Assembly (NCBI GenBank): GCA_004431415.1
Contig: QPMI01000546.1
Span: forward strand, 62,001 to 126,000
DNA from: Cyanophora paradoxa CCMP329
Lineage: Eukaryota; Plantae; Glaucophyta
Direction of reading: 5' to 3'
Length of the DNA: 64,000 nt
Shown here: piece after piece, positions 1 to 64,000 of the stretch
Layout: the number at the start of each line of letters is the position of its first letter
How positions within the stretch are numbered: the first letter of the stretch is position 1
Translations under genes and position numbers: made by a program
Notes under the pieces: generated by a model
Told to the model about the DNA's origin: nothing
Database searches by the model: none
What the model saw: the letters and a program-made list of their open reading frames with translations, nothing else

Positions 1-16
1 GGGGGGGGTACGGCAC

Positions 17-1520
17 CGCGATGTTGCGCTTGGAGTACGCCAAGTTGACGAGCTCCTGGGCCGTGAGGGCCCCGTCCCGGTCCAGGTCGAACTGCGTACC
101 CGGGGATCGGGGGCGGAAGGGTTGGGGGGGGGGGGGGGGTAAGGAGGGGGACCTGGGTGAAGAGCTGCGGAGAGGGAGGGGTGAGTCGGCGAGCGGCGGG
201 CGCGGGCGGGCGGCGCCGGCGAGGGAAGCAGTCGCGGACCTGGGGTGGGAGAGCGGGCGGGGGGTACCGGGCGGACAAGCCGGTGAGGGTCAGGACTTCA
301 ACAGCGGACGAGGGGACCCGCGCAGACCTCCTCGAACTGCGGGTCCGTCCAGTGAACAAAGGACGGGGGGTAGATGCGCGGAACGAGGGGGGTACAGAAG
401 TGCAGACCTTCTCGGGGATGAACCGCCCCTGGTGGTCGTAGACTGCGAAGGGTTAGCGAACCAAGATGAGATCAAAGCTCCATTCGAATCCAAGCTCAGG
501 AGCGCGCCGCCGGAGTCGCTGCCGTGCTTGGCGCGGTGGATGTTGCGCAGGTCGATGGTGAGCGTCGGCCACCAGCTCCGGCTCGTCCACCTGGCGCCGA
601 ATTCGATCCAAATTTGAATTTGAATTCGAATTCGATCCGCGCCGCGCGCGCGAAGCCGCGGCGGGGGCGCGGGCAGGAGGAAGCACCAGCCCATCGTGAC
701 GTTGACCATGCTGATCGCCCAGAGGGACCAGAACCAGCTGCGGGGCCGCGGATCAATTTGCATACGGGATCAGCAAACTGCCGATGCGCATGCGCACCCG
801 AAGCCGAGGGCGCGGAAGCCTGCAGCGATACGAGCGCGCAAGCGAGTGTACATGTGAGGGGCCGCCGCGCCGCGCGGGCACGACGCGAGCTTGAGGCGCG
901 CGTGCGATGGCGTGCACGTGCACGAGCGTCCGCACCGCGGAAAGTATCCAGGGCGGACACTGCGGGGGTTACATGAATATTAGCAAAGATAGCGAAGCAA
1001 GCTCTTAAACGAGCCGAGGCGCACCCTTGTTGTCGTGGTCGCGGTCGAAGCTGCACGAAAGCAAAACTTCAGTGTTTCCGAAAGCGAGCGATCGGAGCTC
1101 TTAAGTCCGTAGGCGCGCAAATCGCAGTGGAGCTGCAGCACGGAGCGATCCTCGCGCGTGCCTGTGCAGGGCAGGCGCCGCGTGATCATGAGCACGCGAG
1201 GATTTGAGCGCGATTCTCCGAGCCTCGCGATCGCAGGCGAAGCAGAGGCGGCGCACCAGGAGTGCCCTGCGGATGCTGCGCATCGACGGCCTTCGTGGCG
1301 CGCGGGAGCTCCGGGTGGCTCAAGGCCTGCAGCGCGCGCGGGAGACAAGGACCCAGGCCGTCAAACAGAGCGGCAGGGGAAAGCGCGCCCAGGCTGCAGC
1401 GTGCGCGTAAAGCGCGCGAGCCTTCACGGAGGTGGGATCGACGGGCTGCAGGATCGTCGCTGGAGCGCCCTGCGTACGTCCTCGCGGGTGAGCCCCACGG
1501 CCGAGCGCCGAGTGGCATGG
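17..1520 (-). CDS. Caleosin/peroxygenase family protein, multi-exon; 3' end runs off the window and the start is approximate
   Basis: Manually spliced exons read SVLQLHCDFFDRDHDNKVSALDTFRGFRALGFGWFWSLWAISMVNVTMGWWTSRSWWPTLTIDLRNIHRAKHGSDSGVYDHQGRFIPEKFEELFTQFDLDRDGALTAQEL. This matches the caleosin motifs LQQHxxFFDxD, GFRALG, NIHxAKHGSDSGxYD and an EF-hand. Confidence 0.9.
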
Positions 1521-2016
1521 AGGGAGCGATGGTCGACGCGAGCGCACCGTGTTAAATTTGCATTAGCACAACCGTACAACACTGAAGTCGTAACGTCGAC
1601 CATACCCTCACTGAAAACTATATCCAGGAAGAGAATATGAGGACTCTCGTGTGCTGTGCCTAAACATCTACCTATATATATAACTAGCTATCCATCTAAC
1701 TCTACCCCTGGGCTAGACCTATGCTAATAGGTGGGGATGGAGCGAGGGTGGTAAAGCTGGTGGGGTGGTACTGCCTGAGTGGAGAGGTGAGGAGCTTGGT
1801 GCCTCCGGCCCCGCTAGGGCCGGGGGTTCAGAGAGGATTAGGCCTCCACTTTGGCTGGGCACTCCCGCTCCGTTGCTCCCCGACTCCAGCTGTCCGCCCC
1901 CTCCCAAGTCTACCCCCCTCTCCCCCCCGGCATGGGTCCGCCCTCCCCTGCCTGTACGCACAACTTGCCAGTGTCCTTCACACTAGCACGTACAATCCTC
2001 GAGGCCTCTCTAGTCT

Positions 2017-4581
2017 TTAACTGCGGCCTGGCTGCTGGGCTGCAAGCATGGCGCCAAAATACATCGCCTGCGCCTGGTTCATCTGCATCTGCTGTGCCAC
2101 CTGCTGCGGCGTCTGCTGCATCATAAATCCCGGGAACCCCCCGGGAGCTGGGGGAGAGGATGGGGATCGGGGGCTGAGGCGCCGCCACCTCCACCGGAGT
2201 GTGTCCTCCGCGCCCGCCGTGGGTCCGCCGCGTCCGCGCGTCCCGCGGCCCCGCGAGTTGCGGCCACGGGTATCGTTGCTGCTCAGCGCCGGCGCCGCTG
2301 ACGTCACTGCTGCCGAGTCTATGCCCAGCTGCAGCGGCGGCCAGGATGCTGCGGGGACGCCGGCCACGACGGCAAAGAGGTCGGTCGGCGTTGCGCTGCT
2401 GCCGCCCCAGGCTGGCGCTGGCGGGGCCGTGGGAGGTACAAATGGCTGCAGTACCCGAGGGCGCTTGGCCTCCTTGGGGAAGAAAGTCTCGCGGGGGTCC
2501 GCCTCTTCCTGGTCGCGCTTGCTCCCGCGCCCGCGCCCAGCGTTCGCTGCTGCGCCGCCGCGTCCACGGCCGCGGCTGCTGGCTGCTGAGCCCGGCTGCT
2601 GGCCAGCCAACGACGCTGCTGACGCATCAGCGTCCGCCTCGCCGCTCGTCCGCGGCTTCCAGTCCGTGCCCGGGCACTTCGAGCTCTTGTGTTCGAAGTA
2701 GGCTTGGAGGCGGTGACGGCGGCAGCCAGCGGGGCTGAAGTTCTGGAGCGCCTTCGGGGTGAGGCTCGCCGGCGGCCGGACACGCCAGAGCGAGGCCGTG
2801 TGGTCCGCCACCTGCATTGAGAGGTGAAGCGTCTCGCCGCACGAGTAGCGCACGCCAGGCGCGGCGGGCTTCATCGCCGCCTCCCAGGCAGCCACCTTCT
2901 CCTTCTTGATAAGGAGGTGCAGCACGTCGCCGTCGGGTGGTGACTGGCCGTGACTGTAGCTGCATTGGTGGTAGACCAGCGTCACTTCTGCCGGGTTGCG
3001 CGCCACTTCCTTGAGGATGGTGGGCAGCTGCCAAGCCTTCAGCCTTCTGCGTCCGCGGGGACGGGAGGGGAAAAAGGACTCTCGGCTCACCGGGAGTTGC
3101 GCTGTCGCCGCGGGCAGAGCCAGAACAAAGGTGCCGCAGGTGTGGAGCTCGGGGGCCTCGGTTGCGAGGTTCACCGTGATGGGACACGACTCGAACCGCA
3201 GCAGGTTCGCCTTGCTGAGTTCGATCAGTCTGCGAGCGCGGGTTGCTGTCAGCCTCAGGTCAGCCCCGGTCGCCGTGCGCGGCAACGTACTTGTTGGCCA
3301 GGTGAACGTTGCCGGTGGTGAGGGCGATGCGCGGAGGCTCGCGCATGATCATGTTCTGTTGTACCGCCGCTGGCGTGCCGGCCCATCCGAGGACTCGAAA
3401 GCCGAGGCATTCTGCCTCCAGCTGCGTACCAGCGGTTGGTTAGCGTTCGCCGCGTGGCCGGTTAGATCATCGCACCGTGCCGTCTTGCAGCGGCGTGAGT
3501 TTCTCCCGCGTCGCGGTCTTAAGCGACTTCGTCGCGTCGTGCTCCACCTGGCGCGCCAGTGTGCGGAAGAGATGAAGCACATCGCGGCGCGTGTTCGCGG
3601 AGAAGTTGCCGTCCGGCTGGAGGCCGCCCTTGGTAGAGAACACCGGGGCGCCGTCGATGAGGATCATTGGCGCGTGCTCCTTGTCATCGAGCAGCATCCA
3701 TGGTTTCGGGGCTCTCTGCGCATGCACAGTTATGGGGAAGTCGTTCCGGCTCGCTCGGCGGCTTACCACTACTGGCGAATCGATCTCGTAGATCGTCACT
3801 TCGTCTCGGCGATTCGTCTTGTTCGGCAATTTCACCGCGAGGCATGTAGCGACGCGCAGTTTCGCAGCCGTGTCTTTGGTCCACTGCGAGGGGTGAGTGA
3901 GGAGACTTGGGGACGGGCGTATCGTCAGATCGGGCGTACCTTGCGAGCTTTCGCATATGTGACATCTGTCATCACGTCCGGCGTTGCCAGTACTGCGACG
4001 CACCCCTTTGAGGGAAGTTGGTGCGCACTCCGCCGTGGGCGATGTTCCGTTCTGAGATCACCTGTCGCACATTCTCAGCGTGGGCGGGAGCTCGCTCGGC
4101 CGAGTCATGACGGACCGTTTGAACCATATGTTTGCGTTCATTCAGTGGGACTAGCCCGTCGCCGTTGAGGCAGAGTTGGGTCCCCGCGTACTTGGTCGGG
4201 ACAAGGTCGAGCGGTTCGAAGACGACCGCAACCATGAACTTCGGGACGCGGAAGGTCTTGTTTATCGGTTGCGACTTGTCCCGTCGCTCTCCGGCCGTCG
4301 GCGCTCGCACAACTGGGCCGCTCGGCCCTGCCGCGTCATCGTCGTCGGCGTTGCCGGCATAGTCTTCATCTTCGCCGGCGTTCACCGCAGCGCCCTGCTC
4401 TCCGGCTTCTGCACCAGCGCCTTGCTCGCCGAGATCTGCGCCGTTGCCAGCATCGTCGATCTCGCCGAGGCCGTCCATGAGCTCATCGCCATCGGCGTCT
4501 CCGCCTTCCTGGCCAGCGCCTTCCTCAGCAGCGCCAGGCTGGGCTGGCGTTGCGAACGGATTGAACTCCTGTTCCGCCATC
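2017..4581 (-). CDS. Hypothetical intron-containing gene: acidic N-terminus, Cys/His patch, RG-rich and Q/M-rich C-terminus
   Basis: ORFs 3972-4688, 3467-4003 and 2017-3285 are collinear on the minus strand and can be joined by short GT..AG introns. No recognisable domain. Confidence 0.45.
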
Positions 4582-5104
4582 GTGTGGCGCACTTCTCTGC
4601 GCATCGTCGTGTCGGTTAGACAACTGGTGCGAAATCGTGCCGGGCCTGGAGCTTGGCCGGTTAACTGACCGTCCAGAAGACGTGGCATCTCATTTCAGGA
4701 CAGGGGGTCCTTTGATTGCGGCAAAGGCCTTTGCGGCGACAAGCAGTGGCCTTTCGGCGGATTTGAGCCATCGGGCGGGCGCGAGGCACGCTAGAGGTCT
4801 CACCAGCGCAGACACTGGCTCCCACAGTGTGTAGGCGTCGTGTCGGCGCGGGTTCCGGCGCCTCGTGCTCCTTTTTTTGGGGTACCGGAATCCCGACGCG
4901 AGCGCACCGAAACGCCGGTAATAATGCCATCGTACGTGATCTTCGACTGCTGCGGCTTAAGGTCGCCCTTCACAATGGCCGCCGTGGGAGAATCGTAGGG
5001 AGACGGAATTTGCATCATTTTTGGAGGTTGGTGATGTCGCGGAGGCGCGCGCGGGCCGGGGCTTCGACTTCGCTTTCGCCGAGGGTACGGCAATCACCGA
5101 GGCG

Positions 5105-5396
5105 TCAACCCTAGCGAGTTTACTCTTAGCAATAGAGGGGTACACTCCCCGCAGTGCTGTGAGCTCTGCGTCGCTAGCATGGTCATATGCTAATCTAGTA
5201 TATGCATACACAACTCGAAATGGGTGCCAAGAAGGGGACTGCCTCGGGCCTGTGAAAATCCTGAGCGTGAAACTGGGCTAGAGTCCGTAGCAGGCAGAGG
5301 GGTACGTGAACTAGGGCTAGTTCGCAACACCTGTCCTGGGTACGGCAGTCTGGCCTAGGGTACGCGAAGCAGGGGAGAGGCAGGACCAAGGCGCCG
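5105..5396 (-). repeat. Split direct repeat B2 (292 bp)
   Basis: Matches 5545-5836 (tcaaccctagcgag...accaaggcgccg). Confidence 0.95.
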
Positions 5397-5421
5397 TATA
5401 CATAGGGTAGGGTCGGGTGGG

Positions 5422-5544
5422 AGAGCTCGAGGCGCGACGGCGCACTCGGGTACAACAACTGAAGAGGGGCGGGCAGTCGTGCCTCGGGTACAGCTGCTCT
5501 ACGTCTACTCGCGGGTTGACCTAAGTAAACTACTTTACTATCAA
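5422..5544 (-). repeat. Split direct repeat A2
   Basis: Matches 11231-11395 (agagctcgaggcgcg...ctactttactatcaa), except that A1 carries an internal duplication. Confidence 0.95.
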
Positions 5545-5836
5545 TCAACCCTAGCGAGTTTACTCTTAGCAATAGAGGGGTACACTCCCCGCAGTGCTGT
5601 GAGCTCTGCGTCGCTAGCATGGTCATATGCTAATCTAGTATATGCATACACAACTCGAAATGGGTGCCAAGAAGGGGACTGCCTCGGGCCTGTGAAAATC
5701 CTGAGCGTGAAACTGGGCTAGAGTCCGTAGCAGGCAGAGGGGTACGTGAACTAGGGCTAGTTCGCAACACCTGTCCTGGGTACGGCAGTCTGGCCTAGGG
5801 TACGCGAAGCAGGGGAGAGGCAGGACCAAGGCGCCG
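5545..5836 (-). repeat. Split direct repeat B1 (292 bp)
   Basis: Copy of 5105-5396; abuts A2 and forms the circle-junction sequence. Confidence 0.95.
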
Positions 5837-5907
5837 AGGCGGGCGGCGGCTGCGAAGTGGGCGCCGCGCGCTGGCACCCATGGAGAGAGGTGTGTGATGA
5901 ATGAAGG

Positions 5908-6892
5908 TCAGCTGGAGGGCACTGCGGCTGGGGGCGCGTGGCTGCTGGCGAGGAGGAGGCCCCGCTGGCGGCGGACGAGCTCGGGGCGCGCACGGATGTA
6001 CAGCTGGAAAGCGTCGGACCGCCAGCGGCCGAGGAGCTGGATAGCGTAGTCAGGGAGGCCGGCCTCGAACGCCGCGGTGGCGGCGCCGATGCGGAAGCTG
6101 TGCGGCAGCAGGGGTCGGCTGCGTAGCCGAGGGCGTGGAGCCAGTTGCGGAGGGCGGCATGCAGCTCCGAACGGGTCAGCGGCTGGCCGGTGGCGGCATG
6201 TGCGAAGATGTAGGCGTCAGGGCGGGCGGGGCCCGTCCAGGAGAGGGCGAGGGCCTCGAGGGCGCAGTGAGCGCACTCCAGGCCGCCGACATGGGAATGT
6301 CGACGTCACAGCCCTGGCCTCGCTGATCGGTCTTCGACTTCTTCAGGCGGAGGCGGGCGAAGCTCTCGCCCTCGTCCGTGAAGAAGCGGAGGTCGCGGCG
6401 CTGGAAGAGCCGGGCCGGGTCGGGCACAGGGAGGCGGACAGCACAGACCTCGCTGCAGCGGAAGAAGCCGAAGAAGGCGGTGGAAAAGGCGGCCCAGAGG
6501 AGCCGCGTCTCAGGTGACGGGTGGGCGGCTGCATACTGGGCGAGGTCACTGAGCTGTCCGCGCGTGATCGGGTCGCGGCGGAGTTTGGGGCGAGGGTCGG
6601 CCACGCGGGCGATGCCCTCGAGGAGCCGGGCGAGGCGCGGCATGGAGCCCCAGAAAGTGCTGAAGCCGGAGTCGACGTGCAGCGACTGCACGGCCGTGAT
6701 GTACGTGCGGATGGATGGCGGGGCGACGCCGCCACGGCGGAAGAGGTGCGCCGCGAAGAAGCAGAGTGTAGCCTCCGACGCCGGCAGGACCGAGCCCTGC
6801 CTGTCGTGCAGACCCCGCTGGAGGCAGAACTCGATGAACTCGCGCTGCGGGTACGAGTAGCTCCTGCGGGTGCTGGCCGCTAAGCCGGACAT
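5908..6892 (-). CDS. Tyrosine recombinase of the Ngaro element (one frameshift near 6250)
   Basis: LAASTRRSY N-terminus, FFGFFRCSE (catalytic R), KKSKTDQ; in the shifted frame HSFRIGAAT and LGRWRSDAFQLY (HxxR, W, Y). Confidence 0.92.
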
Positions 6893-8553
6893 GTAGAGGT
6901 GCGTGGCGAGGGCGGCAAGGGGTCGATCGACGGCCAGCAGGCGGGAGTCGGCAAAGAATCCGCTGACCGGTGCAGTCGGCGGAACTGCTCGATCTGGAGG
7001 CGGGAGAGGGGGTCGGCCAGGACGTTAGACAGGCCAGCGATGTGCGTGGCGCGAAACTCGAAAGAGTGGAGGACGGAAAGGGCATAGAGGGTGCGGAGGA
7101 GGGTGGCGAAGCCGGGGCGGGGGGAGTAGCCGTTGGCAATGGCAAGGGCAACCGGCTCGCAGTCGGTGTGGAAGTTAATCCGCCGGCGGTGCCACTGGGG
7201 GCCCCACGTGGCGGCGGCGATGACGATCGCCATGAGCTCGCGCCAGGGCATGCTGGCAGGGATGTCGGGGTGGTCGGCCCAGGCGCCGAAGAGCCAGGCG
7301 TCGCCAAAGACGGCGCCAAAGCCCACGCCGCTGGCATCAGTCTCCAGGCGTAGCTCCCGCGAGTCGGCCCAGCGGGCTGAGGCGGGGAGGAGGCGGACGC
7401 CGTGCCGCTCGGCAAGCAGGAAGCGCCACCAACGGAGGTCTGCGTGGAAGCCGGGGTGGAGCGTGGCACGGTGGTGGTCCTCGCGCAGGGCAGAGATGAG
7501 ACTCAGCACGCGCTGGAGGAAGAAGCGGCCGGGGGGAATGACGGCGGTGGCGGAGGTGAGGAGACCGGCGAGGGACTGTAGGTCATGCCGGGTGGCGTGC
7601 CGCTTTCCCTCCCAGCTGCCGAGGAGCGAGACGAGGTCCTCGTAGCGGCCGGCCGAGAGGCGCGCCTCCATCGCGTCGGTGTCGAGCTCGATGCCGAGGA
7701 AGACGAGGCGGAAGGAGGGCCCCTCCAGCTTCTCCGCAGCCAGCGGGATGCCCAGGTGGGAGCAGATGGCCTGGAGGGCCTCCATCGACCGTGCACACTC
7801 GGCAGTGCCGGGGCGCCCGAGCACGAGGATGTCGTCGACGTAGCGCAGGAAGAGGACGCCCCCGACGGAGGGCGTGGTCGAGGGCCTGACCGAGGTCCTC
7901 GAATGTGCGTGGGAGGAGCGGCCACCGAATGGGAGAGCCATGTCGTAGTAGAAGTCGTACGCGCCGGGGCGGGCGGGATCCTCGGAGGGAGGGCGGCACC
8001 CAGCAGCCAGTAGTCCTCCGGGCGGACCGGCAGGAGGCGGAAGGCGTCCCGCACGTCGGCCTTGCCCAGCTGCGTGAGCCGGCCCAGGGAGATGATGAGC
8101 TCGATCGCGTCTGCCACCGAAGGGGAGGTGTAGTGAAGGGGAGCATTGTCGATGCCGCGGTTGACGCTGAAGCCGCGAAACCGGGGATAAGATAGGTCTG
8201 TGATGCGCCGCCACTTGGGTGGGTTGGAGCGCTTCTTCGGCACGGCGCCGAGTGGCGAGGCGACAAAGGGGGCGAAGGGCGGATGCGGGAAAGGGCCGGC
8301 CATGCGTCCCGCCGCCCGCTCCTTGGCGACGTCCGCCCGCACGGCGTCGAGATGTTCCAGCGCCGTGGGATGGGGCCTGTGGACCGCCGAGTAAGGCGGC
8401 CCGCGGTAGAGCAGAGGGAAGCCGCGGGTGAAGCCCTGGGCCAGGCGGGTAGCGAGCGTGGGGTCTGGATGGTCGGCCAGCGCGGCCAGAAGGTTGGGAG
8501 GTGCACCGGCGTGGGCGCCAGTCCCGACGGGAGCGGGGCGCCGCCGACAGCAC
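6880..8553 (-). CDS. Reverse transcriptase-RNase H of the Ngaro element (frameshifted near 7990)
   Basis: SPLGAVPKK, WRRITDLS, KADVRDAFRLLPV, LPFGGRSS, YVDD, FLGIELD; RNase H motifs TDAS, RELMA, TDC, NVLADPLSR. Confidence 0.95.
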   Translation of the reverse strand: MLSAAPRSRRDWRPRRCTSQPSGRAGRPSRPHARYPPGPGLHPRLPSALPRAALLGGPQAPSHGAGTSRRRAGGRRQGAGGGTHGRPFPASALRPLCRLATRRRAEEALQPTQVAAHHRPILSPVSRLQRQPRHRQCSPSLHLPFGGRRDRAHHLPGPAHAAGQGRRAGRLPPPAGPPGGLLAAGCRPPSEDPARPGAYDFYYDMALPFGGRSSHAHSRTSVRPSTTPSVGGVLFLRYVDDILVLGRPGTAECARSMEALQAICSHLGIPLAAEKLEGPSFRLVFLGIELDTDAMEARLSAGRYEDLVSLLGSWEGKRHATRHDLQSLAGLLTSATAVIPPGRFFLQRVLSLISALREDHHRATLHPGFHADLRWWRFLLAERHGVRLLPASARWADSRELRLETDASGVGFGAVFGDAWLFGAWADHPDIPASMPWRELMAIVIAAATWGPQWHRRRINFHTDCEPVALAIANGYSPRPGFATLLRTLYALSVLHSFEFRATHIAGLSNVLADPLSRLQIEQFRRLHRSADSLPTPACWPSIDPLPPSPRTSTCPA

Positions 8554-8669
8554 TCGTGGGTAGGTCGGGACAGTCGTGTCGAAAGGGGGGCCAGCGGTTG
8601 CTTGCGGATGCGCGTGTGCGCGCGGGCGCGCGTGCCCGCGGGCGCGGCGGCGTCAGCGACTGCGGAAGT

Positions 8670-8892
8670 GGGCCGCTCCGGAGTCGAAGAGGCGAAAGAG
8701 GACCGGCGGGAATCGAGCGCGGGTCGGGAGCGTGGGCGGCGGCGCCGGCGGTCGCTGTGGAAACGGGCCGCTCCGGAGCCGAAGCAGCGAAAGAGGACCC
8801 GGCGGGAATCGAGCGCGGGTCGTGGGGGGGGTCGACGGCGGTCGCCGTGGAAACGCGCCTCTCCGGAATCGAAGCGGCGGAAGTGGACCCGG
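8670..8892. repeat. About 2.5 degenerate tandem copies of a ~90-bp unit upstream of the RT core
   Basis: Repeated ccgctccggagycgaag...gaggacc(c)ggcgggaatcgagcgcgggtcg...cggcggtcgcygtggaaac. Confidence 0.75.
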
Positions 8893-9217
8893 TCGGACTC
8901 GAACTGCGGGTCTCGGAGACAACAGACACGACGAAATGTCCGCTAGGCCGCTGGACGCAACGGCCCGGGACAGCGGACGCCGGTCCAAAACCGGGTGCCC
9001 GGACGGGCGAAGCCCGGGGGGAAGATGCCGAGGGGGGGGCGATCGGACTTAGCCGCGGGAGGGCCGCGACCGAGACCGAAGGGGGCGGAGGCGGGGACGG
9101 CGGCGATGGGCGCACCGCTGCCGCCAGAGGGGCGCCACCGCCTCCGGAGGGCTCCTATGATGCTCCGCGTCGGGCGCGCCGCAGGGAGCGGGAACTGCGG
9201 CCGCCTGCGGGGGGTGC

Positions 9218-11205
9218 TCAGGAAGGGCCGACGGCGCCGGCGCCGGTGGCGGTACGGCGCGCGCCGTCGGGGTGGTCCCGGCTGTGGCACTGGGCGCAGA
9301 TGTGGCGCCCGAAGAAGCAGACGCCGTCGCTGACGGCGTTCTTGCAGATGCCCTGGTTGAAGCACCAACAGATGGCTGGGCTGACGCTGAAGTAGCGCGG
9401 GTCCTCGGTGTGCCAGACGGCGCCACGGTCGAGGGCATCCTGCACGGCCCGGGACCGCGAGCGGCCGGAGCCGGAGGCGGCCCGAGTGTCGCCGCTGGGC
9501 GCGGTGCCGGGCGGGGACGCGAGCGCGGCGACCGCCGAGGCCGCGGCGGGGCGCGCCGCGGCGCTGGCGCGCGACGCCCGGCCGCCGCCGGCCGGACGGG
9601 CGGCTGCATCGACGGCGGCGGCCGAGGCCACGATGCTGCCGGCGTGAAAGGGGAGGGGGCCCCGAGCCCGAGCCCCCCTCGGGCAGGCTGCGCGCGAGGA
9701 GAGCCATGCTGTGGTGGCCAAGGCGCGGTACCGGCCGTCGGCGTCCTTGGCGCAGGCGAGGCGTCAGCAAGGTGATGCTGCACCCACGGGAAGACCCGCT
9801 CCCACGGAAGCGTGCGGGCAAGGACGATGATCTCGTACTGCAGCCGGGACAGGGCCTCGAGGCGGCGGCAGCGCTCCTCCGCCGGCAGCATGGTGTCCGT
9901 GGAGATCTGGAAGGCGAGGAGCTGAAGGCACAGGAGGAGGTCGGGGAAGGCGAGCTGCTCGCGCTGTGTGCCGGTGCTGGACGAGGCGGAGTGCGCCTGG
10001 AGGACCAGCCGGCCCGAGACGGGGTCGAGGGACACCGCGATGGCGTCCGCGGCGGAGGACGCGAGGCCCGACTGGGTGGCGGAGGGGGAGAAGACGGGGT
10101 CTAGAAAGAGCCTACGGAGCTCGAAAGGCCCCCCCGCCCGAATCGCCGCTACGAGGCGCTCACCGGCCGGGCCTGTGAAGATGCGCGCGGGAAGGGTGCT
10201 GACGCGAGCGCTCCCGTTGGTCGAGGGGGGCGCAGCGCCGGCACCCCGAACGCGAAGCCGGCCCTGCGAGCGCCGCCGGCAGGGCGCGCGCCAGCGCCTG
10301 CGACACCGCCTGAGAGATATCGACATCGGTCTGCGATGTGGGCGGCGGGTCGGCGGCGGCGCCGTGCACGAAGGGGCGGGACGGTGCGCTCCGCGGGACG
10401 AATACAGCACCAGGGACGGCGGCGGTCGCCGTGGGGACGTGGTGGGACAGGGCCGCGCCGGCGGGGTGCCGGGGGCCGGCAGCGGGGCAGGGGCCTCGAG
10501 CGGCAGGTGCGTGACCTGGGCTGGGGCGGGCCGCTGCGCGTGCTCGAGCAGGCTCTGGTGCTGCGCCAGCACCATGCGCTGCTGGTCGACGGCGCTCACG
10601 AGGGCGCTGAGGTCGCGCGTCAGGGGAGCAACCGCTGCCGCGACCGCTGAGGCGGTCGCCTGCTGCACGCTCGCCGCGAGCTGCTGGGTCAGCATCGGGC
10701 CGAGCTGTGACAGATCCACCACGGGGGCCGGCGATCCGGGGCCGGGCAGGACTGCGAGGGGTCCCGCCGGCGGCGCGCGCGAAGCTCGGGCCTCCGGCAT
10801 GCGAGGTGCGAGCACGGGGGCGGGCTGAGGCGGCGCGGATCCGGATGCCGGGGTCGACGGCGCGGCCGCGGAACCCCCGCCCGGGTGCGGGGGGGCGGCA
10901 GCCGCGTGCGAAGTCTGCTGCAGCAGCCTCGCTGTCGACGCAGGAGGAGCGGCGGGGCCGCCGGGATGCTGCTGCTCGGCCTGCGCGGAGTGCGAGGCGA
11001 GCCCCGGCGCAGGGGCGATCCCGACGGGCGGCTGCAGATCTGAGGTCGTCTGCAGCTGCGAGCCCGCATCTCCTACCGCTGTAGCTACCGGTGTAGCTGC
11101 TGGCGCCTCCGGTTGGCGCGGGTCGGGAGGTGCACTCTGGAACCGCGATGGTCCCGCCTCCGAGGCTGCGCGAGTGGCCGTGCGGCCACGGGTCTCGACA
11201 ACCAT
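9218..11205 (-). CDS. Gag-like ORF1 of the Ngaro element with a C-terminal zinc finger (frameshifted)
   Basis: Long Pro/Ala-rich ORF followed by ICWCFNQGICKNAVSDGVCFFGRHICAQCHSRDH, the Cys/His finger typical of YR-retroelement Gag. Confidence 0.8.
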
Positions 11206-11230
11206 GTTGCGTACGGCCGGAACGCTCTGC

Positions 11231-11395
11231 AGAGCTCGAGGCGCGACGGCGCACTCGGGGTACAACAACTGAGCGCTCGAGGCGCGACGGCGCACTCGGG
11301 GTACAACAACTGAAGAGGGGCGGGCAGTCGTGCCTCGGGTACAGCTGCTCTACGTCTACTCGCGGGTTGACCTAAGTAAACTACTTTACTATCAA
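11231..11395 (-). repeat. Split direct repeat A1 with an internal ~41-bp tandem duplication
   Basis: gctcgaggcgcgacggcgcactcggggtacaacaactga occurs twice (11234-11272, 11275-11313) but only once in A2. Confidence 0.92.
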
Positions 11396-11489
11396 TACAG
11401 CAGTTCTCCAGCACATTGCCAGGTCGTTGAAGCAGCGCCGAATCGCTGTGAAACGAGCGATTAGGTTGCGAAGTACAAAAGCTCGGTTC

Positions 11490-12837
11490 AGCGCGGGTCG
11501 CAAGACTGGAGGGCGACTTCAGCAATTCCGAGGGCGCAGCGCCGGCGGATCTGCCTCAGATCGCAGGCAGCGACCATGAGACAGATCTCGAGGCAGCTGC
11601 GACAGATTCCGCAGCCGCGGCCGGCGGCAGCCCGTTGCTAAGTCGCGGCGGTGCGTCGCGCTTGTGATTCTCGGTGCCCGGCGCAGTTCTCACTCCAAGC
11701 GACAGGGTCGAAGCGGAAGTACTTTACGCTCGAAGAGGAGAAGAGAGCACGCGCCGAGGCAAGCAGGCGCTGGAGGATGAGGCAGAAGGCACAGCAGCTG
11801 GGAATCGCACCCAGCTCCGCAGGCGACTCGGGCGATGGCAGCGCTTCAAAGAGCAGAGGTGCGACGCTCAGCATCCGGCGCGCGGACGGCGGTCCGGCTC
11901 CGGCGGCTTTCTCACATGCACACGGGCTGACAGGGAACAAGCGGAAGTACTTCACGCCGGAAGAGGAGAAGAAGGCGCGCGCCGAGGCGAGCAAGCGCTG
12001 GCGGATGAAGCAGAAGGCGCTGAGGGGCGCGGCCGCGTCGTCGTCGAGCCCGGCGGCCCGGGACCCGGATTCCAACTCGGGGCCCGGCGAGGGCAGCGAG
12101 TCCGGGGGCGAGGAGGAGGAGGGCGAGGAAGCGGGGGGCGGCGCCGGGGCGGGTGCTGGTGCCGGGACAGGCCACGAGCTCGCCGTCTACCACATGCACG
12201 TCGCCCAGTTCGAAGACCTGAGGAGGCAGCTCGCCCAGGTGCGATCGCAGCGGGCGAGCGGGTGCGGGCGCGACCCCCGATTGGGAGCTGAGGGGCGGGG
12301 CGCGCGCTCTCTCTCTCTCTGGGCCGCAGGCGCACGCGGGGGCGGCGGGTGCGGCGGGGCGGGCGGCGGAGGCGGCCGGGCAGGCGGCGCGGGCGGAGGC
12401 GGCGCTGGTGCTGGAGATGCAGCGGCGGGCGATGGCGGAGGACGAGGCGGCGCGCCTCCGCGAGCGGCGCGTCGAGCGGCCCCGGCCCGTCGCCCCTCGC
12501 GCCCCTGACGCGCGCGCGTCTCCGCAGGCTCCACGCGGCGGAAGCGGAGCTCGACCGCCTCCGGGCGGCGCGCCTGGCCCTCCTCCTCGGCGGCGGCGGC
12601 GGGACAGGCTACGGCGGCGCCGGCGCCGCCGGACGGGGCCTGCGGGCGGCGGAGAAGGCGGCGGCGCTGGCGGAGCTCGCGGCGGCGCGCATCGCGTACG
12701 AGGCGGCGGGGGCGGCGCTGCGGGCGGTGGGGGCCGGCGCCGGGGCCCTGCAGGCGGCGGGGATGGTGGCGGCGGCGCGCGCCCGGCTGCTCGCCGCGCA
12801 GGCGCGCGTCGTCGCCTTCGACGAGTGCGCCGGCTGA
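11490..12837 (+). CDS. Hypothetical multi-exon protein with two basic repeats and a coiled coil
   Basis: TGSKRKYFTLEEEKRARAEASRRWRMRQKA and TGNKRKYFTPEEEKKARAEASKRWRMKQKA; downstream Ala/Arg/Glu-rich exons end at the TGA near 12837. Confidence 0.6.
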
Positions 12838-14066
12838 GCCGCGTACCCCTCCGCGCTCCCTTCCCCCCTTCCCTCCCTCCCTCCCCTCTCTCCCGGTCGG
12901 CCCGCAGGCCTTCCCCGCCTGCGGGCCGAAGCCCATCCTTTCCCTCCCTTCACCTTGTACCCATCCCCTACCCCTCATCTGTACCCCTCCTCTTCCTCCC
13001 CCCCCGCGATTTTGCGGACCGCCGCGGGCCGAGGCGCGAGGCGCGCACCCTGGCCGGGCTCGGCCGCCCCCCGGGGGCCCAGCTCCGCCCGTTCCTCGAG
13101 CCTCGGAGCTCCCGGCGGCCGGCCCCTGCGGGGCCGCTTCCCTTCTCCCTGCGGGGCCGCTCTTGTTCGAGGCCCCGCACCCCCCGGCACAGCCTTCCTT
13201 CCTCGCCGCCTTATTCTATTTGTGTTCAAGAGCTAGATCTAGATCTAGAGCTAGTTGTCCAGGCATTGAAATGAAGTTTCTGATCAAGAGGGCGAAATAC
13301 TCCCTTCAGCTCCGACTCGCCCCGGAATCGCGGAATCCCCCCTCAGAGCGACTCGCTCCCCCTAGTCTCCCCTCCAAACCGAACTCCCCTTTAAATTTGC
13401 AATTGCGAAATTCGCGCGCGCGGGTTCTCCCTCGAGCTCGGCCTCCCCCCCGGATCTCCCCCGGATTCCTCTGATTCGGCCAACGGGACACGTGGTCGCG
13501 GCAGATTCTCACCGAAAAATGAACGCGACCCGCTCGCTTCATGATCAGCAGCCGCTCGCCCCGCTCGCCCTTCCCGTGCGTGCTGCATGCCGGCGAGCGC
13601 GTTGGGTGCCCGCAAAACTTCTCCGGGTCACGTGACGCGGTTCGCAGCTCCAGCTCGGCCAACTCGCCGCGGCGCCGGGACAACGGTTCGGCGGCACACC
13701 TTTTTGGACAACAGACAAGCGCTCGCCAGTGGTGCGCGTGCGCCGGCCGGCCGGAATCCGCGCGGGCCCTGCGCGACCAGAAATTGAACTACGGCGCGCG
13801 AATTTTTCGCAGCACTCCCCGACGCCGCGGAGTTTCGTGCCGGACCACCTGTCACCTGGACTGCGCACGCGCGCGGTCCACGTCCGCGCGCTTCCGGCCG
13901 CCGCTTTGTCGCCTTGCCATTCGAGCTCGCGATCATGGCCGAGCTCGTGGGACGCGACGCGTCGAGGGAGCGTCCAATCAGACGTGCGCATGCACCACTT
14001 TAAGGTTTTGCGGCGAGATGTAGAGTTCGCGCAATATTTTTATTTGGATGCCGCGGTCACCGACCC

Positions 14067-15300
14067 TTGCGGCGGCAGGACTCGTTTTCGGTCGGCTCGT
14101 TGTCTTCCGAGCGTGAAGACGTCAACATAGATTCTTCCGGAAGCGCGACTCCGGCGGACGCCGGGAGCGACGACGAGCTCGACTCGGCATCGTCGGCGCC
14201 GTCGCAGAACGCCGACGAGCTTGATCACGGAGCTGACCGCGATCTTGCTCGCCAGCTGCGCATGCGTCCTACTACCCGCCTCAAACGCGGCTCCGTGACC
14301 CGCGTGCGCTTTGCTCCGCGCGATTTTCTCACGCCCACCTCGCGCCTTCAAAATTGCGGCTCATCCGGAGTGCGTGCGCACGCGATCTCCGCAGGAGGAG
14401 GACGAGGAGTACCAGGAGCACAGTGACGGGGACTCTCGGTCGGAGGAGTCCTCGGAAGACGAGTACGAGGAGGGCGCCGGCAGCCGGCCTCGTCCCGCCT
14501 CGGCCTCGCGATCGCGCGGCCGCTCGAGCTCCGGGTCCAGCGCCGGCGCGCCGGCGCGGAGCCTTCCGCCACCGGGCTTCACGCTCAAGCGCTTCGCGAT
14601 TGAGGACCGCATCGACGAGATCATCGCCTTCGTGCTCAAGTGCGGATCAAATTAGATCCTCGCATCGATATTGGTTCTTCGAACCGGATACGGCCTAGAT
14701 CTGAAACTTTTTCGCAGACACCAGCGCCTTCCGAAGGCAAAAGGGAAGGAGGAGGAGGAAGACAGGCTGTACAAGTGGCTCCACAAGCGGAAACAGGCGC
14801 GTTAAGTTCTGCGGTTTCGCGCGTGTACATGACAAGCTGCCGCAGTGCGTTTTTCGCGCTAACTGCCCAACTCATGCCCCGTCCGCAGGAATACGCAGCA
14901 GGGAAGCTGCCGCAGGAAATGATCGCGCGCCTCGAGAAGGTATTTAATTTTGCGCGCACGCGTACGGGCGGTGCCCTGAATTCTGGCCCTGGCCAAACTC
15001 GCTTACGCTTGCTCTTCAATTTGGATGCGCAGATCCCGCGCTTCACGTGGGAGATCGCGCGGCCCGCGGGGCGCGACGCCTACGTCAGCTACGGACAGGT
15101 GCTTTCAAGTTTCGCGCAGGGGAGGCCGGCCCGATAGATTTAAACAGCCGGCTTGAAGCTGAGAGGATTTCGCGCGTGGGACGGACTAAAGCTTCTCGAC
15201 CTCGCCGATCCTGAATAGTCGCGGCGGGGCTTGCTGCGCAGGATCAGCTGCAGGAAGAGTTCGAGCAGGCCCCGATCTCAAACCAGCCGCGGGCCCGGGC
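14067..15300 (+). CDS. Helicase-associated (HA, PF03457-like) domain protein, multi-exon; boundaries approximate
   Basis: Spliced peptide DEIIAFVLKHQRLPKAKGKEEEEDRLYKWLHKRKQEYAAGKLPQEMIARLEKIPRFTWE fits the HA pattern (F..H...P...L..W...R..Y..GKL...I..L...F.W). Confidence 0.7.
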
Positions 15301-16109
15301 CGGCCCGGGCCCCAGCAACAAGAAGCCCCGCAAGGGGTAGCGGCAGCTGGCAGCCGCGCGCAGCTGCATGCCCCCTCGCGGCACAGTTGGACCCAGGGAC
15401 GAATAAACTTTCTTCTTTTATTTTCAAGCTTACGCTTTCGGTTTCCAAATCTTTCTTCAATCTCCTCCTTATAAATAATATCGATTCACTCCAAACAGCT
15501 GCAGTTGGACGAACACAGAGTCGCCGCTCGCCGCTCGCAGCGGTTGGCCCCCAAACTCTTCTTTAAATGTCGTGCGTGCGAGAGAAAATAGACGACCCCG
15601 CAGCTGCAGCTCGATCTATCGATTATCCTTGAGGTTTCCGATTGCAATATTCAAGTTCCTCCCAGAATCGATATCTTCAGCTTTCCAGGAGTAGAAGTAC
15701 TAGCCAGTGCTCGAGCTTGTGTACATGTGTGCTTTCAAGGCTTTATAGTTTGTTCCATCGTGCACTAGGTGATCGCGTGCGCCCTGCGTTTTATCATCGA
15801 TTCGTTTGTTGTGTTGTTGAGTTTTATAGGAGCAGGCCGGCCCAGGCCTAGGCGGACAGCCCACTGTGGTGTTCGCAGCTTTAGCCTGCAATAAACAGAT
15901 AAATGATGCAGAAGTTTCGGTACAGCGGCAGTGATTCGCTCGTGTGAAGTAATTAAACAGCGTGTACATACAGCTGAATCTGAGCCTTCGGTTCCCGACG
16001 CGCTTCACGGCTTCAGCTCGTACAGGCGCCGCGGATCGAAGTGCGTGGGGCGGGGCGGGGCGGGGCGGGGCGGTGCGGGGCGGGGCAGGTCGGACGGAGA
16101 GAGGCCGCT

Positions 16110-17236
16110 CTACCGGGCCGCCGAACGCGTCGGCCGACAGGGGCTCAGGTGGATGCCAGGAAATGGCTCAGGCGAAGACAGAGGGTGCCCCGGGAGGGCC
16201 TGACGGGACCAGAACGCCGGGACGAGGCCAGCAATCTCTGATGGGCAGCGGGCTCAGACTCGAGGGGCGCGGCAGGAGGGAGGATCGGACCTTCGGGCCC
16301 CGCCGGAGCTCCTCAGCAACCGGCCACAGAGTTCTGGAGACGTCGAGGGAAGGGGGCGCGGGGACCCGAGCCGAGCCGAGCCGAACGGGCCGCGCCGCGG
16401 CGGCGCTCGCCAGGCGGCGGCTCTGGGAGCGGCGGCGGCGCGCGGCGGCGAGGTTGAGAGAAGAGCTTTGAGAGAGCTCGGGCGCCCATCCTCCATGTGC
16501 AACGCCGCTGAGCGCTGCCCCCGCGCCGCCCCCGCTTGCTGTCTGCAGCCAAGCCGAGCCCGTGGCTAGGGCCTCCCCTCGGCTGCAGCCGCCGCACGCT
16601 CCAGAGCCGCCAGCGCCTCCGCCTTGCCCGCCTCCCGCGCCTGCCAGAGCGCGCCGCGGCGTCAGCTGAATGCGCCTCCGGACGGCAAGCGGAAGGCCCG
16701 GCCCCGGGACCAGCTTGCCTTGTCGAGCGGCGTCTTGCCGTCGCCGTCGGCGGCGAGCGGGTCGGCGCCGGCGCGCAGAAGCATGCTCGCGATCTCCGCG
16801 CTGCCGATGTACGCCGCTGCAGCGCCGGGCACCGGTCAGGGCGAGGAGCGGCGCAAAGGACCAGTCTGGTTTGGCTGCGCACCGCGGTGCAGCGCGGTCG
16901 CCTTGCCCGCTTTGGTGCACGCGTGCACGTCCGCTCCGCGTTTCAGGAGGAATCGCACGATCTCCGCGAAGCCTCCCCGCGCGGCGTAATGAAGGGGAGT
17001 GTAGCCGGCCTCGTCCCGCGCGCTGGGGTCGGTTCCCCGCTCCACCAGCTCCTCAACGCGCTGCAGGTTGCCGCGGTTCGCCGCTGCGCGCGCTCGCGTC
17101 GGCTGGCGCGCGCAAGGCCGGCGCGCGGGGGCCATTGGTGAGACGCACCAGTCCAGATGCTAGCGCCGGGCGCCGGATCGCCTCGAGCGTGGTGGCCGTC
17201 GCAGTCGGGGCCGTGGCCGGGGCACGGCGGTCGCAT
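16110..17236 (-). CDS. ANKRD39: Ankyrin repeat protein, ANKRD39-like; 3' end approximate
   Basis: SIWTAANRGNLQRVEELVERGTDPSARDEAGYTPLHYAARGG...GKATALHRAAYIGSAEIASMLLRAGADPLAADGDGKTPLDKA. Confidence 0.78.
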
Positions 17237-17561
17237 TTCGCTTCTCGCCCCGGGTACAGTCGCCTCGAGTTCGATGAAGTGCGTGGGCCTGGGGGGCGGA
17301 TACGCACCATGCGCGCTTCCCGGCGCTTGCTGACGTTCCGTGCAGCCCGCGGGGCTCGCCGGGGCAGGTCTGGCAGCCCGTTCAGGGCGTGCGGACTTCG
17401 ACCGACCCGCTCAGCGTTCCCTTGGCGTACCAGCAGGTCAGGAACGTAGCAGGGCCTGTACTTCGTGCGCGCCGACGCCGCGGCAGGGATCGTCGCCGCT
17501 GGGCACGCCGCGCTCGGCGGGAGCGCCCCCGCAGCCGCAGCTCATCCCTGCGGCGCCGCCG

Positions 17562-19818
17562 ATGGACCCGCTTAGCTCGCCGGGGCCGCCTGGAATGCTC
17601 ACGCCGAGCGTGCCCATGCCGGCGCCAACCGCGCGGGGCCCCGACCCCGTCGACCTCTTCCTGATGGGCGCCTCGGCCGGCGCGCCCCCGACAGTCATCT
17701 CCGCGGACGCGTTCTTCGGTTCCATTGCGGAGGCGCCGCCTCCGCCCCCGCCGCGCCGCGTGAAGCCGACGCTCGACGAGGTCGAAATGTCTCTGAAGGT
17801 CCGCCCCGCCCCGCCCCGCGGCGTCCGCTCCCGCCGCCCTCGCCCGCCGCCCGCCGCTGACGCGCTCCGCAGGGCGCAAAGACCCTCATGGTGCCTTCCG
17901 CCGCGCCCCGCAGCGCTCGCGCGCCCGCCTCCTTGCTCGCCTCTGACGCGCGGCGCAGTACTTCGGGGCGTGGAAGGCCGTTCTGACGATGGCCGACCGC
18001 GTCGAGCCGAGCCTCTCCGGCGCGCCCCTTGCCGAGCGCCTCAAGTGGCGCGCCTGCAAGATTGTCGCCCAGGCGCGCCTTTCCTCCCGTACCCCCCGCG
18101 GGCCGCCCCCCGCCGCCGGTCCGATCCGTTCGGCAGGTTCGGTTGCGGCAGTACAGCGCAGCCGCGCACGAGCTCGAGCAGCTCGGCGACCTCGACGGGC
18201 CCCAGTACGCCCCCTCCGGTCCGCCCTGTACCCTCCGCGAGCTTCCCCCTCCCTTTCCCGACGCCCGCCCCCGCCAGGCTCGCCCCCCGTGAGCCCTGTT
18301 CCCTGGACCCTCCGCATGGTCCACGCGGAGGTGCGGTACCCCCCTCTAGTTCTGCAGTACCCCCTGATGCCCCGCAGGTTCCCGCGCGGACGGGCAACGC
18401 GTCCTTAACCATCGATCGGCTCTTCCGCCTCGTCGACATCTGCCGGGCCGCCGAGGAGGGGTACGGAGCTCTTACAAACGTCTTAGAAACGTCTGACGGC
18501 TTCGCTCGCAGGCAGGGTGAGGGCTCGGGCGGGGCGTCGTCCTCGCGGAACCTCTCCGACGCGTTCGCCGGCCTCGGGCTCGGCGCCGGCGGTGGCGGCG
18601 GCGCCGGCGGAGGCGCGGCGAGGTGCCTCTTGTCGCGCAGAGAGCCCCTCCCCGTCTCCCCCTCACGTCCGCTTCAGGGCGGCGGGGGCCGGGGCCGGAG
18701 CCGGGGAGGCGCGGCGGTGGCGGGAGCGGGAGCTGCGGGCGCTGAACGCCCTCGCCACGCACCACGTCGCCCAGGCCCGCCGCTCCTCCCTCGCCCGCTC
18801 TCTCGGCGCCCCTGAGGGCGACCGTTCGCCCCGCAGAAGGACTACCTGACGGCGGTGGAGATCCTGCGGGGCGCGCTGGCCCGCCTCTCCGCCCCGGGCG
18901 CCCCGGGGGCCGGCGCCGCCGGGCCGCCCCCGCTCCTCGTCGCCCAGCTCCGCTCCCGCATCGGCCGCATCCAGCTCCAGGCGCGTGCCCGCGCGGCCGC
19001 GAACCGAGCGAAACTAAGCCATAGCTTCTGGAGCAAGCGCTCGCGGCCCGCCGCGCCGCTCCCGCGTGGGCGCTCGGGCTCACCTGAGCGCGCGCGGGCA
19101 GATGGGGGACATCGCGGCGGCCGAGTCGACCTTCGAGCGCGTCGAGTCCGAGACGCCCGACGCCTCCTCCCCCATCGTTCACCTCAACGCGTCCGCCCCC
19201 TCATTCCATCTGATCTGATCGCATCTGATCCTGAAGAGGCCTTCGCTGACCTCGCTTGCGCGCGTGCAGGGGGTACCTCGCCATGGCCGCGGCGGACTAC
19301 CCCGCCGCCGCCTCCGAGTTCGAGCAGGCGGGCCCCTAGTACCCCCCTCCTCCATCCCCCTCAAGCGGAGCGCTGAGCGCGTACCCCGCTCCCCAGGTCC
19401 TGTCGGTGTACCCCGGGCACCTCGCGGCGACGAGCAATCGCGCGATATCGCTGCTCTACTCGGGCCGCCTCGCCGACGCGATAAAGGCGGGTCCCCCCCG
19501 CCCGCAGCTGTACCCCCCTCTCATGCCGCCCCCCCCTCTCCCCCCCCGCAGGTGCTGGAGGACGCGCTGAGGCGGGACCCGATCCGGGCCCTGCGGGAGA
19601 GCATCATCCTGAACCTCTGCACCATGTACGACCTCGCCCCCGGCAACAGGTGCCCTGCCCCTCGCCTCCCTTCTGCTTCAAGCTCCCCGGCTCTTCTCAC
19701 GATCGCGACGGCGTACCCCAGCGTGGAGAAGAAGAAGGTGATCCAGCAGCTGGTGCTCCGGTACGCCCCCGACGACCTCGACACGGCCGTCCTCAAGCTG
19801 CCCCCCGAGGAGAAGTAG
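17562..19818 (+). CDS. TRAPPC12: Trafficking protein particle complex subunit 12 (TPR protein), multi-exon; start may lie further upstream
   Basis: AAAHELEQLGDLD, IDRLF, WRERE, SRIGRIQLQMGD, NRAISLLYSGRLADAIKVLE, ESIILNLCTMYDL...KKKV...PDDLDTAVLKL. Confidence 0.85.
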
Positions 19819-19967
19819 GGGTACGGGAATCGCCACTGCGAGCCTCTTGCCGAATGCGTAGCTAGCCAGTTCTGTTTTTCAATGTACTGTACAGCTTTCC
19901 GTACGCTTCGGTATGGTTACAGGTCCGGTGTATATCTAGATCCCTTAGCTCCTAAAGCCAGCTGCCG

Positions 19968-21786
19968 TCAGCGGTGGGCGGAGCTGGGGCGGGGCGCGAT
20001 CGCCCGCCGCCGCGCCTCCCGCGCCTCCCGCCGCCGCTCGATCGCCAGCCGCGTGATCCGTGCGCACTCCTGCCGCGCGCCGCCGGCCTTTAATTCGAAT
20101 ACGATACCCCGCGGCCGCGCCCAGGGGTACAAACCTCGGGCTCGAAGGGCCGCGCGCACTGAGGGCACGTCTTCCGTATCGCCCGCATGCCTGCGCGGGC
20201 GGGCGGGCGGGCGGGCCGAGTCCGTCAGCGGGGTGCACGACCTGGACTGCGAGGGGGGTACGCGACGCGCCGATGACTTTGGCGACGCAGGAGAAGTGGA
20301 AGAGGCTGCGGCAGCAGGGCGCCTCGTACTCGGCGTCCCCCTCCGGCATCGGGGACCGCTCCAGGAGGCAGACGCCTGCGGCGGGGGCCGAAGCTCAGGT
20401 GAGGCCCGGCCCGCGGGGCTCCGGGGGGGGGGTACGCGGACCGCAGTCGCGGGAGGGGTCGAAGAGCGCGCGGCCGTCGTCGGGGGGGCGGGGGCAGGGG
20501 CCGGAGCCGTGGCCGGAGCCCGCGGGGGCGTAGCTCGGGTCGTGCTGGCGCCGCGACGAAATGTCAGGGGGGGGCGAGATCTCGACGGTCATCATTCGAA
20601 TGCTGTACCCGGAAGAGGTGCGGCATCTTGAGCTCGAGGGAGCTGTACTTGCGCAGGGGCGCGTCCTGCGGGGCCGGCCTCAGGACCCGGGGCGCCGGGG
20701 CGGGCGGGTCTGAGGGGGGTACGCACCTCGAAGAGCAGGTCATCTGTATCGAAGTCGGAGAGGGGATCCGCGGGGGCGGGCGAGGGCGGGGGCGGGGCCT
20801 GCGGCTGGGCGGCCGCGGCGCCGGAGCTGGAGCTGGAGCTTAAGGTGGGGGGAGGAAGCGGAGATTCGTCGGATGGGGCCGAGGCGGGCTGCATAACGTC
20901 CGGCTCCGCTTCCGGGTCGATGGAGCCGCTTCCCTCGAGTTCGCCCTCATCGAAGGCCGCGAGGGGCCGCGGCGGCGTGCGGAAGCGCACGGTCCTGTGC
21001 GGGCGGCCTGCGCGCGCGCGTGCGCCGGGCGATCAACGCGAGCAATCGAGAGAAGAATCGCCGAGGTACGGACCCCTGGGTGGGCAGCGAGCGCTTGCCG
21101 CCCTCCTGGCGGCAAAGCGAGACGCGGGCAGATCGCAAGCGCTGTGGGCGCGTGCCGCGAAATCAGTCGGGGCAGGTGCCGCAAGTGAAGAAGTATCCTG
21201 CTCCTCGCTGCTCGGCTGTAGAAAGCGCTGCTGCTGCTGCTGCTCAAATGCATGCGTAGGCTTCGGCGATACCGCTGCATCTGGAGCCGGCAGCGCCAGA
21301 AGCGCCGCTCCGAACTCGCTGCTGGGCTTGTGCCTTTTCGAGCTCAGAGCAGCGCCATACTCGCCCGCGTCGGCCTCCTCGCGCTCGTGGACGTGGCTGC
21401 AGCCGCAGTCGGGAGGAGCGCGACCCTCCCTCGAGCGGACAGTCTCTTCCAAGCTGGCGAGTTCGCCGTGTTGCGTGCCCGTGACCCGCTCCTGTCCCTC
21501 GGTCGGCGGAATTCGAAGCGGGCGCGGGCCGGGACTGGGCGGCGGATCAAATCTCACCTGCGGACCGACTGGTCGCGCTTCGTGCACCGCAACCGCAACT
21601 GGCGGCACTTCTGGCGCATGCAGGTCGACGAGGACCCGCTGGGTCTGCCCGAGAACGGCCCACAGGGCAGACTCCAATTCCCGCACCCTGGCGCGCAGCC
21701 GCTCTGCAAGGAGCGTCAAGCGCCTTACGCGTGCGGAATACGGTGCGGGCGATCGCAGCACCGTTTTCCCGGGCGAGCTCCTCCAT
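19968..21786 (-). CDS. Coiled-coil plus C-terminal RING-finger protein, multi-exon
   Basis: Begins MEELARENERLRARVRELE; spliced C-terminus CGVC...APCCRSLFHFSCVAKV...CPQC has RING-type spacing. Confidence 0.65.
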
Positions 21787-21926
21787 TTCACAGGGACGGC
21801 AGGTCGACTCCGGGCGGGGCGTTTTCCAAAACAGGCGAGCACGCCCCGGCCATCATCAGCACCGCGACCTCCAATCGCCCTGCAAAACGAAAGCCACACA
21901 CTAGGTAGCTGTTTTGAGCCAGCGAG

Positions 21927-24900
21927 ATGCCGGCTCAGCTCAGCATCGGCCGGCCGACGACGGCAACAGCGGGCGGGCCCACGCAGACGAACCGCGCAAC
22001 GCCGCTAGGCTCGGTGCGGTTCAGGGTGAGCCGCTGCGTGGATCTGCTGCGCGACGGAACATTCCCGGTCCTGGATCCGTTCGTCAAGGTCCGACCCCGA
22101 GCGGCCCCCGAGCTTAGCTAAGCTAAGCCCCGAGGCCGCGCCCGGTCGCCCCTCAGGTCTCCTTCGGGTCGGCCACCGCCTGCACCCGCGTCCTGCGCGC
22201 CCAGACCGCCCCGGGCTCGGCCAAGGGCGGCGCCCGGCCGAGGACGGCGGGCGGGGCGCCCTCGCCGGCGCCCGAGGGACCCACGGCGCACGCGTGGGAC
22301 GAGGACCTCCCTCCCTTCTCCATATCCGTCGAGGACGTCGCCGCGGCGCGGGAGCTCCTCGTCGAGGTCTACGGTGCGCGGGGCCGCCCCCGCGCCCCGG
22401 CGCCCCGGCGCCCCGGCGCCCCGCCCGCAGCCGACGCGACGCGCCGCGCAGACTACGAGGTGATGAAGGGCGACCGCCTCATCGGCAGCGCGTCGCTGTC
22501 GCTGGTCGACGTGCACGCGGCCCAGTGCGAGGCCCGGGAGCGCCTGGCCGCCGCCTCCGCCGCCGCGCTCGCCCGGAAGCAGGCGCGCCCCGCGCGCTCC
22601 GGCCCCTGGCGCGGCCTGACTCTTCACCGCAGGCTCTGGAGGCGGATCCCGGGCTGGCGCTGCAGGAGCCGCCGCAGGCGCCGCCCAAGCCGCCCGAGCT
22701 GCCGGACAGGCCTCTCGAGTTCAGGCTGCCCCTCCGCGTCCCCGAGCAGCAGACGCAGGCGCGCGCGCCCCTTTCCCCGCCCCGCACCCCTCCCAGCTCA
22801 CCTTTCTTCTCCTTTACCCCCCCCCCCTCCCCGTCCCGGGTACAGGTCGGGGAGGCGCACGTGGCCGCCCGCCTCGTCCACGCCGACGGCGAGCTGGAGG
22901 AGGTACCCCCGCCCCCGCCCCGCGATCGAATTCCAGTTCCCGTTCGAATTCGATCTGCGGCAGGTGCTGGAGAACCTGAGGAAGGGCGTACCCCTCCGCC
23001 TGGTGGAGAGCCACGACCTGCTGGAGGCGCCGCCCTCGCCCCGCCCTGCCTTCCAGCAGCTCGCAGCGGGGCCCGACGAGCCGGCCTGGGGCGCCGACGA
23101 GTGGTGGGCCGAGCAGCAGCAGCCCGCCGGCGCCGCGCAGGCACGCTACCCCCCACCCCCACCCACCCCCCACCCCAACCCACCCCCCACCCCACACACA
23201 CTGCTCTGTACCCCCATCCCGGAGATCTGAGTGCCCCCCAGGTCCTCGTTCGCGTGAACGGCGTCGCGTCCCTCTCCACCGCACACGCGATCCGTGCGGA
23301 CCCTTCGCTCGTTCATTTTGGGTACCCCCTCACGGTTCCCTTCCGCCGCAGCGGATGTGCACGCGGAGGTCACGATCGGGTCCCAGAGGTTGAGAGTACC
23401 CGTCCGGGGAGAGCACCACGCGGGGGAGGGGTACGGCGAGTCGACGCCGGACGTCGGCCCCATCCTCGACGTGCCCTTGTGAGCCGCGCCGGCCCCCCGC
23501 CCACGAACCCGCGACTTCCGAACCCGTAACCCCCGCAGCGTGGCGGAGGACCCCGACGCGGAGCTGCTGGTCGACATCTACGTATCCCCCGACGACCAGG
23601 GGGGCGAGGGGGCCCTCGGGCGGGCCGCGATCCGGCTGGCGGACACGGGCGTGCCCCTGGACGGCCAGGTACCCCCCGATTCTTCTCCCCCCGCCCGGAC
23701 TGGATCCGAGCGGGCTCGACGCGGGGCGGGGCAGTTCCACGCGCTGACGCTGGAGCTGGAGGCGCCCGGGGAGGACGGGGCGGGGCCCCTCGGGGGGCGG
23801 GAGCCCGTCGCCGTATCCGTGGACCTCGCCATGCTCCCCGTCGCCGGCGCCGCCGAGGCCCGTCCTCCCCGCCCCGCCCGCCGTCGCGCGCCGTCCCCGC
23901 CATCAAGTATCCGACCGGGCCGCGCAGGCGGGGAAGCTGCGGGAGCTCTGGGTGGAGATGGAGGCCAGGACGGCCGCCAGCCAGCGCACCCGCTTCATCT
24001 CCCTCGACGCCCGGGTACGTCGTCTCCCGAACTCGCCTCTCCCCGCCTTTCTTTGAATCGCGTGGGCGCAGCCGCCGATCTTTGTGGACGCGTCAGGGCA
24101 GACGCCGGGGGCTTACAGGACGCTACGAGAAGCCGTGGCGGTCGCGGGCCCCGGCCAGGTGCCCGCCTGCCTCAGCGCCCCCCGGGGGGCGTCCCGCCCA
24201 CGTACCCCTCCTCGGCCCGGCAGCGCGTGGCGGTGCACGCGGGGCGCTACGTCGGCTCTGTGCACGTCTTCCGCTCCGTGCAGGCAAGCTCTCCTCGTAT
24301 CCCCTCCCCGCTTCCTCCCCGTCCCGAGCCGAACCCGCGCTGCGCAGATCGAGGGCGTCGGCGAGTCGCGGGACGACGTCGTCCTCAGGTGACCCGCCTC
24401 GCCCCGCTCCCCCCCGGCCGGCGGATGCAGGGGGGTACGGCGCCGGTTCTAACGGACGGGCGGGGGGGTACAGCGCGACGGACGAGAGCGTTCTGGTCTC
24501 GACGGCGCGGGGCGCGTCGGTACGGAACCTTACCATTGCCCAGATGGGCGGCAAGGGCCTCCCCGCCGTCGGGGTACGCCGCCCCCTCCTCGAATTCCAC
24601 TGTGGAAAATCAATACCCCCCTCCGCACCCCGCTCAGGTGATGGCGGGGGACCTGTTGCTGGAGAACTGCGACGTCTCGAGCCGGGGGCACGCCTGCGTC
24701 AGGTGAACTCAGGGGTACCGCCGCCCCCCTCCGGAGCCTGGATCCGATCCGGGCCTCGCCGCGCGCAGCGTGCACTCGGGGGCGGACCCGACGATCGCGA
24801 ACTGCTCCATACACGACGCCCTCTCGGGCCCGGGGCTCTGGGTGCGCGCCCCAGGGGCTCGTGGGCTTTGGAGGGCGTGCCCCTGATGCGCCCCCGCGCG

Positions 24901-25904
24901 CGCTCAGTTCCACGACGAGGGGACCAAGGGCCGCGTCGAGGGCTGCGAGATCTCCCGCTGCCGGGTCCGCCGGCCCGCCCCGCCCCGCCCCGCCCCGCCC
25001 CGCGCTGAGCGGGTGGGGGCCCGAGCAGTCGTCGGGGGTGTCGATCGAGGGCGGGGCGGGCCCGCTGCTCCTCCGCAACGCCATCCACGACTGCAGGTCC
25101 GCCCGGCGCCGCCCGGGGCGGCTGAGCAGCCCCCTCTGACCGCCTGCCGCAGCGGGCCCGGCGTCTCCGTCCACTCGGGCGGCCGCGGCGCGGTGCGCGC
25201 TGGCAGGAGCCCCGCGCGGTTTGTTTGCGGGCGGGGCTGAGGGGCGGCGGCAGCTGCTGGAGAACGACGTGTACCGGAACGGGCCGTGCGAGCTGCTGCT
25301 GCGGGGCGCCGGCACGGACCCGCTCGTCAAGCACAACGCCCTCCGCCTCGCGCGCCGCGCCGCCCTCGTCGTCGAGCAGGCGCGCCGCCTCCGCCTGCCC
25401 GACCCGGCCCGGCCCGGCCCGGCCCGGCGCCGGCTGAGGGGCGGGGCGGGCGCGGGGGCAGAACGCGAAGGGCCAGGTGCTGGAGAACGACGTGATGATG
25501 AGCGAGGGAAACGGGATCTCGGTGACGACCGGCGCCAACCCGCTCCTCGTGCGCCGTCCCGCCGCCCCGCCCCGGCCCGGCCCGCTCTGCTCTGCTCTGC
25601 GCGCCGCCCCGCGTGGCCGAGCGGGCGCGCGGCAGACGAGCAACCGGGTGGTGAAGTGCGCGCGGATCGGCGTGCACGTCCACTCGGGCGGCCGCGGCTG
25701 CCTCGCCGTCAACGAGTGCGCATGCGCCCCCGGCACCGGCCCGGCCGAGCCCGATCGAAATCGCTCGAGCTGGCGCGGCTCACGGGCGGGCCCCGCGGCG
25801 GCAGGGTGGCGGACTGCCGGGAGTTCGCCCTGGTGGTCGCCCCGCAGTGCAAGCCCGTCCTGCGCGCCAACGCCTTCCGCGGCCGCACCTCCGTACCCGT
25901 CTAG
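21927..25904 (+). CDS. C2-domain plus right-handed parallel beta-helix protein (FBXO11-like repeats), multi-exon
   Basis: C2-like: VRFRVSRCVDL...DPFVKV...WDE...LLVEVYDYEVMKGDRLIG. Beta-helix: AYRTLREAV...HAGRY, LENCDVSS, DPTIANCSIHD, GVSVHSGGRG, LENDV repeats. Confidence 0.8.
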
Positions 25905-26129
25905 AGTAGACCCCCATCGCCAGCCGCCCGGCCCGCACTGCATTTTCCTGCTCATTTTCGTCCAATTTCGCCCGGCCCTCTAGGTCTGCAGCTATGCGTA
26001 TATATGCGTATCATAGTATGCGTGCCGCAGTGCACACGTTGCGATTTTTATTGATTTCATCGTGGCATGCACCCTGCCAACTTGCAATTGGCAACGTTAA
26101 CGTGTTAACGCGAAGGTCAACTGTAGCAG

Positions 26130-26231
26130 CTTAACCTCCCCCCCCCCCCCCCCCCCCCCCCCCGCTTAACCTCCCCCCTGCAGCTTTAGCTTAACGCCTT
26201 CCGCGGCCGCTTAACCCCCCGCTTTAGCTTA

Positions 26232-26265
<34 letters not shown>

Positions 26266-26272
26266 GGCCCCC
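26130..26272. repeat. Low-complexity GCTTAAC plus poly-C patchwork
   Basis: Repeated gcttaac(c)n units with C runs of up to ~26 nt. Confidence 0.7.
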
Positions 26273-27227
26273 TGCCTATGCAGGCCACGCATAAACGAAC
26301 CTCAGGCCTACCGTAGTACATATAATTATTATGATCGTGATCCATCGGCATCGGACGATGTCTTTCATATGCATCCGACATCGATTGACGTACGCAGTGC
26401 ACGTGTACATGTCATGAAGAAAATTACCGATATATATTTTTACCCGGCCCGATGCACATGATCAGTGGATGATATCACTTCTTGAATCGAGTGCAAGCTT
26501 TCTCCAGCTTCGTATTCCATAATATCATGAACAATCGATGTCTTTCAAGCCGGTTTGGCTTCTTCAGCGATTCACCAGCTCTGGTATACGTACTGGCTAA
26601 TGATGGGCACATAATCGATGTCGAATAATAAAAAATCCTGCCTTAGGCCTGCGCTACTAAACACACACTCACAGATACGTTCACTGTGATATCGATGCAT
26701 ACTTCGAATTTCAGCTGGAGCTCATTATCAAGTAATCCTTGAAATTTAGCTTGACCTAACGCTTTAGCTACTCAAAGCCTTCGAATTCTAAGACGTATAC
26801 CACCAATGGTCCGAGCACAATTAAGAAATCAAGAATGGGTTGTTTATGTAAAAAGGACGAAGATGAGTCTCTCCATTGCCCAAAAAACGATTTGCGCCAG
26901 CCAACATCGCAAATCAAATAACATTAAGCTAAAGAAGCAATATATATAAGCTATAGCTATACAGGGATGCGAGAGCCACAACGGCCGAGGAAAGAGGAAG
27001 AAAGGAAGTCGAAGCGAAGAGCAGCAAACGGTCTTTACAGGCCGAAGGGGTTGGCAAATTTTTTTAAAGGAGTTCAAATGTGACGGGTGAAGGAAACCGA
27101 TGGGAGGAGGCGGAGAGCGGGAAACGGACGGATGCAGATCTAGATCTAGAGTGCAGGTGCGGGAAGCTTAAGGGGGACTTCCAACGAAGGCCCCGAGGGG
27201 CTTCAATTCTGGTGGCGCGCCGCGCGC

Positions 27228-27707
27228 TCACGACGACCACTGGCCATGGGGGACAGCGTTCCCGGCCGCGGCCGCCGCCGCCGCGTTCGAGGAGCCGGGG
27301 GCCGCAAAGTAGGCCCAGAGGCCCGTCGTCGGCTGCAGGTGAGAGGACATCGCAGCCGGCTGCCACTGGGACGGCTGCCACTGGGCGACGGCCGCCCGCC
27401 CACCGTCCTGCCACGACTGCTGGTACCGCGACAGCTGCGAGGCGGAGGAGGGTCCGGAGACCAGCGTGGCGCCGGGGGTCTGCTGCGGGCGGAGCGAGGC
27501 GGCTGCGGCGGCGCCGGCTAGCACCGGCGCCGGCGCCGGCGGCGCGCTCGCGATCGACGACGGCGCCGGTGCCGATGAGCGCGGTCCCGCCGACGTCGAC
27601 GTCGTCGTCGACGCGTACACGTGCGGCGACGGCGACTGGCGGATCTGCGAGATCGATGCGAGGGACGCCGGGCCCCAGCCTGCGCCCACGCCCTGCTGCG
27701 CATATGC

Positions 27708-27738
<31 letters not shown>

Positions 27739-29470
27739 GGGAGCGCGCGCTGCACCTGATGCTGCTGCACAAGCGGGGCCGACGCTGACGCCGCCGTCGA
27801 AGCCGCGTCCGAGTAGTCCTGCCTGAAGAGACTCGGCTGCCACGCCCTGCCGGCTGCGGCCGCCCCCAGGCCTCCCCCGCCGAGCGCCGAGCGGATGTTG
27901 GGCAAGCCTTGCCCCGGCTCGCCCCCGGCTGAGACCTGAACCCGACAGTAAGACGGATCTCGCGATCGAGAGATTTAGATGCACGCGCACCGACGCCGAT
28001 TCGCCGGTTTCGCGATCGGAAAACGAGACGGGCGGCCCCGGCGCGGACGTCGACGTCGACGTTGCTCCGCCGCTCCACGACGAGCTGGAGCGCGAGCTGG
28101 CGTTGGCGTTGCCAAGCGCCGGAGGGGATGCTGACGGGCCGGAGTGGCTCGGCGAGCTCGAGATGGAGGAGACCGAAGCTGCGCCTGCGACATCGATCGC
28201 GATCGCGTCTCAACGCGGGCGGATCAAAAGATTCGGGAGCTCGGGCGGCACCCGTCGGGGAGGGATTGAAGGAGTAGTTGGGTGGCGTGGCGCCAATGAC
28301 ACCGGTACCGGTACCGTATACGTACATGGAACCGGCGGGCTGGGAGAAGAACTGGTCGTAGCCGGACGCGGACGGCGATTGCGCCGACGCGCCACTTGCA
28401 ACGTTGACGCCGCCGTTGATGCCGCCGAAAGAGGCCTGCTGGTAATGCATGTACGCAGGCCCCGGATGCGGTGCTGACTGCTGCCACGCCATATGCATAG
28501 AGCGCTGCGCAGAGACGGGGGCGGGCTGACCATTCGAATTCGGTTGCCCCTGCAGGAAGTTGGGCAGCTGCTGCGACATCGACATCTGCTGCGGAGTGTA
28601 CCCGTATCCGTAGCCGGCCATGGCCATCGGAAGCTGTTGGTTCCCGAAGCCGGTTGCATAATAGGCGCTGCCAGCCGACTGCTGCCGCGTAGGCTGCTGC
28701 TGCCAAGAGTATGCCATCTGCAGCTGCGCAGGGCCGGATGTAGGCGGGAAGGATCCGAAGTTTGCTGCTTGGCCGGTTGTTGTCGCATGGGAGGTGGCCA
28801 TGCGTAGCTGCGGCTGAGGCTGCCCGTAGCCAGGCTCGGCGGCGTTCTGCGCTATATTCATCAACATTTGTCCTTGAGATGGCCGAACCTGCTGCTGATG
28901 CTGCGCATGCTGCTGCCGCGAAGGCTGCCCCTGCAGCTGCGCGTGATCATGAGCTTGGGCCGGCGCTTCTGCGCTGTCGTCGCTGTCGAGCTCGTCCCGG
29001 TCGCTCGCACTGTCTTCGGATGCGCTGGCGGGCTGCAGCTGCCCCAGGCGGCCGCCGCCGCGGGCTCCTCTCCCCCGCTCCGGTCCCTTGCCTCGCCTCG
29101 CCCGCTTTGCCGACTTGCTGCCACGCGGCCGGCCGCGCCCCCTCCGCGGGTTCGATTTGGGTGCGGGGGCCGCGGCTCGCGATCGAGGGCCCGCCGCTTG
29201 CGGCTCGGGGCGCTGGAGGGGCATCGTTGTCGCGGCCGGCGGGTGGGACCCGGGTCCGTGCACGCCATAGACGTCGCGGTCGGGCCCGTCGCCCTCCTGA
29301 ACCCGCGGGTGGAACGGGCACCGGCAGTCCGCCGCGTGCCCCGCCGAGCCCCGCGGCCTGCCCACGAGGTCCTCCTGCGACCACTTGTGAGAATCGCAAC
29401 AGCGCAACGAAGCAAATCACAATGCAGCGGCGAACGCACCTGCCAGCTTGGCGTGAACACTTCTCTTCTG
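27228..29470 (-). CDS. Gln/Ser/Ala-rich region with an AT-hook; probable 3' half of the Myb gene split by the viral insertion
   Basis: ORF 27518-29407 contains RRGRGRPRGSK and Q-rich segments; ORF 27228-27905 contains polyQ; same strand as the Myb exons on the far side of the element. Confidence 0.55.
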
Positions 29471-29555
29471 CGTTGCGCTCAATCAGCACTTCCAGCCGAA
29501 CGGCCGAGATGTAAACCGACGACGCCCATGGTAACGGCGTCTCAACGTATACGTA

Positions 29556-29981
29556 TGTTGTATACGCATGGACCTCACACCCGGGCAATTCCGCTTCGCT
29601 CCATTGCCCCCGATTCCATGCGTTTCCAGTGTATACCTCCAGCCCCTCTTCAGTTAATTCACCTTGTACGTCTACGAGACCCTAATTCCCAGGTCTACCA
29701 GACTCGGGTCGGAGTCTTAACAAAGAAATATCTAACGACTATTCAGGGCAGAGCTGACAACTAGAATAGACGAAGAGGAGCGCTGCCCCCTTGAGCGCGG
29801 TCTGTAGAACAACGTGGCAGAATAGGCTAGGCGATATTAATGAGTACAGAGAAGCTAAACGAGGAAACGTGTTAAGCTCTAGCTAGATGTAATTGATGTG
29901 TACAGAGAAGCTAAACGAGGAAAAAGCGTTAAGCTATAGCCGCACGTAAGGACGGGCCCCAGAGCGGTCTGGTGCGGCCTC
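29556..29981 (+). repeat. Left terminal inverted repeat (426 bp, starts TGTTG)
   Basis: Reverse complement of 51796-52222; the only difference seen is one base in a C/G run. Contains an internal repeat gtacagagaagctaaacgaggaaa twice. Confidence 0.97.
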
Positions 29982-30041
29982 ATTCCACCTGATCGGGTTG
30001 CTTCTCCTTTCTGAAACTTGATAGCAAGGACTTTTTTCTTT

Positions 30042-30305
30042 TCAGCGGCTTCGGGATATTTGGGGAGGCCAAGACAATCTTCGGCCTTCAGCATCAAGCC
30101 AAGGTACAGGTGAATCGGTTCGAGTAAATGGAGAATTGGACCTAGAAGTCCTGGGTGTGTTAATAGGCGAAACCTGAGTTTCTGGGGTGCGAGAGCCTTC
30201 TGTGTCTGATATTTCGAGATTAATGGTCGTCTCACAGCAACTACAATTCAATTTGCTGGTGACGTTGAGATGGAACATATCCAAACATTTTCGAAGCAAA
30301 TCCAT
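30042..30305 (-). CDS. Small viral hypothetical protein (CSCC motif, Ser/Thr/Pro-rich tail)
   Basis: 87-aa ATG ORF co-oriented with the neighbouring genes, with an AT-rich upstream region. Confidence 0.45.
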   Translation of the reverse strand: MDLLRKCLDMFHLNVTSKLNCSCCETTINLEISDTEGSRTPETQVSPINTPRTSRSNSPFTRTDSPVPWLDAEGRRLSWPPQISRSR

Positions 30306-30343
30306 CTATTAATGGAAAAATATAAAAAAACAAAGGAATGCAG

Positions 30344-31168
30344 CTATGGAGCTGTATCGCTGCCGAATATAGGAAAATACCTATTAGTGCCGTAGTACTC
30401 TGCATATGTGTTCTGTTTAGCAATAGCATCGGTTCGTTCAGCATAAAGGATACATTTGTAGATACCAAACCTGGTAGCTCTTACTAAAAACTGATAATCT
30501 TCTAATCCGAAATTTACACCATGATAAGCGATTCCAAAGTTATCGTAAGGAGTTATTACCACTGTAATATTCGGAGTTCCACCTTCAACCTGGCAGAGAG
30601 CGTAGATATCAGGTGGGATATCCACTACTACCTTGAAATGATCACCAATTTCAACCAGAGAATCAACTACTGATGTTTGCTCATTAACAACGATTGGAAA
30701 GATCTTAATAATATATGGTGCATTCATGCTGGGAACGTAGGTGCGAATACGCGTTAAATTATCAATCGGGTTCGGTTGATCGTTCACAAAGAGAGGAGCT
30801 CCGATAGCTCCACCAACACGAAGACCATCGCCAACATATGCGCCACCATTTCGGCAGTTAATAGCTCCCGAACGAGATTCGAAGGAATAAGTCGAAAGAG
30901 GATCGCCGTAGCTGTCTGGATCGCCATAATGGGCGCTAAAATTTGCATTTGTAACTAGCAACTTTGTAGTTTTGACCACACCATTATTTTTATCACATCG
31001 GAGTTCCTGCAATCTAAGTTTATGTGTAGATCCGAAGGTATTCATTGTAGGTTGAACCTCTGTTGATTCAAGACCTTCTACATCGTCAAAAGTAGAATGT
31101 TGTAAAACATGTGTAGCTGGGGCTGCGAGCGAAAGTTGTGCCGTGACAATACGCTCAATTTCAGTCAT
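30344..31168 (-). CDS. Viral hypothetical protein, paralog A (possible fibre/structural protein)
   Basis: 274-aa ORF; N-half similar to 31192-32046 (PATH..QH...V.GLESTE, ELR.DKN.GVVKTT.LLV.NANF, GGA..G.G.RV.G). Confidence 0.75.
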   Translation of the reverse strand: MTEIERIVTAQLSLAAPATHVLQHSTFDDVEGLESTEVQPTMNTFGSTHKLRLQELRCDKNNGVVKTTKLLVTNANFSAHYGDPDSYGDPLSTYSFESRSGAINCRNGGAYVGDGLRVGGAIGAPLFVNDQPNPIDNLTRIRTYVPSMNAPYIIKIFPIVVNEQTSVVDSLVEIGDHFKVVVDIPPDIYALCQVEGGTPNITVVITPYDNFGIAYHGVNFGLEDYQFLVRATRFGIYKCILYAERTDAIAKQNTYAEYYGTNRYFPIFGSDTAP

Positions 31169-31191
31169 TTTACATTAAAGTGATATATATT

Positions 31192-32046
31192 TTAAGGTGT
31201 TGGATCGTCAATAACATCTGGCTCCTGGTAAAATCCGGTTGTAAAAATATCAGCAATATTCACACCACGAAGTGCTGAAACAGCAGCTATATCTGTTCTC
31301 AGTCCAATTATCATAGTATTATAAACTCCTACCTCAGTGACAAACAAATCATAAGTAAATGTCAAATTGTTATAAACACAATATCCTCTACCGAAATGGT
31401 TTGATGCTTGAACAAAGAATAGGTAATTGTGACCTGGTTGATTGTTGTTTGCTCTGCACATCGAAAGCATTGCTGTGGGAAGAGGAATATTCCTTCTCAC
31501 ACGATCAGTTCCTGTAATGGAAACCAACTCTGAATTTTCAAGAGTGACAGATGAAGCAACATAGAAGTGAAGAAAAGGTTGCTGTGCAACAGGTGTATAG
31601 AACCGAATTCGTTGCGGGTTCTCCACATTTTGTTCAAGAGTATCTGGGACATCATTGTATGCAATCGAAGAAGAGAGTTGACCGGACACACGACATCCAC
31701 CACCAATAAAAGCTCCACCTGATCTCACAGTAACAGCAGCAGAATTCTTATCGAAGTCAAGGGCTTTCAGATCAACACTGTAAGCATCAGGGCCTCCATT
31801 AGTAGGCTGGAAGAAATTTGCATTGCTTACGAGGAGTCGAGTGGTTTTAACTACACCAGAGTTCTTGTCAGCTCGGAGTTCTTTTACGCGAATAATCGAA
31901 TTCTTATCAAAAGCATTCCCGTTAGAATTAGGACGTTCAGTGGATTCCAGACCGCGAACCTCATCATTTACCTCATGCTGGCGAAAGTGAGTAGCAGGGG
32001 ATCCAAGTGAATAGATAGGTAGCTGAACCCGATTATATTCGCCCAT
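31192..32046 (-). CDS. Viral hypothetical protein, paralog B
   Basis: 284-aa ORF; tandem paralog of 30344-31168 with a divergent C-half. Confidence 0.75.
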   Translation of the reverse strand: MGEYNRVQLPIYSLGSPATHFRQHEVNDEVRGLESTERPNSNGNAFDKNSIIRVKELRADKNSGVVKTTRLLVSNANFFQPTNGGPDAYSVDLKALDFDKNSAAVTVRSGGAFIGGGCRVSGQLSSSIAYNDVPDTLEQNVENPQRIRFYTPVAQQPFLHFYVASSVTLENSELVSITGTDRVRRNIPLPTAMLSMCRANNNQPGHNYLFFVQASNHFGRGYCVYNNLTFTYDLFVTEVGVYNTMIIGLRTDIAAVSALRGVNIADIFTTGFYQEPDVIDDPTP

Positions 32047-32089
32047 TGCTTATTTTACTAAGAAGGAAAGAAAAAAAAGTCGGCAGACA

Positions 32090-32398
32090 TCAAGCCAAAG
32101 TGATTAGATTCGCTCCAAGGGCTTGGTAAGCAACAGAAAGAGCTTGAATATTGGCTGTCATTGCTTTGATATTGCTATCGCACTCAGAGTATTTAGCAAC
32201 AGGTTCGCCATAAGCCGATTGCGCAAGGACATTAACCAAGAGGTTTTTATACTCATTGACAACTGGTGACAGTTTGTTAGTTTGCTGAATTGTTTTTTCG
32301 ACATTTTGTAGCGCGGCTACAAGTTTGATAGTATCGAATGCAAGAGCGACAGGCTCAGAAGTAGTGGAAGGAGTTCCACCAAGTGGATACGTCGCCAT
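32090..32398 (-). CDS. Small helical/coiled-coil viral protein
   Basis: 102-aa ATG ORF with amphipathic heptad-like pattern; AT-rich motif upstream. Confidence 0.65.
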   Translation of the reverse strand: MATYPLGGTPSTTSEPVALAFDTIKLVAALQNVEKTIQQTNKLSPVVNEYKNLLVNVLAQSAYGEPVAKYSECDSNIKAMTANIQALSVAYQALGANLITLA

Positions 32399-32429
32399 TA
32401 ATTATACTGTGACATTTTTATTACGGCAG

Positions 32430-35400
32430 TTAAGCAGCCTGACTGCGCCATTGATCTATTTGATCTTGTAAATCTTTGCATTTCTGGGACAATTCTTTAA
32501 CAGCTTCAATGAGAACAGGAACCAAACCCGTGTATTCGAGAGATAGATAGCCATCGTCTTTTTTCACGTTAACAACCTCTGGTATTACCTTTTCTACATC
32601 TTGCGCAATTAAACCTAATTTTGTTCCATCTTTTTCGCTTCCAATTCGTTTAAAACTCACTCCTTCTAATTTCTCAATCGCTGAAAGAGCGCCTGTTATC
32701 TTTTTAATGTCTGTTTTGTATCTTCTGTCACTTCCCTGTGACAAATATGCCGCAATATACAGGTATCCGCTCTGTTCCAAATATGCTATATTTGTATCCC
32801 ACGTATTTCTAAACTCTACTACTGTTGCTCCGTAACCTTTAATGTATGTAGTTGATGATGAACCAAAATAAACTCTCCCATTACCTTCATCTGATGTTAT
32901 CCAAGTTCCGGTTGCCCAAGTTGTGCGAGCATCTTTACTATATACATTATCCAACTGATCATACCATTTGCTGGTGAGGTTCTCCCTTTTTCTTTCGTCC
33001 ATCCAACCATACCAATATAACATCTCCCTTTTCTTGCAACAAATCTAACATGTGAGAAATAATCACAAGCAAAAGAAGCCCACGCCAAACCATCGTGATA
33101 ATCTGTGGTTCCATAATTTGAGACAGTCTGATAAGTATTAACTCGCATAATGTGGAACCATCGACCTGCTCGATAGCCTCCAATATCGAAATATCGACAA
33201 TTCGACCAACACAAATATTGAACATGACATGTTTGCATATTTGCTGGGACTTCAATTTGCGCCCAGTCTCCACTTGTTGAATCACCTTCAACGATACTAT
33301 AAAATCCATCCACAGGATTAGAAACAGAAGCTGTCCAACCTGTCCCCAAGAACCACTAAATGATAGACCACCACTACCTGTTCCACTCCAAGTATCAAAA
33401 CCTATAATGTTTCCAACTAAACTTGGTGTTAGTAGATTTGGCTTACTATAAATGTTATCCCAAGAAACATAACCTGTGTGACCACCATAACTACTTCCTG
33501 TCCAAGTGCGAGTAAATCCAATGCCCATTATGTGAACTCTTCCTACCTTTGGAATAATACGAAGGCGAATAAAGCGATTTCCCAACATAATAGGGACATT
33601 TTGTAAACCATTGTGGTTTCCATCTGGTGCGCTTTCATATTGATGATAACTATTCACTCTTGCAATGAAAACCGCATTTCCTTGTCTATTAATTCCCCAA
33701 ATCTCAAAGTAACGACAATTTACCCAAGGGAGATATGTTAAGTGGGCTGTTCCCGTATATAAATCAGTGGGTATTGTGTAATCAACCCATGAGCCGTTAA
33801 CAACAGTGTCGCCACTCTCATTATTGTAAGCATACCCACCGTAATTATAGTAGGGTTCCCATGCTGTTCCACCTTCAAAACCCCAACCTCCTGCATAACC
33901 ATGTGGCGAATTTCCTGCAACAGTTGCGTCATACTCTACACATCGAGGCATTGTTTTGTCACCAAATTTATAGTTTGTAGTTGCATTTATTGAACCCCAT
34001 TAATAATTGTTCCACTTAGAGTCGGAGCTGACACAGTATTATTAACTGCAAGGTTACCATTTGAATACGATTTTAATAACCATGCATCTGCTGAGTTTCT
34101 GAATTCGACCGATACACCATCACTATGCTCATAACCTCGAATGTATGTAGTTCCACCATTTCCAAACCAAAATCGTGGGACATTATCCGTTGATTTTAAC
34201 CAAGTGGAGACAGCCCATGTTGCTGTTTGTGGGAGGTCTGCGGCTGTAAATAAAGCGGGACGACTGTAAATATTATCCCAACTAATCAAACCATTCGCTG
34301 GTGCTGTTCTTCCTACTTCTTTTGTCCATCCAAGCATTCCAATGTAAATTCGTCCTTTCTTTGCAAAAATTCCAATATGAGAGAAATTCCCACAAAATAC
34401 GGAAGTCCATAATAAACTCGAATGCCAATTTGTGTCGGCTGTGTTTTGAACATTTTGATACGTATTCACTCTCATAATATAATTCCAACGACCATTGCGG
34501 TATCCATAAATATCAAAATATCTTGAATTCGTCCAACATAAGTATTGTATGTGACAGGTTTTCATTCCTGCTGGAACAACACACTGCATGTAGCCACTGC
34601 CACTTTCATCATCTGTCTGGTTGCAATAAAACCCTCTACTGGGTTATCTGTTGTGGGTTTCCATGCTGTTGTCCAAGCCCCAGCTGGGAATGCTACACCT
34701 GTGCTATTCCAACCACTTACAACATCAAACTCGGAATATTTGCCAACAGGATTGAAAGCAATATTATCGTAATGCAATAATCCTGCATCATTATCAGTTG
34801 CTCTTTGTCGACTCCAACCAAAGACACCTGTAAGATAAATGCGACCTTTTCGCCCTTGAACATATATTTTACTGTAAAATTCGCAGTTTACTGAAGTAAA
34901 TATTATAGCTGGGTATGTTCCATCTTGAACTGCAACATCCTGAAGTCCTTGATAGTTATTTATTCGTCTTAGGAAATGTTGATGTCCATTTACAGTTTGC
35001 CCGTAAATATCGAAATATCGACAATTATGCCACAGTAAAGTTGAATATAAAACGATTTCATACCTTCTGGAATTGTCCAACGCATCCAACAACCCGTAAC
35101 ATCTGCGTCATTCTCAGGTGTCGTATAACATCCGGTTAGTCCCGTTCTATGACCTGTCCAATTAACAGTCCAATTATTTGCGCTTCTATCTGTCGAAACC
35201 ACATCTAATTGGTCAAATTCATAACCTTTCGGTATTGTGGTTCCACCAATTTGTAATGTGGTAGCGTTAACGGTTCCGGTGACGGTTCCACCTGTAAGAG
35301 GTAGATAATTCGCAAGTGCCGCCGCTAATTCTGCATCGGTTGCATAACTGCTTAAATCCGCCGACGTGAGATATCCTTTATTGGTAAGGTAATCATCTGT

Positions 35401-38400
35401 AACAACACCGGAAAGGGTGGTATTGTGTAAGTTTTTTGCCGCCATTCTCTGATTGACTTCTAAGGCGCCTCCTGATGTTGTCTTAATCCACGCCATCTCA
35501 CATTTTCCGTGATCATCTGTGGGTTGTCCTGCAACAGGAAGATAGTTTACAACTTTCTCCCTTGTGAATACTATCTTAGGTCTTGCTCCATCATATGCAC
35601 TTTGATCTGTTACATTTACTTGTATCGCTGCTGAAAAATCCGCTACTTGTCCTGTTTCACCCGGGTGATAATTCGTGACATAGATACTGGGGAAAGTATC
35701 ATTTACTCCTACATTAAAATCACCACTATACACTCCATTTACGATTGGATCCCTGGGTAATCTTACTGCAAGAGTTCCCACCATCGGTGTGCCGTCTTGA
35801 CCTGTAAACGACCCATTGAGACTAACATAATGATCATTCAAAAATAGCCTTTCAGGTGTATTAATCGATTGGTAAAGTGTGACTCCATTAAAAACGTTTC
35901 CGATTGCATTCAATTGTGCGAATACTGGCTGTTCGTCTATTTCGTCCCAATTGTGCCTATGTGCAAAATCTGAGATATCCACTTTTGTGTGGGTATGTGC
36001 AAAATCTGTAATATCTGCTTTTAGGTGAGTATGTGCAAAGTCTGTAATATCTGCTTTAAGGTGGGTGTGTGCAAAATCTGTGATATCTGCTTTTGTGTGA
36101 GCATGTGCAAAGTCTGTAATATCTGCTTTTAGATGAGTATGGGCAAAGTCTGAGATATCTGCTTTTGTGTGAGTATGGGCGAAATCTGTAATATCCGCTT
36201 TGACGTGTTCATGTGCGAAATCCGTAATATCGGCTTTGACGTGTTCATGTGCGAAATCTGTTATTTGATCTTTTGTGTGAGTGTGGGCAAAATCTGTAAT
36301 ATCGGCTTTGACGTGTTCATGTGCGAAATCTGTAATATCGGCTTTAACATGTTCATGGTCTGAGGGTGGGAATTTTTCGGGTGCGTCAGGGATATTATCC
36401 CATCTAAAATAATCTTCTGTTACGACTCTTGAAATATTTTCGTTATGAATGTTTTTCGCTGAGGCTCTCTGATTGATTTCTAAAAGACCCTCAGGAACTC
36501 CACCATTATAATTTGTTTTAATCCATGCTACCTCACATTGTTTATAATCGTCACGATCTCCTAAAAGTGTTTCTGCTGCGAGTTGCTCACGGCTGAATAT
36601 TAATTTCGGTCTTGATCCATCCAAATCGCTTACATTCGTCACATTAATTTGTATGGCTGCGTTTTTGTCTGTATAGTTTGCCGGATCTGATGGTAAAGAT
36701 ATTAAACCTCCTGTCATTGGGACGTCTTCCGCATAATAACTGGTTAAGTAGATTCCCGGTTTTGTGTCTTTTATTTCAATACCACCACCAAGTGGTAATA
36801 TTACATCCCTTGTGGGTGGTCTAATATACAATTCGCCATCCATTGTGGTGCCTGCATCGATTCCCTGACGATTCACATAATAATCGTTTAATTGTAATCT
36901 TTCTGGTGTGTCTATATTTTGGTAGAGACTCACACCATTGTTAATATCTCCTAATAATACATTTCCTGCTGATGCAAAAGTGGGCTGCTCTCGTATTTCG
37001 CTCCAAATATGTAAATGGTCTTCCGGCGGAAACTCAGGTGGAATTCCATCGATATCGCCCCAATCATGCCTGTGATCTTCAGGTGGATATTTCTCAGGTT
37101 TACCCAAGATCTCATCCCAATCATGGTTGTGATCCTCTGGTGGATATCTCGCTGGTTTGTTGTTGATCTGTTCCCAATCTGGAAAGAACTCAAAAAGCTC
37201 CGGTTGTAATCCATCTGGTAAAAACTCCTCATGGGTTCATAAGGTTGCTCATAATCCACAACTGGTGGTTCGAGACCATCTGCTAAATATTCCTCATGGG
37301 GTTCATAATTCTGTTCATACTCAAACTCTTGTGGATCTAAACCATCGGGTAAATACTCTTCCTCATTTGGGTCGTATTGATCATACTCATACTCTTGCGG
37401 GTCGAAACCGTCAGGTAAAAACTCTTCCTCATCTGGGACAAATTGGTAATCATCAAGCTCTAATATATCGATTTCAGGAGGTAAATACTGTTCATCTATT
37501 TGTTTTTTCGGTTCGAAGATAGGTTTATTGCGAACTTGCTCCCAACTGACAATATGTTGACCGAAAGGAACTGTCTCATCAGCAACTCGCTCTCGACCAG
37601 GTCCATCCGGGATTGGCGGCTTTGGTAACCCTGGAAGAGGTGGTATAGGGACAATAGGTCCGAAGTAGTAGTTGAAAATGTTGATAACCTGCTCTTCAGT
37701 GCTAACCTTCTTACCATCCTGATAAATATTAGTTCCATGAATATTTCTCCACTGCCTGGTGCGAAGCCCTAGGTCATATCTATCATGCAATGCCGGGAGC
37801 AGGTGCCTGTCAGCCTCAATCAAGATAGAGCCGAAGGTGCATCCAGGAATATCGAACCTGGTGGCTGGCTCGGTATCGATTTGATTTACATCAAACCCGA
37901 AAAGAAGATTTGCTTCTCGTGCATCGGTATATAGTAGATCCCAGGGGAACGGCTGAATTTGTGATGCAAGCACTGATATTGCAGCATCTTCGCCAAGGAG
38001 AATTCGCCCAGTGATTTGAGCCGCAGTTTTGTTTGCGACATCATTTGATTCATCAATTAGACGTAGAGCTGATGTATGGACCCCTCTATCATTTTGGAGC
38101 CTAAATATCAATCTACCAGAATCATACTTGGAGACTGTGCCTGAGGAGGCAATTCGCAGGTGTCGTGGCAACGCCCTGGACCCAATAATTTCAGCAACAA
38201 AGTTCTCAGTGGGACCAAGACAGAATCTCTGTGCAATATCTGGGGCACCAACGTGAGAGTTCCGCAGAATTAATGCAGCTGGTCGACTAAACTCGGTCCT
38301 GTGGATGTCACGATCAGCATTGAAGTCTGCCAAGATGCTTCCAAATACGCGAATATTTATGAGTCGATCATCAACGAAATCTGGAGATCTACGAAGTGGC

Positions 38401-38426
38401 ACTGGCTTCTTCAAGATGTAGGACAT
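32430..38426 (-). CDS. ~2000-aa modular tail-fibre-like protein with C-terminal Peptidase_S74 intramolecular chaperone (seven ORF pieces joined by six single-base frameshifts)
   Basis: C-terminus SDRRYKTDIKKI..AL..IEKL.GV.F...GLIAQDVEKVIPEVV...L.YTGLVPVLIEAVKEL; PPEDHxHxW repeats; HxHxKADITDFA repeats; four ~130-aa repeats containing WxNxRYFxI. Confidence 0.85.
35950..36357 (-). repeat. Eleven 36-bp coding tandem repeats (HxHxKADITDFA)
   Basis: Seen directly in ORF 34990-37107 and in the DNA (gcaaaatctgtaatatctgcttt...). Confidence 0.95.
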
Positions 38427-38450
38427 TTTTATATAAGCCCCCTTTTAAAA

Positions 38451-39934
38451 ATGAAGGTCATTCTCTCACTATCAGGTGGAGGTGCTCGTGGAATAGTCAT
38501 AGCCCGAATTCTACAACGGATTGAGGCGATTACTGGGAAAGCAATACCACAGCTGTTTGATTTCTTTGCAGGCACCTCAACAGGGGCAATAATAGCGGCC
38601 GGATTGGCGATCCCATCAGCTCCAGGCTCTGTTCTTGCTTACCGATATTCTGCAGGTGATATCTTGAGTCTATATCAAACGAACCTGCCAACAATATTTG
38701 CAAATCCGAGATCACTCACAAGCTTGCTCTCAGGAAGCCGCTATGATGCAAATCCTCTGGAGTCGGTGCTTACAGACGTTGCCCTGGACTACACAATTGC
38801 AGAATCGACAAAAGACGTATTAATTACAGCGTTTGATACAGTTCGGATGCAGCCAGTAGTTTTTACGAAGGATGGGCCATATTCAAGCACGCTGATTCGT
38901 GATGCAGTGAGAGCATCTTCAGCAGCACCTACATTCTTTCCACCGAAGGTTCTAGGGACAAAAACCTTGTTGACGGGGCAATTGCCTGTTTGAATAATCC
39001 CTCAGTTGCTGCACTCAGCCACGCCAGTAAAATTTACGATGCAGAAGATCCAATTGTTCTTGTGAGCATTAGCTGTGGTGAAGTCCAAGCCAGTGAGCAA
39101 TTGACTGCAGGCTTTTCGAATTCGGAGACGTCAGGCTGGGGCGCACTGGGCTGGATCCTATCCCTCTCAGGCAGCCCAATCATTTCTATGCTAATGGCTG
39201 GTAGCGAGCTGGAATCGCACTTTCAAATGCAGGAACTGCTTCCAGTTGATGCAGATAGGAATCTAACTAGATACTGGCGTTTAAGTGTTCCTCTGCCAGC
39301 TGCAGTCATGAGCAAGCTTGATGATGCCTCCCCATCGAATATTTCTTATTTGATTTCTACAACAGATTTATGGCTGAAACAAATCGAAATAAATGCTAAA
39401 ATAAATGCGCTCTGCAGCTTTCTATTGGCGAACTACAACCTACTGAACGATGACAGACTAATCATATCGTCAACTTTAACAGTTGAGCCGCCATTTGATG
39501 TCAACTGGTTTATAATTCCAGATGCAAACATCATAAGCAACGACTTTGAGGAATTGCACCCACCTTCTCATGTGCGACCCAACTCAACAGGGTTCCAAGG
39601 TGGCACTCTACCTAATCCCTGGATCAGAGTCGAATTTACAAAGCCTTTTGAGCTACATCAAATCATTATGTATGGGCCAGCTTTTGCTGCCGGAGTCCTA
39701 TTTAATTTCAGCATTCTGACCAACTTAGGATATGTCCAAGATGGGAGGCTTTTTGAAAATACGGTCCTAGCAAATGTGCTTGCTGCGAACCCAACAATGG
39801 CAGGCTTCGATCTAATGCATAGTGACTCGCATTTGATCACCCCACAGGTATATAACTATGTGCAAATTATAACAAACGAATTTATAAATGTGAATGCATT
39901 CCGGCTTGATTTCCGGGGACGTTACATTAATTAG
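38451..39934 (+). CDS. Patatin-like phospholipase with a C-terminal beta-rich extension (frameshift near 38962)
   Basis: LSLSGGGARG, FAGTSTG, ASSAAPTFF, and VDGAIACLNNP after restoring one A in an A-run. Confidence 0.9.
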
Positions 39935-40258
39935 GCGGCGGCATGAATGCCCAGGAAATCAGAGAGAGTCCAAGACGTGTTGGAATAGTTCTGCCAGATT
40001 TATCTTTCTCCCAAAATGGTGCTCCATTACGCCTCCCAGTCGCCTCTTAATGTAATTCTCTCTTCGCTGATACCAAGTTGTGTTTTTGGTTGCGAGCTCC
40101 TTTTTGATTCCGTCAGGACCAAATCGGCGGTAAGCTTGCAGAAAACCTAGGTTTGTTTGTGTGCTTGGCTTATCTCCAATCGCAACAAGTGATACTTTTT
40201 TGTCCCGCATCAACGGTAAGTACTTTTCAATCTGAGCTATGGGCATCAACTGCGACAT
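39927..40258 (-). CDS. Viral hypothetical basic protein (~110 aa, one frameshift)
   Basis: GFLQAYRR...WYQRRENYIKRRLG continues as NGAPFWEK...PTRLGLSLISWAFMP after a +1 correction. Confidence 0.6.
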
Positions 40259-40352
40259 TTTTTATATATTGTGCCAAGAAATAAAACGGGGCGGAGGCAC
40301 AGCCGAGCTGCTTGTCTGCGACTTTTCAAATCAGTTTGTCTGGCGACTTTCC

Positions 40353-41267
40353 CTAAGTGATGAACTGGAGCTCCCCAGACCATGGCAATCCATTCAGTAA
40401 TACATCATCACCATCTCTGTCTACAATGCGCAGTCGCAAGGAAGTCAGCACAAGACGCTCTTCGATGGGGATCCATTCGCCTTGATGATCCTGATTTATA
40501 TAAACGAATTTGCCAACGTCCTGACTCATTTGAATTCGAGCAAGCCCGTAGTTGCACATTGTTTTGGCCCACGGCGAAGCTTTGAAGCAAATGGTCGAAG
40601 CTCTTCACAGACAAGGAATAGATACTGGTCGCTGTTCATGTCAATTATCTTTGGAAATTCGACAGCATAACCAAGTGGCTCACTCCGCATTCTTTCGGTG
40701 AAATCCACGCCATATTCAGGGTGTGAAGGTGTTACTGGAATGCCAGCAACCTCGAGATATCGCTCAGCTGCAGTTACTGATCTTTGCCCTCCTTCAAACA
40801 CGATAGGAGACAGCTGGAGAGACTCATTTCGGTTCAGCCCTAGCAGATTCGATAGAGCTTTGAACTGGCAGGTGACTGTGCAGGAACGGTTGCAATAGGC
40901 AGACATCTTCAGTGTCTCTGGGTCCCGAAACAATTTGAAATATGCCATTACGATTCCCCCAGTTCAAACTTAAACGATAGGCCAAAGTTGTAAAGATCTG
41001 TTTCGCCCATATTTGCAGTAGTAATTATACCAGGCTCAAAAACTGCCAGATTTCCGTCCAAATGTTGGGGAAGGTGATCGAAAGATACTCATCTCTAATG
41101 CTCGTGTAAAGGCTGTTTGCGAACTCACACTGGGTAAGTCGAACAGCAACTGGATTGATTATAGGTTCATTTATTTCTAGCACAAAGTTTGCCTCTGAAT
41201 CGATTGGCCTTCTGTCTCTACTGTCAAAGCTGAGCCTGGCGCAGCGTCGATGCTTGTCTTCGACCAT
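40353..41267 (-). CDS. Minor capsid/penton-like protein 1 (three frameshifts, ~305 aa)
   Basis: N-terminus LSFDSRDR...F.LEINEPI.NPVAVRL..CEFANSLY; C-terminus DQYLFL...LTSLRLRIVDRDGDDVLLNGLPWSGELQF. This is the pattern of single-jelly-roll minor capsid proteins. Confidence 0.72.
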
Positions 41268-41295
41268 TTTTTATTCTCTAACTGATATAAAAAAG

Positions 41296-42252
41296 ATGCC
41301 AACGGACTACGTCTGCATTGCAAGCCACCAAGCGGATGAGCTGACATCCACCTCAAAATTTAAAGTAAGACTGCCTAAAGTTTATCAGGATGTGAAAGCT
41401 GTGCGCTTGGTATCAGCTGAGATCCCCAACACAATGAGCACAGTTGATGCACTCGATCCAGCAGAGGATTTAGTGTTTGACACGTATATATATTGGTGCA
41501 AATATGATCCTGCAAATGAGGGACCCGATCCACCTCAGCCAGGTTTTGGAGCCTGGAATAACATTACAATTCCACCTGGAAATTACGACGTCACCTCGCT
41601 TGTGACAAAGATAAACGATAGGTTGACGGGGACTGGTATCACGTGCACGTATAATTCAGCAGTTAAATCAATAGGGTTCACAGCTAGCTTCGAGTTCTTT
41701 ATTGCTCTGATGTTGCCAACGAACCTGGGTGGGCGGGAAATCAGAAACTACCAGGCTGTTGCTAGGGCTCAGCGAACTGCAAAGCTGCTAGGCTTGCGAT
41801 CAATTCTACCGATTCGGTCTAAGGATTTAACTGTCGATATTCAATATATAGAGGGCGCTTATGAACCCGATGTCACTCCCGATGATCATGTGCTACTTCG
41901 CATTCCTGAAATTGGTGATCTTGTCAGTATGCCCAATACTTCAATTCCTGGCTTCTTCTCAAAGCTCAGCATTCCAAGCGCCCTTCGTCCAGGCGAGACA
42001 GCCTACTACGATTCAACTGAAGCAAATCCTTTGTATAAGTATGTTTATTCAAAGCTGGACCTCTACTCTGTGACTATTGAGATATACGATTTTATGCAGC
42101 GAATCGCTGATTTAAATGGAGCTCCTGTGTCATTTATTCTCGAAATTCGTTATGGTCCTGACGAACCCAATGGTGATGTTGTCTACGAACTTGCAAAACT
42201 TCAGCTCCAGAAAAGGTCAAAGACATATCCTTGGATCAATTCGTCAAACTGA
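41296..42252 (+). CDS. Minor capsid/penton-like protein 2
   Basis: FKVRLPKVYQDVKAVRLVSAEIPNT, ITIPPGNY, DDHVLLRIPE, VTIEIYDFMQRIADLNGAPVSFILEI. Confidence 0.78.
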   Translation: MPTDYVCIASHQADELTSTSKFKVRLPKVYQDVKAVRLVSAEIPNTMSTVDALDPAEDLVFDTYIYWCKYDPANEGPDPPQPGFGAWNNITIPPGNYDVTSLVTKINDRLTGTGITCTYNSAVKSIGFTASFEFFIALMLPTNLGGREIRNYQAVARAQRTAKLLGLRSILPIRSKDLTVDIQYIEGAYEPDVTPDDHVLLRIPEIGDLVSMPNTSIPGFFSKLSIPSALRPGETAYYDSTEANPLYKYVYSKLDLYSVTIEIYDFMQRIADLNGAPVSFILEIRYGPDEPNGDVVYELAKLQLQKRSKTYPWINSSN

Positions 42253-42327
42253 GCTAAGCTCGCGGCACGCAAGCGAGCCTTGGCGAAGCGGCAGAATTAT
42301 TTTCTTTCACTGCAATTATATAAATCG

Positions 42328-43715
42328 ATGGATGTCACTCAAAATTTGCAGCGGCTCGGCCTCAAAGAGCTCCTGACAACTCCACAGGAAGCGAAGGACT
42401 TCTTTATGAACAATGAGCTTATGTTGGGTCTAACGAGCCAAACCAAGCCTGTTCGTGTTGTTGTCAACCCAAGCAATGACTATGGAGACTGCTTCGGTAA
42501 ACGAGTCACCTACTTCCTTCCCAGATACAACTTCCTTCAGGGGCTCGAACTCCAGTTTACCCTGCCCGAGTTGACCGCTTTTACTGGTGACACTGACCTG
42601 GTTCGCACTGGTTATCTGCGGTCTGTTGGTGCTCTTGTAAAGCGAATTGAAATCAAATATGCTTCCTACAGCTACATCGTCCCCGAGGACTGGCTTGTTC
42701 ACAGCGCACTGATTTACAATGATGATGCTCAGCTCAAAAAGAAATACCGGTCCGGTGGCTGGCTACATGGAACACCACCTCAGGGGACAAATCGCGCTGG
42801 AGGTATTTTCAGTGTAAAAATCCCATGTCCCTGGAGGGTTCTGTGCTCCCAATTGGTGCTCTTTCTGGCGAGGTGTCTGTCGAGGTTTGGTTCCGTGATC
42901 GTGCCCAGGGCTTTGTTGAAACCAGCTATGGTGGTAGGTTTGTAACGGAATATGCCATCGGCGGTGATGCCACTAAAGAGGATGGCCTTGGTAGTGTTGG
43001 AGCTGCCGCTGCTTCCCCTGCAAACATCGGCCAGAATATAACTCCCAATGTTCTCAGTGTCACCCCTGCCAATCCGGAGCTTTCTAATCCAAAGATTATT
43101 GCTCATTGTATCAACGTTGATGAGGCCACTTTTGCCCAGGTGATTGAGAAAGTCAAAACGTCTGGAATCGCAATTCCCGCTACCGATGTCGGCTGGGTTG
43201 ATGCTGATTCAATTACTTATGCAGGTGCGGGAGCGCCCACCCGGATTAATCTGTCTCAAATCAGTGGACTTTGCTACGGCCTGTTCGTTAGCATTCGCAA
43301 GCAGCCAAACATGAACCAAACTGATGGAAAACACAGTGTCCTCAAAACCGAGGCTAATGCTCGCGATATCACTATTTCCTGCGAATTGAATGGCCAGCGG
43401 CTTTATTCAAATGAGCCTGTTCCTCTCTTGCAAGGTGCCGAACTCATCGCTGATGTCTTCAAGTGCTCCAATCTCGACGCACCTCTTAATCGGTATGTTC
43501 TGACTGGTTTGCCATTTTGCATTAGTGGGGATAAATCGATTCGAAATGCTGCTCAAACTGGTTTCGTAGATCTGACGAACTCCAGCAGCTGCTTCCTGAA
43601 TATCATGAACCCTGCTGCTTACGATGCTAACAACAAGATTTACGTCCAGGTTCGAGCTCTCCTTCACACTGTACTAATTGTTGATGCTGCGGGTCTTCGC
43701 AAGGTGAACCTCTAG
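42328..43715 (+). CDS. Major capsid protein, double jelly-roll (frameshift near 42833, ~460 aa)
   Basis: FGKRVTYFLPR..FLQGLELQFTLPEL...GALVKRIEI...EDWL...VLPIGALSGEVSVEVWF, and TGFVDLTN near the C-terminus; lies between a penton-like gene and the ATPase. Confidence 0.75.
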
Positions 43716-43777
43716 TCGAATTGTCGTCAGACAAGCTGCCTTGGCTGCGCCTGCGAATCTCGGTAGTTAATTTTTTG

Positions 43778-44527
43778 ATGGATCAGTCTCAAGAGCTCGC
43801 ACAGTTCCAGCCGGGAGACATGAGGGTCCCTTTCAAAGCCCTATTTATATCGAAGTCCAATAGCGGCAAATCGTTCTATTGCACAAAGCATCTGCTTCGA
43901 CTGCTGTATCCAAAGATCAACCGAGTCGTCGTTTTCACTGCCACCAAATTCAATGGTGAATACTCTGCAATAACTAAAGAGCTTTACGACGATTTTCAGC
44001 CATCTATCGTTGCAGAAATCATTGATTCACAGCGCAATTTGATTGAAAACAAAAAGAAAGCGCCGCAGATATTGCTAGTCTTGGACGATCTTGTTGCCGC
44101 CTCTGAAACAGTGGATCTGCGAAATAGCAAGGCTGTAAATCGACTTTTTACGCAGGGCCGACATTTTAATATAAGTACGATTCTTATGACCCAAAAACTA
44201 ACAGCATTAAGTCAATCTATAAGATCAAACAGCGATTACTGCTTTTTCTTCAGTTACAGCAACCACACTGAACTGGAGGCCATTTATAGAGAGTTTAGCC
44301 ATCTTCCAAAAGAAGAATTTATTGCTTTATTTCAAACTTGGGCTCACGATTATCAGTGCCTAGTCCTGGATGGGACCAAATACGATACGGCCTGGTTCGT
44401 CGATAAAGCTGTTGAAGATAAGAGTTTTCGTTTTACAAAATGGGTTAAGAATGAACCTGAAGAACGTAAGACCGAAGATTCTTCGCCTGTTGTCTCTAAA
44501 AAGAAGCGTTTTAAAATCTTACCATAA
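43778..44527 (+). CDS. A32-like (FtsK-HerA) DNA packaging ATPase
   Basis: Walker A SKSNSGKS, Walker B LLVLDD, LFTQGRHFNIS, TQ, SIRSNSDY. Confidence 0.93.
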   Translation: MDQSQELAQFQPGDMRVPFKALFISKSNSGKSFYCTKHLLRLLYPKINRVVVFTATKFNGEYSAITKELYDDFQPSIVAEIIDSQRNLIENKKKAPQILLVLDDLVAASETVDLRNSKAVNRLFTQGRHFNISTILMTQKLTALSQSIRSNSDYCFFFSYSNHTELEAIYREFSHLPKEEFIALFQTWAHDYQCLVLDGTKYDTAWFVDKAVEDKSFRFTKWVKNEPEERKTEDSSPVVSKKKRFKILP

Positions 44528-44536
44528 GAAAAGAAC

Positions 44537-45175
44537 ATGGGTCGCGGGATTCCTAAGAAGGGCTATCGTGAACGACGCAAGGTTAATATATCTGAGCCGA
44601 ACGCCCCACTGATTGAAAGCGGCTCGACTGAGGGTGCAGCTGTTGCTGATCCTAGCGGAGAGCTAGCTAGTGAGCCCCAATTAAATGCACCTGTCGCTAA
44701 AACAATTGCCTCCGCAGCTGCTGGTGCCAGTGCAATTGACGACCGACATGCCCAGGCTAAAACCGTTACGGAAATGCAGTCTGATATCGATGATGATGCT
44801 GCTAGAATTATCCAAGCCATGGCGTCTGAGCCTAGATACTCCGGTCCAAAAATCAAGACAGCATCGGTATCAAAGACGCAGTTTGACGAACTAGCTGCTA
44901 AATTGCGTGATCTAGAAGCGAGGTCGGCTAATATCGAGAGCTACGTAAAAGACAAGCAAGAGAGAGCTAAAATTCGTGAGATGTTGCGAAGCGAAATGTT
45001 TAAGACAAGAGTGATGGATGCACCTGATTTGCGGTATTTGAAAAACGAAAAAGCTAAAGCCGAGCAATCGCTTGACTCTGCCGAAGTAAAACCAGCAACT
45101 CCAAATGTTTTTGAACCCAATTCTACGAGCTCACAGATGAAGAATGCGATGGGTGGGAGAAGGATTCGTCTGTGA
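44537..45175 (+). CDS. Viral hypothetical protein, basic N-terminus and coiled coil
   Basis: 212-aa ATG ORF directly after the ATPase. Confidence 0.7.
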   Translation: MGRGIPKKGYRERRKVNISEPNAPLIESGSTEGAAVADPSGELASEPQLNAPVAKTIASAAAGASAIDDRHAQAKTVTEMQSDIDDDAARIIQAMASEPRYSGPKIKTASVSKTQFDELAAKLRDLEARSANIESYVKDKQERAKIREMLRSEMFKTRVMDAPDLRYLKNEKAKAEQSLDSAEVKPATPNVFEPNSTSSQMKNAMGGRRIRL

Positions 45176-45698
45176 AATTCAGACGCAAGAACGGCTTATC
45201 ATCTTCACTGGTATGTCCTATAGCGTAAGCATCACGGGCTCTCGCTGCAGCTTCAGCAGTGGTAAAGTATCCGATGTGCTTTTTGCGACCATTTATCCGA
45301 TATTGCGCATACCATTTTCCACGCTGCTGATGGAAGCAAACACCAATGAAACCACTTGTGTTATTTCGCAGCTGGCCACGATTCAAATTCTGCTGCCGCT
45401 TTGTAGCAAGTCGTAGGTTCTCGCGGCGATTATCGAGTTTGTTCAGATTTATGTGATCGACAGTCAAACCGTTCTCCAACTCTCCAGAGATGAAATTATG
45501 CAAATACACATTCTTTCTATTGATTTTGGTTTGGGCGTATCCATATTTATCCAAACGCCAGCGAAATCCGAGCACACGTTGAGCATCATCCTGTGAAACA
45601 AGAGCATAAGCTACAACAATTCCATATCTGCCATTCCTACGACCAGTAATCGGAATCAGAGCAACACCTTCAGGGACATCTGGAATTGTGACCTCCAT
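45123..45698 (-). CDS. HNH endonuclease with C-terminal AP2 DNA-binding domain
   Basis: YLHNFI...VDHINLNKLDNRRENLR...QNLN; NTSGFIGV...KWYAQY...HIGYFTTAEAAARARD. Confidence 0.93.
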   Translation of the reverse strand: MEVTIPDVPEGVALIPITGRRNGRYGIVVAYALVSQDDAQRVLGFRWRLDKYGYAQTKINRKNVYLHNFISGELENGLTVDHINLNKLDNRRENLRLATKRQQNLNRGQLRNNTSGFIGVCFHQQRGKWYAQYRINGRKKHIGYFTTAEAAARARDAYAIGHTSEDDKPFLRLNFTDESFSHPSHSSSVSS

Positions 45699-45727
45699 CT
45701 TCTTTACAATCTGAGATTGAGATCTCT

Positions 45728-46018
45728 TTAAGGCAAGTCAAAATCTGGCAAATCCGGAAGATCCTCCACAGTAGGTTTTCTCTCTCGCTCAGCGAAGTCA
45801 AGCATTCCGTTGACTGTTGCCAGATCTTCCAATTGACAAATTTCAAAAGCCCGCTGCAATTCACGTTTGTCGTACTCACGAAGATGCGGCCAAGATAACA
45901 ACCATTCCGCATATTTTGGGTCGCTAAAAACTACTTTAAGATGAGTTTCACCGCGGTACTTCCCAAATCGAATTGTTCCTGCGGCGCAGCGACGCTGCTT
46001 GTCTAGATCTGCGTCCAT
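45728..46018 (-). CDS. Small FGKY-motif protein (exonuclease-X C-terminal/DUF3820-like)
   Basis: IRFGKYRGET...DPKYAEWL. Confidence 0.65.
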   Translation of the reverse strand: MDADLDKQRRCAAGTIRFGKYRGETHLKVVFSDPKYAEWLLSWPHLREYDKRELQRAFEICQLEDLATVNGMLDFAERERKPTVEDLPDLPDFDLP

Positions 46019-46127
46019 TATTTGAATTATATCTCGGATTTTATGTTCGGAATTTAACGCAACACAAACCTGCGATTTATGCCATAAAAAGATTTCGTAC
46101 CTTGTTTGTGACGAGAAAACCAAAGAA

Positions 46128-46403
46128 ATGGATGTTGAATCATCAACTAAACAGCGTGGTCGCAAACCAATTGTTGTCACCCCTGAAATTGCTGCGGCAC
46201 GAAAAGCAAAGCGTGCTGAAAATCATCGCCGTCGTTACAATGAAGATCCGGAATTTCGCCGACGACACATTGAAGCCAGTTCGAAATACCAGCAGAACAA
46301 CAGCGAGAATCATTTAGAGGCCAATCGCCGCTATCGCAATCGAATCTACGAAAAGTTAGCACTGCTAGAGTCCCTCCAACAATGTGTTGTTATAGCTCTT
46401 TGA
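46128..46403 (+). CDS. Small basic putative DNA-binding protein
   Basis: RGRKP (AT-hook-like) followed by an Arg/Tyr-rich helix. Confidence 0.6.
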   Translation: MDVESSTKQRGRKPIVVTPEIAAARKAKRAENHRRRYNEDPEFRRRHIEASSKYQQNNSENHLEANRRYRNRIYEKLALLESLQQCVVIAL

Positions 46404-47526
46404 CTAGCCTTCTGGTCTTTGTTCTCTCTAATATTCCACCAGGGTTTAACTTGACAGTTCCAGCTGTCGCAAGTTGCTTTTGAAGGCGAAGCAGCTTCTT
46501 ATTTTTTTCTATGTCCACTCGATCTAAATTCTCTCGCATCAGATTTAGCTCCTTCTTTCTGCGCTGCTGTGACCGCTGTGCTGCATTTCCCGCACGACGT
46601 TCCTCTGAATCTACTGGGACCTTTAAAAGTTGCTGGTAGGTCACTGGTGTATCCGATCCAGCGAGTTTAAATCTTAGAAGGGGTCCAAAACCCCCAATCA
46701 ACTCAATTCGAAATACTTCTTTCGAGAAGGTTGGCTTTGTCGATTTATCGAAGGTTCTCCTGGTTAGCTTAACTCGAACTAGGTCTCCTACTTTAAATTC
46801 GACCTCCTTCAGGTAGTGTTGCTGCTCGTAGATCTCTCGCTGATAATCGTTGCGCGCGATTGTCTCCTTCGGATTCTCTGCTGCAGCGTTTGGCGATGTA
46901 CCAATCGACCTATGCTCTGACGAATTATAATTGCGCAAGAAAGCGGGCAGCTTGTCGATGTACCTATCCGTGTCATATGCCTCCATATACCGTGCAATAA
47001 CTCGCTTCAAAGTTCCATTAAATCTTTCTATTTTGCCGTTTGCTTGTGGTCGATGCGCTTCCACAGCATTGTGCTTAATTCCCTCAGCTTCTAACAAACT
47101 ACCAGCTGAAGCTTTAAACTCCTGATCTGTCTGAATAATATCCGGCTTGGCTGGAAAACTATCTATGAGTTTCCGTAGTGTTGAAAGGAGTGTACTTTCG
47201 CTCTTGTTCTTCATTGGAATGCTGTAGGCTTTCCGAGTCACTACGTCCACTGCGTTCATTATAAAGTGAATACCGCGGTTTGTTCTAGCGTACGGAGTCA
47301 CGTCGATTAGGTCCACCTCGTAGTATTTCTCTGCTTTGTCGTATGTTATACTTGTGAATGGTTTCTCTTTTTGCGGCCTCGCAAATCTTTGCGCTGTCGA
47401 TAATTTCTCCAGCACTTCTCTAACCCTGGAAACTGGTATTTTCAACTTCTTGGCAATACGTGTGGCAGACTGAAGCCCTATTTCTGGATCATAGTATGCC
47501 TCCTGAATTTTGGCTGATGTACTCAT
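46390..47526 (-). CDS. Retroviral-like (rve) integrase, Polinton type
   Basis: YYDP N-terminus; DDE triad in EVDLID, VDVVTRKA, QTDQEF and IERFNGTLK; YNSSEHRSIGTSP; FKVGDLVRV. Confidence 0.95.
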   Translation of the reverse strand: MSTSAKIQEAYYDPEIGLQSATRIAKKLKIPVSRVREVLEKLSTAQRFARPQKEKPFTSITYDKAEKYYEVDLIDVTPYARTNRGIHFIMNAVDVVTRKAYSIPMKNKSESTLLSTLRKLIDSFPAKPDIIQTDQEFKASAGSLLEAEGIKHNAVEAHRPQANGKIERFNGTLKRVIARYMEAYDTDRYIDKLPAFLRNYNSSEHRSIGTSPNAAAENPKETIARNDYQREIYEQQHYLKEVEFKVGDLVRVKLTRRTFDKSTKPTFSKEVFRIELIGGFGPLLRFKLAGSDTPVTYQQLLKVPVDSEERRAGNAAQRSQQRRKKELNLMRENLDRVDIEKNKKLLRLQKQLATAGTVKLNPGGILERTKTRRLVKEL

Positions 47527-50500
47527 GAGGAACTGTGCTGTAATAGTCATCCGAAATTATCTTTCGCTTTGTGTATTCCGTCTTATTTAATACTCTGCTG
47601 AATGGAATCTGAATGATTGAACTAAAACCTATCCCCTCCTCGCGTTGCTTTCCATTCGGTTTGAAGACACGAGATAGTTTAGACTCTATTTTGCACTCCG
47701 GCTGATACCGGCTCTCAAGCATCTGCTTGAACGCTTCCAAAGCAACCCGAGAATGGAGGTGCCCCTTCCTCATCTCCGGATCATTCGAAAGCCAGTTCTC
47801 TTCGATCCAGCTTTTTGGTATTCCTTTGGCACGCACATGCACGTCCGATTCACCGTTCGCTTTCACGTACCGACAACAGTACACCTTGGGCCCAACGAAA
47901 TACGCCTCCACAATGTGTCCCTGGATATCGTAATCTAGTTTTCCAAGTTCGCTCTCGCAGATCACCCTGTTCGCCTCCTCTTCGCCCATTCCCTCCACAG
48001 AGTAGGGCCGCTTCATGCAATCAGTCACCAGCTCTGCAAATTTCCTGTGCACAACAAGAGAGTCCGTGTCCGTGTAAAACGGCATGGCTTCGATGTCTTT
48101 ATAAGAGTTCATCTTTACTAGGAACCTGTCCATTATCTCGCGACTGTAGGACAGAATAAATGCTCCAATAAAACAGGGCTTCGACACACAAGCATCACGT
48201 TTGCTCTCAGGTACTTCATATGTCACATACATCCGTGTTTCACTCTCAATTTCGATGTCTGTAATCGTAGACGTCCGCTGTAGCTCCTTAAATCGGCGGT
48301 AATTAGAAACTAGCTCTGTTGTTTCGATCACAGGCCTCTGGGCAAATTTTCCGTAAAGACCATTTAATTGAATCTTTGCTGTTGCGTACTGAGCTGTGCC
48401 CTTCCTTGAACGAGCTTTCATACAGTATAACTTCTCGATGTAATCTTTAAACATTCTCTCCTTGCCTTCAAATAAATACACCTCGTGAACTTCTGTTATT
48501 TCCACCCCAAGCGCTATCGCCCTGTAGATATCAACCGATGTATACATCTCGCGCTCGATCGGTTTCAGGTTCGACCAGCCCAAATTCGACTCGTGACGAG
48601 GTAGCGAGAAAGCACAAGGTCCTGAGGAATTTTCGCACTGATGCTCGCAATGAACAGTTGCTCCATTTTTCGACTTAACATGAACTTTCTAAAACGTTCT
48701 AATGCCTCCGGTTCATTGATTAGCTTAAATTTACCTGTAGGAAACTGGTTAAAGTACATAGCGGTTGGATATAGAGAGACCACATCCAGATCTACCAAGT
48801 AATCATCTGGACCCTTCGAGACAAACTTGCGTTTGAATGGTAAACAGCGACCTCCGTAAATCGCCCTGCGAAACACCTGATCTTCACTATACTTCGGAAG
48901 TTGCAGCTCTGTCTTCAACAGCTGCCGGTAAATCTGAAAAGCCATTGATGAAGCTGTAAGTGTTTGTTTGGAATTCACATTTATTCCAAATAGATCAAAG
49001 CTCGTACTCGAATATTTCATGTATAGCTCCGTCATCGATCGCACGTCGGCTCTAAGATATTCTCCCCATTCCTCCTTGTGTGTCTCAACGTCTGCCCACG
49101 TCTTGATCTTGCGATGGTCAAAGTCTCCTTTGATTGTCGTGCAGCCGTAGTCCTTTCCAGCCTGTTTTAGTGAACCTTGAATATGTAGGCACGGGTCAAA
49201 ACTCGTCAACTCTCCTCCTGCTGACGTCTTCCATTTCATACTCTTAATCTTGCCCGAGGAGCGCATGACGTTCACCTGGCTTTCTGGCCGATTCTCAATC
49301 AGCCATCGGTATATGAATATCAGATCAAAACCAGCACCGTTGTAAAATACTACTGTGGTCTTCTCTGCCCAAGCATCCAGCCATTGCATGAATTGATTTA
49401 ATGTTTCAGGACCGTAAAACATCTTGGTTCCTACAATTTCGCCCTTGCATATTATGTCTGTGTCAACAGCATAAGGAACGTGGGTCTTGCCATCACAAGG
49501 AAATGTTTCAAAGTCAGCCCCTATCACGCTATCCATCGCTGTAAATTCACTCTCCTTTTCGCAAGGAGTAATCTTTCTTCCAATAACACCTTTGTTTCTG
49601 ATGGCGGCAACGCATTTGTTTGTGTGATCTTCAATTGGATTGTAGGCGCAACGACATCTAGCACAAAACTGACAGGTTAGCTTGTGTCTTTCCAGTTCGA
49701 ACTGCATTTTCCCGCAGGCACTACACTTCTCCATCTCAGTCGTTCTTTTATCCTTAATCAGGTAGCAGTGCACATCGACTATACAAAGGTGAGCACGTTT
49801 TTCAAATCCTAGATCGGTCGCAAAAAGCAGCTTAAACTTTCCTTGCGAAAACTCAAAAACGCTGGTGTCTATTCTGTAAAAAGCGCTCAGCTTATTAATC
49901 GTTGGCACATCAACTGATATCATTCCTCGCCGCAGTCCTAGCTGTGTTCTAATCCCTCCGTAGTCCAGTCTCTGAAGTTGCTTGTAAATTCGATCAAGGC
50001 TTATTCTTCCAGGGTTTAGCTTCACATATTCAAAACACTCAAGCACACAGTTGTCTTCTGGTGAAATCGGACAGTAGATCTTATTCATGGTCAGGGCTTT
50101 GCCATTGAATGGGAGTTTCGGTACGTTTCCAAGTGCGCCTGCAGCGTTCTCTGCAATGAGCACCTCTATTTTCACTACTGGCCAAAGGTCGTTGTCTTCA
50201 TATGGCTGCTGCGCTAGCATCCATTGTTCCATCTTTTCAGCCAGATTTGACAAGAGCGACTGCATTGTGCCCTCTTCGATTGTTGCTAGTTGAGTGCGAT
50301 ACATGCGAAAGTTATCGAAATGAAACCGAATTAGGACGCTTGATCCTATTTTCTCTGGAATTCGCAGCTCTCTCAGAAACTCAATCGTGATCTCTTTAAC
50401 CCGCTCAGGTATTGGAGTCGGATCAATATCCAAAATATCCTTGGTAAATAACAACCCCGGATATGCATAGTGAGTATAATTTAACACGGTATCACCTCGA

Positions 50501-50814
50501 CCTGTCTCGCGAAATAAATTCGAGATCCCATACTCTACAATTTCATCAAACTCTCGCGTGGCTTCAATTCGAGCATTGCGTTCGTTCTCAAAATGACTTG
50601 TTATCCATGACTGGTACAAAGGGCGCTGCGGCCGGTTCGTCTGTCTAAGTCTAAGCAATGTTGAAAGATTAGCTCGAAGATTTTGTGTGTGGGTTCCCCT
50701 CTGTGGGTCTGCTAGTCGCATCAGTGTGTTCAAATATGTTCCGTTAATGTACCTAAGATTGTGTAGCTCCTGCGCTAGACTCCGAATTTCAGCTCTCAGA
50801 TTGTTCCTGTCCAT
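47489..50814 (-). CDS. Protein-primed family B DNA polymerase (frameshift near 48605)
   Basis: Exo motifs ADFET, YNGAGFD, YLRADV; Pol motifs YGGRC, DVVSLYPTAM, KIQLNGLYGKFAQ, YTDTDS, GPKVY; long N-terminal region with a Cys-rich cluster. Confidence 0.95.
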
Positions 50815-50949
50815 TATGAATAGGTCTCTACAATATTGGATGGCCGAAAACTTTTTGGGATTTAATCGCAGACAATCTCTGATTGCTAGTATGTATGCGA
50901 GAAACCTTTAAGTCATACAACTTACTGCAAGACCTGTCTCCGGCTAGCA

Positions 50950-51001
50950 ATCAGCGCACTATCAGCGCACTATCAGCGCACTATCAGCGCACTATCAGCG
51001 C
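50950..51001. repeat. 11-bp tandem repeat (ATCAGCGCACT, ~4.7 copies)
   Basis: Seen directly upstream of polB. Confidence 0.9.
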
Positions 51002-51003
51002 CA

Positions 51004-51771
51004 ATCTTTTGTGTGTCACGTATCTCGCCACGTCACAGCGTCACGTCACGGCGTCCGCAAAGTTTTCTCGCCAACTTGACCCTCCGAATTAAAACAATTA
51101 AAACAATTAAAACAAAAGAAAAGCTCCAAAGGCAGAAACTTCTGAGCCTGCAGTCTGACGGATCTAACCGGTACCTGTTTCGTCGACTGACCGCTGAGCT
51201 TGCAAAATAATTAAATTGGGCTTGCGACTTTTCTATTTCCAAAGTTCAACAATTGCAGGCTTTTTCAGAGTTCAAGCTTGTCCACAACCCCGGTCGTGCA
51301 CCTCCAGGCTCTCACCGCGCAGCCTCGCTAGCTTGCAGCGGTTATAGCTAGCTGATGATGTACGAATCGCTTTCCCGGTCCGTCCGTAAGCGCAGGGCGC
51401 ATCGATGTGATGAAAGCATCGTTTGGACGTGAGCTTGTCCACAAACCCGGTCCTGTTAATTTCGCAACTAATTGTGCTTTTCATCAATTTTCAGAGAGTC
51501 AGAGCTCACTCGGCTGATAAAGTCATAGCTCTGGGTCTAGCGGTCCTAGCCGGAGCGCTCTAGCTCCGAACCGACTAGGCGACTGCATCCAACCGGTCAA
51601 CCGTCCAACCGGCCAGCGTTAAGTTTAAACTTGAAACTTGTGATCTTTTGTGTGACACGTATCTCGCCGTTTTCTCGCCACGTCACAGCGTCACGTCACG
51701 GCGTCCGCAAAGTTTTCTTAGGAACTTGACCCTCCGAATTAAAACAATTAAAACAATTAAAACAAAAGAAA
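51004..51771. repeat. Subterminal ~120-bp direct repeat pair (51004-51121 and 51643-51771)
   Basis: Both copies contain cacgtcacagcgtcacgtcacggcgtccgcaaagttttct and aacttgaccctccg followed by (aattaaaac) three times. Confidence 0.9.
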
Positions 51772-51795
51772 GGTAAAGTCATCGACACATCTCCA

Positions 51796-52222
51796 GAGGC
51801 CGCACCAGACCGCTCTGGGGGCCCGTCCTTACGTGCGGCTATAGCTTAACGCTTTTTCCTCGTTTAGCTTCTCTGTACACATCAATTACATCTAGCTAGA
51901 GCTTAACACGTTTCCTCGTTTAGCTTCTCTGTACTCATTAATATCGCCTAGCCTATTCTGCCACGTTGTTCTACAGACCGCGCTCAAGGGGGCAGCGCTC
52001 CTCTTCGTCTATTCTAGTTGTCAGCTCTGCCCTGAATAGTCGTTAGATATTTCTTTGTTAAGACTCCGACCCGAGTCTGGTAGACCTGGGAATTAGGGTC
52101 TCGTAGACGTACAAGGTGAATTAACTGAAGAGGGGCTGGAGGTATACACTGGAAACGCATGGAATCGGGGGCAATGGAGCGAAGCGGAATTGCCCGGGTG
52201 TGAGGTCCATGCGTATACAACA
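51796..52222 (-). repeat. Right terminal inverted repeat (427 bp, ends CAACA)
   Basis: Reverse complement of 29556-29981. Confidence 0.97.
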
Positions 52223-52849
52223 TACGTACCCTGCCGCAAGAGCACAATTTCAAGGCGATCAGTTTCATGCATATGAATCGAAGAAAAATGGGAAGCGAAG
52301 ACAGTACTAGTATCACCTTCCATTCTTTCCTTCCTTGCAGTGTTTGCAGCTGCGTATGCATGTACATATGCATCCATCAGAGATCAAGGTAGGGCCGCCA
52401 TGTGTATGTTACAATTTATTTAAATAGGTGATTTAGATTTAAAGAGATCTAGAGGAACTTCCGAAGAAGGGAACATGGCCCAGTATACGTAGAGCCGATC
52501 GCGAGGGAAGTGCATTTGCATGCTACGAGTAGCTATAGGTGAAGTTAAAGAGAGGAAGTTCCAAAGAAGCTTATAATTAAGGGGACATGGAGCCGACGTC
52601 GCCCACGGTCAAAACGACGCATATATATGGGGGCGTGAGGGACATTAATATTGCAATTGAGAGAATATTAATGATGAAACGGGATTGCTCGGCGCCGCAT
52701 GCGCAGCGCCTTGGCACATGGAACGGCGGCCATTGTCGGGTTCGCTCTTGGCAGTGAAAATGAACGACGGGCCGGGAACGCGAGTGAAAGCTTAAAATCT
52801 ATGATATCGATCTTCGGCAAAATATGCATGCATATATGTACGTATACGC

Positions 52850-54179
52850 ACATTTAACGAGAATCGACCAGCACGCCTTTACGGCGTGGGCGCTGCGCCC
52901 ATCCAATCGCTGTGCAATCTGTGCGGACGGGGGTGGTCAGTACTAGTCTTGCTGATTCGTCGAGCGGGCATTGCATTATCAGCAGTCACGTCCGTGAATT
53001 TTGACTCGACTAGAGGCTACATGCATTCGCGCGGAGGGGCAGGTGGGCAGGGGTGGTGCGTACTTCAGCCCAGTTCGGGCCCAGCTCTTTGTACGTCTCG
53101 CCAACAACGCGTTTCTCCTCCTCTGACCAGGGGCGGTTCTGTTGGAAAAAGTTAGAACGCGTGCGCAGAAGAGCTGGCAGATGCTTCGGCCGCGGATTCA
53201 AAAGACGGAAAGATGGATGCTAGTAATGTGACGGGGGCGGGGTAATTACAATCCGTGCGCATACCCTAGACGACGATTTCTCGGAGAAAACTTTTGAAAG
53301 CAGCCCGGGGGTACAATTTATAGCTATATAGCTATCAGCAACACAGGAGATGTCCGCGGGAAAACGGGCCCAACAGGGACACTGGAATTCCTTTATAATT
53401 AGCTCCGCGTCATTCGACGGATACCTTAACCCCAATCTTAAGTATAATATACAGATGGTGATCATGAACAGTGAAAGTCTGGTAACTATAGAAGGGACGG
53501 CAGATCCCGCCCCGGCCCCACTCGCTCCTCTCACAGCACCTTTATCGGGTCCTCTTTAACATGCCCTGCAAGTGACCTCAGCATTTACGACATTGGGGTG
53601 GGCGGAAAAAACCAAAAAGCAGGCGCACAATGGTACCGCGCCCTGCACTGAGCGGGAGTCTTGGTCCCTGGAAGGCCCGCCCGTTCGTTCGTAGCTGGCA
53701 AGCTTAAGGGTGGTGACGAGGAGGGGGGCGTACCGATGACGTTCGAAACCTCCGACCACGTCTTGGTGCCCTCCGCGACATCCTCGGCGAGCTCGCGGAG
53801 CTGCATGTCTTCCTGCTCGAAGCGCGCGCGCGAGCCGATGTCAGGTCCCGCGCGCTCTGCAGCTGCGTACGCGCAGCTAATTTATAAGCTTGAGCGGGCG
53901 ATCCATCCGCCTGACCTCGTACGTCCAGACGGGGGCCCCGGAAAAACTAGCCGAGCGCCGCGCAGGGGCGGCTTCCGCGTCGACGTCACGTTTGACGGCG
54001 CGCAGGGCTGGGACGTCTGGCGGCAGGCCGTGTGGCGCTTGCTGGGGCTGGCCATGGGACTCGGCCCTGCCCTGCCCGGGCGCGTGCTCGAGCTCCCCGT
54101 CCTGATGGCCGGCGGCTGCCCCCCGGGATGAACGAGTGCGGTTCCGGCCGCGGCCACGCACGCCTCCGTGCGAATGCAT
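52850..54179 (-). CDS. Myb-domain transcription factor (two repeats), 5' exons; boundaries approximate
   Basis: Spliced repeats WTYEEDMQLRELAEDVAEGTKTWSEVSNVIGTKTPAQCRARY and RPWSEEEKRVVGETYKELGPNWAEIAQRLDGRSAHAVKACW. Confidence 0.82.
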
Positions 54180-55232
54180 TCGGGATGGCGATGTGCGGCG
54201 AGCTCGAGCTCAGATTAGCTGCTGCCGGGTGCTGGTGCGCTCCAGAGTTGTCGGCGCCTGCTCGTGATCCAAAAGCTGAACGAAACACATGTACAACGCC
54301 TGCGGTCTGCTGTTCTCGCGTTGCGGTGCTGTCCGACACTAGCTGGTCATGAGGCTGGCAGCTCGGGTGCCTGGGGAGCGAGGCGTTAACGTTGCGCGCT
54401 CTTGTCGAAGTCGAACGACGCTCGAAGCTGGTAAGAACAGACGTGGATGGCCGAGCAGGAGCAACGGCTACCAGGCTGCAGCTGCCCAGATCTAGAACTT
54501 CGGAACTCCGAAGCCCACGTGCACGCGGCGATGGCTGTCAGCTCCGTCGACGTTGGAGAACCATCAGAGAACCGAAGTTCTACGACTCAGGAGTCGGGAC
54601 TCTCCGCCGCCGACGAAGACGACCCGGGCCCGGGGCGACTCGGCGGTCGAAGGCAACGTTCGTACGCAGCGCTGCTTCTAGCTAGCTGTAGAGCTGCTGG
54701 TCAGTGCGCGCATGCTGGATATATAAGCACCCCGGGCGCCCTGCAGCCCGGCCGGCGGCCGCGCGCGCCTACAGCATGCGCAGTACCGGTAGCTAAGGTC
54801 CCGATGTGCTCCCAGCTCAAGTTGGCTTGTACCCACCCCATGTGTTGGTTTTGCTTGCTTCGAATATTCGTCAGAAAACAAAAACCGTGACTCGAGCTCG
54901 CCGCCGAGTCGCCGGCGCCGACTCCGCCGCCGAGTCGCCCGGCCCGGCGCCGGGCCGGCGGTGTCGCCGCGCCGAGCCGATATTACGGCGATATACCGAT
55001 ATTATGGTCCGATAATGACGAGCTCGCCGGCGGAGTCGCCGCCGAGCCGATAATTATAATCATTGAATAACTCGATACACTAGCTATAGTAATCTGACTC
55101 GATATACCAGTAAATATAATTAGGACGACGTCCGAGTCGGTCCGACCAGTGATCATCACGGTCCTCATCATGGCATGATCATGATTCATGATCACGGACT
55201 CACACGGAGCCGCGCGCGGCTGGAGCCTTAGT

Positions 55233-55472
55233 CTGTAGGATGGCTTTTTTAGCCGTACTTTTAAATTGCCGTATATTGCCAAGTTGCCGAGACGCCAAAT
55301 TCGGCAATTTAGAGCCGCGGCAATTCTCGGGGGGTAGGGTTAAACGGCCGCTTTTGTTTGGCGCCATAGAAGAAATCCAGAGTTTCGGCAATTTATCGCC
55401 ACGGCAATTTCGGTTTTGGCCGAATTCGGCAATTTAACTAGTAACTACACGGCAATTTAAGCCATCCCACAG
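55233..55472. mobile_element. MITE with 14-bp TIRs and internal CGGCAATTT repeats
   Basis: CTGTAGGATGGCTT...AAGCCATCCCACAG (one mismatch); right flank is TA, left TSD imperfect. Confidence 0.65.
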
Positions 55473-55646
55473 TATTCATGATCGATATCGCGCGCGGCCG
55501 AGCTCGAGAGAGTCGTTCCATCCGCTGAGATTAATATTCCATCCGCGCCGGGCCGCTCCGCGGCCGGATCCCGATCGAGTCCCGACTCCCGAGTCCCGAC
55601 TCCCGAGTCGATCCCGAGTCGGACTCCCGACTCCCGACTATAGCTA

Positions 55647-55897
55647 CCGTAATGCACAATATTAAGGTCTGTACTTTATTATGTCGTCCCGAAATTATGT
55701 CGCCTAAAGTTTGACAAAACGACATAATTTGGGGACGTCTTAATGGGGCGCGCAATGAGGTATCCCCCCACTTTTACCGCCCCATACAAGCCTGAAAAGT
55801 TCATGCCGACATAATTTGGGGACGTCATATTTCGCATAGAGAAGGCTCGGGTTTTAAAACGACATAAATTTGCATGACATAATATTGTGTATTACGG
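55647..55897. mobile_element. Tc1/mariner-pogo-type MITE
   Basis: TA|CCGTAATGCACAATATTA...TAATATTGTGTATTACGG|TA; internal CGACATAA repeats. Confidence 0.82.
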
Positions 55898-55967
55898 TAG
55901 TACTCCCCGGGCCCGAGTCTTGAGTCTTGACTGAGTTGACTCCCAAGTAAGAGTCCCAACTCCCGAC

Positions 55968-56452
55968 TAGTGCTGGGTTCAGTCAGGCTCCAACCCTGAC
56001 CCAGTCGCTCAGCCCCCCTGACTGTGACTGAATCAGTCAACCCGAGGTTCAGTCAGGCTACCGTGCAAAAACTGAGGAAAATGACCCGGAAATGACCCAG
56101 ATGCGATCCATCGATATCTAAGTTGCCAAGCACAGTGCGCGGGCAGTAGGGACTCTAGGGAGTGATTAGGCGAGCAAAGCTTAAGAACACTTGTGAAAGG
56201 AATTCGGCCCCCGTTAGCCTCGTTGGCGCGGGCGGTTTTGTTCAGATTTCGTTGTTTTTCTGGAGGTAAGACGACAGAAGATCCTTTTTAGGTCGATCCA
56301 CGTCGAGCTTCAGATGGAAAAAGCCCACAGGGGGGCACGCTCCCAGCAGGGTTTTGTATGGGACTGAGAGAACCTCAGTCGGCCAATTTGTTGACTCAGT
56401 CGGGTCAGTCAGACCCTCTGACTTTGACTGACAGTGACTGAACCCAGCCCTA
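55968..56452. mobile_element. hAT-type MITE
   Basis: 18-bp TIR TAGTGCTGGGTTCAGTCA / TGACTGAACCCAGCCCTA (one mismatch); 8-bp TSD CTCCCGAC on both sides. Confidence 0.85.
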
Positions 56453-56842
56453 CTCCCGACTCTCGAGTCCCGACTCCCGACTCCCGACTCCCGAGTCCCG
56501 GAGTCCGACGGTCCCCAGCCCCATTTACTCCCGAGTCTGATTTCGGACAAGCCGCGAGCCTTGAAGTTGGGACAAGTTTCGGATCTACCCTGTCTTCTTT
56601 TAAATGCAATCATTGAATATATATATCTTTTTAGCTCTCCTCAGTGACCAATTTTCAGGATAACAGTACATGCCAGTGATGCCACAATGCATGTGCATGA
56701 TTCATGCCGCGAATCATGCGCATGTCTTCATTCCCAAGTTAAAAAACCGTGCCACGCCGCCCACGCGTACGGTCCACGCCGACTCCACGGACGGTTATAA
56801 ATAACAGAGTGAAATATACGGACGGGACGCCGCCGTCACGCC

Positions 56843-58664
56843 TAGGGCACTGGCCGTCGGGGCTAGACCCTTGCACCGGGGCTGGCCCAAACTCTCAAGT
56901 CCTTGCACCGGGGCTGGCCCTAGCGGCTAGGCGGCTCCGAAATTTCGGCTGGCTTGCCAGCGGCTAGGCCGGACTTGGTGCGCGAGGCGGCTGGCTTGGC
57001 GGCTGGCTTGGCGGCTGGCTTGGCCCGCCGGCCAGCGCCTTCGCGGAAGTTCGCGCGCGCCGCGCGCGCCGGCCTAGCTATCATAGTATAGCCTGCTGCC
57101 TGCATGGCGCCCCGCGGGCCCCGGCTCATGCAGCGCTCATGATCGATATCATATATATATATATATGCATCAGCTGCAGATCACAATTACGAGCTAACAA
57201 GAGGCTCCTCGGCCTCAAGCTCCACTACCTCTAGATCTGCGTCCTGCAGCTGGCCCTGGGACTCAGCTGCCATGCGATCTGCCTGCTCAACGGTCTCACG
57301 CAGCTCCTGAACGGAATACAGCTGGGGGAAAATCTCTACGTCTCCGAAGCGAGCTGCCTCATGCAGGAAAAGATAGGCCTCGCACGTCTCCGGCTTAAGG
57401 GTGGAGCGCCAAGCGGAAATGAGCTGGCCTGAGTGCGAAAAGCAGCACTCGCTAGCTGTGGAGCTGCCGGCAATCGGCCCAAACTTAAGGAAAAGGCGGG
57501 CGGGGACGGGGAAGCGCCGCCGGATCTCGGCGTCCTGCCAGAAGGTAAGGGGGTCCGAGGTCGCCTTCGCCCGCTTGAAGGCCGATATAAAATGAATTCG
57601 CACACACCGAGACAAATGGCTAGAGATATAACTGAGGTGTCCATCTGTGTCAAGTCGAGAGATGAGCCGCTTGAAGGCCGAGCCCAGCTCCTGCAGAGCG
57701 GTCACTGCATGAAATATAAACAGTCAGGTGCAGATTGTACCTTTGAGGACCCGGTGAACCAGAGGTTCATGTTGTCCTCCACGGCCTGATCCGTCAGGTC
57801 GTTCGTGGGGACGCGGCGGCCCGGGGCCCCCGGCGCCCCGCGGCCGTCCTCCTCGTCGCTGCTGACGTAGATCTCGTCCAGCGTCGAGTCGATGACGCCC
57901 TTCTCGCGGGACTCCTCCGCCCCACCGGCGGGGGCGTTGCCGCCGCCCGCCGCCGCCGCCGCCAACGCCGCCGCCTCGGCGGCCATCACGCGCGCCTCCG
58001 CCTTGGCGATCTCGATGAGGTTGGCCCGGAGCTGCTCAACTTTGCTGCTCAGCCGGGCCTCCCACTCATCGTCGCTGTAGGGCACGAACGGGCCCAGCTC
58101 GGCGGCTTCGCGGGCGGCTCGCGCGTATTGCCCACCTTCGCCTTCTTCGCAACGGACTCGGCGGGCCGCGAGGCATCGCCGCTGCTGGACGAGGCGCCGC
58201 CTTCGCTGGACGCCGACACCGCAAAACGGCGGCCGGCTAAGAAGTTGAGCATCTTCTCCTGCGTCGGCTTCGACTGCACTTTGGCCTTGCCGCTGGGGGC
58301 TGCCGACGCTGCCTTCCCGCGCCCGCTCATGGCGTCCGCGCTCTAGATCTAGATCTGCCTTCGAAGTTTGAATTCGAATTCGAACTCCCGCGCTGCCGTA
58401 CGTATACGTATACGCATGGCATAGCGTATACGTAGAGCGCCGTAGACAGTAGACTGCTGCAAGTGGTACGTAGTACGTACCTGGCACTGCGGCAGCCTCT
58501 GAGAGGTACGGCTGGTACGGCTGGCTGGCTCTTTGGCTGGCAAGCCGCCGGAAACCGGCCAGGTCCCCTTGGCTGGCAAGCCGGGGTTTCGGCTGCCTAG
58601 CCCGTCGCCCCCCGGCCCAAACTGGCCGGCTAGCTAGCCGGCTTGGCCGCCGGCCAGTGCCCTA
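56843..58664 (-). mobile_element. Internally deleted hAT transposon (1822 bp)
   Basis: TIR TAGGGCACTGGCCG; 8-bp TSD GTCACGCC (56835-56842 and 58665-58672); subterminal GGCT-rich repeats. Confidence 0.92.
57187..58330 (-). pseudogene. Truncated hAT transposase: N-terminus plus C-terminal dimerisation domain
   Basis: DPLTFWQ...RFP...GPIAGSSTASECCFSHSG.LIS..RSTLKPETCEAYLFLH; no BED finger or RNase H-like core visible. Confidence 0.85.
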
Positions 58665-58724
58665 GTCACGCCGGCGGTCGGCGGCGGACCGTCGGACCGA
58701 CTCGGACGCGTACGGTCAGTGGGT

Positions 58725-59229
58725 TAGGCTTGCGAGTCGTTGCGACTAGCTCGGAGCCCCCCCGGCTCTAGTCAAGTCAAGCCGCCCGGACTCCTGGCTC
58801 TAGCCGCTAGCTAGTTTGGCTAGCGGAGGCGCCTTTGGCGCCTAACTAGCCGGCTAGCTAGTTTCGGGCTTCTCCCCCCCCCTCTAGCCGCCTCTAGTCC
58901 CGCGAAAAGCACGTCAATCGTGTTGTTGAACGCGAAAACATGCTCGCAATCACCTTAACATCACCTTGACACTCTTTTGAGGCTTCAAATCACAAGTTTT
59001 ACACTCTTTCCTAGCCAATTTTCCCCCTTTCTGTACCCCTTCTGAGGGGTAGCCCCCCTCCTGGGGGCCCGGCTGGCCGCCGGCTGGCCAGTCGCGATCG
59101 GCTAGCCTGATGGCCCGCTAGTCGGGCTGGCCAGCCGACTAGCGTTCCCAAGAGGGCGGCTAGAGTCGCGGGCCGAGGGCCGCTAGTCAAGCCGGCTAGC
59201 TAGTCGGCTTGACTAGAGCCGCAAGCCTA
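58725..59229. mobile_element. hAT-type MITE
   Basis: TIR TAGGCTTGCG / CGCAAGCCTA; 8-bp TSD CAGTGGGT (58717-58724 and 59230-59237); CTAG-rich subterminal repeats. Confidence 0.87.
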
Positions 59230-60450
59230 CAGTGGGTCACCGCCAAGTTATAATTAATTAACGTTGCCAAAAAAGTTGGCGCCAACTCATCGCCGAGTCA
59301 CCGGCCGCCGGGCTACCGTCGGACGGACTCGGACCAACCGTTGAACGGGGCACGCGCAAGCGGCGCAACTGAAATCTCCGCCTCCGATCGAACCTCCGTG
59401 ATCATGATTCATCATTCATGCCCCGTTCAACCTCAAAATCGATTGATCATGACGTCGCGATCGCGATAGGCCTGATGCTTGACCCCCCCCGGCTTCAAGC
59501 CAAGCCAAGCCAAATTTTGGCCTTCCGGAGTCAAGCCAAGCCAAGCACCCCAGCCGGCCGGCTCAAATGCTTGGCCCCTCGGCTAGGTCAAATATTTGTC
59601 AAATGCTTGAGGGGGGGTACCCCATGTACGCCCCTCTTTTTCTCTTCCCTAAGGCGCGCGCTAGCTAGCTACGCACGTACGTGTACGATCTTGCTCAAAT
59701 TGTTCAGTGAAACATAAACAACTAAGTCGTATACGATCTTGCTCAAATTGTTCACTGAGTCGGTGAAACTTCCGCTGGCGCGCGTGCTCCGCCAGGATGA
59801 TCCGCCTGATCGTCCCGCGATATCGATCGATATCCGTCGGACGATAGCTTCTGCGGCCGAGTGAGCGGGCGTCGCGCGCGCGCGCGCGGGCCGGGCGGGC
59901 CGCCGGGCGCGGGGGCCGGGCGCACGGGTTCAGGGCCAAGGCCCAGCGCTAGCCGCGCATCCAGTGCGCGCTTCGCCGGCGCCAGGTTATCTTCATGATC
60001 ATCCGAGAGCGGCTTCACGGCCTCAAAGGCTGGGCCGAGCGTCGCCTGCCCATGCCGCGTGCTGAGCCGCTGAGCGGATTCGCCATCTCGAGTCTGTCGG
60101 CGCTCGAGCTCCGAGTCCCGACTTGCATGATGTTGCATCAAAAACAGTCGCAAAGCCGAATCCGGATTCGCGCGTTATGACTCCCCACGCCGAATCCTTC
60201 GGAACATTTTTTGAATCGGAAGTACTCAGTACGGATGACTGTTCAACGGTTCGACCCAGGAGCTTACTTTTCCTAATCGTTCAAGTTACCGTTGACGTCG
60301 ATCGCGACTTGTCGTCGTTCGTAACGTCATCGAATCGTAAGTTGTCGATGAACGATGGATGAATTGTCACATGTATACGTACAGACTGACGGTATAAACA
60401 TTCCTGCCCTTGGGGCAGTGCAGCCTCGGGTCACTGGGGTGGCGCCGGCT

Positions 60451-60778
60451 TGAAGGCTATAGACTGAGAGCTAGCAGGCTATATCGCTAGCCGCTACTAG
60501 GCTACAAAGCTGGCAGGCCAGCCGCACTGCGGCAGGCAGGCCTACCCTGGCGCAGCCTTATAATTCTATACTATGAATCTATGATAGCAATTGCTGGCCA
60601 ACAGGTTCGGCTCACCGAACCTTTGGAAGTTACCGGGTACATAAATTGATTGATCTTGAAGGCCATAAAGCTAGAAGGCTATATAGCTAGCCGGTAGTAG
60701 CCGCTACAAAGCTAGCAGGCCAGCCGCAGGCAGGCCTACGTACCCTGGCGCAGACTTATATATAATTCTATAGCTATT
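60451..60778. repeat. Degenerate ~120-bp direct repeat pair (60451-60575 and 60657-60778)
   Basis: Shared tgaaggc.ata...ggctatat.gctagccg...gctacaaagct.gcaggccagccgca...taccctggcgcag.cttata. Confidence 0.7.
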
Positions 60779-61663
60779 ACTGGTCGTTCAGGGAGGAGGG
60801 AGCTCGAAACGGGTACCGGTCCACGTCGAACGACTGTTTTACACGGTCGTTCGCAGAGGAGGGTACAGTATACATGGTTATTATAACTTGTTTAATTTAT
60901 TTATTATCTGGTTATTGTATATATCTAACGTATATATATAACTAGTATATATAAGGTTATTCAGCGAATTTTCATTAATTATATATATGCTATATATATA
61001 GAGTTTAATACTTTAATTATTATGTTATTTAATTTATTTACAATTGATTGTAAACCATTGCCAATGACTTGGAAGGCCGATTGTTAAATCGGCAAACCGT
61101 TGCGATTGCGATTGACAATGAAGCATTGTTAACCGGCGACAGACAACATGACCGTGAAAAGAGAAGCCTCTTGGTCACCCACCGACCAGGTGACCCGAGG
61201 CTGACAGTGCACAGGGAAGATCTAGCGATGCAATTGAATAGAGAATCTCTATGCGAGCATGCTCGCAGCGCTACGGGAGGCGGGCACGCAGTGCCACGCA
61301 CTGCAGGCGTTGGCGTTGGCTGGTACCGGTGCGACGAACTTGAAGCAGCTCCTGCGCAAGCGATCGCCGGTCAGTGTTTTGATTAGAAGTTTTAAGTTTT
61401 AACAACCAGAAACATGAAGCGCAACTTCCTGCTCCCATTTTTTAATCATGATCATGACTATCTTGTGAGATGATATCGATCCGGTGTGAGTCGGTCCAGT
61501 CGGACCGTGTGACTTTGTTTCTTCCGAAAGTTCGTGCACGCGCTAGGCTACGCCGGACTACTAGGCTACTAGGCTACGCTCATGATCATGATCAGGACGG
61601 CGTCGTCACGGCGAAAGCTAGGCTAGCGCTGGAGCCGGACCTTCAAATTTTCTGGATCCCGAA

Positions 61664-61747
61664 TTCGAATCTTCTGAACACGCATCAAACGTAGGCTGCA
61701 ACATATTCGAATCTTCTGAACACGCATCAAACGTAGGCTGCAACATA
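61664..61747. repeat. 42-bp perfect tandem duplication
   Basis: ttcgaatcttctgaacacgcatcaaacgtaggctgcaacata occurs twice. Confidence 0.9.
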
Positions 61748-62432
61748 AACGTATACCTAGCAGCTAGCGCTAGCATGGCCAGCACTCTCTCCGTCTTGTT
61801 GTTCCGCTTGCTTGTACATGTCTGCTTCCTGTGATTCATCTTTCAAGTTTCTCACTTCCGAGTTCCGAATTCGAAGTTCTGTCCTCCGTCGATTCCGTCG
61901 AGTCGACGTCGACGTCTGCTGTGGCACGTACCATTGGATGTCGATCTTAGCTCTAGCTCTGAAACGTGTCTGTCCTCCTCATAATCTTCTGGTCTCGGAA
62001 CTGGTCTCGCTCGTCCGATCCCGGAGTCCGACGCGTACGTTCTCTCTCTTCGAGTCTTCTTTTGAATTTTGTTGTCGCTTTTTTATTTGGCTCTTCGTCT
62101 TTGGATCGCTATATATCAGTGAGAATTCGCGATGGGATGGGAAAGTGCGAGAATTCGGACGTGTTACGAACACGCGTACGCGTACGCGATTTTAATCAAT
62201 GGCCAATGGCCATGTGCACGTGCATGGCCGCTCGCCCGCGCGCAGCCTGCAGTGCCCTGCACCAGGCTGCATGCACTGATTCTAGTTACGATTATTCTGC
62301 CCTCGCTCAATGCACGTGCACGGTGTGGTTGCAGCTCATTCGCGGAGCGAGCGTCCGACGCAGAACGAAGCACAGCCATTGCGGCCTCGAGATCTCCGAC
62401 TCGAGAGACTCCGAGACGACCCGAGGTCATGA

Positions 62433-64000
62433 TCAGCCCTGGGGCCGGACGGGCACCGCCACGCCGCCCATGCCCCACACGCCGGCGGAGGGGTACGACG
62501 CGCCCGAGTACGCTCCGCCGTACCCGTAGCGGATCTGCTCCTCCACGCCCGGCATCGCCGCTGCGGACCCCGGCACCACCCATCAGCGACGGGGACGCGA
62601 GGGCGGGCGGGCGGGGCGGGGCGGGGCGGGGCGGGCCCTCGGCCTCGAGGAGGAGGGCGACGAGCTGGAGGATGTGGTGGTCCGTCCCGCTGATGTGCAC
62701 CGTCGGGCTCCGGATCTGCCCGCACCCGTACGCCCCCGTCGCCTCGAGCTCGGAGTGCGGGGGGTGGGGCCGGGCAGGCAAGCCCGGCGCACCTGCCGCT
62801 CGACGAGGCCGTCCACGGCGGTGCGGAGGGCGCCCAGCAGCTGGGCCGTCTCCCAGCTGCACGTGAAGGAGACCCAGGGGTCGGGCCCCACCTGGATCAC
62901 CGCGTTCGCCTGCGCAATCGCGGCGATCACGAGGGAGCGGGGGGGCCGGGCGGGGCGGGGAAGAGGGGGGGAAGGGACCTCGGGGGGGGCGGCGGGGCGC
63001 GGGAGGCAGTAGAGCTGGGCCGGGGCGAAGAGGACGAGCTGCAGCGGCGTCGCCAGCGTGCACGTCCGCAGGAAGACCTGCGGGCGCTCGGTCAGCGGCT
63101 GCGCTCGGCTGTGGCGGGCGGCGTCGCTGGGGCTGGAGCTGGGGCGGGCGGGCCTGGGAGGTGCGGATCTTCTCGTGGAAGACCACCCAGCGGTGCCGCG
63201 CCAGCTCGAAGGCCTGCGCCCCGGCGTCAGGCGAGGGCGAGGGCGAGGGCGAGGGCGAGGAGGCGGGGGCGCGCGCCTCGCGGTCGTTGGCGAGGACGGA
63301 GGAGGGGTGCGGCGCCGCCTTGCAGTTCGCCCCGAAGCCCCGCCCCGTCCAGTCCCGGGTCCGGAACTTGTACCCCCGGCTCCCCTTCGTGCCCCTGCGC
63401 CCGCCTCGGGTCGGGGGGGGAGGGGGGGTACGAGGGGCGGGGATACGACGCACATGGGGGGGAAGATCTCCGCGAGGGAGGGGTACAGGCAGGCGACGAG
63501 GACACCCCGCACGATCGGGACGGACGCGCTGCGGTGATTCTCAGTTCAGACCGCCGACTCAAATGGCGCGAACGGGCGAGAGGACCTGTAGCAGTTCGGG
63601 TCGAACGGCTGCGTCGGCTTCGGGGCCGCCTCCGACTCGGCCTCCTTCGGGGCGAGGCGCGCATCAGGGAGCTACGAGATGGAACGCGTTCGGGCGGGCG
63701 GGCGGGCGGGCCTTCGGGGGCGGGGCGGAGGAGAAGCCGCCGGCGAGGGAGGCGCGGGTGAGGGGCAGGGGCGCCCCCGCCGCGCTCGAGCGGAACCTGC
63801 GCGGTAGCGAGCGTCGGCGTCGGGCCGAGCCCAGGTGGAGAGTTGGTGCAGGCTCTGGTGGCGGGCCGCCGGGCGGGGCGGGGCGGGGCGGGGCGGGCGG
63901 ACCCGATCTCGGCGAGGAGGGACTCGAACTGGAGGCGCAGCGAGGCCATCGAGCGCAGCACCGTGTGCGACAGGAAGTTGCTGCGCGGCGGGGGGACCCG
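62433..64000 (-). CDS. 3' end of a DEAH-box RNA helicase (DHX36/DHX57/DHX29-like; OB-fold region)
   Basis: NFLSHTVLRSMASLRLQFESLLAEIG, VRGVLVACLYP, HPSSVL, WVVFHEKIRTSQVFLRTCTLATPLQLVLF, LRTAVDGLV. Confidence 0.85.

Follow-up and report, generated by a model that had tools for sequence, protein, structure and literature searches.

Endogenous Polinton-like viruses (PLVs) have already been catalogued in the glaucophyte Cyanophora paradoxa, and provide the closest comparison for the locus described here. Bellas 2023 (PMC10120064) reported 366 MCP matches in the C. paradoxa genome, and Table S4 of that study lists two Cyanophora MCP clusters, 20 and 28, without a group name. The 156 glaucophyte (Glaucocystophyceae) PLVs of Bulzu 2025 (PMC12220804) include 85 with an rve integrase, 49 with a protein-primed B-family DNA polymerase (pPolB), 89 with a lipase, 37 with S74 and none with a protease; AdoMet decarboxylase and methylase account for 66 and 10 matches in the set. 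The standard PLV MCP model (MCP-POL) catches two of these 156 elements and the virophage MCP model none. S74 fibres have been called ubiquitous in PLVs, S74 fibres of more than 1,000 aa and lipases have been reported as common PLV traits, and discoidin–patatin fusions have been reported for glaucophyte PLVs. Two classification preprints of 2026 do not include the Cyanophora capsid type in their main text.

The element studied here is an integrated sequence of 22,667 bp at positions 29556..52222 of a 64,000 nt window, the whole stretch of C. paradoxa CCMP329 DNA that was analysed (assembly GCA_004431415.1, contig QPMI01000546.1, positions 62,001 to 126,000). It is likely to be a member of the known C. 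paradoxa family of PLVs, which is present in many copies, and we consider it probable that it represents a full-length PLV genome integrated in the protist chromosome, with the life cycle proposed below. The nearest capsid relative and GC content point to C. paradoxa as the host, while ten ORFs from the flanks yielded no host marker. A repeat search found an inverted repeat of 411 nt and 100% identity (29550-29960 / 51818-52228), within which perfect TIRs of 405 bp were read (left, 29556..29960, + strand; right, 51818..52222, − strand), giving element ends TGTTGT...ACAACA. The left TIR begins with TG and contains two 42 nt internal repeats, and the right TIR terminates in CA; a 28 nt arm pair (29954-29981 / 51796-51823, 96%) extends the TIR beyond a one-base difference, on the left to about 29981. 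The hexamer TACGTA flanks the element on both sides (29550..29555 and 52223..52228), matching at 6/6 positions, with nothing longer than 6 bp. Being palindromic, it could instead belong to the TIR as its outermost part, but a target-site duplication is favoured because of the TG...CA ends. Size and TIRs fit the broad PLV definition of a 14-40 kb genome bounded by TIRs. A preliminary description had proposed a complete endogenous Polinton-like virus with TIRs and a target-site duplication, and the ends, the gene set and the host–virus junctions all support it.

Gezel-14T, a Phaeocystis globosa virus virophage (Aquintoviricetes) that requires a helper, shares with the element a core of MCP, mCP and A32 ATPase (the mCP here being a candidate only), a long phage-like fibre with a lipase (virion proteins in Gezel-14T, predicted from genes in the element), a homing endonuclease and a linear genome. 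It differs in having a tyrosine recombinase, TVpol and an alpha/beta-hydrolase lipase, where the element has rve, pPolB and a patatin, and in using the early motif AAAATTGA, which is not enriched in the element. With Mavericks/Polintons and Gosseviruses (Polintoviricetes) the element shares a pPolB (its TP-vOTU front end being a candidate here), an rve integrase, TIRs, a 6 bp duplication, MCP and ATPase, and phospholipases are common in group 2 of that class; unlike them, it has no recognisable Ulp1/adenain protease, and its MCP, if in cluster 20 or 28, lies outside the Mavpol-labelled clusters of Bellas 2023 (PMC10120064). The glaucophyte PLVs are likewise without a protease, their tabulated genes include A32 ATPase, rve, pPolB, HNH_3, S74 and lipase, and a patatin–discoidin fusion is reported for them; however, the AdoMet decarboxylase and methylase of that set were not found in the element.

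Replication genes, promoter motif and helper dependence

The Pfam scan, which covered 25 ORFs of the element, confirmed the pPolB, the rve integrase and the HNH-AP2 endonuclease of the preliminary description, the AP2 part of the last being sub-cutoff. The pPolB gene (47489..50814, − strand, about 1,109 codons with a single break near 48605) has DNA_pol_B_2 matches of 5e-32 and 5e-20 and carries exonuclease and polymerase motifs. In its N-terminal region, DNC..C at 254 and HCY at 349 provide a pair of residues, Cys256/His349, placed as in a vOTU protease, which makes this a candidate vOTU-like domain; the model of this region (pLDDT 38) matched nothing in a fold search. No Ulp1/adenain protease was found (see below), but the element has this Cys/His pair and a self-cleaving S74 domain at the fibre end. 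The rve (DDE) integrase (46390..47550, − strand, 386 aa; rve_3, 3e-8) is unbroken, and the endonuclease gene (45123..45698, − strand) encodes 191 aa (HNH_3, 3e-11).

Several small ORFs accompany these genes: a 96 aa ORF with a sub-cutoff ExoX C-terminal-like match (45728..46018, − strand), a basic 91 aa ORF with an unassigned product (46128..46403, + strand), a charged 212 aa ORF with no Cys (44537..45175, + strand), an ORF of about 110 codons with one break near 40031 (39927..40258, − strand), a 102 aa ORF with sub-cutoff matches only (32090..32398, − strand) and an 87 aa ORF with no family match (30042..30305, − strand). The last may continue into the TIR, because a one-base difference sets the short-read contigs apart from the window close to where it stops. 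The non-coding arm (50815..51817) contains five 11 nt tandem repeats and a 99 nt direct repeat with copies 650 nt apart, and had no Rfam or tRNA match.

The motif TATAWW occurs at −25..−1 in 9 of 17 genes, against 3.07 in shuffles (4 of 5000 reach the observed count), although it was chosen post hoc after viewing the sequences, three patterns were tried, and plain TATA gave 100 of 5000. It precedes eight of ten virion-arm genes and one of seven elsewhere; the ATPase gene, late in principle, does not have it. There is a single occurrence of the mimiviral early motif AAAATTGA, as chance would predict. The presence of TATAWW before virion-gene starts hints at giant-virus-driven transcription, but host polymerase II could use a TATA box just as well.

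It is possible, if rather doubtful, that the same virus is autonomous, relying on nuclear transcription by host RNA polymerase II and replicating after methylation loss or stress without a helper, like TsV-N1. TATA-like motifs fit host TBP, yet the motif lies 7-21 nt 5′ of the ATG and two head-to-head gene pairs have spacers of merely 24 and 28 bp, a spacing that is tight for polymerase II promoters having a 5′ UTR. The element encodes a fibre and a full-length pPolB of its own, the latter bearing exonuclease and polymerase motifs, and autonomous lytic PLVs exist (Bellas and Sommaruga 2026, 10.64898/2026.06.19.733378); against this, Gezel-14T also owns a fibre and polymerase but is helper-dependent, and integrated Tetraselmis PLVs are awakened by a giant virus. 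In C. paradoxa itself, viral genes are methylated and silent, and giant-virus insertions are present.

Capsid type and relationship to described groups

The double jelly-roll MCP gene (42328..43715, + strand) lies in two fragments in the window and has no Pfam match. The fragments are 67% and 58% identical to the C. paradoxa protein P0001, a confirmed PLV MCP in Table S2 of Bellas 2023 (PMC10120064), which was also the sole match of the C-terminal half among 2,963 candidates (60%). The fold was tested on this paralog: a P0001 model (pLDDT 57.7) matched PBCV-1 Vp54 with an E value of 1.3e-15, bearing out the MCP assignment, and matched the Sputnik MCP at 1e-9 and rank 48, beneath chlorovirus and iridovirus capsids. 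In the Atlas comparison, the MCP scored 0.98 to capsid clusters, with recognition below the mark. The best fold and Atlas matches are NCLDV capsids, but these do not place the element, because a fold like that of NCLDV capsids is shared by most PLV MCPs (Bellas 2023, PMC10120064). The NCLDV-like small viruses (Mriyaviruses, Zoravirus VC102, VC218, Zephyrvirus) have PLV-size genomes and an MCP near giant-virus capsids, and rve, present in the element, is common in Zoravirus and VC218. Pfam gave no match to VLTF2/3 or HUH in the element, nor was Mriya48 recognised, several of its ORFs being without assignment.

Downstream of the MCP gene, an A32-type packaging ATPase (43778..44527, + strand, 249 aa; Walker A SKSNSGKS, Walker B LVLDD, GRH) matched Pox_A32 above cutoff (2e-9, 38 bits against 22.8), in agreement with the preliminary description. 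The two penton-like genes proposed there have fared less well. One candidate penton or minor capsid gene (41296..42252, + strand, 318 aa) lies immediately 5′ of the MCP gene and had a sub-cutoff DUF5901 match (E 0.046), and no PDB or phage match. The other (40353..41267, − strand, about 305 codons, three breaks) stands head to head with it across a 28 bp spacer, and its fragments aligned with the first no better than chance (125, 1820 and 205 shuffles out of 2000 score as high). Both were called by position plus motifs and are penton candidates; a penton pair is likely by motif and position, while significant family, PDB or mutual similarity was not found. No mention of such a pair in the C. 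paradoxa family was found in the literature consulted. Several Trimcap group B PLVs (Bellas and Sommaruga 2026, 10.64898/2026.06.19.733378) have two mCP genes, of which those here are candidate equivalents, but three MCPs to the element's one.

No Ulp1/adenain maturation protease was matched in the element by Pfam, PHROG or NCBIfam, the protease pattern HW..D/E..Q..C is absent in six frames, and a Q..C(G/A/S) motif occurs in none of the eight unassigned ORFs; nor did profile and motif searches find the cysteine maturation protease of Virophaviricetes. Thus, a very remote homologue aside, the element appears to have no recognisable Ulp1/adenain protease, as first described. The use of this lack as a mark of distinctness fails, because the comparison set was Mavericks and virophages rather than PLVs, most of which have no maturation protease. 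Among PLVs, the protease is a core gene only in Gosseviruses (2026 classification preprint), and a reduced morphogenetic module without it, as in the element, is typical of Aquintoviricetes.

It is accordingly unlikely that the element belongs to a distinct lineage defined by an enlarged attachment and penetration module, two pentons and no protease, and the preliminary description overstated this point. Entry-type genes do make up 33-40% of the genome, the MCP has merely five other matches among 1.84 billion representatives (one a spurious repeat protein), the standard PLV MCP model finds two of 156 glaucophyte elements, and both Cyanophora MCP clusters are unnamed in Table S4 of Bellas 2023 (PMC10120064). 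However, the lack of a protease, S74 fibres of more than 1,000 aa, lipases and discoidin–patatin fusions are all published as common among PLVs; S74 in 37 and lipase in 89 of the 156 show that the entry module is not constant even inside the family; and a double mCP is already known in Trimcap B. A described PLV set with the same fibre and lipase content therefore largely exists, the penton pair excepted. As judged from sequence, the capsid, rather than the entry kit, appears to set the element apart: its type is divergent and falls in no named PLV group of the Bellas 2023 tables. Apart from this unplaced capsid type and the likely second penton, the element is ordinary for C. paradoxa PLVs.

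Fibre, lipase and short putative spikes

The long fibre gene (32430..38426, − strand), which spans about 2,000 codons and is interrupted by six frame breaks in the window, encodes acidic repeats, 12 aa PTR-like repeats (PTR match sub-cutoff, 7e-4), four repeated domains of about 125 aa and a C-terminal S74 chaperone with SDxRxK (Peptidase_S74, 5e-17). Two adjacent ORFs of 274 aa (30344..31168, − strand) and 284 aa (31192..32046, − strand) are paralogs (35% identity over 259 aa, E 2e-42) with no family match in profile searches. They are possible short spikes, that of the 284 aa ORF perhaps trimeric: its three-copy model scored 0.52 against 0.00 for the best control, at a pLDDT of 34-35 and with runs sharing at least 14% of contacts, and its best Atlas match (0.81) is at chance level. 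Of the roughly 8 kb of fibre-type genes claimed initially, one S74 fibre of about 2,000 aa stands, and the total reaches 7,677 bp (33.9% of the element) when the two short genes without family match are counted. Similarly, the claim that about 40% of the genome serves entry holds, at 40.4% with the patatin, if the paralogs are fibres, and falls to 33% otherwise.

The patatin phospholipase gene (38451..39934, + strand, one break near 38954) is head to head with the fibre gene, and its GGGARG, GTSTG and DGA motifs and Patatin match (1e-22) bear out the lipase reported earlier. Its C-terminal domain of about 130 aa is possibly discoidin-like, and found no discoidin match in profile searches. There is only a small chance that the patatin is a CapV-like defence or cell-death effector that kills or weakens a giant-virus-infected cell, rather than an entry enzyme. 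Among NCBIfam families it scores best with CBASS_lipase (105 bits against a cutoff of 200) and the DS2_1 anti-phage phospholipase (57 against 400), and conflict genes have been suggested for polisuviruses; but both matches are far under cutoff and reflect the common patatin fold, the gene has the virion-arm TATAWW motif and lies head to head with that of the fibre, published patatin–discoidin fusions are interpreted as entry factors, and a lipase is found in Gezel-14T particles.

Integrity of the copy and proposed life cycle

The window sequence has 13 frame breaks in six genes. Short-read contigs carry a single extra base at 13/13 coding breaks in runs X1 and X10 and at 12/13 in X14, and 13 of 16 extra-base places fall at base runs of at least 3. 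All breaks fall where short-read contigs have an additional base, which makes assembly errors their likely cause. The copy is likely recent and likely intact, although these contigs pool every family copy and so do not prove that this particular locus is intact. It is improbable that the breaks are true mutations of a decayed copy no longer able to make particles or move. The extra-base contigs may derive from other family copies, but the two TIRs are identical, the gene fragments have no in-frame stops, coding density is 89%, each break is one missing base, mostly in base runs, as in long-read consensus errors, and false frameshifts of this kind were described in Bellas 2023 (PMC10120064). 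Depth in the three DNA-type runs is 69-72, 13-20 and 24-32 at the junctions, 617-794, 182-244 and 284-431 on single pPolB/integrase contigs, and 1498-1709 and 486-497 on single penton-region contigs; the far greater depth inside the element fits a multi-copy family, though depth does not equal copy number. A misassembly, or a contaminant joined to host DNA, is already largely refuted: the GC contrast is sharp (0.44 in the element, 0.69 and 0.59 in the left and right flanks) and no single listed contig spans the whole element, but each of the three runs (2012, 2019 and 2024) has both host–virus junctions on contigs free of differing letters and the 6 bp duplication is present.

Our data are consistent with a model in which the rve integrase inserted a linear genome, as the TG...CA ends and 6 bp duplication suggest, and the integrated copy is silent and probably CpG-methylated. 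Induction would most likely come from co-infection by a giant virus, with TATAWW recognised by the late transcription machinery of that virus, a step that we hold at slightly better than even within this model. After excision, pPolB would copy the genome from the TIRs by protein priming, the putative vOTU-like domain would free the terminal protein, and packaging by the A32 ATPase into a double jelly-roll capsid would need no Ulp1/adenain step. The long fibre, which its S74 chaperone would trimerise and release, may bind host surface glycans, and the patatin lipase may breach a membrane, in line with the proposal for Gezel-14T. Family members probably exchange replication and capsid modules, to which the joints observed and published work point. 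A bolder version, which we think unlikely, would make the Cyanophora elements their own deep capsid lineage outside all named PLV groups, possibly near small giant-virus relatives, with this copy intact, its two pentons bearing one long and two short spikes, and the provirophage inducible via a TATAWW late promoter by a glaucophyte giant virus yet to be found.

Overall, our work adds one well-bounded example to a family numbering hundreds in the same host. C. paradoxa grows in axenic culture, and an intact-looking copy is a practical target for asking whether particles are made and what the inducer is. Because standard PLV models miss the Cyanophora capsid type (2/156) and the main text of the two 2026 preprints omits it, placing this type could close a gap in the taxonomy of Preplasmiviricota where the host is an early-branching archaeplastid.

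Boundaries and integrity of the provirus

The element is enclosed by an inverted repeat of 411 nt with 100% complementarity (29550–29960 and 51818–52228), the outermost 6 bases of which form a palindromic hexamer present on both sides. The simplest reading of this hexamer is a 22,667-bp element at 29556–52222, bounded by 405-bp perfect terminal inverted repeats (TIRs), with ends reading TG...CA and a target duplication of 6 bp; no target duplication longer than 6 bp was found at the flanks. The GC content is 0.44 within the element versus 0.69 and 0.59 outside. In three public DNA-type runs, dated 2012, 2019 and 2024, both host–element junctions lay on contigs without any differing letter, showing that the insertion is real. 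The provirus location proposed in the preliminary description is borne out by the TIRs, the duplication and the junction contigs. A second copy of the element was not found elsewhere in the 64-kb window, and searches for tRNA genes and Rfam families gave no match.

The surrounding host DNA includes a retrotransposon at 6176–11349 (−), with gag-like and RT/RNase H regions (weak Pfam matches) and a tyrosine-recombinase-like ORF, which we take to resemble a DIRS/Ngaro element. A hAT transposase dimerisation domain at 57187–57723 (−; E 8e-7) marks a DNA transposon remnant 5 kb to the right of the provirus, and other host stretches of low GC (47–50%) occur at 26001–27000, 52229–53500, 55001–56000 and 60001–62000. 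Each TIR contains two 42-nt repeats, 56 nt apart (29826–29923 and 51855–51952), and contig joints suggest that the number of units differs among family copies. At 50950–51121 and 51643–51771, the non-coding arm carries five tandem repeats of 11 nt, as well as a 99-nt direct repeat whose copies are separated by 650 nt; the direct repeat ends at the right TIR extension, with nothing coding between its copies. Repeats adjoining replication modules are discussed in Barth 2026.

Six genes contain a total of 13 frame breaks: six in the long fibre (32430–38426, −), three in the second penton candidate (40353–41267, −), and one each in the patatin (38451–39934, +), the 110-codon ORF (39927–40258, −), the major capsid protein (MCP; 42328–43715, +) and pPolB (47489–50814, −). 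Short-read contigs had one more base at 13/13 breaks in DNA-type runs X1 and X10, and at 12/13 in run X14. Base runs of at least 3 were present at 13 of the 16 single-base difference places checked, a count that leaves aside four small differences near 41267 and 46002–46120. False frameshifts from long-read consensus in such regions have been described (Bellas 2023, PMC10120064). Together, the extra bases, the base runs and the identical TIRs point to long-read consensus errors as the source of the breaks, and the extra bases also indicate that the seven fibre fragments make up a single gene of some 2,000 codons. The short-read contigs pool all family copies and so do not speak for this locus alone; we regard the provirus as genuine and this copy as likely intact.

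Contig depth, which in this mapping method is not copy number, was 69–72, 13–20 and 24–32 in the flanks in three runs, compared with 617–794, 182–244 and 284–431 for single contigs in pPolB and the integrase, and 1498–1709 and 486–497 for single contigs in the penton region. Between 800 and 1,900 contigs per run mapped to the element and differed from it at hundreds of sites, a pattern that a family of diverged copies would give if capsid modules outnumber pPolB modules. Three runs had a joint linking 45738 to 41236, with 32–35 letters on its short side, which represents alternative gene orders. A joint skipping the HNH gene was seen in a single run, supported by 24 letters, and is weak because contigs were matched at 90% likeness. 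Module exchange has been reported for PLVs in general and for one QPMI01 contig (2026 preprint literature).

Gene content and capsid protein

The 17 genes occupy 89% of the element, and gaps exceeding 110 bp occur at its two ends only. Pfam named pPolB (in two pieces), rve integrase (46390–47550, −), A32 ATPase (43778–44527, +), patatin, HNH and S74 among the 25 ORFs scanned, with AP2 below cutoff; PHROGs added tail-fibre matches. Catalytic motifs were found in the patatin, integrase, polymerase, ATPase and S74. The Walker A motif of the ATPase starts with Ser instead of the usual Gly (SKSNSGKS), and a below-cutoff Pfam match of this protein to ‘Zot’ (E 0.0025) was dismissed as reflecting the shared P-loop fold. 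Protein searches gave one weak match among 334 candidates for the ATPase and none among 1,511 for pPolB residues 120–430, and the patatin C-terminus found nothing meaningful among PDB sequences. By methods that need close peptide matches, 0 loci were recovered from viral contigs with the ATPase, pPolB, integrase, and MCP and penton alignments, or from metagenome contigs scanned for relatives with gene context. Runs X21 and X22, whose RNA type is a guess, yielded 5 and 1 short pieces on the element. The 212-aa ORF (44537–45175, +) has its end within the HNH-AP2 gene (45123–45698, −). Contig joints place the HNH-AP2 gene beside different neighbours, or show it missing, in other copies, and it is likely to be a mobile homing endonuclease.

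The MCP had no Pfam match and nothing meaningful among PDB sequences. Its C-terminal half had a sole match among 2,963 candidates, the capsid relative P0001 (60% identity), which EukProt names Cyanophora paradoxa; the MCP fragments of the window share 67% and 58% identity with it, which makes C. paradoxa the likely host. The predicted structure of P0001, made from a 4-row alignment (4/8 rows kept; P0005 and P0006 left out as fragments) with a pLDDT of 57.7, matched PBCV-1 Vp54 (E 1.3e-15) and other giant-virus capsids. The Atlas, at 0.98 to capsid clusters and with recognition below its mark, pointed in the same direction. Among 1.84 billion representatives there were five other matches, one of which, the bacterial repeat protein P0003, was rejected as spurious. 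The distant relatives P0004 and P0008 (ENA) and P0002 (Logan) share 26–38% identity, lie on short contigs of up to 11.9 kb, and are the sole trace of this capsid type beyond the named Cyanophora record. The P0001 sequence is a confirmed MCP in Bellas 2023 (PMC10120064), with an HHpred value of 98.5% to an iridovirus capsid. The same study lists 366 MCP hits for C. paradoxa in two clusters that are flagged as new and have no group name (cluster 20, 272 hits; cluster 28, 94 hits); C. paradoxa is absent from its main text. This capsid type, with few relatives and none in the contig scans, is as yet unplaced among the named PLV groups in the tables covered.

Candidate pentons, fibres and probable proteolytic domains

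The first penton candidate, a 318-aa ORF (41296–42252, +), precedes the MCP and stands head to head with the broken second candidate. Both have end motifs of a kind found in PLV and NCLDV pentons. Motif and position speak for the two pentons of the preliminary description, but similarity does not: alignments gave 25% and 28% identity, the local scores were no better than chance (they were reached by 125, 1820 and 205 of 2000 shuffles) and BLASTP was not significant. Nor did the first candidate have a meaningful match among PDB sequences, where penton profiles fared likewise, or any match by phage tblastn. No database searched confirmed either candidate; we consider a penton pair likely. Several Trimcap B PLVs carry two minor capsid protein (mCP) genes (Bellas and Sommaruga 2026, 10.64898/2026.06.19.733378); on a PLV family of this type as its own lineage, or on the penton pair, the literature searched, including part of the Bellas 2023 supplement, gave catalogue entries only.

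The long fibre comprises 12-aa repeats, four related domains of ~125 aa (25–40% identical), the profile of which had no match in the PDB, and a C-terminal S74 chaperone. S74 fibres have been called ubiquitous, most PLVs having proteins of this type of >1,000 aa, and a discoidin–patatin fusion is known in glaucophyte PLVs (Bulzu 2025, PMC12220804). Two ORFs, of 274 aa (30344–31168, −) and 284 aa (31192–32046, −), are paralogs with 35% identity. For the 284-aa ORF the best Atlas score, 0.81, was at chance level. A three-copy model scored 0.52 versus 0.00 for the best control, with a pLDDT of 34–35 and runs sharing at least 14% of contacts; the self-association mark, calibrated on two copies, was reached by 21/30 solved self-pairs and 0/23 single chains. 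The model weakly suggests that this protein may self-associate, and says nothing for a fibre role. The estimate that 40% of the genome serves entry stands at 9,161 bp (40.4%), but falls to 33% without the two family-less paralogs.

In line with the preliminary description, no maturation protease was recognised, with no family match to Ulp1/adenain and no such pattern in six frames or in the 8 ORFs without a family, but this is normal for PLVs. Among major PLV groups, only Gosseviruses have the protease as a core gene (2026 preprint), and it occurs in 0/156 glaucophyte PLVs (Bulzu 2025, PMC12220804). The element likely encodes two other proteolytic domains, the fibre S74, a self-cleaving domain (Bulzu 2025, PMC12220804), and the Cys256/His349 pair of pPolB. 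This pair lies ahead of the exonuclease, positioned as is the vOTU of polinton pPolBs (PMC11161782). The pPolB N-terminus had nothing meaningful among PDB sequences, and the model of this region (pLDDT 38) was too poor for fold comparison.

Placement and proposed life cycle

The 156 published glaucophyte elements include A32 in 139, mCP in 97 (by the authors’ own model), the MCP-POL model in 2, pPolB in 49, rve in 85, tyrosine recombinase in 0, HNH_3 in 40, S74 in 37 and lipases in 89 (Bulzu 2025, PMC12220804). The gene set of our element is typical of this glaucophyte PLV family and gives no sign of a new lineage, contrary to the initial proposal that the set marked a distinct one. Adintovirus-like proteins have been noted in C. 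paradoxa contigs (Starrett 2021, PMC8502044); the main texts of Bellas and Sommaruga 2026 and Barth et al. 2026 do not name Cyanophora or glaucophytes.

Judging by the ends and the duplication, the rve integrase would insert the element. The integrated copy would be silent, judging from the host methylation pattern: in C. paradoxa, viral and repeat genes reportedly carry CpG methylation and most of them are silent (PMC12344493). TATAWW was found at most 25 nt before the start of 9/17 genes versus 3.07 in shuffles (4/5000), the motif having been picked after inspection from three patterns, with TATA alone reached in 100/5000 shuffles. By arm, it precedes 8/10 virion-arm genes versus 1/7 others, and the ATPase gene is without it. 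The spacers of both head-to-head gene pairs, 38427–38450 (24 bp) and 41268–41295 (28 bp), contain TATA-rich motifs. The pattern hints at, by analogy, short-leader transcription by a giant-virus polymerase, which upon induction would read TATAWW before the virion genes. Virophage systems using helper promoters are known (10.1101/2022.07.28.501842, 10.1101/2025.10.09.676808), as are giant-virus insertions in C. paradoxa (PMC12344493). The mimiviral early motif AAAATTGA occurs in the element at chance level, and a fair rival explanation is that TATAWW serves host polymerase II instead. Following induction by a giant virus, replication, packaging and entry would proceed as gene families and the analogy with the helper-dependent PLV Gezel-14T suggest; Gezel-14T particles contain fibre and lipase (10.1101/2022.07.28.501842).

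The points left are the placement of the capsid type, the likely penton pair and the induction trigger. An ambitious reading, improbable when all its parts are taken jointly, is that Cyanophora capsids form a deep lineage outside the named PLV groups, possibly near small giant-virus relatives, and that this intact copy, with two pentons bearing one long and two short spikes, may be a TATAWW-induced provirophage of a glaucophyte giant virus.

Follow-up and report, generated by a model that had tools for sequence, protein, structure and literature searches.

A gene on the minus strand of the window, a 64,000-nucleotide stretch of the Cyanophora paradoxa CCMP329 genome (contig QPMI01000546.1), appears to encode the attachment fibre of an endogenous Polinton-like virus (PLV) as a single intact chain of 2,000 residues. 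The fibre is predicted to be a three-chain rod with a self-cutting S74 end and four sugar-binding-type tip domains for the host surface; we put the probability of this reading at about 0.75. The identification as a fibre rests on the S74 end with its phage and structural matches, on a Pfam PTR match above cut-off and on matches to PHROG tail families. The case for a single open reading frame rests on same-direction breaks in homopolymer runs, on an extra letter at every break site in contigs from public runs, on internal likeness that continues across the breaks, and on a capsid-candidate gene that is whole in a close relative.

From N- to C-terminus the fibre comprises an N-terminal region, a Pro-rich linker, an acidic stretch, three PPEDHxH units, domain A1, His repeats, domain A2, four B domains and the SDRRYK chaperone (Table 1). 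This is the order given by an earlier, sequence-only reading, although that reading put the four Trp/Tyr-rich B domains at about 130 aa rather than about 160 aa, and the small repeat C was missing from its list.

Table 1. Features of the fibre gene and of the element that carries it (positions in the window; a point marks features given without strand).
Feature	Position	Strand	Basis
Fibre gene, 2,000 aa with X at breaks	32430..38426	-	read-through translation, run contigs
One-base breaks of the fibre gene	near 37232, 35036, 34627, 33994, 33343, 32950	-	ORF list
N-terminal region, aa 1-260, putative capsid anchor	37650..38426	-	position only
Pro-rich linker and acidic EE[FY]L[PA]DG repeats, 66-nt period	37155..37649	-	repeat scan, translation
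Three W-x-x-I...PPEDHxH units, phage fibre or collar type	36994..37176	-	PHROG, PDB matches
Domain A1, about 180-190 aa	36421..36993	-	46% identity to A2
His repeats, 11 HxHxKxxIxDF of 12 aa each plus a twelfth HxH; Pfam PTR	35950..36369	-	repeat scan, PF12789
Domain A2	35410..35940	-	46% identity to A1
Domain B1, one break inside	34745..35223	-	internal repeat comparison
Domain B2, one break inside; 55% identical to B4	34254..34744	-	internal repeat comparison
Small module C1; 41% identical to C2 over 56 aa	34005..34235	-	internal repeat comparison
Domain B3, unbroken; predicted CBM6/CBM35-like jelly roll	33436..33945	-	predicted model
Domain B4, two breaks inside	32937..33414	-	internal repeat comparison
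Small module C2, stalk ahead of chaperone	32733..32933	-	internal repeat comparison, phage matches
Peptidase_S74 chaperone from SDRRYK (Ser1901, Lys1906) and C-terminal tail	32433..32732	-	PF13884, 6F45
Left terminal inverted repeat (TIR), 405 bp, begins TG	29556..29960	.	repeat scan
Right TIR, 405 bp, ends CA, 100% complementary to left	51818..52222	.	repeat scan
Likely target-site duplication, left copy, 6 bp, palindromic TACGTA	29550..29555	.	end analysis
Likely target-site duplication, right copy	52223..52228	.	end analysis
Patatin-like lipase, two pieces, divergent from fibre gene	38274..39934	+	PF01734 E 3.5e-22
Candidate minor capsid (penton) gene	41299..42252	+	size, position, putative motif
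Candidate major capsid gene, two pieces	42253..43715	+	size, position
A32-type packaging ATPase	43685..44527	+	PF04665 E 2.7e-9
rve-type integrase	46390..47556	-	PF13683 E 3.2e-8 (passes cut-off); PF00665 E 4.4e-7 (falls below it)
Protein-primed-type family B DNA polymerase (pPolB), two pieces	47489..50907	-	PF03175 E 6.1e-32 and 3.5e-22

The C-terminal end is an S74 chaperone with a Ser/Lys pair, as had been proposed: PF13884 matched at 62.4 bits against a cut-off of 22 (E 5e-17, profile positions 1-57 of 58), and in the SDRRYK motif at aa 1901 the two residues stand five apart and align to 6F45, a phage long-tail-fibre chaperone that is the best PDB match (E 4.7e-6) and whose sequence alignment extends into the C-terminal tail, where members of the family have a three-helix coiled coil. 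The family is described as using a Ser-Lys dyad five residues apart that is active in trimers only, as in S911/K916 of endoNF and S587/K592 of MyRF (PMC8326128). The C-terminal 171 aa are matched by 1,334 phage records, and C2 and S74 taken together align with the ends of phage tail fibres, covering up to 95-97% of the query at 31-38% identity. A trimeric vertex fibre is the best inference. By analogy with known fibres, three chains would form a rod, with the N-terminus anchored at a capsid vertex, and the S74 chaperone would trimerise and fold that rod and cut itself off at Ser1901.

The His repeats probably form a metal-binding shaft. The strict copies recur with a 36-nt period, and both His columns are invariant in all 11; in pairwise comparison, 278 of 451 nucleotide differences fall at third codon positions, with 187 synonymous against 121 non-synonymous codon pairs. 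Scanned alone, the repeat block matched PF12789 at 28.5 bits (cut-off 27), and a scan of the entire 748-aa piece returned no match. An octahedral iron is coordinated by three HxH copies in pyocin and T4 fibres (PMC6116203); on that pattern the shaft here would hold one metal ion per three motifs. The PPEDHxH units matched PHROG tail families (best E 2.6e-10) and, weakly, the PDB entries 6CL5 (E 0.085) and 9D93 (E 0.017).

Further toward the N-terminus, the linker is 24% Pro and the acidic stretch 33% D+E, with four EE[FY]L[PA]DG repeats. The N-terminal region had no Pfam match and no related viral contig, as was also true of viral contigs for the 748-aa fibre piece; a single weak match of 40 aa (aa 203-242) was to cyanophage proteins (E 0.04). 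Domain A does occur twice, as the sequence-only reading had it, and may be another new knob: no relatives were found in viral contigs, protein clusters of 336-2000 aa, prokaryote genomes or the PDB, and the Atlas matches of A2 (0.93) were to unnamed Bacteroidota clusters, with a low recognition score from the tool itself. The scans for relatives of domains A and B used one or two short patterns or shared words, and their negative results do not imply absence from phages or bacteria.

A linker-B-B-C unit occurs twice in the C-terminal half, which has the look of a tandem duplication. The four B domains had no Pfam or PHROG family match, and their conserved motifs are W-x-N-x-RYF[DE]I-x-G, R and GR. 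They are predicted to be sugar-binding-type modules on the strength of the B3 model, which was folded from an alignment of 30 sequences (pLDDT 83.4; the single-sequence fold, at pLDDT 30, was not used). In VIA-align the best Z was 11.4 (126 residues aligned, rmsd 3.3) and the top rows included CBM35 and CBM6 chains; Foldseek listed CBM29 and CBM6. The predicted beta-sandwich topology thus resembles the galactose-binding-like jelly rolls CBM6, CBM35 and CBM29, with Z up to 11.4 over 115-143 residues, although Eph, MAM and Cry domain III, which have the same jelly-roll fold and do not bind sugar, score nearly the same Z. Unlike those CBM families, the B domains have their own motifs and no Pfam CBM match, either in the window pieces or at the B domains of 21 relatives, and identity of B3 to any CBM is at most 16%; B may therefore at most be CBM-like in function and is not assigned to those families. 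Atlas matches of the B domains stayed below 0.9 and are leads only, a viral fold library gave low-TM matches only, and a single-sequence query gave no match. NECAP was considered as a sequence relative in the PDB and rejected (best match E 0.002).

Relatives of the B domain comprise 21 proteins, seven of which also carry S74, and five contigs. They sit in giant-virus-like contigs and among unplaced metagenome proteins; the two contigs with giant-virus-like context encode, respectively, an XRN exonuclease, RNase III and SNF2 helicase (L001) and a cap N7-methyltransferase (L003). None was found in 50,697 phage records (queried with B2 and C1) or in GTDB genomes (one pattern). The proposal that the fibre was built from bacteriophage-type modules fits the His repeats and the S74 end; for the four B domains no phage relative was found in these scans. 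In a trimmed quick tree, B2 joins B4 (99) and the positions of B1 and B3 are left unresolved, so the tree gives neither donor nor direction. B is a candidate receptor-binding family that lacks a Pfam entry and appears repeatedly on fibre-like proteins encoded by giant-virus-like contigs. It is conceivable, if rather doubtful, that B is an unnamed glycan-receptor module family swapped between Polinton-like and giant-virus fibres and that, with four copies here, it may target the same sugar on the algal surface that its helper giant virus does; if so, the distribution of the module could link PLVs, helper viruses and hosts.

The four B domains, placed near the tip, would on our main reading engage glycans of the host surface. 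A real fibre whose B domains instead attach to a helper giant virus through its glycosylated surface, or to a protein receptor, would let the particle enter with the giant virus, as Sputnik does on the fibres of its helper (PMC12220804). The readable contexts of L001 and L003 and the use of the jelly-roll fold in protein binding are in keeping with this, but the presence of this domain on giant viruses' own fibre-like proteins suggests that its target lies on the cell surface, and fibre-bearing PLVs have been argued to enter on their own (PMC12220804; 10.1101/2022.07.28.501842), which makes helper binding an unlikely account. Cell recognition by PLVs has been argued from homology in the literature, and with a confident model for a soluble module of 160 aa the question becomes testable.

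As deposited, the locus consists of seven overlapping ORF pieces on the minus strand, separated by six frame changes, all in the same direction. The single long ORF of 6003 nt postulated after six +1 corrections is borne out: from the ATG at 38426 to the stop codon at 32430-32432, translation with X at the breaks runs uninterrupted for 2,000 residues. Each of the six breaks falls in a homopolymer run, five of them in runs of at least 3 and one in a run of 2, while runs at least 3 long make up 7.8% of all runs in the gene. At five break sites contigs from four of four public runs carry one extra letter relative to the window, and the sixth site likewise has it in all four. These contigs represent a pool of similar family copies in which many other letters differ, and of the listed contig pieces a single one (X3 record 20) spans a break with at least 31 letters on either side; the contigs therefore demonstrate intact frames for the family rather than, strictly, for this copy. 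The likeness between internal copies continues across breaks. Given the homopolymer location and the extra letters, the breaks are likely assembly errors.

The breaks could instead be real one-base deletions in a decayed pseudogene, the whole fibre being encoded by sister copies only. Short-read contigs do pool many copies, read correction of multi-copy elements can yield a false consensus (PMC10120064), and the pPolB, capsid-candidate and patatin genes of the element are broken too. This is improbable, however, when six of six breaks share their sign and fall in homopolymer runs, 2,000 codons lack an in-frame stop, the terminal repeats are 100% identical, and some contigs differ from the window copy by the one letter only. 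The patatin gene likewise gains one letter near 38955 in public-run contigs. The apparently broken element is thus probably intact.

The element that holds the fibre gene is 22.7 kb long and has perfect inverted ends of 405 bp, a likely 6-bp target duplication and genes for pPolB, an rve integrase and an A32 ATPase, which agrees with its description as an integrating eukaryotic DNA virus-like element; because TACGTA is palindromic, it could also belong to the TIR, which would then measure 411 bp. Polinton-like viruses and Maverick-Polintons further have a double jelly-roll major capsid protein and a single jelly-roll penton protein, for which the element has candidates by size and position. 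An adenovirus-type maturation protease is a feature of Maverick-Polintons in the strict sense. No protease family was detected in 25 scanned ORFs, including all 18 stop-to-stop ORFs of the element of at least 200 aa, a scan that a divergent or broken gene could escape. The capsid candidate had no family, PDB or profile match; its relative P0022 is unbroken (456 aa) and 60% and 73% identical to the two pieces; profile comparison with the presumed capsid-like ORF of L003 was not significant, and no related viral contig was found for the capsid candidate or the ATPase. The candidate penton gene, proposed from a putative motif, had no Pfam, PHROG or PDB match, and no alignment was obtained between the two penton candidates. 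That the fibre is a non-virion passenger, such as a secreted or cytoplasmic adhesin-like protein on a particle-less transposon-like element, could appeal to these capsid and penton assignments, which remain candidates without a family match in the searches made, but is very improbable given an A32 packaging ATPase adjoining a conserved capsid-sized gene and an S74 and PTR architecture that is that of virion fibres. For a virion fibre, the neighbouring patatin lipase may aid entry.

The protein shares with phage tail fibres that carry an intramolecular chaperone (6F45, endoNF; also MYRF) the S-D-x-R-x-K start, the Ser-Lys spacing, a GLIAQ motif and the C-terminal position, and differs from them in its low identity of about 30-38%, its eukaryotic virus-like element and upstream domains for which no phage relative was found. 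With HxH shafts (the R pyocin fibre 6CL5, T4 gp37, the collar fibre 9D93 and Pfam PTR) it shares W-x-x-I-x-x-x-P...PP-x-x-H-x-H and H-x-H-x-x-x-x-I-x-D units, but it has 15 HxH motifs in two blocks flanking domain A1, and its PDB matches are weak.

The closest parallels are in PLVs, where S74-ended modular fibres are described as ubiquitous, reach 3.9k aa and also carry phage tail repeat domains (PMC12220804), so that the novelty implied for such a fibre does not hold. The kind of protein being known, the finding mainly adds a complete, read-supported example. Its new detail is the four copies of an unnamed, predicted sugar-binding-type domain that is also present in giant-virus-like contigs. 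Within freely available articles, a search for a CBM35-like fibre domain led only to PMC12220804, in which CBM35 is not mentioned, and no fibre passage was found in a further preprint (10.64898/2026.10.13.758929). Like the described PLV fibres, the one here is long and multi-domain and ends in a single Peptidase_S74; it too combines repeated binding-type domains with phage tail repeats, and its element likewise has TIRs, pPolB, rve and A32. In the architectures listed there, S74 is instead joined to laminin G3, collagen, avian adenovirus fibre, BppL_N or chlorovirus repeats, and PTR with S74 in one chain, like the A and B domains, is absent from the rows of Fig. S6 in its text form (PMC12220804). 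The Phaeocystis globosa PLV PgVV-14T (Gezel-14T) encodes a tyrosine recombinase and an alpha/beta hydrolase where the window element has rve and patatin, and its Ltf (PGVV14) has T4 gp36-like repeats, with no mention of S74 or endosialidase in the text (10.1101/2022.07.28.501842). Like the fibre described here, Ltf is the longest ORF of its element and phage-fibre-like, and both it and a putative lipase were detected in the particles of PgVV-14T (10.1101/2022.07.28.501842).

The fibre gene lies on the minus strand as seven overlapping ORF pieces separated by six frame changes, all with the same sign, and it reads as 2,000 aa with zero stops when an X is placed at each break. All six breaks fall in homopolymer runs, five of them in runs of at least 3 bases, a class that makes up 7.8% of all runs in the gene. 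Contigs from 7 of 24 public runs were compared at the breaks, with run X1 common to both comparisons; one extra letter was present at five sites in contigs from 4/4 runs, and likewise at the sixth site in contigs from 4/4 runs. These contigs represent a pooled family of similar copies, and by a 31-letter rule the only break-spanning piece among those listed is record 20 of run X3, which is otherwise identical. The likeness between internal copies of the gene also runs on through the breaks, evidence that does not depend on reads, and among the 11 His repeats most variation falls at third codon positions, with both His columns invariant. The gene is very likely a single ORF interrupted by assembly errors, upholding the sequence-only reading of one ORF of ~2000 aa after six +1 corrections, and it is real and probably intact. 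Some contigs have joints that skip parts of the gene within 34288-36300 (e.g., 34288 to 34788), also inside the His repeats, a hint that the number of repeats or B domains varies between sister copies; several joints are short-sided and may be repeat artefacts.

Beyond the N-terminal region, the protein consists of a Pro-rich linker, acidic repeats, three PPEDHxH units and the first copy of a ~180-aa domain (A1). A fourth PPxDHxH unit then opens 11 strict HxH repeats of 12 aa; between these and the second copy (A2; 46% identity to A1) lies a twelfth HxH. There follow a linker with YLPLTGG, two ~160-aa domains (B1, B2), a small module (C1), a linker, B3, B4, C2 and the C-terminal S74 domain. 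B2 and B4 share 55% identity (remaining B pairs, 28-39%), and B2+C1 matches B4+C2 at 51% over 221 residues; given these identities, the likely origin of the distal half is a tandem duplication in which a linker-B-B-C unit was copied. No relatives of domain A or the N-terminus were found in the viral contigs searched, nor of domain A in protein clusters, prokaryote genomes or the PDB.

The C-terminus scored 62.4 bits for Peptidase_S74 in Pfam and matched 42 PHROG families (tail fibres predominate among the 25 shown), PDB 6F45 (E 4.7e-6) and 1,334 of 50,697 phage records at identities below 60%. The spacing of Ser1901 and Lys1906 equals that of the endoNF and MyRF dyad, for which cleavage is described as requiring the trimer (PMC8326128). 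The terminal SDRRYK chaperone of the sequence-only reading is supported. The His block exceeds the Pfam cut-off for the phage tail repeat (PTR, PF12789) if scanned alone. Its units also match proteins of phage tails and collars, with weak matches to 9D93 and to the R1 pyocin fibre 6CL5; in this fibre three HxH copies are reported to hold an iron ion (PMC6116203).

Domain B has no Pfam or PHROG family. Relatives were found on 3 viral contigs (out of 64 pattern matches) and 2 metagenome contigs (out of 41), and a profile recovered 21 among 7,993 proteins scored (25-42% identity), some of which could be phage proteins. S74 is present on 7/21, and collagen, F5/8 or TLDc domains occur on others. 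On the viral contigs L001 and L003, the surrounding genes are of a giant-virus type (XRN exonuclease, RNase III and SNF2 helicase; cap N7-methyltransferase). L002 places its relative in a series of long fibre-like genes that includes one with laminin G3. The L003 protein has B followed by S74. The protein at L001:8990-10714 combines a B domain with collagen repeats behind a hydrophobic N-terminus and also matches PAN weakly, so domain B is found also on proteins without S74. A B3 model predicted from a 30-row alignment is all-beta (pLDDT 83.4, pTM 0.81). Compared with 48,161 chains by VIA-align (best Z 11.4, rmsd 3.3, 126 aligned), it gave a list topped by glycoside-hydrolase CBM35 and CBM6 modules, with Eph, MAM and Cry domain III within ~1 Z; Foldseek was consistent. 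The model thus has a predicted galactose-binding-like jelly roll fold, from which we infer that domain B may bind sugar.

The element holding the fibre gene spans 22,667 bp at 43.9% GC, against 66.1% in its flanks. It ends in 405-bp inverted repeats (100% complementary, TG at the start and CA at the end), each flanked by TACGTA, read as a 6-bp target-site duplication; such duplications are described as typical of rve integrases (PMC12220804). As TACGTA is palindromic, the repeat finder included it, giving 411-bp arms. Pfam matches include a two-piece protein-primed-type family B polymerase (pPolB), an rve integrase, an A32 ATPase and a patatin lipase. Adjoining the ATPase gene is a capsid-sized gene, split into two pieces, with an unbroken 456-aa relative (60% and 73% identity to the pieces) recorded by its source under the glaucophyte alga Cyanophora paradoxa, which makes a glaucophyte or a related alga the likely host. 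Because no search of the candidate genes confirmed capsid or penton folds, the label Polinton-like virus (PLV) draws on the element ends, on the order of the genes, and on those for replication, integration and packaging. The three-piece gene at 40353-41270 may be a second penton, its start resembling what we take to be a minor capsid (penton) motif; BLASTP gave no alignment between the two penton candidates. The tandem paralogues are possible additional virion proteins. By eye, the patatin gene's C-terminal portion is discoidin (F5/8)-like; discoidin-patatin fusions have been noted in glaucophyte PLVs (PMC12220804).

Features of the element and its flanks
Feature	Position	Strand	Remarks
Fibre N-terminal region	aa 1-260		no family
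Tandem paralogous gene pair	30344-31174, 31192-32049	-	downstream of fibre gene; 35% identity over 259 aa; no Pfam or PHROG family
103-aa ORF	32090-32401	-	immediately follows fibre gene; no significant family in Pfam scan
Patatin gene, C-terminal part	39400-39934	+	no Pfam match
Three-piece gene, candidate second penton	40353-41270	-	back to back with penton candidate
Penton candidate	41299-42252	+	
HNH-AP2 homing-type endonuclease	45123-45737	-	Pfam, within element
99-nt direct repeat, 96% identical	51023-51121, 51673-51771		non-coding, between pPolB gene and right terminal repeat
Exact 292-nt direct repeat	5105, 5545		flanking host-side sequence
Weak reverse transcriptase match (E 0.0008)	within 6880-8652	-	host-side mobile remnant
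hAT dimerisation domain	57187-57723	-	host-side mobile remnant

A working scheme can be drawn from known families at every step. Most likely, three chains would join through the S74 domain together with its C-terminal helix, the rod would fold toward the N-terminus while His sextets keep metal ions in register, and self-cleavage at Ser1901 would remove the chaperone. The fibre N-terminus may dock at the capsid vertex, and a flexible hinge could be provided by the acidic and Pro-rich stretch. Each trimer may bind surface glycans with avidity through up to twelve B domains, and the neighbouring patatin gene might aid membrane entry.

The sequence-only reading had presented a phage-style fibre with S74 in a eukaryotic integrating virus; the gene stands, but the concept was already known. 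S74 genes are described as ubiquitous among the PLVs of most groups of eukaryotes. S74 often terminates modular proteins, which reach 3.9k aa and have PTR repeats among their modules, and a PTR-PTR-H_lectin protein is named for a Cyanophora PLV (PMC12220804). Likewise, a phage-fibre-like protein was reported in PgVV-14T particles (10.1101/2022.07.28.501842), and giant-virus genomic islands are said to be enriched in endosialidase chaperones (PMC13620141). The exact architecture of the present gene is absent, as text, from the rows of Fig. S6 in PMC12220804, whose supplementary tables, checked for three terms, may include this element. No description of domain B was found in the literature searched. 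What merits follow-up is this domain, a candidate receptor module that the gene shares with giant-virus-like fibres.
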